From Phoronis australis (Eukaryota; Animalia; Phoronida), in the NCBI GenBank assembly GCA_002633005.1, contig NMRA01000032.1, positions 910,911-974,910 on the forward strand: a stretch of DNA of 64,000 bases. Direction: 5' to 3'. Under the pieces are notes generated by a model that was not told where the DNA came from, made no database searches, and worked only from the letters and a program-made list of their open reading frames with translations. Of the stretch, positions 1 to 64,000 are shown piece after piece (within the stretch, counting starts at the first letter, position 1; every line of letters starts with the position of its first letter). The position numbers and the translations under genes were made by a program.

Positions 1-39
1 AGTGACATCACCCTATCCAATAAGTACACTACTGCTAAC

Positions 40-193
40 CTGGTGTGATTTGACACTCTTCACAGGCACAGAGAAGTCAAAGTACTGTTCAAACTTATAG
101 CTGGTATCCCTCTTTGTCTTGGTCTCATCTGTTTCTGCGGCCTTCTTGGTTGCTTTCCTACAGCTTTCAATGGTCACGTGATGCTGGCTACAC
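40..193 (-). CDS. SRBD1: SRBD1 (Tex-like S1 RNA-binding domain protein 1), coding exon 5; gene continues beyond the left edge
   Basis: AG at 195-194, GTTAGC donor at 39. 154 nt, phase 2 to 0. Encodes CSQHHVTIESCRK...YKFEQYFDFSVPVKSVKSHQ, which resembles the KF..Y..FS..I..I.HHQ segment of SRBD1 as I recall it. Confidence 0.88.
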
Positions 194-239
194 CTAATAA
201 AATAGGACCGTGTGGTATTTTTGTAAAATACCTTCAATA

Positions 240-670
240 CTAGATTTTAACTAAATAAATGTATATAGATTCTAAAAGTTGAAAGCCCAAAGAATTTGAT
301 TTTTGACTCTATACCAATCTGACATCACCAGTAACAGCGTCAATCAACCATGTGATTTTAGAAAAATTTCACAAGAAAAAAGGTATCAAGAACATGACTT
401 TGAGAAAATTTCATTTGATACAGATGTTCAAAATAAAATCTCAAAAACATTACAGTTTTCTGAATTATCGTTTCGTTTTTGTTTCATGCAAATTTTGAAT
501 TTTTTCGTAAAAGTCCTGTTTTTCGGTAGCCCCTAATTTTAAAAACAATTTCCAACAGAGATTTAAAGAAAAATGTATAAAAGCATACTATCCGAAAGTT
601 TTATATGCCATTTATGAGATATTACGCTAGCCAAATCTGGACATTTTTCGGTGGTCTCACGTAACCTTAA
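240..670. mobile_element. Degenerate Kolobok-like non-autonomous element (TTAA-flanked)
   Basis: Ends in ...CACGTAACCTTAA (to 670). Internal sequence resembles 16176-16340, 53839-54240 (opposite orientation) and 60658-60850. Confidence 0.5.
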
Positions 671-1580
671 CCTCTAACTATCCACCTTATTTGAGGCAAT
701 TGTGCAACTTTTGAACTTTATCTAGCCTTAACTTTCACGATAAATTTAGACTTTCAGATTCGTGATACATATATAACAATATTGTTGAATAAGATCAACG
801 TATTTAAATGAAACATTGACTTCAAGCCATAGTAAAATAAATAGTATTATGAAAACGAAAAAATCAAAGAAGTCTTAAGGTACAAATTCTTCAGTTTGGG
901 ATACGTTGTCATACGCTTCAACACGAACAACTTTTAAGAAAATTCTGGTTTGTGTTAGCAAACACCATTTGGTAACAATTTCACAATCATATCTGATGTA
1001 ATAGAGTGAACCAGTGAGAAAATAGCAATTTAACCAAAAAAATATTGTTTTTGTCTGAAAATCAAACATTTTTTCTTTTGATCTCCATGAATTTTAAGCA
1101 GCTGGCTTCAAATTGTAACAACACAGTAAATGGAATTCTTAGATTCTCAAAACACGAATGATCTAAAAATTATGTTCTACATTTCATTCTTCAATTGAAG
1201 TAGAAACTTTTCAAACTGGTACAAAAATAATTCCTAAAATTATGTCTCTATTTTTCAGAGCTTTACCACATTGTTGCAAATTCTCAAATTTCACCAAATA
1301 TTGTTTGGTAACAGCTACACCATACAAACCATGGTAAGTAAATTTTCTTGAAAAGTTGTTCTTGTTGAGAAACTTGACAAAACGAAAATTCACCTGTCCA
1401 CCATATTGTGTCCGAAACTGAAGAATTTTTACTGTACTGCGAAAAAATGATGTAAAGCGAGATACATATTAGCATAATTTACAAAAGCATTTCCAATTGG
1501 TTTGAACGAACACATCTAGGTTTTACTTTCAAAGGATACGCTTAACTTAGTCAAAATTGTCCATTCTGCTAATGACTTAC

Positions 1581-1677
1581 AGATTTCGGACCAATTCTAG
1601 GACTTCTTTGTCTTTAGCCAAAATGTCAGCTATGATGTTTTTAAGATTGGTTTCCACGCTTTTGATGGAGTCAACTC
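1581..1677 (-). CDS. SRBD1: SRBD1 coding exon 4
   Basis: TTTTTAG acceptor, GTAAGT donor. 97 nt, phase 1 to 2. Encodes GVDSIKSVETNLKNIIADILAKDKEVLELVRNL (compare ILADMIAKDK in vertebrate SRBD1). Not in the ORF track. Confidence 0.88.
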
Positions 1678-2100
1678 CTAAAAAATGTAAATCACAAATG
1701 CACCAAGACACTGTCTGTATGTAAGACCAACAAGACTATGTAGTGATCTAGTTCATCCAAAGCAAAGTTTAAAGGTATACCGAGGGCTGTTTAGGTTATA
1801 TGACTACTGTCGTGTTATACGCTCTTGATAGATGGCGCATGCTATCTGGTGATCTGTCTGTTAGTCGCATAAGTAAGGCATGAACAAATAAAAGTGTTAA
1901 GACATCAAGGCTTCGCATATTTAACCATAATTACAATTCACTATTGTACAACTACTACCTTGGGATATCCCATTTTACACAATAACGAGTGTCGAATGAC
2001 TTTACTTAATTTTGATGAAGTCACAAAAATGGAGTCGTGAACTAAGTAAAGTTAACACTACTTGATCTATATGATTATACTATATCCTTATAAAACATAC

Positions 2101-2236
2101 CCTCCTTTCCTTTGATCACCAACTGTTCCAAATTCACGTGTTTTCCGTCCAGAATGCTTAAAGCATTTGGCTCCAACCCCAGCTCTCTGGCACGCTGAGC
2201 TAGAGAGCGTTTGTTGCCTGGTTTAAATGGAGCGTA
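2101..2236 (-). CDS. SRBD1: SRBD1 coding exon 3
   Basis: TTTCAG acceptor, GTATGT donor. 136 nt, phase 0 to 1. Encodes YAPFKPGNKRSLAQRARELGLEP..., the Tex-family Y.P.K...T.A..ARE.GLEP motif. Confidence 0.93.
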
Positions 2237-2925
2237 CTGAAAATGATGATGAGAATAACGTTGTAGGTAAAAAAAAACAAAATAATACATGCAAGCTTTC
2301 TGGATATTCTGAACACAAGGGCTCGTCTAGTTCAACATAGAAGAAAAAAACCAACAGGCAATAATTTCATCACTGGTCTAAAAACACGTGTAAACACAAA
2401 CGAGCATGAGCTGTTTTTACATCTCTTAAAGCACTTTTTAATGCCCATCTTATTATGATATTTTCATTCATATTCTTGGTACATATATTTTGTCATAATA
2501 AATGACCTTATTTCGCCAACCTTTGTCTCCTTTTCATCTCTGGTAACAAGCTTGTGACGCACATATCTTATCATATGTCATGATGTCATGGACGATTTTA
2601 AAACTTTGGGTGACCTGATATTCACTAGGTGGTGATAATGAAAAAAAAAACAGTTTGCTTTTTAATATCTGAATAGTTTGAGAGCAGAAAACAGTTGATC
2701 AATGTTGGTTAATTCGTGAGACAATAAGCCCACGTGATTGATGGGATGTCTATGGATGGGACCTGTTCCACTAGTGCCACCTAGTGAAATTACAGATTCT
2801 CATTGTAAAGCGCTTAGGTCAATGAAGCTAAATAAATACTAAAATTATTTGTAACAAAAAGTGATAGAAGACATGCACAATGGATGAATACCACTGCAAA
2901 ATCTCTAAAATATCTGCATGCTTAC

Positions 2926-3043
2926 CAGCAAATCTAATTCAGTTGATGACTGGACATTCAAGAACGCCTCATGGAGTTTAGGGGTGAGCTTGTCCGACTT
3001 CTTTAAAGATTCTATAACACTGCATACTTTAGCCTGCAAGTTC
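2926..3043 (-). CDS. SRBD1: SRBD1 coding exon 2
   Basis: TTTTAG acceptor, GTAAG donor. 118 nt, phase 2 to 0. Encodes NLQAKVCSVIESLKKSDKLTPKLHEAFLNVQSSTELDLL, matching the Tex_N region. Confidence 0.9.
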
Positions 3044-3310
3044 CTAAAATGAAGAAAAAGACTCGTCAACAAATATATACTTTAAAACGCTGAAGTACAA
3101 AGTGGACAATAAGAAAGAAATTCTAAAATGTGAAGCATGAGCAAAAATACACTTATATGTTGTTCAGCAAAATTCAATTTCCTAAGTTACCAATCTGACA
3201 TTAACTCATTCCATCCTAAAGGTGACAGCTGGTGTGGAAATACATTTGTATTCAGAGTCAGAGCTCTACCATGTAAACAATGTCTCTAAGTGGCCAGATG
3301 TCAACTTCAT

Positions 3311-3487
3311 GAGATCCACAACCAAACCATCTATTCATGGCTTATAACTTAGAATGTAAATATATCCCCAGTTCCCAATCCAAACAAATTGAAGACTAGA
3401 GGAGATCCACAACCCAATCATCTATTTATGGCTGAAATTTTAGAATGTAAGGATATCCCTATTTCCCAATCTAAACATGTTGAAGAC
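3311..3487. repeat. Diverged 91-bp tandem duplication in an SRBD1 intron
   Basis: GAGATCCACAACC...TTGAAGAC starts at 3311 and again at 3402. Confidence 0.8.
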
Positions 3488-5634
3488 ATTTGAACCTGCC
3501 TAAGTTTCAGTACCCTGTCACTAATGTCATTGGTTAATCAAATCCATGTACCCCAGTATGTACATTTCCTTTTTTGAACCGACCAAATAAGTATCCTAAG
3601 AAACAGGTCTTCCCACAAGTGAATCTGTGTTAGCTATTCCTAAGAATATCGAATGAAAAACTTCAACTTTAATGTTTTTATAAAACATAAATCAGTATTT
3701 TTGGAAGAACATGGAGAAATGTATCAAGTCTCAGAAACATTTGACGTAGTAATTTTGTTTTTTCATGATCATAATTAAAATCAATGTCAATGAAAATTAC
3801 ATATGTTCATTTGGAAATTATTTGAGTAGTAAATTATTTACATTGTTCGAGTAATAAGGTTTTATTGGGAGCAGCAATGCTGACCTAGTTTTGCTCCAAT
3901 AGCTGTCTAACTCCGAGGTTCTAGACATACGTTTACACTGTCCAGAGTTATTTTTACCATACGGTAACCAGGGTCAGATGAGGTCACCTGAGTCACATGA
4001 CACATGACCACATTCTAAGTGAAACTGATCTAAACAGAAAAGTACATGCATTAATTAACACTACAAAGGTATGAATAAGATTAACCAAATTTCTTTTGAC
4101 ACAAATATCCCAACAAGAAACCTCAAAAATGCCATCACAGATTTCTAAAATAACTTTCTGTTTTTGTTTTATTCGACTTAAAACTTATTCTAAATAAGAT
4201 TGAAAACTGCAAAAATTGAACATTTTAAAACAAAACAAGAGTTTCGGAGAAGAATTAAATAAAACACAGTGTTGCAAATTTTACACAACATAAAAACAGA
4301 ACAGTTGCATCTATATATATTAAACACTTCTCACATTACCAGCAATATTGAAACCGTGAATTGCGCATGCGCGAAAATCACTCAGTTAGCCCCCTTCAGA
4401 ATACATGGGATTCGCAGAAAACACAGCGTGAGGGTCTTATTTATGAATCAATCACATTTGCCGATAGCACATAACATAGATAAGTATTTTGTTAAAAACG
4501 TGGCCAAGTTTCAGCAAAATTGGAAAAAATTTTATGTTTAACATGGTATGGTCGAAGTTTTGGCTTATTTTGTCGCTTCGATCAGTGGAATCGCCGCTAA
4601 AAACCCGAAAGTGCATGTGAGAAAACGATAATTTTCGACCAAGCCTTTCATGTGCGGTTAGTTGCCGATAGACCCAACAGATGTCAGTATAATCAAGATT
4701 GAAATGTAGGATTTTGAAGAAAATTAGACAAAATTTTGTATTTAACATGGGGTCGCCGAAAATTGCCAATTTTGGCCTTTTGATTTCAGTTTATCGTCAT
4801 AGACTAGCATTATTGGGTCTAGTTAATTCGAAGTTTTTGGTTAAATCACTGATAATATTCACACCAGTATACTAATAAACGTTTTCTCTATATATAACAA
4901 TTTGATTCCAATGCTTAAGTAGTGCGTACAACAGGGATTAGCCCTTGACCGGCCCGGCCCATAGCGCGGGAGCTAAGAATTCAGCTTTAGGCCAAAGTAG
5001 CTATGTGCGGAAAACTCAGCCACCTGAGGTGTTTACGATCCACTTCAGAGAAAAAAAACCTCGTTGTACCTAACAATAATTTGTTTCCGAGTACTTCGGG
5101 TATGGTTTAAAATTGAAAGGGGTCATTACAAGTTGAATTTATGAGAATTGTATTGTTGCATTGCGAACTGAAAACTAGTCGATTGACGGGTAGTGCGAGA
5201 AAAGGCAACGAGTAAGGACAGCTTTGATTTGCTTACGAGTGGTGACTCATGATTGGCCAGACATCTGTAATAATATGTTTTGTCTTTCCTTTTCAACGGA
5301 ATATATTTGAACTTTGGTAATTTTGGGCTACAAAATGTAGAACAACCTTTCTGGTGCTTCTAACCAGCCACGCGGAGAGTGAAGCGCTAACTGGTCCATA
5401 AGCGATGACCTAGTTTTCGCAGAGAACCTGGCGGATGACCTAGTTTACGAATTGCTGGTAATGACGCAACATGAAAATAGCATCATAATTTAAATTGGGC
5501 ACGGATCAAGAACGTGCGACACATGGTACACCTGAAAGATCCATTTGAACTTGAAATCCATTTAGGAGATATGACATTAATTACAAAGTTAGCCAAACAA
5601 TTTTTTTGCAGCATTAATTATCACCTTTACTTAC

Positions 5635-5822
5635 ATCAGAGATTCATATAACTTCTGTAATTGCCGTAGCATCTCAGGACCTAAGTTGTTTGTCTGCTCT
5701 TTTCTGTAGCGAGCAATGAATGGTATCGTACATTCCTGTTCCAATAAGTTGACCACGTTCTCAACAACCCATTTCTCAATATCTAGTTCCCTCACAATCA
5801 CGTCAATGGCACTCCACGACAT
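5635..5822 (-). CDS. SRBD1: SRBD1 coding exon 1 (Tex_N domain start)
   Basis: GTTTCAG acceptor, then A-ATG (ATG at 5822). Encodes MSWSAIDVIVRELDIEKWVVENVVNLLEQECTIPFIARYRKEQTNNL...; TIPFIARYRKE is the Tex/SRBD1 signature. GTAAGT donor, phase 2. Confidence 0.93.
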
Positions 5823-6564
5823 TCTGAAACAGGAATAACACAAAGCGTTGATATGCAACCACCGACTGCAGTGCAGAGCACAGTGGAGCTTAGTATAACT
5901 TATCTACTTATTGCGCAAAATTATAACTGCCAAAACTGTCATTTTCCATATTTCAACGGGTAATAATAGTAACAAGACGATGGTTTAATCAGTGTGAGGT
6001 ATAATTTGCCGAAAAGCTTCGGTGGTACGGAGGACCTCTGGCTATAGGATGGCCACTGTCTCTGTCGCGACATCTCTACTTGGGCCAGCATTAGGAATCT
6101 TTTAGTAACAGGATTTACACGCAATTAATGGACGAGAAAGTGTGCACTGTTTGTCCTAGAGTATCCAGCGAAGTCCTCGGCACATCAAACGCTTGATGGT
6201 GCAGTCACAGATTGAAGTGATCCAATTGCTATTCATACGCTTGGCTGAACGTGCTGCATGAGATAATTATGATTCTATACAAACCAAGACGCATACGCTT
6301 AGCGTACAATCGAGTTTCTAAGTAAAAAATAAACCAAACAATAAGTGAGGCAAACGACCAACAGGGTTGCCTTTAAATTTGAAAAATTGATATCAGCCAT
6401 CTTGGGATTTCCAAAATCGATGCATTGTAAGAGTAATTAGTAAATTGTTTTTCTTCAGCATTGTGGCTAAGCCACGAGCATTATTAATTTTTTTAATGGA
6501 TTAGGGCGGGTTAGTCACAGTCTGGCTTAGACTCGCTTAGGCGTTGGGCTAACAAAACCCCAGC

Positions 6565-7709
6565 AGGTGGTTTAACAAAACCAGGTTTAAGACTTAAACC
6601 TGGTCTTCCTAAACCTGGTCTAATTTTAGACCTAACTTGCATTTCACCAACGTGGATTAAGAGTCTGAAAGCCTGGTTTTGCTAGACCAGGGAGCTGGTT
6701 CAGTAGAACCAGGTTTAAAGTATCAAAGGCACCCAACAGTGTCGAGCTGGGTAAACCCAACAAAGAAACTATTGAAGTGCTTCAATGAAATCTTGATCAC
6801 GTGGGTATAGAATGGCATACACCAGTAGAATCAGTGCAGACATTTACGACAAAGGTCTAAAAGCTTTTCTCATGAGGAAAAATGTAATTTGTGTGCCCAA
6901 CACACACACATTAAAGAACATGCTCACGGTTAGATGTAACATGATAAATGCCCAAATTTATTTCCGTGTCATTTTAGTTTTTATTTTTCGCGGCCAAGAC
7001 CCCTTCCCGGCAACATTGAATTGGAGAACAGTGGAGGTGGAACTCAGTCAGAAGAATCAGAGGATGCTGTCTTAAGTCAAATCCGTAGGGCTTGCGACGA
7101 TGAGATCTGCTCGACCAGTCGTATTCTGAGGAATCCGCAGGACACACTCCAGCACGTACTGGTCTACGCATAGGCGGATCCAGGGGGGTCAAGGGGTCCG
7201 AAGCCCCCTTTTTCCCTTGCTTTTAATGATATCAAATCTATAATTTTCAAATTGTTGACTTGGTCCCCCTTTCAAAAAGTCCTTGACCGTCCCCTCTCCT
7301 TTAAAAAATCCTGGATCCGCCTCTGCTACGTTTGATCTCGTGTCGTAGTAAACCTGAATAATGAAAATAGTCCATTTTCGCTCTAAAACTGCGTCGCAAT
7401 TGCACACCGCGCCATCGTTCAGTTGTACCCATACCATGCAAGTCTGACATATTTAACAGTTAAACCTGGGTCTGACCAAGTCTAAAGTTAAACATGGTTT
7501 AAGATCTTAATACAGGTCTAAAGAATATAGACCTCATTTGTGAAATGAAAACTGACTTAGACCAGGCCTAAACTGGAGTTAAACCAGGTTTTACAAGACC
7601 ACTGGTCTAAAGTTAAACCACCTTTATGAAATGCATATTATCATTAAACCTGGTCTAAAAGTCCAGTTTAAACCTGGTTTAACTTTAAACCACCTTTATG
7701 AAATCGGCT
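6565..7709. mobile_element. Non-autonomous DNA transposon with multiple TTAAACC/AGACC subterminal repeats (PIF/Harbinger-like)
   Basis: Dense AAACCTGGT/ACCAGGTTT/GGTCTAA motifs at 6565-6720 and 7450-7709. AGGTGGTTTAA on the left is inverted relative to TTAAACCACCT on the right. The left terminus looks truncated. Confidence 0.6.
7169..7325. mobile_element. 157-bp MITE with 16-bp TIRs and 5-bp TSD, nested in the Harbinger-like element
   Basis: CATAGGCGGATCCAGG ... CCTGGATCCGCCTCTG (15/16 inverted match), flanked by the direct repeat CTACG at 7164-7168 and 7326-7330. Confidence 0.85.
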
Positions 7710-8272
7710 GCAGATGTTTGCATAGCAGTTGTCTCACGAGTTCACAAGTACTGTCAGAGTGTACTACTAGTACTAGTACTGTAGAGTGTAAGGTACAGTC
7801 TACTGACTGCTGACTGCTGTTGCAGTGCTTCCAGTGCTTGCACTATGGTCCGACTGCTGTGTGACAGTAGTGTGTGGGTGGGAGCACTGGAATAAAATAA
7901 AAACAAACAAACCTTTCCAACTGGGCGTGCGTTTACTGGCATGTAAAACGGAATTACAGTAAAAATAGAAATTTAAACTAATTTAAACTTTGGCCGGCCT
8001 GGGGCAGAATCTCCGATAATTCATTTTTCCCGCAACGTTTAACAGAGCGACATCTCTCGAGAATTTGAAAAGTATGAGTGTGCAAACAGAATAACACCTT
8101 TATTTAGAATTTTACAAATCTTTATATTGAGTTCATTCATGGTTTAACATTTTTAGAAGATGAATGGGCAACAAGACATGTACAAAAGAAAAACACATTC
8201 TGTGGTCATATCTATATATTGAATAATGACATCATTAAATGACACGACTTATCTCCCATGTCACACTTTGAG

Positions 8273-8380
8273 TGACGTCATGTGCAAGGGGCGTCAAAGT
8301 CGCCATCTTGCTTAGTTGGAAGTGTAGGAAAGACTCAAGTAATCGACTTAAATCACTTCCATCCGACGATATTTATTTAC
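8273..8380. promoter_or_regulatory. Putative bidirectional promoter for SRBD1 and Rab11
   Basis: Perfect CRE TGACGTCA at 8273-8280, YY1-type CGCCATCTTG at 8301-8310, and ETS-type GGAAGT and CACTTCC cores. Lies between divergent genes, 150-250 bp upstream of the Rab11 ATG. Confidence 0.65.
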
Positions 8381-8521
8381 ATTCGTTTTGTTTTTAGTGT
8401 CTTTGACGACTATTCTGTATATGGGAGAGTTTTGATCAAGGAGAAGTTTATCTTTGGAAGGAAACGGTACCCTTAGTCTAGAGGCTTGTAACTGACCAGT
8501 CACAGTTGAAAAAGGGACAAA

Positions 8522-8561
8522 ATGAGTGCTAAGGACGATGAATATGACTATTTATTTAAAG
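8522..8561 (+). CDS. RAB11: Rab11 coding exon 1
   Basis: ATG at 8522. Encodes MSAKDDEYDYLFK plus G; donor GTAATG at 8562. Confidence 0.96.
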
Positions 8562-11101
8562 GTAATGTTTTAACAATGGTTCTGTGCTTTCGCAATTAAT
8601 GTGCATAACGTGAGTGTTAAAATCCTCACCCTGTTCATTGCAACAAAATATAATTGAATAGGCTTGATCTTGGTACAACCACTTCCGTGTTTCTGCGTCG
8701 TTAAGTTGAGCCAGAAAAATATTGACGGCAAATGACAGTAGTTTTAAAAAAGTGCTGGGGATGTATACATTGGGGTGAATCCACGTAATTCCATGAGTTT
8801 CCCCAATGTTCTATTCTTCACATTCACGAAAATGTGTGTTAGTAGTCACTGGGTCTTGGATTTCGTGGATGTGGTAATCACTGAAGTGAATGGTGAGAGT
8901 AATAGTCATGTTGGTGGGTCCCTGATTGAAAGTGATTTGAAAATCAGTTACTCCTACTGAATAACTGAGGGTAACTGGTTCTCAAGTCGGGGACCCAGCT
9001 GTTTATTACTGGTGAGTGTTATTCAGTTGACGAAAATGACAAAATGGGACGGATTGGCAATGCAAGATATTCAAAAGGCATTCAGATATTGTGCATCTCT
9101 TATGATGCATGGTGATATTAAGAGAAAGCGACATCTTTTCAAAATTGCAAAAACATATCTTACAGGTTCAGAACACGGCCCTGGTTCTCATAATAAAATT
9201 AATAATGATAATCTGTGAGAGTAGTTTTGTGAAGAATTTATTTGATGATTAAAAGTTAACAAATTTGGTTATTTTTTATCAGAACATGTTTGTAGAAAGC
9301 ACATTTAACTGAAGCCTGTCGTTGATCTGCAAGGGTTAACGGATCCCTCCAGTTTCTTATCAGGAAACTCTTATCGCCACCTGGCTGTACCAGGAGGTTC
9401 TTTGCAGTTGGTGGCATAGAAAAACATGTTTGACTTTGTGAACAGACTTTCTTACAGTGAATGTATTTAGACGCCACGTGTTCTTGAAATTGTCTCCTAG
9501 TCCTCTAGAAGGCAGTGGTATCCAGACTCTTTGCTCAGTCACCTTTTTGCTATTTGAAAGTCTCATTGTTCAAGAGATTGGCTGGTTATTGTGCAAGGAG
9601 TATGCCTTCGTCATGTTGAAGAACTACTTGATAACACCCTTGGCCTTCAGGGGATGTAATTTCGCTTCTAAGGCAGCTCTCAACATGACGTCTATCCAGA
9701 TTATGGAAGCAGCAGTCCTTAGTTATTCTGTTAAAGCTGCAAAACTGGTGTCATTACTTTTAGTGTAGACCACATAGTGCTATAACGTGTTGTTCTTCAC
9801 TCAGATGAGAAGGGATTTCTGAGCTTGGATAGGGCTGGTGTAGTTATTGCTTTAGACTGTGCTCATTGTGTCATGTGACCTGCTGTGACAAGATATATCT
9901 GTTGTTCTTGTCTCGTAATAATGAAATGGTAGTTCTTTCCAGCCCAGAAATCATTTCGAAGTTGAGGTCGGAACGAGTTGATGTCAATTTCATGTTAGTG
10001 CTCTAAACCAACATAATGCAGGTTTACAGCCAGGATTCAAATTTAGCACATCCTAAGTGACAAAAAGTGTTGTGGCCCTAATTATTCCGGATTATGGTAG
10101 TTGAGCCAAACTTCTTTATTTAGATTTCTCGTGTCAGACAAATGAATTAATTTTCCAATATGGACTGCCTCCTGGCTGTAAGGGATAGAGAGATAAAATG
10201 AGTGGATGACCTCAATCGATTGAAATTCTCCTCGTACATGCTGCATGCAGATGAGTCATCTTTTGTCATAAATAAATACCCTGGCAACTGCCAGCTGGCT
10301 GTGGCTGAACAAGTGTCACTGGTATTCTTAGCTGGAGGAAATAATCAATTTGGCTGTGCTGGTTGTAACCAGGCCTTCATCTAGTCGAGAGCATCCAAAT
10401 GTCCACTCTCACTCAAATTTATATACCCTAAGACACGTTTATTAAGCAATTTTAAGCCCTGTTCGGCATTTGGACGATAAGCATTGGTGTGTCGCTAAAG
10501 TTGATAACAGTAGCTCATTGGCTTGTCCAGAATGAAAAAGTTACAAAAAGCGGCATTAAAGCCAGGCTTTCTGTTAAAAACGAAGTTTTGATGTAGTCGT
10601 GTACCATTATGAAAGTGGCCTCAAATCGTTTGTTACTCAAAGTAAGTGTGATTTATGGGAATATCGGACAGTTTGTTATAGCTCGAATAATTTTTGTCAG
10701 GTGACCTGAAGAATTGGGGAAACCCATTTTGACATGAGGCAATAGATGAGGTGTCCCCAGTGGATAACATGGGCACCAAGTTTTTTTGATTTTTTTTTTT
10801 GTTACTGTGCTATGATAGGGGCTACACTGTCATGTTCGTCTCACAGCTGTTCATGTTAGGCCGAAATCGTCACTGTTCATTATAGATAGACGCAGTGCCG
10901 ATTGTAGTGTCAATCTAACTTCTTGCTTCATAAGCTCTTTTTCTTATTGCACAGTCACTTTATCTCTTAAGCTTCAAGCCCATTGCCACTGGTTAATTGC
11001 TGTTGAGGAATTTGTCCAAATCTCAAGTGAAAAAGGCGAAATGCCACTCATGGGATGGATGACATAACAGTTGGCTGCAAACAGTAATTGCACAGATATC
11101 C

Positions 11102-11185
11102 GGTCTCAGTAGCTCAGTGATGAGAGCACTAGACCAGCTATCTGGAGACCTGATTCGGTTCCCAATTGGGGTTCCTGATTTTTCT
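11102..11185 (+). mobile_element. tRNA-derived SINE head or tRNA pseudogene relic
   Basis: GGTCTCAGTAGCTCAGTGATGAGAGCACTAGAC... has an A-box-like TAGCTCAGTG and a degenerate B-box (GATTCGGTTCC), followed by a T-run. Confidence 0.45.
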
Positions 11186-11484
11186 GTGTTTATTTGATAT
11201 AATGGCCAACATCACTGAAGGTGGCCTACAGTAGTCCCGTCTTGATGTATTCTTAGCAACCTGTAATGTCATATTGAGTTCAGATTTTGTTGGGAAAGGA
11301 GTGAGTGGTCTTAAGTTGTCTTGGGTTTTTAAATGTGCCACATCAACTTTGACTAGTTTCATTTCGTCTTTGGTAGTCCATTATAGTGTGTGGACATAAG
11401 CTAGCAAAGACTGAGAACAACACAGGACTCGGAATTTGGTAGTGCCTTACTTTGGTGAGCCATTGAATTTGTGATGTACCGTAA

Positions 11485-11619
<135 letters not shown>

Positions 11620-12751
11620 TGACTGACCTCATTCATGCTGCTACAGTGTTCTCTAGAACAGGAGGTTTAAAGCTGCATTTCATCCTGTTTAGCAGGAATT
11701 GGGTCTTTTGCTCTTTATAATGAAATCCATGTCATAATATTCCTTAGCGTGATAGGAGTCGACTTCCGCTACCATCAAGAACGTCGAAACTCTCAGTTTA
11801 TTGGGGTTGGCCTATCTTTAAAATTGCGAATGTGAAAGTAGCACATGTACATTTTGCCTGCAACACAAGCTGCCAGCTCATTTGTCAACAATTCAAGATC
11901 TGAGAGTGGTAGTGTTTTTGAATCCCAAAATGCTTTGGTTAATAGTTCATCATTGATGGCTAAACAGCGACTAAATGCCCCTTTATGTTGGACAGGAATT
12001 ACTATATTTCACATTTGTCAACCGAATGGCAGGTGGGCCAAACTCTTGTCAAAATTCCAACTTGTTACCTGTTATCCAAACATGTTGTGGAGAACACGGC
12101 AAGGTCTGTCATGTAAATACTGTGTGTCATGACACAGATCAGTTAAGACGTCCTAATGAATGAAGTAATTGATAAACACTGTTTTAGTCCTTGCTCAGAT
12201 TTTCGTTGGCCGCATGCTAAGCAGCACAAGATTTGAGGGACATTTAAACTTTGCCGACTCGGGTATTCCGATGATGATTGAAGTGCATTTTTGTCCGATT
12301 TTTTTGCCAGAAAGTAAAAACGGCCTATTTTGTCATAAATTTTACAGCGATGCACTCTTGAACTGATAGTTCACCAAGCGAGAGCACTAATATTTTGCCG
12401 CATAATTATAGTGCTTTAACTTTACTAGTACTGATTGCTTCTTTGTAATGTCCTACAAAAGCAGTGTGTTACATGATTTGTAAAGCAGCATTTGCTTAGT
12501 ACTTGCCAAATTTTGCCTGGTTTCTCACTTCCAGTCAACTAATTCTTCGCCCATTTAACAGAATATGGCGGACAGGTGAATTTTTATTTCGCAAGATTCC
12601 CCGACACGAATGATTTGCCCTGTTTAGATATCAGGAAAGAATGTTTGTTGAAGGTCTCATTATTGGCGGCAAAATAATCAGCATTTGAAAAATTTAAAGA
12701 GGACAAATTTGGGAAATGTTTTTGTACAAAATAAGTGGAGAAATATCGTAG

Positions 12752-14067
<1,316 letters not shown>

Positions 14068-14436
14068 CGGCAGTTTTCAACAATTTTGTAACTGCCAAAT
14101 CTATTTTCAGACTGCTAATACAAAGACATTGTCTGATATTTAAGAAATATGGTGCCAAAATTCGCCATCATGGAAATTCAATTTCACCTTATATTTTGGG
14201 AACCAGATTTTAGAGACTACCAATCTGGAGAATGTTTACAGTAATCTGGTGTCACGTGCTCACAGGGAGGTGGTTGTTGCCTGTTGCAGCGTTTCATCCA
14301 CTTAATCTCAAATAGTCCTGATATCTTTATTTCTCTGCAGTGTACATCCTTTCCAACTGCTCAATGTTGGTGATGCTGCATGGCTTGTAGGATATCGGGT
14401 GGAACGTTCATGATTTATGTTCTTGGAAATGAAGTC

Positions 14437-15882
14437 CCGTATTCGCCCTAATAACTGCCCAGGGCACTTAGAAAAATTCGTGTCAGGGGGCATGCTTATT
14501 GTAACCCAAGGCGGTTGAAACCCGGTCTCCGAAACGGGTGAAACCAGAAGCTAAGATTCATCCTTTTTACGGTCTGTGACGTATCTGCAACTTATGACAG
14601 ACTTTCTACAAAATTGTGGTGCATTGCTATCAAACTTTGCTGTTAAATTACCATCATTTTACAGAAAATTATGCTGAAATCCCAGGGCGAAAACTAACTG
14701 CCTCGCAATCGTCGATATGGTGACTTGAATGCTTGAATAAAAATACAGTTTCGTCTCGAGCAAATTACCTGAAATCCTTAACTTTTCCAAATAGCATCTC
14801 TAAGATTTTTAAGGTCCCGTGGAGCCGGGATTAAAGCCAGATTAAATACAAATCTGTGCTACATCGTGCCATCTATGTTCTGCAACACAAGAAAAATGTC
14901 TCGACGAACACACATGTTGCTGTCACGTGACATTTGTTTTGAAGTTCGTCTGCGAGCGTGTGTGTGTGTGTGTCACCAGAGTTCATTTGCCAGAGTAAAC
15001 GCAATCCAACGAACTAGATGTGCATTGTATCTAGAGCAGTAGGCCTAAAACAGAACGTGTTTCATTCAGCACTTGCGGGTCTCGTGTGCTAAAAACCTTC
15101 AGACATTTGTCTCAGTAAGACCCATATTAGTCGCCGCCGGTCTGGCTGGATGCGTACGTGACTGTCGGTGTAAGGGTGTGTAAGCATTCAGTAGTCATTT
15201 TATCGGATATTCGGCTTAAAAACACCCATTATGATTAATCAAAGAATCTCTCTTAAAAATAATGCAAACATTTTTTTTATAGTGTTAGAAACTGTCGGAA
15301 ATTAGTGCCAATATTCATTTCTTGCCGATGCTATGCTACCCATTTCATGAATGGATAGTTCCCGACTAATGTCTTTGATGACAGGTACATGTATGTAGCG
15401 CGTGCTTCCTGGCCACGTGCTTTTAACACTGGCCAAAATTTTTTTATTAGTCTTAGATTCACTGTTTTCATGTGTACAAAAAATTTTTTGGATTCCTGTT
15501 GAGGGCGGGAAATATCTACAATACAATCCCGTTGACAAGTACACTGCATCTGCTCTGAAAGGCCAGACCATATAGTGGGACACATTCCTTGCAAGATCAG
15601 CAAAACTTATGTGTTCGTTTTGAGGCACGGCGGAAGTTTGAAGTGTATAGTCACGGTTAAATACCGACATAGCGGCGAGGCTCATGGTCTACAAATTCTG
15701 CGCACAATGATTTTTTCAGGACTGTCGGATATTATTGATATATTGAAGACGTTACTGTAGAATTTAAGGACTGTAGGTAAGGCATTTTTCGCACGTTCAT
15801 GGGCTGGGCGCTTACGTTAGCAAAGTCTGAAAACGCGTGGGGGGCGCTTATAGGGGCATGGGCAGTTATTAGGGGAAATAGG
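14437..15882. mobile_element. ~1.45-kb non-autonomous Tc1/mariner(pogo)-like element in Rab11 intron 3
   Basis: Inverted termini CCGTATTCGCCCTAATAACTGCCCA and TGGGCAGTTATTAGGGGAAATAGG, with subterminal GGGCGCTTA repeats. No recognisable transposase ORF. Confidence 0.65.
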
Positions 15883-15948
15883 CTACTGGTTCTTACCAGC
15901 ATTTGTGAAGACCATGCTCTGTAGAGTAACTTGTATTCTTTGTTGCAG

Positions 15949-16029
15949 AAAAGAATATGTTGTCTTTCATCGAGACGTCGGCTTTAGATTCTACAAATGT
16001 TGAACAAGCATTCACTAATATATTAACAG
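15949..16029 (+). CDS. RAB11: Rab11 coding exon 4
   Basis: TTGCAG acceptor, GTAAGA donor. 81 nt; encodes [27 protein letters not shown] (ETSAL G5 motif). Confidence 0.97.
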
Positions 16030-16771
16030 GTAAGAAAGGGGCCACTGGAAATGTGACTGCAAACTGGTGTAGAAAGAAAATATTCTAGTCTTGACAGGAA
16101 CATGCATTTGAGGATTGTTTCAGGTTTCAATGCCTGGTGAAATGTCAGAGTTGACCTGTGATATTTGTATGTGAATTAAGGTTATGTGTGAAGCCCCTAG
16201 ATATTTGTTTAAATTTGGCCCTCTTCAGAACAGCGAAACTCAGAAACGGCTCATCAGATCAAAATTTAAAGCCAAATTCTACGGTCGTTCTACTTTCAGA
16301 AAATATATACTATAACTGAGTTAGAATCTAAAGCTTTGTAAGTGTGTATTAAATACTGAAGCTTGTCAATAAGGTCCTAAATAAACTCTCGTCCACCACG
16401 GGCTTACAAGAAGTGGTTCTATCAAGCTGGGAACATTTTTGTATTTCGTGTTTGTTTTGTCGGGAGAATTTTAATTTTGAAATGGACATGTGAACGGTTT
16501 TTGTTTTTCACTACCGTGCCATTTCCAGTAGAGAGCTAGTATGGGATATTGTCATCTTGATATGGTTTCCAGTTTATTTTGTGTTCAGATTTTTGTGTCA
16601 CTTAATAGTTTTTTTTGTACATGCAAAATGTTCACAAAACGCCTTATAAAAGAATGTGTTCGTACAGAAGCCACAACTCTATTCGACTTGGTCCATTTGC
16701 CTAGGAATTTATGTCTTTCTGTATTGTGAAACACAATGCATTTGCAATAAAGCAGAGGTTTGATGTTTCAG

Positions 16772-16908
16772 AAATTTACAAGATAGTGTCGCAAAAACAG
16801 ATAACAGATGGCCGGGATGAGGGTTCCATTCCCGACGGTGATGTAGTGCCCATCAAAGTCAAGCCCACGGACACATCAGGGAACCGAGGTGGCAAGAACT
16901 GTTGTTAA
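16772..16908 (+). CDS. RAB11: Rab11 coding exon 5 (hypervariable tail and CC prenylation motif)
   Basis: TTTCAG acceptor; encodes EIYKIVSQKQITDGRDEGSIPDGDVVPIKVKPTDTSGNRGGKNCC-stop. The five exons total 648 nt (215 aa plus stop) with consistent phases. Confidence 0.96.
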
Positions 16909-19900
16909 TGTCTGTGCTGGCCGAGCTCTGTTGTAGACATCTGATCCATTAGCGGCGCACGGATGTGTGTGTGTGTCACGGGAACTCACATCGTGTAAAA
17001 ATGTATAGTCGTGCATCCGCTGGCCGCACGCTGCGGCCATGTGCTATATTTGAGCGGTCGGAAATTATTTCTGGGAATGTCGGCGCGAAGGCGACGCGAT
17101 GTGTATGATATTCACCTGGACGTGTTATTGTAAATTTGTAAAGAAATTCTGTTCATCGTATTTGTTGCTCATCTGACGTGTCTGTCGGCTGATATTTTTG
17201 TATGCAGTCTTGTTTTTAAGGTGGCACGCTGTTTTTCTGTGAGCTTGAACTTGGTCTTATTATGTGTATTTCATTGTGAGTGCTTTCAAGACTGTCTTTG
17301 GTATTGATAGGGTAGGAGGTGTTGGCTGTAGATAAGAAATGGGAAAGGATTATCACGGAGTTCTTTAAGAGTTTTGAAAGCTATGTAACATTGGTCACAG
17401 TCTGTACTAACTCTTGAGGACCCTAAGCTAAATTTAACTCGAGTGCCCCTTCACTACAGACTATTCATCTCGTAATATCAGTGTGTGGGCCGGCCCTGTT
17501 GTAGGTCTTTCTTGTATGAGGCTAGTCACTCATGTCTGCCTTGGTTCGTCTCACTGTGTGCAACTCGCTAAGTTATCTTGCAGGCACTTTGAATGGGGTT
17601 TTGTTCACATCTAAGGATAGCTGTATTATAATGCAGAACAAAAGTGGACATTGTACAGATGTGTGCTTGCCACATCATCGATAATTATGTTATCAAGTGA
17701 AATTCATTTCTGTTTTGTCTGTGCTTCCTTGCTTTGTATTTATAGCAATGCCTTGCACAGGCTGGTTTTTCCAACCGAGGATGGTCACTTTCAACCAAGG
17801 TGTTTGCTATTCCACTTGACCAGATCTTCGTGGTTGAACTGTTTCGTAATTCCGATATGTAAGACATGTTTCGAGAACCATGTAATCTGTACTATACCTC
17901 TGTGTAAATGTCGGTTAGCTCGAAGCCATTAGTTTGCCTCTAACTGCATGACTTAATTATACTTTGCTCTTTCGTTTAGCACTTCGCATCTTCAAATTTA
18001 TTAAGCTCCATGTCATGATGGCTGCTCCTGGCTTGCTGGTGATAAGTGTATATTATGTATTAATATATATTACTGCTATCATCAGAAAGTTTTTTTTTTG
18101 TTCCCTGGTATCATGGAAGCATGATTTCCAGTCTCGTTGAATTGAAAATGGGAAATTGCAGTTATGGGAATGTTGGAACATTGGTTGCTGCGGAAATTTT
18201 TTTATTTTATTGTGATTAATTGGGAATCTTTTTCAATCAGTGCTGTTATCCGAGTCTATGCCCTCTAAGCCCACCAGTGCCATAAATTGCCAAATTTAGT
18301 GAACTGTTGTGCTTGTTGGCTGGCTTTTGTCTACGTCTCTGTGAGAATCACCTATTAATTAAAACTGCTGTGAATAACACCCCCACGCAATATTCTACTC
18401 AGAACCCTATTCAATACAAGAGTTAGTCGGCTTTTTTGTTTGTGGTGGGGTCTCGCAGTAAGGCACAAAAAAGCGAGTTCGCCCATCATTTTATGGGCCT
18501 TTATTTGAGTAATTAAAGCTTGGGGTTTTCTAAGATTGCTTGGCCTTTGCTTGGACTATCTGGTTAGCCCAACACATCTAAAATAAAGTTCTGTTGAAGT
18601 TAGGCTTTAAACCTGGAAACTCGAAAGTTAGGAGGGGTGCGTTAAGCAGAACATATTGTGGTGTGTGTTCAACTGATTATGGGCGTTGGGTAAAACGAGT
18701 ACGGTAATTTGGTAATTCAGTTCCAAAAATACAATCTATGTTGCTGTAACCAATTATGCACTTATCAGATATTTAAAAAAGGCAACATTTTATTGTTCAG
18801 ATATCGTTTGGAACCATCCAAGCAAATGATGGCGTGATTGACCAGTCCGGACATGGTCATATGTAGTGGACTGGTGTTTCTGGTGGGCCTTCTGTTATCA
18901 ATCGTCGAATGTGATACCATGTGGAGACCCTCTAGCCGAGGGTATGTATACAAAATTGATAGTTATTGGAAACCATGTATTTCACTCAATATATCAAAAA
19001 AGGAAACTGAAGTACAATAATTTGTTTAAAAGTACAAGTGACCTTCCAAGTACTCAGAATAAGTTTGGTGTAGTGAATATCAAAAGTTTCAATATCGTAC
19101 CTCGTAGCAGATGACAGTTGATTGAAATTCTATCGCACAATTCTCTTACAAGTAATATACAAGAAATAATTGTAACTATCACATTTACTTGAAATTAAAA
19201 TCCCTTTTCAAGTTCGAAAAATATTTTCAGTGCAAATAATTTCCCTGGTCCTTCGTAACCATGCACGCAATGATAGATTAGTAGGGTAAAAGACCTCATC
19301 TCACTGCCATGGAGCAAAACTAGTGACTGACTTGCTATTAAACATGGTCTGTGTTGATCGTTCTGTTTGCTCAATGGAAGTTAATGCAGACATGAGATGC
19401 AACCGTTATGCTGGGCCATTAACGGCAATTTTTTGTTGCATGTACAGATACAGGGCACGAGGGTAATGGTGGCATGATAAAAACTTCCTCCAATATGACC
19501 GAGGATTTTTATTTTGAGCAAAGGAAACGCTGAGAACGGTTGTGTTCCCCTTTAAAGCGGTCATGCCTTATGAAAGCCATGAATTTTGTAAGCTAGCTGT
19601 ACTCAGAAATATCAAAGCACATGAATTGTAATTTCCATACTTTGCAACGTGGATTATCATCTGCATATTCTAAACAGCTGTATGTACATGCCAGCATGAC
19701 ACAAAAGTTGTTTATTAAAAACTGCATGAAAAATATACATTACAGAAGTAAAAATTCCACTAAAACCTTGGAACCATCACACTACAGTATGATAAAATGT
19801 ATTTCAAAAATAAATACGTGTTCTAAGAAAGAGGTGTTCAAATCACAACTCAGTGGCTGGAATGCATCTAATTTTTAAGAAAAATAACGTGTGCAACCTC

Positions 19901-22595
19901 AGATGATAGATATGTAAACAGTATAAAAACTATCAAACTTTTTATGAAATAACATTCTAATAGGGACACGGCAAAAACTCACCATATGAAGAAATAACAC
20001 TCCGATAACTATGCAAGAAATTTGCCATGAAATAATGCCCAACAATCACTTGGTTAAATATTAAGATTTAAAGACACTCCGTTTCAAATAAAACTCCATC
20101 AAAACAATTTGGCCATAAACCAACCTAGTTTTACTTCTGTGGTGGAGCATCAACAAAATGGCCACCACAGTTGAACAACTTTTTTAAATTGTCAGTAAAA
20201 ACAATGATTTTTGTATTTTAGTGATTCGTTAAGATTGATGACACTGCATAAAATAAAGAGTGTCTGGTTAACAACACAAAAGTAAGGTGACAATAGCAAA
20301 TATTTTAGCAAATAACGTGAAATGGAACAATCAATCATTAAAATGCTAAAATTTGTACATGATTAATACATCAAACATTACAAGTTCTTTGTTTAGGATG
20401 GTCCCTACTGAACTAGTTGAAATACGAATTACTGAAGCTTCATTATTCATCTCGGCCACAAGTAACTATGAGTTCCACATTCTTTTTGACATACGCAATT
20501 TAAAGACTCGGTGAACCTGCTGTTGTAAAAAAACTAACTTGATTTAAATCACATGCTGTCATGAAAAGTTATTTTACTGAAATTTAAATAAGTAAAAAAT
20601 TTCGTCTTGCACTCTCAGTTCTCACTTTGCCACGAATGAATTTTTGCAATGAAATTATTAGTACAACACAGTTCAGCGATGTATAAGAAGTATTCCAGTA
20701 CTAGCAATCGGCTCAGTGTGTACTTTAAAGTTGTGATATAAATTATTAAATTATGTTGCAGAAGAAGTAGTGTGAAGCACTAGACCAAATTTTAGATTTA
20801 ATCCTCGTCATTTTTCATGAAGCGGACCAACACCCTTCTTTTGCAGCTCAGCGAATTGGAAGCTTGGAGAGAACTGCTAGTTCATAATAATGCTAGAAGA
20901 CATGCATTACTGATATCTCATTTTGTTTCAACACCAGATTAGAGCAGTTTCCAAATCCAGATATCAATCTAGTCTATTGTTAAGAGTTCATTTTTTGTCC
21001 CGCGTCACGAATCACAAATTATTATCTACCCCCATGAATACATTAAAGGTGAACATATCTGTCCCGATTTAAATACTGGTAAACAAACTGAATCTGAACA
21101 TAATTGTCTAATTTTTATCGCATTTCTTCGGAGAAAATTCATCCTTGTTTAATTTTTCAGAAATAATTCAATTTCAGGAGCCAAACAGATAAGAAATCAC
21201 CAATTTCATTATTATTATTGCAATTTATTTCAGCCAGTTTTATTGCTGCAAAGTCATTGCTACTGTAGAAATTGCTGTTTCAGTAATAGCTCTGCTCCAC
21301 ACAGAATTGTTTACCCCCTGATTCTTGTACAAATCTGTTGATGGAGTTCCAGGTGCCATAAAATGGACATTTTTTATGCTCAGCAGATAAAATGACGCAC
21401 CTGGACAAGGCAACTTATTGAGTATGAAACTGTCAGTTCTTCCTACGCACAGAAATCACTTCGGAATACGCGTAAGGAACAATTTGAAACGAATTTCATA
21501 ACTCACAGTGATCTAAACTGGGATTTAGTTTTTTTTTTTACTACAAGCAGTTCATTGCAGTTCTCATGTACAAAACAACAGCACAAATACAGTTTTTTTA
21601 AATATCATATCTCTGTCAGCAGAAGATTCGTAGCCAAACACAACCTGATAGCAGTTAACTTTATACACTCTCAGATGAGCTGGAAAAATAGCACAATTCT
21701 GTGTAAGATGCAGTAAAATATTTTATATCAAACATTGATAAAAAATTTCTCAATTCATCAACGACTGTTAACACGCAATAAGTCAACGCTCATGGGAAAT
21801 CAACTGCTTAGCAACATGAACAATATGAAAATAACACATGGTGTGAATAATTATGCCATTTACTCTTGTCATACAGCGAAAAACATACGCTATCTTTGAA
21901 AACCAATGTTTTGATTTTAATATGTTTTGAGGTAGAACACTGCCAGGTTCTCTAATACAGCGAGTTAGCAATCCTATTTCACGATAACACCATGGATCAA
22001 ATGGAATTCATTGATTGCATCCTCATGAAATTCATCTATTCAAGTTTGGAGTTTGTTATTTCATATTGACCCCAAAAGTGACACCCGATACTTTAAAGAA
22101 AGGTTCACTTAAGGTAACAGAACACATTGTTCTTAACTAACTGTTTAAGTATAAATTTTCAACAAAAACAATGCCGAGATTATGGTGATCTCCACGAAAA
22201 ATCCCAATTTTTAGACGCAAATGAAGTCACATGATTATAAATTAGCAGAGCATTGTTTACCAACACAGTAGGTTTGTTTGTCAAGTTTAATCGAACGTGA
22301 TGTTGGAAATTTGTTTGTTTTAACAGTTCAGGGGAATGATAAGTAACGAGACATAAAGAAATGAATGACTCCACAGCAGCTGTTGAGTTGACAGACAAGT
22401 GCTGTGCTACAATCATACTGCTACAGTGCAACTGATTGAAGAAATTGGTTTTTGGGTAGATAGGTCACTTTGTCTTTGATAAATTTGTTGGGAAACAACC
22501 AGACACCATCTGCACCATCTCTGAATCCAACAGAATTAAACATTTGACACACACGTACAAAAATCCAAAAACCTGTTAGTCTCAGTGTACATAGA

Positions 22596-22644
22596 TTACC
22601 TGTTAGCTTCAATGTTCAACTTTGTTAATGCTCTTTTATGCATT
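22596..22644 (-). CDS. Uncharacterised acylated coiled-coil protein, probable terminal coding exon
   Basis: Strong acceptor TTTTTCCGTTCTTCAG; the phase 2 start fits the donor at 23106. Encodes (V)MHKRALTKLNIEANR-stop. Confidence 0.6.
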
Positions 22645-23106
22645 CTGAAGAACGGAAAAACAACAAAAGTTTTCACAATAATTATCACGCACTCATGACA
22701 CTAAGGTATTTTGTTTTGTATAGAGAGACTATAGTCTGTATCTCTGAAAGTCATGATTGTATTTGGCCTCAAAGTCATATTCTTTAAATTAAAAAATTAC
22801 ATTTTTGTTACTGTGTCAAATATCATCAAATAGATTGTTTACCACAACTAAAATCTTAATTCTTAATTTTCCGATTTCCCGACAATGTATGTTCAGCGAC
22901 TAACTAATAAGATTAAAAAAGCAAGTCATTTTTATACAGAATAAAGTCTCTTTGGTAATGGGTCCACAAGCACATAAATAGACCGAGTAAATTTCTGCTG
23001 TGGACTTTTAATCCGTCTGACATGCATCTTCTCAACGAATGTTTCACAAATCCTGTCCTCACAAATGGATAACAGTTTTCTGGAAATCACATACACCAGC
23101 ACTTAC

Positions 23107-23332
23107 ACCGAGAAATTCATTACAGCTTTCATCACATTGATGTATTTCCTGTTTGATTTAGCGGCCGCCTGCTCTTCAATTTCTTCGCGTGCCATCTGCC
23201 GCTTGCGCCGACTTCGTCGCGCTCTCAGTTTCTCCTGCAGCCCTTGGTCCATGCGAGCCTTGTTCACTTCCTGTGCACGTTTAATTTCCTCCAAGTCTTG
23301 TTCATGCTGTTGCTTGATACTATTAATATCAC
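23107..23332 (-). CDS. Uncharacterised acylated coiled-coil protein, C-terminal coiled-coil/basic exon
   Basis: GTTCCAG acceptor, phase 1. Encodes GDINSIKQQHEQDLEEIKRAQEVNKARMDQGLQEKLRARRSRRKRQ...NFS. The GTAAGT donor overlaps an in-frame TAA. Confidence 0.85.
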
Positions 23333-24177
23333 CTGGAACCACAAAAAAAGGATGGCAATGAATGAACACCTTACAGACACTCCTATGCCAAAATGACGGT
23401 TGGATTACAGGCATCTTATACTCAGATACATTACAGTTATGCTCAATTCTAGTGCTAAAATATTCAACCAGGTGAAAACTGCCTGCTTGCCTGCTTTCCA
23501 TCAGATGCTGGGTGGTTGAAAAGAAGTTGTACAGCAGTTGAAATTAGTTGTTAGAATCTTTCCAGTTTCATACTGGTTGAAACTTTGTCTTGTTATACAG
23601 CAGTTAAAATTTGATCTTGGAAAATGTTTAAAATGTGCTACAGTATTCGACTGAAATTTGGTTTGGAATTTTTCAATTGTATAAGGTTGAAACATTGCTT
23701 TGGAAATTTGTCAGTGGTGCAACCATTGAAAGTTGTACTTCTAGTTGACATACAAGTGTTTTGTAACAGAAAAAGGATGGTATACAAAACAACTGGATAA
23801 TCAATGAAATCATCTCAGGCTCAACTATTCATGGATCCACAGGGGGTAATAAAGCAATTATCTTCCCAGCCAGGACCATAAACCCTAAGTTAAGCTGTGT
23901 TTAGTTACACAGTCCAACTGGGACAGTTGTATACTAAGAGTAGGATTCACACAGAACTGGTTTCACTGACCTTGCATGTCAATTTCAAAAGGCCTATTGT
24001 GTTTGAGTGACACCTATGATTTACAACCGTCCGTTAGAAAAATTCTAAACAAATATGCAGACTAGTTACCTCCTTCAAACCCAAAATGAAAACACTAATA
24101 ACAGTTTTAAGAGTGTCTTGTGCTCATCTGTGAAGCAGACAGAATTAAAAATTACAACATGCAGAAATAGTCCTTAC

Positions 24178-24310
24178 CAAAGAGGTCCTCTGATGATGGT
24201 GGTGGTGCCAACTCGTTCAAAGGCAATGGAGTTGGGGCACTCGTTTGATCCTCCGCACTGGGCAAATCACTGTCACAAGTTTTCATTTCTCCAGTTTCTG
24301 GGTCATTGCA
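24178..24310 (-). CDS. Uncharacterised acylated coiled-coil protein exon
   Basis: TTCTTGACAG acceptor, GTAAGG donor. 133 nt, phase 0 to 1. Encodes CNDPETGEMKT...PTPLPLNELAPPPSSEDLFG. Confidence 0.82.
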
Positions 24311-25232
24311 CTGTCAAGAAAGATTCCAAACATTGTAACTTATACCTAGTTTCAATTGGCCTTCTGCCACAAATCAGTGAGCTCTTGCATCCCAAAATAT
24401 AGACTATTAGATTCACACTCTGCACTAGAGTTAGCTTTCATTTTGCTAGTGCTGAACACCAATGGGAAACCTGATGTTCTCAGCACCTCAATGGAGACAG
24501 GCTGGGTAATCACTGAATGGCAGCTTAAGAATGGCAGCCTCCTTGAATGGCACATAGAAAGATCTATAGACAGTGTTGGCAACCTGATGGTTGGACTTGA
24601 TTATTGCAATATGAGGAAAAACTCAATAAAGACAGTAGACATTGGAAAGTACAAAAAAGTCGAGTAAGAATGCGAAATTTTGAGTTCAGACTCAAACTTT
24701 TAGCCTCAACGATGACGACATTAAGTGCAAACCAGGATTGGACAGTTATAAATCAAAATCATTTTGTACTTGACCATAGAATAACGGACACTCATCTGGA
24801 GATCACACAAAAGTAGAATAGGAAATAATCTTGAATTCGATCATTAGTTGAAATATTAGACCCCAGGCACTGGCGACATCACAAATGACTTTTGAACATT
24901 AAATGGGATTTTAAAACCTGTTTCGCGTGTATGTGTATGGTTGCTTTCAGCCACTGAGTGACCCCAGTATCATAATGCTACACATGTCTGACATATCTGA
25001 TCATCTAAAGAAGGGTGATATGCTCTGGGATATTTAGCAGTTCAAAGACATAGCGACAAAAACTCAACATGCCAACCCAGAGAAGATTCTCCCATAGAAG
25101 GGATAGGTAGTATAGAGAGGACTTGTGGCCACAGGAAGGTTCACATTTTCCCAGTTGCCGATGTATTGTGTTGGTCTTAACTTGTGGGGTGATAGCATGT
25201 ACCCAAAACATGGAAGAGCACAGTATACTTAC

Positions 25233-25336
25233 AGCTGTATCAGTAGGCAGTCCATCATCAGAGCTCAGTGACACTGTGTCCGCCTCTTGGAGTTCGTTAC
25301 TTTGCAGTTCAGCTTCAGTGTCATCCTCTTCTTCAT
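25233..25336 (-). CDS. Uncharacterised acylated coiled-coil protein, acidic exon
   Basis: TGTTGTAG acceptor, GTAAGT donor. 104 nt, phase 1 to 0. Encodes DEEEDDTEAELQSNELQEADTVSLSSDDGLPTDTA. Confidence 0.82.
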
Positions 25337-25851
25337 CTACAACAGCACATAATAATAATAATAACATGATGAATGTAAATGCCCATTTCACTGTGACTGG
25401 ATGTGGCCGAATAAGAACAGATAAAGGAAATATCAAAATCACTTGTCAGTGAACTAGATATTTCTCAATTACGGACATCAAAAGAAAACTTCGTAAACTA
25501 CAGCTTGAGAGAACTTACACACTGGTTCTGGCCTTTAATTTTCTCTACTAGAGACATTTAATTTCTACGACTTGCATACATCAGACACACACATTTCCAT
25601 ACCACACCAAACACATTTACTGCACTTGATTACCTTCGCTGATTCTCATTTGCTGTTGGGTCAATTGGCTCAGATATCTGATTGGTTCTCAATGACAATT
25701 TCCAACTTACAGACCAATCAGATGTCATAGCCAGTCAATCAAATGTAGCTATAAACAATGTCATTTCAAGGAGTCAACAAAACTAGGGGTGTAGACAAGA
25801 CAATTAACACACATTCTTACACAACTTCACATTTACAGAAATATTGTTTAC

Positions 25852-25869
25852 CGATAATGTTGGTTTCAT
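25852..25869 (-). CDS. Candidate 18-nt microexon (phase 1-1)
   Basis: TTTTTCAG ATGAAACCAACATTATCG GTAAAC; frame-preserving (DETNII) and matches the phase of its host intron. Confidence 0.5.
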
Positions 25870-26355
25870 CTGAAAAATTATAGTTGCTCATTACCCACTC
25901 ATCGATTATGCTTTACAATATTCTAATGGAAATGGGCAACACTAAGATCTAGTAAAAATTTTTTAGGCTAATTAGTATCATTTTTATTTACATCTTTAAA
26001 ATCTTTAAAAGAACAAAAATGATTATCGCTAGTGGATGGACAGGCTTGTGAATGTGTCGGTAGAACCCATGGTTATATCATTCAAGTGCCAAAACTGACC
26101 ACAAGAATTTCTCCACTCACATAATTTAATTCTACATCAGTTAGTTGCTTTTTGTCTGGCAAATTTTCGTTACCGACAGTATAAATATGATTTCATACTC
26201 CTTGAACAATAACCAAAAACAACAATAGTGTACATCTTCCAAATTAGACAAATATTTTACACCAATAACATTAGTCTTTTGTTTGTTTTAACAAGCAGCT
26301 CTACATTTCAGAAATCTTCATTGATCATTATTTTTTGTGGATTTATAAAACTAAC

Positions 26356-26509
26356 CTGACTCTTCATCTCCTGGTGCCTCAAAGTCACCATGTTGTTGTG
26401 CAATCTTGGCCTTAAGGAGGCGCAACCGCTCCTTCTTCAATTCCTTCTCCTTTTGGCGGACATTTTGTTTAGCTTTCTCCAAGTCTTTGACAATTGTGTT
26501 AGTTATGAC
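26356..26509 (-). CDS. Uncharacterised acylated coiled-coil protein exon
   Basis: CTTATAG acceptor, GTTAGT donor. 154 nt, phase 0 to 1. Encodes VITNTIVKDLEKAKQNVRQKEKELKKERLRLLKAKIAQQHGDFEAPGDEES. Confidence 0.88.
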
Positions 26510-27484
26510 CTATAAGAAGTAAAGTAAATGAAAGAAAAAATCCCTACAGAAATGTTGGATGGGTCTTCGAGCAAATGATTCAGGTAAGTTTACTAGTATT
26601 ATAACGATAGTAGTCTCATTGTTGGATATTATTCAAAGTTTAATATATGCGCATATGACTGTCTGCTCCAAACATTGGGACCAGTGCAGATATTTTTAAA
26701 AGCCAGCCCATCATAAAACAAAAGTAGAGGCATAAAATAATTCAAAGACAGTTATTACACAAATGTTATTTTAGCTAACGAGTCCACTTAGTGTGCAGAC
26801 CCTTTTAAACAGTTTTCCGACGAACAAACGTAAAGGGTTAGTTTTAAAGTTAAAGTGAACAGGATTTTGATTTATGAAAAAGAGACTTGGGACTGAAGTC
26901 AGAAATTAGGTCAATAGGCTCCACACAACTGTTTCTGAAAACAATTAAATATCACATAACAGTAGTCGATGAGATAATTTATAATTATTGCTAGCCCGTT
27001 ATGTGCTCAAAATTACTTGGCTACACGTATACAGCAATTGTGAAGAGGGCGCATGAGACCAAATCTCTGTCTTAAATCTTAAGGTCACTTTCATGAAACA
27101 GAGCCCTAGTTACCTTAACTTGCAATTTGCTTCATTTATAATACATGATGAACACCTGGGTGATCTCCCCAAACACGAAAATATGCTATATACACCTGTA
27201 TACTCTACAGCTAAGTCTTGTTCAACTATAAAATCATAAAATTCATTCTGAAAAGCACTGACATTTTTTTGCCAAATTACACAGATTTTATTTGCCTGTT
27301 CCCAATAGTTTGGATTTTTTCAGACTAGCAAATAAAGCCTTATATAAATAGGTGAAAAACTACTAACGGCACTTTCTAGAAAGAGTTTTAATAGCAGCAT
27401 ACTTTTGCACTGAAAGCAAGTTATCGATAATGTGCTATTTACTACAAAATTCATGTACGATAACAACACACTGTGATAACTTAC

Positions 27485-27743
27485 GTGATCAAACCATTGC
27501 ACCAATGCAAATGTTCGCCTGTATGTAACAGAGTAACACTCCAGTGCATGCTTGAACCTGTCTGCAGATGTCATGTCCACATAGATATGGTTAATGGCCT
27601 TGTTCAGTGTCTTCACCTCCTCAAGCTTACAATACGGGAACTGAACGGGGTTGAGGTATCGCTGAGCACTGACAATGTTTTGCGATGCTGCGATTAAGTT
27701 GTTGCGAGCTTCTGTAGCCAGACGGTAGCGCTCCCTAGTATTG
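27485..27743 (-). CDS. Uncharacterised acylated coiled-coil protein, helical core exon
   Basis: TTGACAG acceptor, GTAAGT donor. 259 nt, phase 2 to 0. Encodes NTRERYRLATEARNNLIAASQNIVSAQRYLNPVQFPYCKLEEV...LVQWFDH. Confidence 0.9.
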
Positions 27744-28641
27744 CTGTCAATCAAAACAAAATATTTATAGTGTTGGCAGAAATTAATATGTAACGAACCA
27801 CCAGAATGCAAAACTACAGAACTGAGTTTTTTACAACAGCATATGAAGTTGTCTGTGTAGGAAATCAGATACACATTGAAAATACATGAGAAAATCATGC
27901 TTTGCTGAAATCTAATTTGCTGGATGTAGTTGAGTGTCATCTCAGTTCAGCTAGGTCCATTAGAAACTCTGGCCATTTCACAGCGTTTATGCTTCTTCAA
28001 TAATTTGTACAAGAACAGTGAGTGTCATCAATTCAAAATATCACGAACACTGATCTAAGTTCCCGCCGTGTGTAGCGAAGCAAATTACCACATTGGCGAT
28101 GGCTTCACAGCAAAAAACATTACCTGAAAAAATTGCAACATTGTGGATTGAAATTGGGGATTTTGAAATAGAATTCCTTGTGAAACATTGGGTTTGGATC
28201 ATTTTTCTCCAAAAAAATACAAAAAACAATAGCCAAATACCATATGATTGGATACAGGTTGTTGACATTGTTTTCAATCAGGATGTGTTCACCTTTATGC
28301 AAACATACTCATTTCCATTGGGTTTAAAAAAAACCTTCAAACATGGTACATAGCTGACATGCAAGTCATGTTGCCAGACAAAAGACTGTGGGAACGCTTA
28401 ACAAAGAACTAAACTGATTGAATGAAAAATATTAGTAACGAGGGAAACCAAACAAAAAATGGCATGGATCAAGTCGGAGGTTTATGCCACTTTTAAGTAA
28501 GAAAAGATGCTTTACCCCACATACTTTTCAGAGATCCGTCACAGGTCAATCATGGCTGCGAATACCATATTATAGTTAAAGATTTGGATGAAAATCCAAT
28601 ATTTCACGAAAAGAACTAAACCATTTCACATAAATCCTTAC

Positions 28642-28840
28642 TTGACTGTAACAGCTGCCATGGCTAACCAGGATTTTACAGACGTTGACAGCTGAGTCGC
28701 AGCATGATTGATAAGCAGACGAGCACCCTGCCACTTCTGACGGGCCACGCTGACTCGTTGTCTTCGGTCAAGAAGCATGTCCAATTCTGCTTCGAGCTCA
28801 TACTCACGGTCGCTTCCGTATTTTCCATCAAACACCGAAG
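28642..28840 (-). CDS. Uncharacterised acylated coiled-coil protein, helical core exon
   Basis: ATGCAG acceptor, GTAAGG donor. 199 nt, phase 1 to 2. Encodes ASVFDGKYGSDREYELEAELDMLLDRRQRVSVARQKWQGARLLINHA... Confidence 0.9.
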
Positions 28841-29422
28841 CTGCATGGAATAATTAACACCATGTCAACGCAACAAATTGAAATACGTGAGCTTATCGCA
28901 ACACAGACTCTTTCAGAAATTTACATGAAAGGTAACTCTGCTCTTTTGCAAAGGTTGAAAGATACATTGAATGATTGGTCCAATAAAGGAAATGCCACGA
29001 TATTTCTGGAATGTGACAGACAAGCAAAGATGCACACATGAATAACTGTCCAGTTTGTCAACGTTCTTGGTGTGAGAATCACGAATCTTGGTGCAACGTA
29101 CACCAAACCATTGAGGTGATCTATTACTAGATTTATTTAGTGAGTGTTGAAATAACCATAAGGTAAAATTAAGTAGTGATAAGCACAGTAGTGGTAAATA
29201 GTGTGATAGGTGCCTGGAGAATGTTCAGCATTGCAGATAAATACCACAGACTCAGAACGGCACTGTGGTTTTTGGGGATGGTGCTTTTACTCTACCCGTA
29301 ATCACCAAGACAAAGCAACCCATTTGACAAGGAATACCCCAGTAACACAAATTTCCATGTAAAGACTGCTACACATTGAGAAAATGAATCATAATTCCAT
29401 AAAAATTAAAAAACATTATTAC

Positions 29423-29579
29423 CTAATAACTCGTCTTGTGCTTTGTATAACACAAACATCTTTGTTGCTTCATCTTTCTTGGATGCCAATTCCGCATGTA
29501 TTTTGTTTCTTTGGAGAGTTATGCCCTCCAAATCTTTCTTAGCCACCTCTTCTTCATTAAGCGCTTCCAAATACTCTTC
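29423..29579 (-). CDS. Uncharacterised acylated coiled-coil protein exon
   Basis: TTTGCAG acceptor, GTAATA donor. 157 nt, phase 0 to 1. Encodes EEYLEALNEEEVAKKDLEGITLQRNK...AQDELL. Confidence 0.88.
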
Positions 29580-30042
29580 CTGCAAATAGCACCTCACATT
29601 AACAACTTCAAATTCTTGTGAGCAACAGAGGCCAATATGACAAATGCAAGACGGTTCCTTCTTTTAATGGACATTTTTCAACGTAACATATTTTTGCATG
29701 AATCATTTGATCATATCAATGCAAACTAGTGGCAACTGACGACAATCCTAACTAATTATAAAAATGCTGTGAAATCTCAATCCATAAAATCTCCAATTCA
29801 AGACACAGGTGATTAATAGGTGGCGCTAAATGCTGTCTATCCAGTACTCTACTGCCATTTGCAACAGAAAAATGTGTTGCCACTACATCAGAAAATGTCT
29901 AGTACAATGCAGTTTTCTGACAAAATTAACTGACACACTTTCCACAGTCAATGATCACTGAACATGACAGATTCACTCAAGGAATCAAGAAAATGAGGCT
30001 ATTTTGTGAAAAATACTAGAAAAACAACATCATGACACCTAC

Positions 30043-30136
30043 CTGTTCTTTTGACAAGGCAGCGTCAAACTTATCTCTCAAAAATGCCTTCACGTTAGGT
30101 GTATTGACTTTGTCCACGTCTTCTTTTTCCTTTTGC
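30043..30136 (-). CDS. Uncharacterised acylated coiled-coil protein exon
   Basis: TATTTAG acceptor, GTAGGT donor. 94 nt, phase 2 to 0. Encodes QKEKEDVDKVNTPNVKAFLRDKFDAALSKEQ. Confidence 0.87.
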
Positions 30137-30709
30137 CTAAATAAGACATTTCACTCAACATATTGGTTGGGGGCTTAGACAGATAAACTGAATTAAAGCA
30201 ACGGACTTTTGAATAGATAATAATCGACATGCAATTATCCCAAAATGGGGATTCATGAGATATCTATCCTTCCTGCTACTTGGTAACTGGACATTTTAAA
30301 AGTTTGTCTGCTGTGATGACTAAATGTCCCACAATCCGTTGCATGTATGACGTCTGATTCTATCCATTGGAAGGTCATCGCAAGACCGAGGTCGCGCAAT
30401 ATAGTGGATAATTACTAAAATCTCTTATTGTAAGCATTAACTATGCACTTTTTGAAAAAATCTAATATCAAAATTCAACTAAAAATCACGGTAAAAAGGC
30501 CCAAATAATCCCATTTATACCTGTCCAATCCATTTTTCTTATTCAAAATTTTCTGAGACAACAGACAAAGGGCAGCACATACAAAATGATTCAGGCCACT
30601 TTGGGAATTAAACAGATCTAAAATGCAAATTTCACTGGTAAAGCAATCACATATGACCAAGCACTAAGTTACAAAAACGACAAAAATATAACAAAACAAA
30701 CTCTCTTAC

Positions 30710-30891
30710 GTCTTCTGAACGCATCGGTCATAGTGTTCTTGAAGCTGTTTAATCGTATCATTCAATTCAGCCAGTTCATCCATAGTAGCCTTCAGGTTTT
30801 TCAAGTGACTGCAATTCTCCATGTGCCGTATCTGTTTTTCCAGGTTCAAATACTGAGTAAGAAGTTCTGGACCTATTTCCACTTGCTTTAT
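30710..30891 (-). CDS. Uncharacterised acylated coiled-coil protein exon
   Basis: TCTCTATAG acceptor, GTAAGA donor. 182 nt, phase 0 to 2. Encodes IKQVEIGPELLTQYLNLEKQIRHME...LQEHYDRCVQK, a different frame from the ORF listed in the track. Confidence 0.87.
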
Positions 30892-31498
30892 CTATAGAGA
30901 GAACCAAAATGTGGGATGCAATAATCATGCAGCCAAAACCTTGAAGGATGCGAAGGAATTGCATTTGGTCAAACAAATATCTATTTGATCCCTGTTGTAA
31001 GGAAATTTTATAACGCCACTCATGTGAACGGTCATAAAGTTTCAGCCACCTCCTTTGTTGTCAGTCACTTAACAAATTGATACTTAAGATCATTATCAGT
31101 ATGTATGAGCAGCTATCTGAATGTGAACACTCAAGTACAAGAGGACAAACAACCAGCCATTTTCCACTTTGCAGGCATGTACACAGCATTTAACACAAGA
31201 CAAACAGGTGCTTATAAAAAATATGCGTTTCACTAGTATGTAACACTGCATTGGTATATGGTGATGAGTCACCTAGATCTAACACAACAACAAATAACAT
31301 GAGACATCTTTTAATACCTCACGTAACTATTTAACTATTTTAACTCTTTCCTTTGTAATTTACCACTTTAGTCTTAGAGCAGGTGTAAATGCATGTTCCA
31401 TCCAAGAAGCAAAATTTTGACTCAGGCTCCCAATACAAAATTGGTTTCAACTTAAAAGAGAAGTGCTTTCTGGCATTGCCAAATTGAAGAACTGACAG

Positions 31499-31645
31499 CT
31501 CTGGCGGATTTAAAGGGGGGGCCAACGGGACCATGGTCCAACCTAAAATTCATCTAGATTCTATTTGGCAGTTTGGGAGTGCGAATGCCTGACAGGCAAA
31601 ATCCTGNCCCCCCCCCCCCAACTCAAAATCTTTGATCCGCACCTG
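31499..31645. mobile_element. ~147-bp MITE with 5-bp TSD, same structural family as 7169-7325
   Basis: CTCTGGCGGATTTAAAGGGGGGG ... CCCCC..AAATCTTTGATCCGCACCTG, flanked by GACAG at 31494-31498 and 31646-31650. Contains the N at 31607. Confidence 0.72.
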
Positions 31646-31827
31646 GACAGTTTGTTATTCAAAGAGAACACAGCAATTTCGTAATGATAAGTGATCTAAA
31701 TAAAAAAAAAATGCTTTCTGTGAAGATTTATTGCCACTTTAAATAATTTGTAAAGCAATACAAGTCTACTGGTAATTGCCAATTTTACCACAATTACCTC
31801 TTGTAACAGAAGAATGCATTTACTTAC

Positions 31828-31845
31828 CTCAATATCTGTTTCTTC
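31828..31845 (-). CDS. 18-nt microexon (EETDIE), phase 0-0
   Basis: TTCTTTTCTTCTTTGTAG GAAGAAACAGATATTGAG GTAAGT; both splice sites are near-ideal. Confidence 0.75.
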
Positions 31846-32951
31846 CTACAAAGAAGAAAAGAATCAATGTATCACACGATATCAATACATATTGCTATGA
31901 TATCCTATAATCACATCAGAACTATAATCAATCATTTTAATGGTGAAGTAAAGAAAACTAACACAAGACGACACCATAAATGCATCACACCCACTACAAG
32001 AAAAAAAACACAACTATAATTATCAACAAAACCAGCAAAATAAAACAAATCATGCAGATTCTACTCCTGATGACTCATCAGCTCTCAGTGACTGCTTCAC
32101 TTTCATTGCACACCTTAATACAATAAATATTAATATCATTTCTGAGATTCAAAAATAGTGCCAAGTCTTTGGTATTGCACATATGCAATCTAATCAAACA
32201 GACAGTCACAAAAATGAGCGTTATTTTAAGCAGTAATAAACCCGAGTTTCGTCCAAAAAACAAAGTTTTGATTTAGACCACTTGCCATTTTAAAGTGATG
32301 TCAACTTCCACATGAGAAGCTACATCTCTGTTTTCAAAGACCTGACAGTGCGTTGTTCCTTGAGACCATGCTCGGTGCATAAAATGACACACCATGGCAA
32401 GTCAACTGAGCTTGGTTAAGACAATTTCTTTGGAAGCCCAGAAATCATTTTCAACTTGAACAATTCCAGATCAGTTTCAGAATGGTAAGTGGTTCAACTC
32501 AAAAGTTTTTTGGTGATGGAAGGTGGGTTTAATTGTCGTTTCACACAGTCTGTACTACATTAATATTCATGTACTTACAAAAAGCACAATAAGGCAATCT
32601 CAATATCATAATGATACAAAATTAATTCCACAAACTTGTTTTCATAAATTAAACAACAACAAACAACTTCACACTCAAATCATACAGTCTGCAAACAAAT
32701 CAAGATGTACATGAAACCAACCAGGAATAAATAATCAACTTACGCAAATAAATAATAAATAGTTGAAACAATCACAATACCACAACAAAACAAGACAAGG
32801 AGGATACCGCCTCTTTTCTTGAAACATTTAATTATTCTCAAGATCAGAAAGCAAACAACATGGCTGTATTATATGTACAGGTACACACTCCTTGTAAGTT
32901 TTACCGTGTTATCATGGTACACAATGCACTTATTCATATCACACATCTAAC

Positions 32952-35900
32952 CTTCCTAACGCTGTGATGTCTACTATCCATACCAACAGTGACCCCTGAA
33001 ATAATTTGCTCAACACTGACATTAGTTGAATTCTCGTTGGAGACAACCGTTGCAGTTTCAGATTCATTAGACATAACCGTCGTCTGCTCTCTGCTGCAGC
33101 TCAAAGAGCCAAATTTTTCATTAGCTGTGACTTGCTGGTCGTCAATAGATGTCGCCTTGGATTGGCTCTCTGTGCTATCAACTGGCTTGTTATCCTCAAG
33201 AACATTGCCATGTTGTTCATTCACCGTTATGTTGATTTCTGCTTCTGATGCATTGACTACTGTAGAGTTAGAAACCTCTGTATGGTGATGAACGACAGAG
33301 GTGTTATGGGTAATATACGTTTTGTTAACCACCGTCTCCTGAGTGACAAACACACCTGTATGTTGGATAGCAACTTCATGGTCTCCACTAGATTGTGAAC
33401 TATTTCCAGCATCTTCATTTTCAAGAACTTGTTGCTCAACTATCTTGCCATTTTCGTTACTTCCATGTTCCTCATAATTTCCCCGATGTTCAGAAGTGAA
33501 GACAGCTTCACCCTTTTTGAGAGACGAATTTGTCTTCTTTACGTCCAAATTTTGATTTTCCGTGACTGAAAGTTCTACTTCATGGCTACTCTCCAAGGTC
33601 TTCTTCTCTTTTATCTGGCTTTCAGTGACTGAAGTCAATATTTCATGCTCATTATTTTGATATTTTTTCTCCTCCCTCAGAGTTTCAACGACTGAAGTTA
33701 TTATTTCATGGTCATTCTCTGTGTTCTTTTCCTCTTTGCTCTCGGTTACACTGACTGAAGTCACTATGTCATGATTCTCTATGTGCTCTTTCTCTTTCTT
33801 TTGACTTTCAGTGACTGAAGTCACTATTTCTTGGGTTTTCTCAGAGCTCATTTGTACCATGTTTTGGTCTTCATTTACTGAAGTGACTATTTGTTGCTCA
33901 CTCTGAACAACTAACATACATTCTGATTCAGGATTTTGATCAACATCATCGCGATTGCCTTCAGAATCAGAAATGCAGCTCTCTTCTGTTGTGATGTTTC
34001 GTGTGGTCATGGTATTGATGCAAGTCTCTTCACCCTGTTTATGTGACTCATTTGTTCTGCCTGTCTCAAGAACAGAGTTACTACTAGATATGTTGCTTCC
34101 TTCTTCAACATTTGTCTCAGTCACAGAAGTAACCACAGATTCCTCTGTTTGACCTTCTTCAGTGACAACTGTAGTTTTTGTTACTGTAGTTGTGACAGTT
34201 GTAACTGTTATGGTTTCACTTTGGGACTGGCTTGCTTCTTTCATCTGTGTCTCAACCAAGACATCTGAATGTTCTATGTTTTTGTTGTTTTCACTCACCA
34301 TCTGGACTTCAGTAGTAATTTTACCACTGTCCTCTTGGTACTTGCTCGTTTCCATAGAATAATCTTCATGAAAGCTACCTTTTCTAGATTTGTCTGCTTC
34401 AACACTGTTATAAGTGTTGACCTCTTGGTCTTTTTTCATTTCAGTGGAGTCAATAGTGGTATCATTTTGGGATTCTTTTGCTTCAGCAGAAGCATCAAGA
34501 TTACTTTGGCTCTCTGTTGTTTCAAACGAAGTCATAGTAGTTATTACAAATTCTTTGTCCTGGCCAATATTCCTCTTCTCTCCAACTGTTTCTTTGGAGC
34601 TGTTTTTATCAAAAGCTTCATTCTCATCATGAAATACAGCATCTTGTTTGACTTCATCACGCTCTCCATAACGAGTCAGTACATTTATCCTCTCCTCCTC
34701 TTCCACCACAGATGTAACCCGACTACTTTCTTTCATTTCTTCCTCTTTTTTAACTACATGCCAAACACTTTTCTGGTCAACCTTCTCCTCTCCGCTGTTT
34801 AGGTCTTGGTGTCTTCCAGCGTCTTTTTTCTCATCCTCATTCTTTTGCTCATCACTTTCCACATGCACATTTCTCCTATTTTCTGAAAATATGATTTCTA
34901 CTTCTGTATCTGCATCAACAGTACTTTCTGAAACAACTGTTGATGTTACCACTGCAGCTGCTGCTCTAGTTGTTGTTGTTGTTGTTGATATCTCTGTAGA
35001 ACTCACAAGCACTTCAGATTCTGTTTTCTGGCAATTAAGCTCCTTCATTTGCTCTTTATGCATATTTTCCTGCTCAGTTTTTTCTTCTGTGATCTCATGA
35101 CCTGTTTCAGTAGTTTGTTGGAGGATGGTGCTTTCACCTTCAGTAGTACTAGCAGACGTTACAGTTACTGATGTTTCTGACTGCAGATGTGTCTCTGTTG
35201 CATCATCCAGCTTGGCATTGTCACATTCAGTGGGAGACGTGCTTGCTATCACCAAGTGAGAGCCAGTGGATTTCATCTTGTCAGATTGCTCAGCAAAGAA
35301 CTGTCGAGAGTCTTGTCTTGATTCATAACCTTGGAACTCCTCGTGTTTTTGAATATTTACGGATGAGCCGGAGGAGGATGATTGTTGAAAAGTTTTTGCA
35401 TCACCTCTCAAGGATAAAAGAGATGTCTTCGAGGCATTCATTTTCTTTTCATTAGCATCTCTTAAGGATACAAGAGATATCTTTGAGGCATTCATTTTCT
35501 TCTCATTACCATCTCCTAGAGAGACAAGAGATGTCTTCGAGGCATTCTTTTTCTTTTCATTAGCATCTGTTAAGGATGTAAGAGATGTCTTTGAGGCATT
35601 CATTTTCTGTTCATTAGCATCTCTTAAGGACACAAGAGATGTCTTTGAGGCATTCATTTTCTGTTCATTACTATCTCTTAAGGACGCAAGAGATGTCTTT
35701 GAGGCATTCATTTTCCTCTCATCAGTATCTCTCAGGGAAACAAGAGCTGCCTGCGATGCATTCTTTTTCTGCTCATTACTATCTCTTAAGGACACAAGAG
35801 ATGTCTTTGAGGCATTCATTTTCCTCTCATCAGTATCTCTCAGGGAAACAAGAGCTGCCTGCGATGCATTCTTTTTCTGCTCATTACTATCTCTTAAGGA

Positions 35901-36515
35901 CACAAGAGATGTCTTTGAGGCATTCATTTTCTTCTCATCAGTATCTCTCAGGGAAACAAGAGCTGCCTGCGATCCATTCATTTTATGTTCATTACTATCT
36001 CTTAAGGATGCAAGAGATGTCTTTGAGGCATTCATTTTCCTCTCATCAGCATCTCTTAGGGGTAGAACAGATGATTTTGAGGCATTCTCTTCCTTTACCA
36101 AAGCATCTTGTAAGGAAACAAGAGATGACCTAGAAACTTTCGTCTTCTTTACGCCTGCTCCCTTCCCTGAGGATTGGCCAGATTGACATCGACGTGATCT
36201 TTCAGACAGGTCACCACTGCCATAGCCACTGCATTGTTCAGGAGTTTCATCTTCCGAAGACGAAGAGTCTGAAGAAGACGATGACGATGATGATGATGAT
36301 GATGATGAGGAGGAGGAGGAAGAGCTACTTTTGGATTTCTTCTTCTTCTTCTCCTTCTTCTCCATCTTATTCTTTTTCTTCTCCTTCTTCTCCTTCTTTT
36401 CCTTCTTTTCCTTCTCTTCCTTCTTCTCCTTCTTCTCCTTCTTCTCCATCTTCTTCTTCTTCTTCTTCTTTTCCTTTTTCTCCTTCCACTCTAACTGGTT
36501 TTCTGCTTGGATGCT
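32952..36515 (-). CDS. Giant (~3.56 kb, ~1188 codon) low-complexity exon of the uncharacterised acylated protein
   Basis: Lies within the 1224-aa ORF 32934-36608. AAG/GTTAGA donor at 32951 is phase 0. The in-frame AG acceptor at 36517-36516 is weak, so the 5' boundary is uncertain. Flanking exons are phase 0. The product is E/S/T/K-rich and probably disordered. Confidence 0.72.
33555..33900 (-). repeat. Degenerate ~20-21 aa coding repeat (H/Q-E-I-V-T-S-V-T-E)
   Basis: QQIVTSVNE, QEIVTSVTE, HDIVTSVSV, HEIITSVVE, HEILTSVTE, HEVELSVTE; recurring GACTGAAGT on the + strand. Confidence 0.75.
35401..36135 (-). repeat. 54-bp (18-aa) coding tandem repeat, ~13 units, partly as 108-bp dimers
   Basis: E(R/K/Q)K(M/K)NASKTSL(V/A)SLRD(S/A)N alternates with EQKKNASQAALVSLRDTD; CAAGAGATGTCTTTGAGGCATTC recurs on the + strand. 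Confidence 0.95.
36255..36485 (-). repeat. Trinucleotide-type coding tracts: Lys/Glu-rich block followed by poly-Ser
   Basis: (TTC/CTC)n and (GAT/GAG)n runs on the + strand translate on the - strand as KEKKEKKKKKKKMEKK... and SSSSSSS... Confidence 0.9.
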
Positions 36516-38777
36516 CTTGAGTTCCAAATCAGAAATTAACATGTGATGAAAAGTTGACACTAATGAATAACAAAGCAGTGCAACAATTCTGCAATATTCA
36601 TAATTCAAGTTTGGAGGACAAAATCACGCACTCAAGGTCTCCACAGGTTTGGAAATTTGTGACCGCCAGATGAATAGAGGGGCAAAGAATACATTTTAAA
36701 AATATGAAAACTTTAGTAAGTGTTTACCAATAACAATAACTTCACATACATCTATCTAAACCTGTCAGCCAGGGATAAAAGCTCATTATTTTCTGATAGG
36801 CATCAGAAAAAAAATCAATAATTTTGTATGCCCAAGAAATGCACATGTTCTATGAACTTTGCATACGCCACAGTAAAACAGTGGCACTGTTGCAAAAATG
36901 AATTAAACATTGTATGGCGCAAAAAATAAATCATAGAATGATTTCAAATATAACACTTATCAAAATTCATAACAAAGTATTTTAATGTCTTTTAAATTGC
37001 GCTGACCGTCTCATTTAGTAACGCAAATGAAGCGTAATTAACCTGAAATCTTCCCAAAATATAATAGACACAAAGGAACATACTATCAGGCACTTCAAAC
37101 AAGAGCAGATAGACAAGATTTTAACAGACATAAAAGCTACAGGAAAAAATGATTCAAGACATTACAATTGTGCATGTGACTTCTCCGCAGATTTTTCTTT
37201 GACTATATAATAATAAACTTGAGTTTAAAACCGTTGTACTGAACACAAATTCATGAAATTTAATGCCTTTTCACATAAGAATGAAATACACGTTGTTAAA
37301 GATTCAACAAGCTTTTCGAAAAATGTTACCTAAATACCAGAGAAAAAAAATAATAAAAGACATAGCCAAGATAAATTGTACACACAGAAACAGTCTCAAT
37401 CCCTTGTTAGAATAGAAAACAATTAAAATGCCTGCTGACATACGAGTCATGAATCTTAGAAGAAAATGTGAAAGGCAGCTTCTCTTAGTTGTTAGTAAAC
37501 AGGTGAATATGAAGACTGTAGAGATATTAACAACAGTCATGCATGCAACTAAATATTTGGGATAACTAAATCTACTATTAATAGAACCCGTTTTGAAGGT
37601 TTTTTAAACCAAACAGTTACTGAAAGCATTATCTTGAAAATTGTATGTAATGATTTTCACGTTCTTCTAAAAGATGAGCATGTTTCGTTCAGTTTCACAA
37701 ATCCACCTGTATCACTCATTTTTAACATGCAAAAGATGAAGACCCACGCAATGCTAATTAGGTCAAGCCAAAATGGCACTCTTCAATAAATCAAGTTATT
37801 GCGACAAATTTTTTCATTGAAGCTCACTCAAAGTATTCTTTTGTTATGTGTAACCATGAAAAATAACTCACCGTATTAAAAAACAAAGATTTTTCACCTC
37901 AAAACATAAACCAGAACAATTGTGCTCTATTAAGATCACTGTTTTTTGCCTGGCCATGTGAAGAATGAATACATTAGGCAATTTACTTTGCCATTTAATG
38001 GTCACTCTAAATCATGAACCAAATCAATGGCGCTGTAATAAAATGTTCTTTGCTTGCTCACAAAAAGAATAATTGCGTAATTTGCCATTTAATGGTCATA
38101 TGGTCCACTTAAAGGTCCATGCACAGCCACCTTTGAAAACCAATGTTGGTTCATGTTTGGAGCGGAACCCTAAGTAGTTTTTGTTCTTCAATACACCGCG
38201 TTAGCATTAATTACATACCAAAATCGAGTTCATTTATTTATATAAATGTATTGTTATAAATCAGTAAATCAGTGCCTTGGTATAGTATAAGTAAGAAATA
38301 TAAGTCTTCTTACACACCATATGTGGGAATATGAACGACCTATAGTTAAGCCTAGAAAGATATGTTCATTAATTATTTCAACTGGAAAATTAACCACTGC
38401 ATACTTGATTTACTCAAGCATGAAATTTCACCAAATTACCACTGCGTGAGACTAAGGATCTTTTAGTCAAACAATGTTATGTATTAAAAAGAAGTTCCCT
38501 TGTTCAGCCGTGTTACGAATATTGTAACATCAAAAAATAAAACGGGGTTCTATCCTAACATTCTCTGGGTACGGAATCTCATCTTCAAACTCAGACTCAA
38601 CTCAGAATCTAAATTTAGCCAACCATGGTGCACGATTCGAGTTCAATTTTGTTAGTTTATTCAAAGCGTGACATGCGATTGGTCAATTTTGGAAGTCCAG
38701 TTTTGAGTACAGAGACAAGACCCCGGACCCTGGTTTCCATGCAGTAATGCAAGACTACGGGATGGGGAATATCTAAC

Positions 38778-38819
38778 CTCATCTTCATCAGTTTGTAAGA
38801 CGACTTGTGCTTCTTGTTT
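38778..38819 (-). CDS. 42-nt small exon (KQEAQVVLQTDEDE), phase 0-0
   Basis: GTGATTAG acceptor, GAG/GTTAGA donor; open and frame-preserving. Confidence 0.65.
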
Positions 38820-39113
38820 CTAATCACAGGACAGTAACAGTGTTACTAAAGTATTGTGTGTTGACAATTGATAAAGTAGGTTACTTAAAACAGTCAATAA
38901 AAGTGTAAATATATTTAAACACGAATCAAATTTATCTAGAAAGTTACAAATAAACTCACTTAACAAAATTATATTGTTTATGATATTAATGATATTTATA
39001 CTTCAATGAGTTTGAACATAAAATTACTAAAATTATATGAACAAAACAACTCAACATGTTTGGATGTGGTGAATTGAAACAATGAAATAAGATATAGACA
39101 GAAATACGCTTAC

Positions 39114-39143
39114 CGACTCAGAGGCCTGGGGTGGGGATTGGTT
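39114..39143 (-). CDS. 30-nt microexon (NQSPPQASES), phase 0-0
   Basis: TTTTGTGTTTCAG acceptor, GTAAGC donor; a GC-rich island in AT-rich intron sequence. Confidence 0.72.
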
Positions 39144-40651
39144 CTGAAACACAAAATATGTCATATTTAGCACAAAAATGCTCATTACTTAAAAAAACAA
39201 GATAACAGTTCATAGAAAGCTCTTTTTTACTAATGCCAAACTTTGACTTTTTGTTTCAGGGATAAAGTCACGATTTTATAGCTCTTCGTTATTACATACA
39301 CATTTCCAGCGCATTCGTTGAATGAGCAAAAATTAAAATCAAATAAAACGTAAATTAATAAAGAAAAATAACTATGTTTGGATATTTAATTCTTGTCCCG
39401 AGCTTTTTTAGGATCTATAATTTACTGAATTTTGACCTATCAAAAGCCAATAGTCACTCAGTTTTAAGTAAATAATGTATGGCAAAAAGTACTGTACTTG
39501 AACACCACTAAGTTAAAATCAAGTGATTTTGGCTAATTTCAAACACTGCTTTCCAATTGGTAGCATATCACAAATGACGAAGCACTGAAATGTTGAAGTA
39601 AAGTGATCGTAGTTCATCATTGTGCCTATGGTTACTACAAACTAAAGTTGCGACTGACAGGCAGTGTTATAGACTATAGCAAACAAAAAACAATCAGACA
39701 AAATGACCCAGAATTCCCCGACATGACGGCTGGGCGCAAACAGAAATTTAAATCATGATAACTGAGTGCAAGAAGAAACCACCATCAGAGCCATCAGAAT
39801 GATCCACCATGATAACTGTCATGAAATGGAAACGATATTTTGTCTGATTACTTTTGATTTGTACTACAGTTCAGTTTGCGGAAGCACTCGACAGACAATA
39901 AGTGGCACACACAACTTCCTGACACGTGAGCTAGCAATCAAACAAAACCAGCAAGCAACAGAAAAGCATAACATAACAATGAAAAAACTTCCCTACTTTG
40001 GAATTATGTCCATGAATTTTAAACAGTCATCAAGAAAACGTAGAGTTATGGCAGTGATTTGTTAATGAAAAATGTTCTTGTTCTCTAATGATCAAAAATT
40101 GTGAAAATTTTGCCTGCTTCAGTGTTGGCAATTAAAGAGATCATCTTAAATGACATTTAAAAGCACAATATTTCAGCCGTGGATCGTTAACTGAATTGGT
40201 GCTTGTGGTCACGGGAACATTATGTTAATGAAAATGAACAAACCCAAAAAATGAAGTGTGGTAAATCCTCGTGTTAAACAAATGCAATGGTTTTTGTTAT
40301 TGGAAAATCGAGTGCAAGGCATGAATTTTACAAAAAAATGAAATCAATGTAACAAGACTTTTTCCAGAATTCTAGTCCTTTCCTGAACCAAGAACTTTAT
40401 GAAGTAAAAGTCAAAAATGGGGATACTGCCATTAGTGGCCAGGCTATCCCATTGCGAAATCATATCAGTAACAATTCTTTGATTTATTCTACCAATAGAC
40501 AAACAGATTTGCCATTGACAACAGCACAACAGGCAAAAAATCAATAATGTTATCAGATCACATAATCCATAATCAATAATAAACTTGTTTTATGTTGTAC
40601 TACATATTGTTAGTGTTCTAATTAAATGTCACAATGTACTTAATAACATAC

Positions 40652-40789
40652 AACATTAGATCCAGCAGTGGTTGAAGAAGTAGCCGTCTGATCAGGAATA
40701 TCGTCTGCTGCTTTGTGAGTCGGAGCAGACGATGGTTGACTTTGCTGAGTGTCATAAGAATGTTGTTGTGGTTTATGCAATGTGCCATT
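40652..40789 (-). CDS. Uncharacterised acylated protein coding exon 2
   Basis: TTTACAG acceptor, GTATGT donor. 138 nt, phase 0-0. Encodes NGTLHKPQQHSYDTQQSQPSSAPTHKAADDIPDQTATSSTTAGSNV. Confidence 0.78.
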
Positions 40790-41824
40790 CTGTAAACAGT
40801 GATCACAGTGCAGCATCTTTAAACAAGAAGCATTATAAATTAAAAGGAAGTCAGTCGGTTAAATTGGACTGTGGTGCAAACTGGGTTAAATAAAAACGGA
40901 AGTTTTGGCTCAACATAGAAACCACAGTCTGAAATCAATTTCCAAACAAGCCTGGTGGTTAAAACATGATGTTACAAGCTGATAACAGTTACAGTAAGCA
41001 AAACAAGGTCAACAGGGGTCACTTAGATAAATTTGCATAGTAAAAACAAATCGCACATTATGCCAGTTCACTGTACCATCAAGTTGTCTATTTATCATTC
41101 CAGAACTGAGACCCTAGACTATTGCGCAATTTGAATTGGTTACAGCAAACTTCTGTGCCCAAGGTTTCATTCAGAAAAAATGGTACAGGAGCGTTCTCAT
41201 GAGGTAAAAACTACCTATATCAGTATTGTAACTCTTTAAATGTACTCTCATTTCAATGCCTTACCCAATAGAGTGGACCATTACAGAAAAAATAAAAGAA
41301 AGAAAACAATTGCCAGGATAATAATTGTTTCTGTAAAAAGCCATACCCATAGCAAAACCTCCATAAAATGTCAGTCCACAACAATACCAGACTTGACAAA
41401 AGTACTGCCCAAAGGAATTGGCGAAAAATAGACCCATATGGATACCAGACTTGCCAAAAACCTTACCCGTTTGGAAATTAAAATCGATGAAAACCAAACC
41501 AATTTCGTCGCCAAATTCAGCAAAAACCCTAACCATTTCATTGGCACATGTGCACTCACCTATACCATGGAACCCTCCCCCCATCTTAGTTTAGAATGTT
41601 TTAACAAGATCCTGGAAGGGTTAGTTGTGATGCAGTTTCACTGAACATCTTTTTTACAAGCTCGACCTACTAACTAGAGGTTAAATCATATACATTTATA
41701 AATATGCAAGCTAACCATGTTAACCAAGCACGAAACCACTACTTTCAAGCCAAAACCACACAAGGCTTACGAGTAATATTTGATGCACACGGTGCAGCCA
41801 TAGCTATGCAAGCAACTAACATAC

Positions 41825-41995
41825 CGACTTTGGATCGTCATTAGTAACAATGACCTGCGTCTGCGTGTGCTGTTGAGGTTGTACTGGTGCCACAGGTTTC
41901 TGTGCTGGTCCTCCGTATGGCTGATGTGTAGGTTGTCGAGGATAACCAGGCGAGGTGTGCGAAGACGGAACAGGAGCGCTTGATCCACATCCCAT
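41825..41995 (-). CDS. First coding exon (copy A) with MGCGSS myristoylation/palmitoylation motif
   Basis: TTTTATAG-ACA-ATG. Encodes MGCGSSAPVPSSHTSPGYPRQPTHQPYGGPAQKPVAPVQPQQHTQTQVIVTNDDPKS; GTATGT donor, phase 0. The ORF track lists only other frames here. Confidence 0.82.
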
Positions 41996-43922
41996 TGTCT
42001 ATAAAATAAACCAAAAGCTTTTCATTTAAGCCTCTACAAATCATATTCTAATTCTAAAAACATTCAACTATCATCTCTTGCATATTTGCTCTCCCAAAGC
42101 AACCTCATCACGTTATCCATTGTTTGAATTGAAATTAATAACAATAATAAATCATCTGGTAGCCATATTTCCTTGGCAGCCAAATATTTCCCAAGCAGCC
42201 ATACTTCCCTGACAGCCAAATTGCCTTGGTGAGAACCTGTGGTGAGAAGCAACTTGACTGGCCTGGTCCATGTTGTCTTCCTATACAGAGCACATCCTAG
42301 CTTTTAAGTAAGAAAGAATTTCCCTATGCAGTCTTAAAGTGAAATAGTTTTATTCATGTGATTCACTTCAAGCTCAATTCTAAAATAGCGACAGCGTATG
42401 TATCTAAGCCAATTAACGAGTACGGTTCGTACTAAATTTAGAACGCTAAAAAAATGGACAAGTGAGCAGACTAAAGTTATACTGATTACGTATGCGTAAT
42501 TTAAAAGGTTTAGTCGAGATTATTTTTCTCAAGGGTCCTAAATTGTCTTGCCACTTACCGCCATTTTGCGTTCGTTGTGTCATCATCTGCTCATTATGCA
42601 CCCGCGCTGTGGAATGAGTACCCCGACTGACTGGTCCGCCAGTCGGGGTACAGCCATGTTCTTTATCAGTTTGACAGTGACAAACCAATGTTTACATAGT
42701 CCAGCTCTCTTATTGTCTGCTTTCATCTGATAAGCTCACGACTTTCAACAAATGTCATGAAGCAGATGTGTTTTGTATGAAATACTTTCACCAAAAAACT
42801 TGGAATAAAGAAAAAACAATTGACTTTCAGAGAAATTACTAGACTTAACTTTCACCTGTAGATTCCTTTGTGTGAGTGTAAGCTCTGATGGGCACAGGAT
42901 TGTGTACCAACACAAAAGACTTTTACTTGCCTGACAAATTTAATCGAGCATGATTCTAGATTAGATCATGATAGTGGAAATTTCTTGATTTTTACACTGG
43001 AGAATTGTATGTAATGACAGAGCATAGCTTTTAAGTAAACATGTCTCAAAACAACAAATCCAGAAAGACTTGAAGTGATAACTGTGATTCATGGTATTCT
43101 CGATAGAAAGGACCGCAACAACGTAGCGACATCTTGTGTTTAATACAGTGAAACTTTAAAGTTAGTACAGTGGAATGTTAGTCCAGTCAAATGAGAAAGG
43201 TGACGAATTTGGTAGGGTAGGTTATCACACTGATCTAAGATATGCTCCAACCGCAAACTAGTCAGGACTAACTCTACAGCAAAACCAGCTTTGGATTATG
43301 AAATCAACAGAACTAGAAATTCTTCTAATATTTCATACACTCAAACAATTTCCACTTCTTAAATGTGCAATGCTATCAGTTGTGCATATTTTCTTCAGTC
43401 NAAAAGAAAACAACTGCCAGGATAATAATTGTTTCTGTAAAAAAACATACCCATAGCAAAACGTCCATAAAATGTCAGTCCACAACAATACCAGACTTGA
43501 CAAAAGTACTGCCCAAAGGAATTGGCGAAAAATAGACCCAGATACCAGACTTGCCAAAAAACTTACCCGTTTGGAAATTAAAATCAATGAAAACCAAACC
43601 AATTTCGACGCCAAATTCAGCAAAAACACTAACCATTTCACTGGCACATGTGCACTCACCTATACCATGGAACCCTCCCCCATCTCAGTTTAGAGTGTTT
43701 TAACAAGACCCTGGAAGGGTTAGTTGTAATAAAGTTTGACTGAACATCTTTTTACCACCTCGAGCTACTAACTAGAGGTTAAATCATAAACATTTATAAA
43801 TATGCAAATTAACCATGTTAACCAAGCACCAAACCACTACTTTCAAGCCAAAACCACACAAAGCTTATGAGTAATATTTGATGCACACGGTGCAGCCATA
43901 GCTATGCAAGCAACTAACATAC

Positions 43923-44093
43923 CGACTTTGGATCGTCATTAGTAACAATGACCTGCGTCTGGGTGTGCTGTTGCGGTTGTACTGGTGCCACAGGTTTCTG
44001 TGCTGGTCCTCCATATGGCTGATGTGTAGGTTGTCGAGGATAACCAGGCGAGGTGTGCGAAGACTGAACAGGAGCGCTTGATCCACATCCCAT
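43923..44093 (-). CDS. First coding exon (copy B), duplicate or allele of 41825-41995
   Basis: Same splice sites. Four substitutions versus copy A: three synonymous and one P10Q. Confidence 0.75.
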
Positions 44094-46197
44094 TGTCTAT
44101 AAAAAAAAAAAAAAAAGCTTTTCATTTAAGCCTCTACAAATCATATTCTAATGCTAAAAACATTCAACTTTCATCACCTGCATATTTGCTCTCCCAAAGC
44201 AACATCATCACGTTATCCATTGTTTGAATTGAAATTAATTGCAATAATAAATCATTTGGAATTTCTCTGGTAGCCATATTTCCTTGGCAGCCATATATTT
44301 CCCAAGCAGCCATACTTCCCTGACAACCAAATTGCCTTGGTGAGACCCTGTGGTGAGAAGCAACTTGATTGGCCTGGTACATGTTGTCTTCCTATACAAA
44401 GCGCATCCTAGCTTTTAAGTAAGAAAGAATTTCCTTATGCAGCCTCAAGGTGAAATAATTTTATTCATATGATTCACTTCAAGCTCAATTCTAAAATAGC
44501 GACAGCGTATGTATCTAAGCCAATTAACGAGTACGGTTCACACTAAATTTAGAACGGTAAAAACATGGACAAGTGAGCAGACTAAAGCTATACCGATTAC
44601 GTATGCGTAATACAAAACGTTTAGTCACGATTATTTTCCTCAAGCGTCCTAAATTGTCTTGCCACTTACCGCCATTTTGCGTACGTTGTGTCATCATCTA
44701 CTCATTATGCACCCGCGCTGTGGAATGAGTACCCCGACTGAATGGTTCGCCAGTCGGGGTACAGCCATGTTCTTTATCAGTTTGACAGTGACAAACCAAT
44801 GTTTACATAGTCCAGCTCTCTTATTGTCTGCTTTCATCTGATAAGCTCACGACTTTCAACAAATGTCATGAAGCAGATGTGTTTTGTATGAAATACTTTC
44901 ACCAAAAAACTTGGAATAAAGAAAAAACAATTGACTTTCAGAGAAATTACTAGACTTAACTTTCACCTGTAGATTCCTTTGTGTGAGTGTAAGCTCTGAT
45001 GGGCACAGGATTGTGTACCAACACAAAAGACTTTTACTTGCCTGACAAATTTAATCGAGCATGATTCTAGATTAGATCATGATAGTGGAAATTTCTTGAT
45101 TTTTACACTGGAGAATTGTATGTAATGACAGAGCATAGCTTTTAAGTAAACATGTCTCAAAACAACAAATCCAGAAAGACTTGAAGTGATAACTGTGATT
45201 CATGGTATTCTCGATAGAAAGGACCGCAACAACGTAGCGACATCTTGTGTTTAATACAGTGAAACTTTAAAGTTAGTACAGTGGAATGTTAGTCCAGTCA
45301 AATGAGAAAGGTGACGAATTTGGTACGGTAGGTTATCACACTGATCTAAGATATGCTCCAACCGCAAACTAGTCAGGACTAACTCTACAGCAAAACCAGC
45401 TTTGGATTATGAAATCGACAGAACTAGAAATTCTTCTAATATTTCATACACTCAAACAATTTGCACTTCTTAAATGTGCAAAGCTATCAGTTGTGCATAT
45501 TTTCTTCAGTCACTCTTCTAATAATTCCTACACTTCTAAAATATTTATACTCTTTGCCTAATGAAAGCATAGAATCAATATCACAAGTAAAATTTTCTAC
45601 AAATTAATGGAGAAATTAACGCAAGTGTATGTCTGAGCTCCCAATTATGACCATGAACACTTACTTATTAACGGCAATATAATAGTTTTCCATGGGTTTT
45701 ATCATTTGATTAAGTACAAAATTGACTCTCATATGCATTTCAAAGGCAACTGTCATTTGTGCAACCTCTGCAAAACAGGGAACAACGACCTTGATTGTAT
45801 GGTACTGAATACATTATTTTATCAAGTACTGCAAAACATGTATTACATAAACTAGAGTTCTCTACCATTTACTTGTCAAAATAATACTCTAGAGCATCAA
45901 TTCCATGTCACCCAAAGGTCACACAGGTGATTTACAGGTGAGGACTTTGATCTGAACACCTTCCTTAAAATCTTCACAAGAGCTCTCACTTTGAACATAT
46001 ATGAAAATAATTTCATTTAGGAATAATTTTGAAAAAAATGCACAGTCATACTGTCACATTTCATCAACCACTGTCATAAATAAACCAAACACAGTGCAAG
46101 CAATTGTAATTAATTAAGCTAAAAGCGTTGACAACCTAATGAATTTCTTAGAATTACTCAGTAATTTACATTGTGACTGAGCAGTTAAAACCGTAAT

Positions 46198-46449
46198 GTA
46201 GTGTCTAGAATGGCAATTTCCACATTGCTCTCATACATATTTAATAAATCTTATTCCTAAAAACTACCGTGTATCAAACATTATTATTATCTATATCATT
46301 TACCAAATTTGAAAGTTGATGTGGTAGTATCTAGAATGGTAATTTCCATAGTGCTCTCATACATATTTAATAAATCTTATTCCTAAAAACTACCGTACAT
46401 CAAACACTATTATTATCTATATCATTTACCAAATTTGAAAGTTGATGTG
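46198..46449. repeat. 126-bp tandem duplication
   Basis: GTAGT(G/A)TCTAGAATGG...GAAAGTTGATGTG at 46198-46323 and 46324-46449, with a few substitutions. Confidence 0.9.
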
Positions 46450-48099
46450 GTGAACATGCCGTTTAAACAAAATTCCTTCATCACAAGTTTTATCCACATT
46501 CATTACTGTGTGTTAGCAGAGCCCTCTTTCATCCCAGGGAAAAGGTGCTTGTGCCTTCTTTAAAGGGAATTTTTTTCTGGTGAGAGGGAAATTCTACCTC
46601 CCGATCACCATCAATAGCAAACCCCCAACCTCATAGGCTCTGCCTCAAGCAGCCAAGACTAACATTTTATTCTCTTTCAATTTTTATCACCTGTGTGAGT
46701 TACAAGAGATTCAAACCTCCACGGGAATTTTGCATTCACTTGGAGGGATTTTTTGGGCCTCCTGAGGGGAACTTTGAATGATTTTTCAAAATTTTCCAGA
46801 GAGGAATGGGGCCAATCTTTGGTTCCAAAATCAAGGTACAGAGGGCCCTGGTTAGTGATGTGTATAATTAGCTTATAAGCCATGCTGGAAACTTAACTTT
46901 CTAAAGAATAGATCAAGACTTGAATTTTTGTTCACAGAATCCTTATTACTTGACTAATCTTGAAAATTCAAGAACCCACATAGTCTAATTTTTACTCCTC
47001 TATTTAGTTTTTATGGTTTCAATCGGTTTTCACAATACAACGTGACGCCTGTTACGTCTGTATTGCCTGAGTCTTTTGTCCGATGTCGCAACACTAACAC
47101 CAATTCTCTACCACGCTGAACAAATACATTAATGTAAACACACAACAACTCAAAATTTTTGTAAACAAATAAAAACTCACCACATTGTTTTAGCCAATTT
47201 TTATCATATTTCTGGCACGAGAAGGATTCTACACTAACCTTTCATAAAGAATTTAATTTCTGAAGCTGAGTGTGTTAAAAAATTACTAGTTTCTGCCCTT
47301 GACATTCAGTATTTTATTGTTGTGAACACATCGTTGAATGAATTAATTGGCCTGTATAACAAAAAAGGTGGTTAGATTAACTTTGGTAAAATCAAGGGCA
47401 GATTACGACACCAGTTTTTCATGGTTGATATAGAAAAGCATTGTCCAACTACATGATACCCCTGAACAGCCCAGTTTCGTAATCACATCCTAAAAACAAA
47501 AAGGAAATGTTGGGCTGACCACGTGAAATTGCAGAAGATTTCTCCAAATTGATTCTTGTATCGTTTAAAGTGAATGTTTACAGTATGTTCTTTAGTGAAA
47601 AGATTGAATAAATCAAACTGACTGGTCAAACATGCAACAAAAGTAATCATTAAACCTGCTATCCACCAGCCATACATAAAAAAACATGACTTTTGTTAAC
47701 GCCACTGATTGTCATAAAACAGTCCCTATTGCAGTAAGAGAGGATTTCAGGGTTTGTAAAGAACTGAGAGTATGTGAGCATCAGAAAGCCATGTGAGCAT
47801 CAGAAAGCCATGTGCTCAGCTTTTCTGGACTGGCTGGTAATTGGTTTCTGCCGAGATGGATATATTAAACGGAATACTCCTGTAACCCAAGTAACGATTT
47901 CGAACTGCTTTCTTGAAATTGTGGAATTTAGGGAGACCTTAAGAGTAAAAAGTGTACACAAAATTCATTTGCTGTACACGCCAGAGCATGTGATGTCATA
48001 TTAAGTGAGCAGTGTAAAAATGGCTAGTTGCCAATTTGTGCAATTGAACAAAGTACTGTTCAAAAGAAAAGATTTATTACGGAAGTATTTGTTCGAGTG

Positions 48100-48470
48100 G
48101 AGGGAGTGTGGACCAGAAGGATAGTTGACCACTTCTTTTATTGAAGGTCATGGGTTTGAGTCCCACTGGGGCACATTGCTTGACCCTTGAGTCAGGTCTC
48201 TAGCTCCTCAGCTCGATTTTAATTATATATTAATAAACCATAAAAATGGTTCCAGGTGATTAGTGCAATGGGCCCTTTATGAGCAGCCTGCGCACGTTTG
48301 GTACAATGTGTACCAGACTGCCTGCAATCATTTTTTTAATTGTTCTAGTTGGAAGGAATTAAAGACATCAACAGCCTCCTAAGGTGTCCCTCTTATGGGC
48401 TCTATGGCTCTATGCGCAAAAAGGTACTTATATATCAAGACATTAAGTAATAACATAAATAATAACGTGA
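48100..48470 (+). mobile_element. Degenerate tRNA-derived SINE
   Basis: A-box-like TGGACCAGAAGG, B-box-like GGGTTTGAGTCCC at 48152-48164, then CCCTTGAG and a (TAA)-rich tail. Confidence 0.5.
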
Positions 48471-48706
48471 CTTTAATGTTTTAATCAGTGCGAGGCATAA
48501 TTCGCCGAAAAGCTTCCCGCATATGAAGATCCTATAGGTGCTTCACCGTCTCTACTGGGGCCAGCTAGAGACAGTGGTCACTGTCTAAATGTTACCCAAT
48601 CACCAGACATCGTGCTCAGTGCTCACCAACACAGATCCTCGTGAGATTCACTAACATTGTAATCTGAAGTTATCACATCATGAACACATAATTGTAGAAT
48701 ACTTAC

Positions 48707-49232
48707 CAACTTTTTAATTTGCACCTTTGTTACTGAGAGATACAAGGAATTGTACTGCACGGGTATTAAGCAATCGCTGTTTTCGATCGTATCTAAAATA
48801 GATTTATTTGCATTACAAAGTGCGACCTACGTCATTGCTATAGGGACATCAAACAGAAAATAGACACAGGCAAAACATGTTAATAACTTGACGTTTTTGT
48901 GTATACTTTTTATCTCAATTCATCCATTTTTATCTAAATTTGAAATTAAATATAGTTTATTCTAGTAGACTTATATTTTTGTAAGACTATTTTACTTTCA
49001 TAAAACGAAATTTCTAAATTATTAGAATAATAATTAAAGTCTGAGAACTTGCTACAAATCAACTTTTATGTACGTTAGGTGTCGCGTGTGTTGTTGCCAC
49101 ATATCAAAAATGGCTGCGCACATATCTTGATCACTACTGGAGAAGGCATTGACGTTTTTTTATTCTATTCTAACAAATTAGCTCCACCTTTATTACATTT
49201 TGGTGCTCTATAGAGACTTCGGGCTGCTTGTG
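48707..49232. promoter_or_regulatory. Putative bidirectional promoter with divergent non-coding first exons
   Basis: Minus-strand GTAAGT donor at 48706 and plus-strand GTAAGT donor at 49233 face outward. CRE-like TACGTCA at 48828-48834, X-box-like motif at 48834-48847, YY1-type AAAATGGC near 49107. Confidence 0.6.
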
Positions 49233-49602
49233 GTAAGTTTGCATGTTTGACTTGTTTCGATTTTGAAATGCAGTAGCTGGGAATGCCGAACCCGAGTTCG
49301 AAGCAAACGTGCACAACCACAGCACAGCCCAGGAACAGGGGTCTTATTTCGATCTTTTAGAACATTACATCCGGTATAAACCATATAACTAGAGGAGTAG
49401 AAAAGGGGGATACATGGTCCCTGATTTGAGAACCAGTTACTCCCGTTGAATAACGGGGATCATTCACTGATTCAGTGGTAGAAACTGGATGTTAATGTTA
49501 TTGTTAAATCAATTTTAAGTCAAGGACAAGGATCCACCTATCCGACTATTACTGAGAAGGGAGTACTGCGTACACTGTTACATAGCTACATAGATGTGCT
49601 GG

Positions 49603-49760
49603 AAGTCTGGCGAGGTTTGCAATCTCGCTACTACGTGACGTGTGGTTGGTTGTTGTTTGACCTTCAATTAGGGTCACTCATTGTTTGACCCCTATCGAAG
49701 GTCAAGCAACAGGTAATCAAGTGCATCACGGAGTGGCGAGATTGCGAACCTCACAAGCTT
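49603..49760. mobile_element. Fold-back (palindromic) MITE
   Basis: GAGGTTTGCAATCTCGCTACTACGTGA...TTTGACCTTC..TAGGGTCA pairs with TGACCCCTA..GAAGGTCAAG...TCACGGAGTGGCGAGATTGCGAACCTC. Confidence 0.8.
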
Positions 49761-50947
49761 GTGCTGCATGTATTGTAACTATGTACTATAATGCCTGATA
49801 TGGTAAACAATTCCCTTCTTACTTATGTTCTTATAAGAAGATTGAAATGATCGAGCTCCCATGCCATGCAGTCTCAAACCAACGGTGCTCACATGTGTTG
49901 GCTTTCATTGCAGTTTTTGCAAATTGCGGTTTTCAAAGAATTATAAGATAATCATTCTGTGTTCTGCTCAGGTTTCGGGCACTCTTATTAGCAACCAAAA
50001 AGTAAAATTTGTCAACGAAAAGGACCTCCTTCAAAATTTAGACTTCGACATCTGTTTCTAGTTCGGCCAGATTAAGATCTCGAGGGTCAGTCTCGTTTCT
50101 AAATCAACCAATGGCATTCAAGTACAAACTAGGTTGTTAGGTTAACTGTACTGACATTTTTTCACAAATCACGACATCAACTTACTCCAGTATAACTCAG
50201 CCACAAGATGGCATTGAGAGAAGGGCATGTGTGTGGAAATTGTTCACATTTTTGCATATACTACTGACCGCTTTTATTAAATGACTTTTTCTGTTTTGGT
50301 TAGGAACGGGTACTGTATTTTGCTTCATTCAGACCTTTCAACTACCACAGGTACGCTTTTGAATTTGTAGTATTTGGGCAAAATTGTGTTCCAAGGTTTA
50401 ACAACAAAATAACTATTTTTTTTCTATCAAATTACATAATTTTTTCCGTAACCATCGTACATGTTGTGTATGGTCTGCGCATTGCGTACTGATAATATTT
50501 TACCTTTTATTAAAGGGGTATTTTGCCCATGTTTAGCTCTTAATGTTAAATTAACCAAAGTGATTTGGGATTTAAAAATATTACCATGCTTGTCCCATCT
50601 TGAATTGTTGCCAAATGAGACAGCAATTCAAGTCACAGGCAATGCGTACATGCGCCATTTTCGAATTTGTAATTTTAGCGATTGTCTAATCCTAATAAAC
50701 TACTGTGTTATTTGTTCAAGTAGCTTAATCAACTTTTCGTTTTTTAGCATCTAAATACTGAGGAAAACCAGTTTTAAGCAAACTCTAACAAAGTGTCAAG
50801 GCTTTTTTGACATTCACACATATTAGACATGATAGCTGTAACACTTCTAGGGCTTCTCGAACTAGATCCAGTAAAACCTTTATCTTCACCGAATTGGTTG
50901 TGATGACCCTTATAGTGTTCAGCTGACCTCTGGTAGTACTTCAACCT

Positions 50948-51414
50948 CCCAGGGTGGGGGGTACTGCTGTAGAAGAGGTATATTGAATACAGGACATGCT
51001 TCTCAGACGGGTGACTTTTTTTAGAACCAGTTTCTATTCAAAAGGCTGGCATTTCTGATAAATTCCCTATTAAAGGGTGCCAACAAAAGGGTTCACTTAG
51101 GGAGTTCAAAATTCTACAAAAGCTTCATTTCCCAACTACGTAAATGAATCTGCAGAATGGTGTTTTTTATTAAATCTTTTGTTGCAGAAGTATGGAGTCA
51201 TTTTTATGATGGCATCTGTTCGAGGTTTATTGAGTTAAAACTATCCATAATTCCTTTTTTTTGGATTAACTCCTTCAAAAGAGTGACCAGTATTTCTGGA
51301 TCAAAACCATATGGAAAAGTGACTTATTCAAGTGATGTCTTTACAAATCTCTTTTTTCAAGTCCTCTCTTTAAATAGGGTGCACCCCCAGTCGAATAAAA
51401 GTACCCCCCCTCGG
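50948..51414. mobile_element. Non-autonomous element with CCC-G(n)-TACT / AGTA-C(n)-GG termini (EnSpm/CACTA-like MITE)
   Basis: CCCAGGGTGGGGGGTACT at 50948 and AGTACCCCCCCTCGG ending at 51414, with internal AAGGG/TAGGG subterminal motifs. Confidence 0.6.
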
Positions 51415-54400
51415 TTCTGCTCATATGAAACTGACTAGTTACTGTAGGAAACGGTGGCTTCCTGTTGTTAAAACAAGAAGGGATGTTCAGTTGCGTGGGT
51501 CATCAATCATGCCAGCGACTTGATTGAAGTCCACAGGTTCATCCCACTTTGCACAATTAATATTGGAAGACATCACTCTCACATCCAAGCAAGCTGGTGG
51601 AGCAGTGGGTTGATGATACTGATAGGTGCACCAGATAAACTGGGTTCTGTAATATGATGCCAGGTTAGAATTCCATATGTTGCGAATGAGTGAATGAGTA
51701 ATGTTTGACTGCCATGTCTTGTAGGTTACAAACTAGTGTATTTGTAAAGATAAGAGTGGACTCTTTATTAGGAATGTGGAAATTCTCCACTTATTTCTCA
51801 CATAAACAATTGCCAAAATGGCCATCTTTTCATTTTTCAGTGTGCCTGGTTACCGTTTTGTAAATAATGGGAGCTTTAGCAAATGTTATTTTACAACATC
51901 TACCCACATTTAAACTATGTTTGTAGCCGACCAAAATGTCCTTGATCTTTATTTTTGTGTAGAAATTTAACAAAATAGATTTTCACTTTTCAGCCATATT
52001 GTGTGCTAAGCATGTGATGATTTGGCATAATGAAATCAAGCTCTCATCGTGGGGAGTAACGAGATAATGAGTTTTTATCATTGTTGTAGTCATCATCGTT
52101 ATGATTTATATATGGACTAATATCAATTAGTAATTTTAAAGGAATTTGAATGTTTTAGTAATGGTTACCTTGCATTTGTTCACCCTACGTGTGTGAAATG
52201 TTTTGTATCATGTTTAGAAATCTTGAGCCTTGTTTGAAAAGCTCTACAAGCCCCGTTTGAAAGGACTGATCTTTTTCTGCTTCTAAGCCAAATTATTGAA
52301 AATGTGTTCCAAAAGTACTTTTCATTGTGGAATAACAGTAAAAATGAAAGCGAAATTCCCAGAAAGTGAAAGTATTTTGTAATTATAGATGTTTTCATGA
52401 ATTAACAGAAAGGAAAATTAGTACGTGAGAATATGACGCGCATTTCACGCTGTGTTTCAGTTTTAGTCCACGGAAAACCATGTCTAGTGTTCTCCACAGT
52501 TTGTCGCTTCTTGTTATTCCTATCTGAAAAATGAACTGTGATGTATCGTCATGGCAGTTTCGAGAAGTGGTCATCTTTAAAGCGGTAGATAACTGCATAA
52601 AAATAAATCCCAGAAACTTCACTTATATCATATTATGGATAAACAGTTATATGTTTACATGTATCAGAATTTCCAATCAGTATTTTACCAAGCTGGATAT
52701 TGCATTGTTTATCAATCGGGCTTCATGAAACATGTTTGGCAGAGATTGAATTTCATTTTCTTGACTCTGAGCAGTTTATAGTTCCCAGGATAGTACATTT
52801 GATACTTGTTTGGGTTTGCTTGGCACCGATGATGAAAACTGTTAGCTGCATGTAACACAGGTTATGGTAAATTATAATGTTTCATAGTTCCAGTACCAAT
52901 TTAGGGCTCACAGTATGGAAGACAAGGGAAATTTCTCATGTTTTCATAGGTGCTGTAGCACCAAAATAATACTCTGTCTCTTTAACTGTACTTAAGCTAC
53001 CGAACTGACAATATTTTGAATAAGAGTAGCAATTATTTTTGTACGGAATTAGTGAGATTTCACCGTAATAGCTGAAATGTGTTTTTGAAAAATGTTAATT
53101 TGGCCAAAGACATTTTTTGGTTAATTATTATCCAGCCTTCTATTAAAAAGGTAATAAACCCTGTTTTGATGATTTCAGCCAATCCTCGTTCGGTTACCTG
53201 CTAATGCCTCATTGGTTCCATTCTTGAAAGGTAAAAGCAGGAGCCCACTAAAAATCATGTACACCCTATGTCACGGATTGTGGATTATGGTTCTTTGTTG
53301 GTGGTTTTTCTCCACAGTTGCCTTGCACATCGCTAAAAGCTTATGTCGCGCTTGTCCGTTTTGCAGACTTCGAAAGGAGTTCTCAAATTTTCCTTCAAAC
53401 TTTTGATTGTTGGCGAGGGTTATAGAGCATTATTTTGTTTCAGAGTATTGGATGGGAATATTGTTTTTAATATATGTTAACAGGACAAGGCCGGGTTTGA
53501 TATCCTTTTAAATATTACAAGCCTGTGTTAAGTAGATGCGAGAACCTGATGAAAATGCAAAATCGTGCAAGACTCCTTGAGAATTCGTCTCGCATCTTGC
53601 AACATATAATACAGTATGAATTAGAGCAATGCTGATTGATGTTTAGGCTATGTGACTTTACTTTGGACATTCCTTGAAGAGCGTTTTGATTTGATTTTGC
53701 AGCCCTCTTAAAAATTGAGTCTTCTTGTTTATAATTACTACGTCATGCATTATAAACGCCTCACGGCTTTATTGTCATTTCATGTTATTTTGAAGTGTCC
53801 ATTTGTGACCAGCTGATTCAGCGTTCAATAATGTAATTTTTAGGTTATGTAGGACCTAAAAAGACTCCAAATTTAACTTAACTTCGGATTATCGTATTTC
53901 AGTTTAAGTGGCTGATCGAATGTGCACAATACTTTGAGATACACTTCTCGCACTGTTCTCAAAACCCTTAGAGGAATTGTTTTTTAAAATGTTCCACTTT
54001 TGCAATAGGTGTTATAAAAAATTCAATTTTATGATTTTGTGAAAAGAATCAAAAGTTGCTTGAAACGAAATAATTTAGAATGTGAGTATACCATTCTTTT
54101 TTACTAAAATTGTCTAGAAATACATGGTCACATGGTCCGTCTTGACAGGTTGGCAAAAAGTCAAAAATCACAGGCTTTCTACTTTGAGAAAATATGTACT
54201 TTTACTGAGTTAAAATCTACAGTTTTCTAGATACCCACTCTACGTAGCTATAAATAACAGTATTAGTGATTCATTGCTGTTTCTCAGAAATCCTCTTAAT
54301 GCTGAAAATCCAGGTTTCCTCCAACAAACCTGAATATTTATGAGATCGTCTACTTGTAATTATGCTCCTGTTGTTTTTGTATATGTTTTCAAAGAAATTT

Positions 54401-55829
54401 GAACTAGTTGATCAGTCAAGTGTAAATTGATGGATTAATAACCCTGCTTAGTCTTACTTGACTTTGGGTTTGTCCTTTGAGTTTCACAATGTTATTTTAC
54501 CAATGAGACTGAGAATAAAACCTCATTTTGTCAAAACAAAGAAGACTGTCTCAAAAATTTGTGACTGCATGGAATTTGTTTTTAGTTAAACCTAGGAGTC
54601 ACATTAAATAGCTGAGTTTCGAAATAGCCTTACCGTATTAAAATTCACGAATCCGCCAGACGATGATCAGATCTTTGGTGGACAGGCGTTCAGCGCCACC
54701 TACAGATCCCATGTAATGTGGATGGGAGGTTTCAACCTGCTGGCACAGACAGCGTTTTAACACCTTTCCTAATATTGTAATGCCGGCAAATTTCCGCTGC
54801 TGCACGGTGGGATTTACCAATGCCTTAGGAAAAAAGTCAAACTTTTTGAAATATCAATTGACGAGCAAGGACGTCCTATTCCAGGCATGTCTCACTGCGA
54901 AGATGCATCCGCAACAAAGCCGGTGGCCGCCGCTGATAATGTGGGAAAATTTCGATCAAAAAGCTGATATAACTAAATAAATTGGTGAACTTAAACTAGT
55001 CAAACAATGGGGGGGGGCCTGACAGTGGAATTTATTCCTCTGCTTTTAAATTAATAAATCAGTGTGTAGTAATTGAATTTCTGTCGTGATCAATCAGAGG
55101 TCACTTTCGTGCTCTCAATACTCTGGAGAGCGCCAATATGAAAAGTTCCCTATTAAATTGTCTAATTCTCCTCTGTCTTATTTAGCACACTCACCCCATT
55201 TTGCAAAAAAAAATGTTTTGCCCGTCACTTGTTATGTGCAAAGCTACTAGGTGGGATTTTGTTGCCTATCCTAATTTGCACACAGTTTTTCACTTGAGAA
55301 AATGTCCATGCAAAGCCTTGCCATCATTCTAATACTTAATAAACACCTTTTTAACTGTGTCAACAACTTAAGGTTTGAACATCATCCATTCACTGGGTTA
55401 TCTCCAGTTGTTTACGTGTGGTGAAAGGGGTGACCTGGAGTCATGTGTTCAGAGCAGTGTTTCACCAAGTACTCTTATATTAGAACAGGGTAAATTAACT
55501 TAATTGCTATTAATTGGATCATGGCAACGATAAGCAGCATTTTGTTAACTTCACGCACAGGTTCAGTTGGCACTGCTTGGTTACTCAGTTAATTTCACAC
55601 ACGACAACAACGAAATCTGTATATTCAGTTTGTTTGGCACACCCCGATTATCAGGAAAATGCAATAATTTATCTTCTGCGAAATAAGTGGTGCACCACCG
55701 TAAATTAATTTTTAATCATAGGTCGTGCATGATTTCATTACGGTCCATTGATTCTTTCTGTGGCGAGATTCACTCCTGCAAGGCTGATTATTCACGTTCC
55801 TGCACATGACTTGAAAACTAACAGCATAA

Positions 55830-56012
55830 ATAATCAAAGAGAGATTAAATCTGTTCAACTGGATTGCGGTGCTTGCTGAAAAAATCTTGAAATCCTCAGG
55901 AGCATCTCACTCCATTCTTGAGGAATGGTGGAGCCGGTTGCTCAGAAGGGCTTAAGGATTTTTTAGCAAGTGCCATAGTCCAGTTGAACAGATTTAATTT
56001 CTCTTTGATTAT
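55830..56012. mobile_element. ~183-bp fold-back MITE
   Basis: ATAATCAAAGAGAGATTAAATCTGTTCAACTGGA... is inverted against ...TCCAGTTGAACAGATTTAATTTCTCTTTGATTAT (33/34 match); imperfect pairing continues towards the centre. Confidence 0.88.
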
Positions 56013-57717
56013 GAATTTTCCTGCATGGATAAAGACTTGCATTTCAAGATGTAAAGACGAAGTGATTTCGTGTTAACTGATTCTTTAGAAGTTAAGAGAA
56101 ATTTGCAACAATTGTCGGCATTCTTTGCTTGCCTGCGTGTATGTGGAAACCGGCGACATCTTGCTAGACTCGGGAACAAGGTGTTGTACTGTGAAGGCCT
56201 ACGTGGATGGGGGGTTCGTTCATTGAATTTAGATACTAATTTAGGACACAATATGCTAGAGGTGCATTTATATTTTAACTAATTAATAAAAAAATAGTTA
56301 ATATCATAATAATCAGTTTAAACCTCTGTACCTTGGATATCCTCGGGCAATGTTTTGAGAAATAGTGGACTTTCGTAACAACGATGCGATTTTGGTTCCA
56401 AACAAACTTTAGTTCATTACACTCAAATGAGTCGCTATTCGCTTGAATCCAGGGTTTCTAGTAACTAGCCGAAAGTACCCGCCTGTATAAAAATGAAAGC
56501 GAACAGTGATATTTAACAAAATTTGCCTCGAGGAAGGACTGCTACCTTAACCTTTATAACAATGTCAATAGTACTTGTACGACATTTGTGACTGTTTACT
56601 GTAGTTTGTTATTCAGATCTATGGCAAAAATATTATCCTTATCTTACTATAAATGAAATTCTGTTTTTCCATCCTGACAGGTCATATCTCTTGCAATCGG
56701 CCATAATGATGAGAAATAACACTAACTGCTCAGCCATCGTAATAGAGTCATTTTGTTTGATAGGTTTGTCGGTGTAGTATTTCAAATGAAAATGCCAAAA
56801 TACAAGTCATGAATTCTGACTTATTTGCTATGAATAATCAAAAGTTCACCAATTCTTCAGTATGACAGCTGTACTTCACGGACCATGCTGACAACAGGAC
56901 AATTCTTTTCTTAAGTTATGTTTTTGCTAAAAAGTAAAATTTTAATTGCATCCATACTGACCGATAGTGTAAGAAGATTCAAATTCTTGTACATGATAAA
57001 GAATAACATCAGAGGTACCTTTTTGTCAGAGGGAATTCCTGGTCCTACCACAATGGGTCGATTAAAGGGCCGGAACTTCAATAAGCACCGTCTCGAATTA
57101 GCTTCAGGAGTGAAAAACTCAGCAATTAGAACACGGGTCTTGAATAAGCTCTCGGGGTTTAATTCACTGTAAGTAGCTCAAAAGGTTTTGGCGTATGCTG
57201 GAAAGAGCTACCGTAGTGAAATGTTATATTACCTCTCAGCATGCTTGCTTTTAATGATGGCTTGAAGTGAGTTCAATGAGATCTACCGATGTGGGATCTT
57301 AATACTGGTACCAAAGTTTCTTGGTCTTTTAGCCAATTGTGGAATTTGCAATGGGTCTTGTATAATTGCTGGGGGTCTTAAATTCATTGACAAATAAGTC
57401 CCCGGCACTTAATCGATGCTTTGCATAGATCGTGTTTGTTGCATTTTAGGCGAGACCACACAAGAGCACGCAGTCATGAGAGTTAGCTCACTAGGTTACT
57501 TGTGTGAACTTGTAAAATGGCCGCCAATGAAGCGATTGATCAGCAAAGCTGGAATGTTTAGTTAGGGGAAAAATCCGTTCCAATTTCATGAGCCAAGGTT
57601 TCTTTTCTCAAGTGTATTGCGTTATGAAACTCGATCTCTGATGTTGTTGCAAGGTAGTTCCTTAGCCAACCATAATTCCACTGTTTTGCTTCAGGTGCCC
57701 CCGAGTATGTGAGTGCC

Positions 57718-57816
57718 ATGAAACAGAGAAATGTACTGTACATCATCGTGTCGATGGTGGTGGTGTGGAACATAATCTCCTACATGACCATGGTCTCCAA
57801 ACCCTCCCAACCAGTG
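57718..57816 (+). CDS. First coding exon of a type II membrane (Golgi glycosyltransferase-like) protein, resembling the MGAT1/GnT-I N-terminus; gene continues beyond the window
   Basis: TTTTGCTTCAG acceptor (exon starts 57695), GCCATG start, GTGAGT donor at 57817. Encodes MKQRNVLYIIVSMVVVWNIISYMTMVSKPSQPV: a short basic tail plus a signal-anchor containing WN, as in MGAT1. No catalytic exon is visible, so identity is tentative. Confidence 0.65.
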
Positions 57817-57965
57817 GTGAGTACAGCCTTGGTCTCTGCGGAATGGTTTCTTTTTGAAAATTGTTTGTTTGCAGTAATTTTTCAGTTACTTCAGTGCACT
57901 CAAAAATATTAAAAGAATTACTTTTCAAATTACCAATGTAGTGTTATCAATTGTGAAAGATTTAT

Positions 57966-58378
57966 AAAAGTCCCGTTTACACAGTCACCCTAGAACAAGT
58001 TGCACTAGTGCAACATACCCTACTCTTAAGTGGAGCATCCACACACACATATTCGGTAACAAGGGTAAGGTGGAAGTTGTCGCTCTGTGTGTGACAATGA
58101 ATATCTAATGCGAGTACGGCGCACAAAAGAAAACCCGTCTGCAACCGCAGCTCATAATTGCTTCTGCCTTACCTTAGATTTGCAGCCGCACAGACGTAAG
58201 AAGTGGTGCAAGTTACCCTAGTACAAGTTACCCCACCTCATTAAGGTGGTGTAAGTTGTCACAAGGGGGGGTAAGTTGTGCTAATTTACGTAGCGTCCAC
58301 ACAGCCTCCAAACCTAGCGACAACTCGTTCCAGGAGTTGCATATTCTAGGCTAAGTCTGTGTGTGGATGGCATTTAAG
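57966..58378. mobile_element. Harbinger-like MITE
   Basis: Starts TAAAAGTCCCGTTTACACAG and ends CTGTGTGTGGATGGCATTTAA; internal CATCCACAC/CGTCCACAC and AAGTT repeats. Confidence 0.55.
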
Positions 58379-58608
58379 TGTTGTTTAAGTCATTTTCATG
58401 AAACAGACCCAAGGTGTTGTCATGCATTATGAACTTTTTGTAACTCGGAAGTAAGTACGGCAACTGAAAGCACCTTAATTCGGTAATCTAGGAGGCATCC
58501 AGTTCCCGCCATAATGCCCTTGGCAAGATAATCCTATTAAATTGGTTAATAAATCTAGTAGATGCTGGAATGCCATGCAGTTACCGACAGATAAGAATAT
58601 AAAACAAT

Positions 58609-58790
58609 AAAAATAGTAAAAATAAAACGAGCGTCGGTACGATAATATATTATAATATTCCCCGCTTTTCGAGCGATGCGCTACATTTTATTTATATCCA
58701 TCTATTTGGCAGTTTGTAGCGCATCGCTCGAAACGTGGTTAATATTTCAATATATTTTAGTACTGACAATCGCTTTATTTTTATAATTTT
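58609..58790. mobile_element. Fold-back palindromic element
   Basis: Perfect 19-bp inverted pair TTTCGAGCGATGCGCTACA (58667-58685) / TGTAGCGCATCGCTCGAAA (58715-58733), with imperfect AT-rich outer arms. Confidence 0.8.
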
Positions 58791-61700
58791 TCCTATTAAA
58801 TGGGATTTTTCCAAAATGTACTGTATTGCCAGCTTCGTCTCACATGTTTCAAACTTTTACTTCAAATTGTGGGCATGTTAATGTTACAGTATCAAACTTT
58901 AAAATTTACTGTTTTCTAAATTGCTCGTTTCCATGGTTTTATGTTAAAAAGGAGTTTACTGTCTGCTAACTGTCACCTACAATATTCTCCAAAATCGTAT
59001 TGTTGCACTCCTGAACACTTCCATTCATTCCTGAAGATTACATCAAAACTCGTGATAAACATACGAACACCCAGATTTAACAAAATTTACGTAAGCTCTT
59101 TCCATGTTTTATTCTATGGTAAATACTGTGAATCTTTAAGCTCTGCTGTAACTCTTATGTTTGCTCTGCCTGTTTGCATCATACCAAACTTGTTCTCAGA
59201 ATGTCTCAGCCCGTCTTAACATCTTGTTGAAGTGGGCTGAGGGTGGTCCTAAACTAGCAACGTTGGCAAAACATGCTTCGTATGCAATACCGTCTACAAG
59301 TTTTTTTCTTTGTTTTACTGGTTATTTAATATACAAACTGACAGAAAAAATCCATTCAATAATGTAACAACTGTTATGTTTAATAATCAGGTTAACAACC
59401 ACAATCACACAAACCTAACTACAACGTCGTGGATTATAATTTAAAATGTGCTATCCATTTCCAAATTTATTTTAGATTCGTTAAATAATAAGTTACCGGT
59501 AATTCAGTTTTAGAAATACTGATTGATGGGAATTGTTTCTTGTTGAGAGGGCTCATTGTCCAGCAGGTGTCCAGTCGGTGTTTGTCTCATTTCCAAGCTC
59601 GCATTCAGAATGACCTTGATGTGGTAGTGCCCTTTTGTATGCTTTTGTTTGTAAATAAACTGATTGTTCGATTACACCTTCAGTTAGTTAGTGCTTTTAT
59701 ATTTCACTCTCCATGTTTTCTCAAGTAGCAAGAATTTCATACCTTCTCCCCATCCTGAAGTCGTATATTTCTTACTTAAATTTCAGTGTCATCTCGTCTG
59801 CTGCTACTGTGCGTTTTTGCGTATTTCTCGACTTTTTTAATCATAAGTTGCACTCAACCGCTGATTTACACAGGAATGAAACATGATAACATGTCGAAGC
59901 TTCAAAGCATAGTAAATAGCGTTCATAGGCACAGCAAACATATGAGAATATTTGAATTTGGTTACGGTAAAATTTGAGTCCTTCATTATGATATTCAACT
60001 CATGTGACACCAAGTGTACAAGTAAACTGTGGCTTCATTACTGAAAAAACCTGGTTTTGAGTAGGAGACATTCTCCACAATACTCTTATTAAACATTGTG
60101 AGAGCACGAAAGTCTGTTTTGCTTGCCACAGCTTCCAATTCTGATGTGCCAGTCTGACCAGGTTGACAGATATGAAACGTCCAATTCCCTTAATATTGTC
60201 CGTTTTCATCATCATGGGTGATAGTCACAGTGACTTCTTTCTCTTTGTAAAATTAATACATTGATATTGGACATTGGCGACATGTCTGTGTTTTTAGTCA
60301 ACTGTCTTCAAAACTGTATATATTCTGAAAGTGAGTCCTGTAGAATTTGATTTTTAAAAGTTCACCAATCTGCTGTCAGTGGCGGTCACATGACAATGTC
60401 ATTTTTGGAAATGTAGCACAAAAGATGCAATCGTTCAAGATGAACTCAGAAATGCCCTTACAGTTTTTTAAAGTTTTATTTTGTTTTTTTTTTTGTTTAT
60501 ACAGTTGTGTTATGGAGAACAATGGCTGAAACATTTGGTATCTGAAACTGAAAGTTTCATTTGAATCTGATCAGCCATTTTTGGTGGTCGGAAGTTAACC
60601 AAATTTGCACATTTTTGTAGGGTCCTAGCTAACCTTAAATTTATTACTACGGTAGTATTAAGGTTTCGTAGGGCCTTAATGGCAAGTCTGCATTTATTCA
60701 AAAATCTAGAATTTCCAGAAAATTACAGATTTTAACTCGGTAAAAGTATGCATTTTCTGAAAGTAGAAAATCTGAAGAATTTGAATTTTGACTTTATTCC
60801 AAACTGCCATTAGTTGGTTCACGTTACCATGTTAGTAAAATTCAGTAAGACGACGAAAGTTGTGATGATAGCAAAACAACACTATCAACGATATGGTGAA
60901 ATTTTGTTTGATATCAAATGTTTAGAATGAGAACTCAAGTACGCCCGCTGTTAAAATTTTCTAAAATGTTTCGTTTCATCGATGCAACTTCACATTTCAT
61001 TCATGGCATCTGTATGTGTAAGTGGCTTGACCCAAACTTAATCACTCTCAATCTGTACTCGGATTAAAAAAATCTGGTTTGGACGAAACAAGCACCCATT
61101 GTTTAGGGAATTTCCTGAACACCAAGAGTGCTTTGTGGAGAGCCTAAAACTTGTCTGTCATGTCTTGTGTTGAGTTATTTTTTGGTAAGTTAATCTGCGA
61201 TGATCTGGTTTGAGTTTTGTTTTGTCTACTTGGTGTACAATTCAAATTCCAGACACCCATAAAACCTGGTGCAATATGGGGTGTGCGGTTTCACTTTGGT
61301 ATTGTGTTTTGTAACTAGGGCATGCTGAGAAGGTTGGCCAAAAGTCCAAATTTGATTTTTTTACAAAATGAGTTTGTGGTCTAAGAGTTCCACTTGCCTT
61401 GAGTTGGGATGTTTTAAGGTGGGAGTTTGAAGTCCGAACAGGCAATATTTGGATATAATGTGCCCATATTTTGAGAACCAGTTTGATGCACATTATTCAA
61501 TGGAGAAAACTGGTTCTCAAAATGCGGGTATGTTGTATCCGACCATTAACATCCGAACATGTAACATTGAAATGGTATTGAAAAGTGCTGTGTTCAATAT
61601 TTTTGGGGCATGGACATGCTTAAAGTACTCATATTAATGTATTTGGGAGCATGCCATCTTTATGACTTTAGTTGATAAGCTAGGACGACATGAACAGTGG

Positions 61701-64000
61701 TTCTTCACCCATTTTGGGTGCAATATGGCAAACGTGAAATTTTATTCCGTCAAATTCTTCATCAAAGTAAAGATTAAGAAAATTTTAATCTATTGCTAAT
61801 ATAGTTTGCTCTGTGTAGATGTCGTAAAACAAAATTGGGTGAAGTTTGCACAATTTGTAGCAATCAGCCATTAGAAAATGGAGAAATAAAATTTTCTGAA
61901 TTAGTTTTTGTGCGAATTACCCGGTAAGTGGAGAATAAATATATCCTTTTTTGGGTCTTATCAACTTAACTTTCATGATTTTGTCAGATCTTTCTCCCAC
62001 TGATGGGTTTGACAAAGTATGAGGAGAGTCGTACTAATGACCGTAAAAATTCACATTTAAAATCTTACAGTAAAAAGGCTAGGAGTTACTGTACCTTCAG
62101 TCATGGTCTAGCCTTGACTGGCAAAAAATAACTTTTTATTTTGGCCACTTACTATGATAAAGGTCGCCTCAATTCATTCCTAACTCATAGTAAAAGTGTT
62201 TCGGGGTAGAACCTATTGTTTTCTAGTGCTCGCTCCATGTTTGGGCCTGAAATAATCCATCGTGACAAGTCTACTTATCAAGGCTTGTCTCCAGCAATAA
62301 GAAAGTCCGATATTCCTAAACCCAGAAATCACTACTAATCTGATTAAGGAACTGTTTTAAAAGAGTAAGTAGATTGAATCAAAACTTCATCCTTAAGTCT
62401 TTTTTGGCTAAAAAAGAGTTCAGAGTGCTCAGTTTCAACTCCTAGGCGGTGATGGGAGACCAAAGTATCGTTTGTTGGGAAATCCTCTGGCGCATGTTTT
62501 TACGTGTATTTGTAATAGTATTGCTTATAATTTGCAGACAACACAGAGCGTGCTCTCGTCCTTGTCTGAGAGACTTGTCTCACGATTCAATACGGTATTT
62601 TGGGTGTAGTGCTTGGTGGTTGGGTTGGCACCCTGAAACCTTCTGCTAGTTCCTGTCTTAACGCTTACTTCTGTTGGGGGCCTGTGCATGTGATGCTGGA
62701 TGGGCAACTCGAAATTCACTAGGTGTTGTTCCGAGTGAAGCAGGGAACCTTCCCATAGAAATGCCAGGTAATCCTATGCTGATGATTTGGGGTCTGTGTT
62801 GTGTAAAGTGGCTTAATTTGGTATTGTGCTATCACTTAATAACAGTTGCTGTATTACAGTTAACCAATAGTTACGAGCGCATCACTGCCCAGAAATATTT
62901 CATAAAAATTGCCTCTGGCAGTAATCTGTAGAATCTCAGAGACTGCTAAGTGAGATTTAATTATTTTTCGCAAACAAATGTGTTGAGTGTAGAGCCAAAT
63001 TTCTCGACTTATCTCAAGTCATTTTTCATGAAACAGTCCTCTGCCTTCATTTTGTTCAGTTGTCAAGCACAGAAAAGAGGGATTTTTAGTCATTAACGTC
63101 ACCTAGTGAATGTCGAGTTGCCCACTGTACGTCTGTATTTCGTGGAACATTTTGTGTAAGGAAGATCTTTATTCACTCTACTCTGTGTTGTGCTACTGCA
63201 AACCGGTGCATGGTGAGTCGATACATGGCAATGGTACTGTTTGTCTTATCTTCCGTGCTTCCAATGAACCGTTGTATTTTTACTTGTGAAAAACTAAAAA
63301 TCATTACTACAGATTGTTTCGTACTGTTCCTTTACAGTAGATGGTTACCAAGGCGAACGTGTTCTGTAGACGCAGAAAGCTTATAAAAACGATAGATCAT
63401 GCAAGACTGCGAGATATCCCCTTGTGTTACAAGCAAAGCACATGAGCACACTAGTTCCCTTATTATGCCTACAGGATTGCTTTTAATCCTTTATGTTCTT
63501 GCAGTAACTAGAATAGATGTGATTTATATGCAGTTCACAAGCTTAAAAGCCTTGATTTCAAAGCACATCTCTGGATTCTTAATCCAGCTACAGTACTCCT
63601 CAAAATGTTTACTCTGCTAATGGCCTCTGTGAGTTTGCTGGTAATGGAGAATCTTGACCAAGCACCTTGACCTACATGCTGCAGCTGCTGGTGTCACACC
63701 TCTGTTGCGACCAGCTGCTGTAATCATGGCCACCAACATGTTTATAGTGGGTGCTAGTAGCTGTGTTCGGGTTTTTAAATAGATACTTTTATATATGGAA
63801 ACCAGTCTCTTTTGCCTTAGTGTTGAAAGTACATAAAATATTACAGCCGCTTCTAGGAGAACCCGATTAGCTGCCGTTGTGTCTGTTAGACCGTTGTTGG
63901 CTAACGAAAGACTGAAGACCGAAACTATCCAAAAAGAATAAAACCTAACATGTACATCATGTATAATTCATGAATAATTTAAAAAATATGGATGGTTGGA

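What the first reader, a model, noticed from the sequence alone, without database searches (positions are those of the whole stretch)
22596..44093. Unnamed dual-acylated coiled-coil gene with a tunable disordered spacer (giant exon plus microexons)
Seen: 16 small exons plus one giant exon splice with fully consistent phases into one ORF, ~657 aa without and ~1845 aa with the giant exon. The order is MGCGSS, a P/Q/S-rich linker built entirely from phase 0-0 exons (138, 30, 42, ~3564, 18 nt), a helical/coiled-coil core, an acidic linker, and a basic coiled-coil tail. Established: Gly2/Cys3 with Ser6 is the classic N-myristoylation plus palmitoylation signal, common in membrane-tethered and ciliary/flagellar proteins. 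Inference: every linker exon can be skipped in frame, so splicing could set the distance between membrane anchor and core from about 60 to about 1300 residues. I do not recognise the core as a named family.
Basis: partly seen in the sequence, partly recalled or inferred. Interest (0 to 1): 0.8.

Follow-up and report, generated by a model that had tools for sequence, protein, structure and literature searches.

The report
CIL-7/Sayonara gene with rare giant exon
This is an invertebrate's copy of a known coiled-coil protein family (worm CIL-7, fly Sayonara), predicted to be lipid-anchored and likely acting on ciliary vesicle membranes, and it carries an unusual, weakly transcribed 3.6-kb reading frame that likely yields a rare giant form, probably without the lipid anchor.

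Summary
The exon chain is real: 16 small exons give 657 aa, or 1845 aa with the giant exon. RNA reads confirm 6 of the 12 proposed junctions in the part examined.

The core is not unnamed. It matches insect proteins named synr and nematode homologs, which places it in PTHR21974, the family of fly Sayonara and worm CIL-7 (PMC10107002). In CIL-7 the Gly2 myristoylation signal is already shown to be essential (PMC4571341). Sayonara's BH3 motif is absent here.

In-frame linker skipping is annotated in the Lingula and Lineus orthologs, so small-scale tuning is plausible.

The giant frame (1229 open codons) is coding and has a phase-0 donor, but RNA depth is 10% of the core or less and no junction read was listed. 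Its proposed acceptor is a weak AAG, whereas the 15 acceptors scored are all YAG. Both orthologs have a non-acylated alternative N-terminus at this slot. An alternative first exon (about 50%) is favoured over a spacer cassette (about 35%).

The second MGCGSS exon is probably an assembly duplication. Verdict: a variant of a known family.

The parts
43923..44093 (-). MGCGSS exon, copy a (57 codons); probably the second haplotype of copy b
   Evidence: 4 nt differences from copy b, 3 of them synonymous; lies in a 2115-bp duplicate abutting the N at 43401
41825..41995 (-). MGCGSS exon, copy b: Gly2/Cys3/Ser6 acylation signal plus P/Q-rich linker
   Evidence: motif shared by homologs; not examined by RNA
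40652..40789 (-). linker exon E2, 138 nt, phase 0-0
   Evidence: sequence only
39114..39143 (-). linker microexon E3, 30 nt, phase 0-0
   Evidence: sequence only
38778..38819 (-). linker microexon E4, 42 nt, phase 0-0
   Evidence: sequence only
32952..36515 (-). giant exon: Lys-rich start, poly-Ser, 18-aa repeats, long acidic S/E/T/V region; 5' end unresolved (frame open from 36623; in-frame ATGs at 36542 and 36449); phase-0 donor at 32952
   Evidence: sense RNA depth 0.19/0.28/0 in three runs, and contig pieces in run X1
35405..36087 (-). 54-nt (18-aa) tandem repeat, 12.6 copies, inside the giant exon
31828..31845 (-). E6, 18-nt phase 0-0 entry exon (EETDIE); counterpart of EKTEIE, the exon shared by all four Lingula isoforms
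30710..30891 (-). core exon E7
   Evidence: junction to E8 in RNA; homology
30043..30136 (-). core exon E8; holds the site equivalent to Sayonara's BH3 motif (not a BH3 here)
29423..29579 (-). core exon E9
28642..28840 (-). core exon E10
27485..27743 (-). core exon E11, most conserved part (55-64% identity to other phyla)
26356..26509 (-). core exon E12
25852..25869 (-). candidate 18-nt phase 1-1 microexon in the acidic linker
   Evidence: acceptor 2.8 bits; inclusion unresolved in RNA
25233..25336 (-). acidic linker exon E13
24178..24310 (-). E14: acidic linker and conserved proline motif
23107..23332 (-). E15: conserved tail helix with basic end
22596..22644 (-). E16: last coding exon with stop
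   Evidence: contig piece in X1 runs into the 3' UTR

Best explanation
The gene encodes a member of the CIL-7/Sayonara coiled-coil family (PTHR21974) whose common 651-657-aa form is predicted to be myristoylated on Gly2 and palmitoylated on Cys3 and likely acts, as worm CIL-7 does, as a membrane-tethered scaffold for shedding vesicles from cilia, while the giant frame is likely a rare alternative first exon giving a long form without the lipid anchor.

Shown here: homology to the family, the N-terminal motif, splicing of most core exons, the open giant frame and its low-level sense transcription.

Predicted: the core fold, an antiparallel helical hairpin followed by a four-helix bundle and a separate tail helix (modelled on homolog P0014).

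Inferred from worms: the lipid anchor puts the protein on the ciliary membrane, where the core helps concentrate cargo such as polycystin-2 at budding sites.

Inferred from orthologs: small phase-0 exons vary the linker by tens of residues.

Inferred, about 50%: a second promoter starts the giant exon (ATG 36542 or 36449), which splices to the 18-nt exon E6. The product would have about 1690-1720 aa, with a Lys-rich, acidic, disordered N-terminus in place of the lipid anchor, so that promoter choice would switch membrane targeting on or off.
For: Family: the spliced short form aligns with Periplaneta synr P0172 (29%, E 1e-24), Halyomorpha synr P0269 (26%, E 3e-12), Ascaris P0272 (33%, E 1e-76), Nippostrongylus P0151 (30%, E 1e-50) and Lingula P0017 (51%). 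The best of 30 shuffled queries scored 26.9 bits against 76-486 for these hits (names). Synr and CIL-7 are both placed in PTHR21974 (PMC10107002). CIL-7 has Gly2, diverged homologs have Cys3, and G2D abolishes function (PMC4571341). The trees place the window protein among lophotrochozoans with weak support. Nematode homologs match through the C-terminal tail (to residue 612) while insect synr matches stop at about 465-477, so this gene is nearer the CIL-7 type. Fold: mean pLDDT 84.6, pTM 0.63.

Giant exon joined to the core: of 174 GT sites in the frame, the only phase-0 one scoring as a donor lies 5 codons before the stop (threshold set on that site, so optimistic). Both listed base differences in X1 contigs within it are synonymous (2 of 2; 146 rows of that table not shown).

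First-exon reading: 15 of 15 acceptors scored are YAG and the giant one is AAG. The single phase-0 YAG among 50 phase-0 AG sites scores -8.5. Base composition turns from intron-like to coding-like at about the ATG 36542. Lingula X2 and Lineus X5 replace MGC with an S/E/D-rich N-terminus at the exon just before the core; Patella X3 also lacks the MG start.
Against: A lysine-flanked poly-Ser module like the one opening the giant exon lies inside the linker of 8 of 70 MG-starting homologs, which fits an internal exon. There is no TATA match and no CpG rise upstream of the giant exon. The Lingula X2 and Lineus X5 N-termini are under 100 aa and align to the giant exon only at low-complexity level. 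A confirmed acceptor (E8) also scores low, 1.3 bits, on a model of only 15 sites. The ortholog isoforms are database annotations, not experiments. D. melanogaster Synr and C. elegans CIL-7 themselves were not compared; the link runs through NCBI gene names and the paper's family statement. Nothing tested here shows a ciliary location in this animal, and fly Synr is reported on autophagosomes.
Confidence: 0.55

Rival explanations
1. One reading: the giant frame is a cassette exon. A rare 1845-aa isoform keeps the lipid anchor and holds the core about 1300 residues from the membrane.
For: The donor is phase 0 and the best phase-0 acceptor gives a clean frame. All neighbouring linker exons are phase 0. 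Linker cassettes are annotated in Lingula and Lineus. The Lys/poly-Ser module occurs in the linkers of 8 of 70 MG-starting homologs. No promoter signal was seen upstream.
Against: The acceptor is AAG with no pyrimidine tract, 1.9 bits. Linkers in 67 of 70 MG-starting homologs that could be measured are 11-243 aa, and no N-terminal extension exceeds about 250 aa in 110 homologs. The search of 1146-3270-aa proteins found none among 7988 candidates (weak by the tool's own note). Orthologs use this slot for a non-acylated start.
Confidence: 0.35
2. The giant frame is transcribed but not joined to the core: either a terminal exon ending at its own stop (32936-32934) after the MGC exons, or a separate nested single-exon gene.
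For: Run X1 holds giant-exon contigs but no depth in the bins of core exons E7-E15. In X3 the bin 32597-33064 holds about 304 letters although only 113 nt of it are exon, so some reads likely run into the intron. An ATTAAA lies at 32832.
Against: The only phase-0 donor-like site lies 5 codons before the stop. The lay tool warns that holes in contigs prove nothing. Unspliced pre-mRNA explains the X3 reads equally well.
Confidence: 0.15
3. The protein works like fly Sayonara, as a BH3-type activator of apoptosis through Bcl-2 proteins.
For: Same family. Synr binds Buffy and Debcl even without its BH3 motif (PMC10107002), so the core might bind Bcl-2 proteins.
Against: There is no L-x3-[GAS]-D anywhere in the 651-aa form. 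At the equivalent site it has Leu and Asp with Phe in the small-residue position; of 52 aligned proteins only the mosquito one has the minimal motif there. The paper calls the motif a dipteran innovation.
Confidence: 0.1

Closest known systems
C. elegans CIL-7 (W03G9.7), PTHR21974
   Same: N-terminal myristoylation motif, variable linker, coiled-coil core. Nematode homologs match over both core and tail at 30-33%.
   Different: Cys3 here against Ser3 in CIL-7. No giant isoform appears in the parts of the papers read. CIL-7's own sequence was not compared.
Drosophila Sayonara (synr, CG14044), PTHR21974
   Same: Homologous core (26-29% to insect proteins named synr); those insect proteins also start MGC.
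   Different: No BH3 motif here. The insect proteins lack the conserved proline motif and basic tail helix and have short linkers.
Lingula anatina LOC106177002 and Lineus longissimus LOC135499251
   Same: 51-52% identity. MGC first exon with skippable linker exons, and a non-MGC alternative N-terminus. Lingula shares the six-residue entry segment.
   Different: Their alternative N-termini are under 100 aa; here the frame is about 1190 aa with 18-aa repeats.
Giant cassette exons of big tau and giant ankyrins (recalled, from no call)
   Same: One very large exon adding a long disordered segment to a rare isoform.
   Different: Unrelated proteins; the cassette nature is not shown here.

Membership tests
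PTHR21974 (CIL-7/Sayonara) | Sequence homology of the coiled-coil core to named members | tested here: met
   E 1e-24 and 3e-12 to proteins named synr, shuffles at most 26.9 bits; profile search
PTHR21974 (CIL-7/Sayonara) | Score against the PANTHER model, or direct alignment to fly Synr and worm CIL-7 | not testable with these tools
   No PANTHER library, and neither sequence was returned by a search; Pfam and NCBIfam have no family for the core
PTHR21974 (CIL-7/Sayonara) | N-terminal Met-Gly-x-x-x-Ser/Thr myristoylation motif with a small third residue | tested here: met
   MGCGSS; motif as stated in PMC4571341. The modification itself was not tested.
PTHR21974 (CIL-7/Sayonara) | Long coiled-coil, all-helical core | tested here: met
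   AlphaFold2 model of homolog P0014 from an alignment holding six window exons, pLDDT 84.6
CIL-7-like ciliary EV regulator | Location in cilia and extracellular vesicles; needed for polycystin-2 vesicle release | not testable with these tools
   Needs experiment; the sea urchin and anemone ciliome tables (supplements of 10.1101/153437) could not be seen
BH3-only protein (Sayonara proper) | L-x3-G/A/S-D motif in the inter-helix region | tested here: not met
Giant cassette (spacer) exon | Phase-matched donor | tested here: met
Giant cassette (spacer) exon | Usable phase-matched acceptor | tested here: inconclusive
   Only a weak AAG site, scored on a 15-site model
Giant cassette (spacer) exon | Inclusion junctions on both sides in RNA | tested here: inconclusive
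BAR or ESCRT-III/PspA-type membrane-shaping fold | Structural match standing above generic helical bundles | tested here: inconclusive
   Foldseek no hit at E <= 0.001; VIA best Z 13.2 (rmsd 2.2, 120 aligned) among tied generic bundles

The most novel reading that the evidence does not exclude
The CIL-7/Sayonara family has a giant isoform not found in the homologs or papers examined: a 3.6-kb exon with 18-residue repeats spliced between the lipid anchor and the core. One gene would then make both a short membrane scaffold and a form that holds the core about 1300 disordered residues from the ciliary or vesicle membrane.
Probability: 0.35. Interest if true: 0.5.

Novelty: new variant of a known kind. 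Interest (0 to 1): 0.3.

Why it matters
CIL-7 is a known regulator of vesicle shedding from cilia, and how it works is still open. This locus and its orthologs suggest that the family controls its own membrane anchor through first-exon choice and linker splicing. That gives natural variants (anchored short, unanchored, giant) with which to test what the anchor, linker and core each do. The searches also extend the family, with the MGC start and tail intact, to the filasterean Pigoraptor and a ctenophore, beyond the invertebrate range given in the CIL-7 paper's text. The giant exon itself looks lineage-specific and rare, so the general impact is modest.

Tried and rejected
Library and structure searches: Pfam on 7 window exons and 14 homolog scans, and NCBIfam on 6 proteins, gave no family above cut-off for the core. 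Foldseek against the PDB gave no match at E <= 0.001. VIA gave only generic hairpin and four-helix-bundle matches. The ESM Atlas gave no usable hit for the giant exon.

Search for giant homologs: the longer-protein search found none. It covered only 1146-3270 aa and is weak evidence. The metagenome scan gave 1 locus from 543 pattern matches, an intronless homolog with no bearing on the giant exon.

Not available: no whole genome is held. No RNA holder was listed by shared words; the runs came by species label. A homodimer prediction of the core could not be run because the queue was full, so self-assembly is untested.

Uninformative or negative checks: the amphipathic-helix scan showed only ordinary coiled-coil faces. 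The 3'-end coding scan was out of frame and was not used. The regex linker count measured only 33 of 70 proteins and was replaced. Earlier findings of this scan returned nothing.

Rejected: a true tandem pair of MGC exons (more likely two haplotypes at a gap; a similar 305-bp duplicate follows the N at 13765), and a BH3-only role.

Literature: PTHR21974 occurs in 1 paper of the library. A search for five ortholog identifiers and W03G9.7 returned only the CIL-7 paper. The listings showed no paper on this family in marine invertebrates or on a giant isoform.
Full report
Observation. The gene lies on the minus strand of an AT-rich animal genome. Without the candidate 18-nt exon 25869-25852 the short form has 651 aa. 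The giant frame is open for 1229 codons against at most 133 in 200 shuffles. It holds a Lys-rich start, a poly-Ser run, 12.6 copies of a 54-nt repeat and a long acidic region with 2% aromatic residues. Disorder is inferred from that composition.

The MGCGSS exon is present twice, in a 2115-bp duplicate (95.65% identity) that abuts a single N at 43401. Three of the four exonic differences are synonymous, and a similar 305-bp duplicate follows the N at 13765. Two haplotypes joined at a gap is the likely cause.

RNA. Reads were laid on 22301-36330 only: three stranded raw runs with the same coded species label, 18-19% of each read, and one contig set guessed to be RNA. Six of the 12 proposed junctions in that stretch are listed, all on the expected strand, plus an E12-E13 joint that leaves the microexon unresolved. 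Sense depth over core exons is 3.2, 2.8 and 0.76; over the giant exon it is 0.19, 0.28 and 0; in three intron-only bins it is 0, 0 and 0.07. That amounts to roughly five read pairs on the giant exon, with no junction listed. Run X1 has giant-exon contigs (depth 7-29), and its two listed differences there are both synonymous, but it has no depth on core exons E7-E15, which is unexplained.

What the core is. Exon E11 found homologs at 55-64% identity. A profile search found 962 representatives at E <= 0.001, of which the best 150 were listed. Named members come from cnidarians, a ctenophore, molluscs, a brachiopod, a nemertean, an annelid, echinoderms, hemichordates, amphioxus, arthropods, nematodes and Pigoraptor. 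Twenty of the unnamed representatives were looked up; two clusters carry the name synr (Halyomorpha, Periplaneta). The spliced short form aligns to them at E 3e-12 and 1e-24, to Ascaris and Nippostrongylus at 1e-76 and 1e-50, and to Lingula at 51%; shuffled queries reach 26.9 bits at most. Trees of 52 proteins place it among lophotrochozoans beside Lingula, with weak support.

What is known. Ikegawa et al. (PMC10107002; parts 1-4 of 7 read plus passages, supplements listed but not read) put fly Sayonara and worm CIL-7 in PTHR21974 and call the BH3 motif a dipteran innovation. Maguire et al. (PMC4571341; parts 1-3 of 6 read, supplement legends searched, one file and the tree figure not seen) show that CIL-7 needs Gly2 for function and vesicle targeting, and note Cys3 in diverged homologs. 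Passages of 10.1101/2021.02.04.429799 say that CIL-7 enriches PKD-2 at the ciliary tip for shedding. Of 10.1101/153437 only passages were seen; its closed ciliome tables may bear on a ciliary location. Fly Synr and worm CIL-7 sequences were not compared directly, so membership rests on NCBI gene names, the nematode homologs and the paper's family statement.

Anatomy. The model of homolog P0014 (pLDDT 84.6, pTM 0.63) has an antiparallel hairpin, a four-helix bundle, a low-confidence acidic linker and a tail helix. It matches only generic bundles in the PDB. The window protein has no L-x3-[GAS]-D motif; at the equivalent site only the mosquito protein, of 52 aligned, has it. Nematode homologs share the C-terminal tail and insect synr proteins do not, so CIL-7 is the better functional guide. 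Of 116 Met-starting homologs of 340 aa or more, 61 start MG and 51 start MGC; many of the other 55 may be partial or alternative forms.

The linker. Annotated Lingula isoforms X1, X3 and X4 and several Lineus isoforms differ by in-frame linker segments, which supports small-scale tuning. Lingula X2 and Lineus X5 replace the MGC start with another N-terminus just before the core, and in Lingula the shared entry segment EKTEIE matches the window's 18-nt exon EETDIE. The giant exon sits immediately 5' of that exon. Its donor looks real: it is the only phase-0 donor-like site of 174 GT sites, 5 codons before the stop (threshold chosen on the site). Its acceptor is doubtful: AAG against 15 of 15 YAG, 1.9 bits, and the single phase-0 YAG among 50 sites scores -8.5. 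Coding-like composition begins at about the in-frame ATG 36542.

Against the first-exon reading: a Lys-flanked poly-Ser module lies in the linkers of 8 of 70 MG-starting homologs; no TATA or CpG signal lies upstream; the confirmed E8 acceptor also scores low; and the orthologs' alternative starts are short and show no significant similarity to the giant exon. My odds are first exon about 50%, cassette about 35%, not joined to the core about 15%. No N-terminal extension above about 250 aa was seen in 110 homologs, and the long-protein search was empty but weak.

Verdict. The gene is a member of a family with two characterised members, and its acylation signal has been tested in worms. The giant exon is a real, rare and apparently lineage-specific addition whose role as a tunable spacer is unproven and somewhat disfavoured. 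New variant of a known kind; interest 0.3. The comparison with big tau and giant ankyrin, and the names Rab11 and SRBD1 for the neighbours, are recalled and come from no call.

Noticed in passing
window 41299-43400 and 43403-45511: 2115-bp tandem duplicate (95.65%) on either side of a single N; it doubles the MGCGSS exon and is probably two haplotypes joined at a gap.
   Followed up: yes
window 13076-13378 and 13766-14067: 305-bp duplicate (95.4%) just after the N at 13765, likely the same kind of assembly junction.
   Followed up: partly
window 12752-13174 (+): Exon of a Rab11-like GTPase (name recalled from the translation), convergent with this gene.
   Followed up: no
window 5631-5903 and 2075-2326 (-): Exons that look like SRBD1/Tex-like S1 RNA-binding protein (name recalled).
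   Followed up: no
P0244, P0197, P0187: Distant homologs with added domains or an early origin: P0244 (unnamed, fungal-like by my guess) has a CUE domain above cut-off, the Mnemiopsis protein has a PDZ domain, and Pigoraptor keeps the MGC start and the tail.
   Followed up: partly
P0003 residues 45-385 (Atlas): Leads below the tool's bar: an Ascomycota cluster (0.89), an archaeal zinc-ribbon cluster (0.77) and a Bacillota model (TM 0.37). A deeper, possibly prokaryotic, origin of the core is untested.
   Followed up: no
window 24178-24230 and 23107-23332: The proline motif plus basic tail helix is conserved from Pigoraptor to amphioxus and nematodes but missing in the insect synr proteins examined; a candidate binding module.
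   Followed up: partly
window 33435-36242, run X1: X1 contigs cover giant-exon pieces and the last exon but none of core exons E7-E15; unexplained.
   Followed up: partly
window 23870-24544, 31560-31700, 32130-32600: Intronic stretches with reads on both strands at mostly 90-95% identity and loose ends: dispersed repeats.
   Followed up: no
L001:876-2957: Intronless 693-codon frame of a family member resembling the octocoral protein P0049, probably transcript-derived.
   Followed up: no
window 46198-46451: 126-bp two-copy tandem repeat upstream of the coding start.
   Followed up: no
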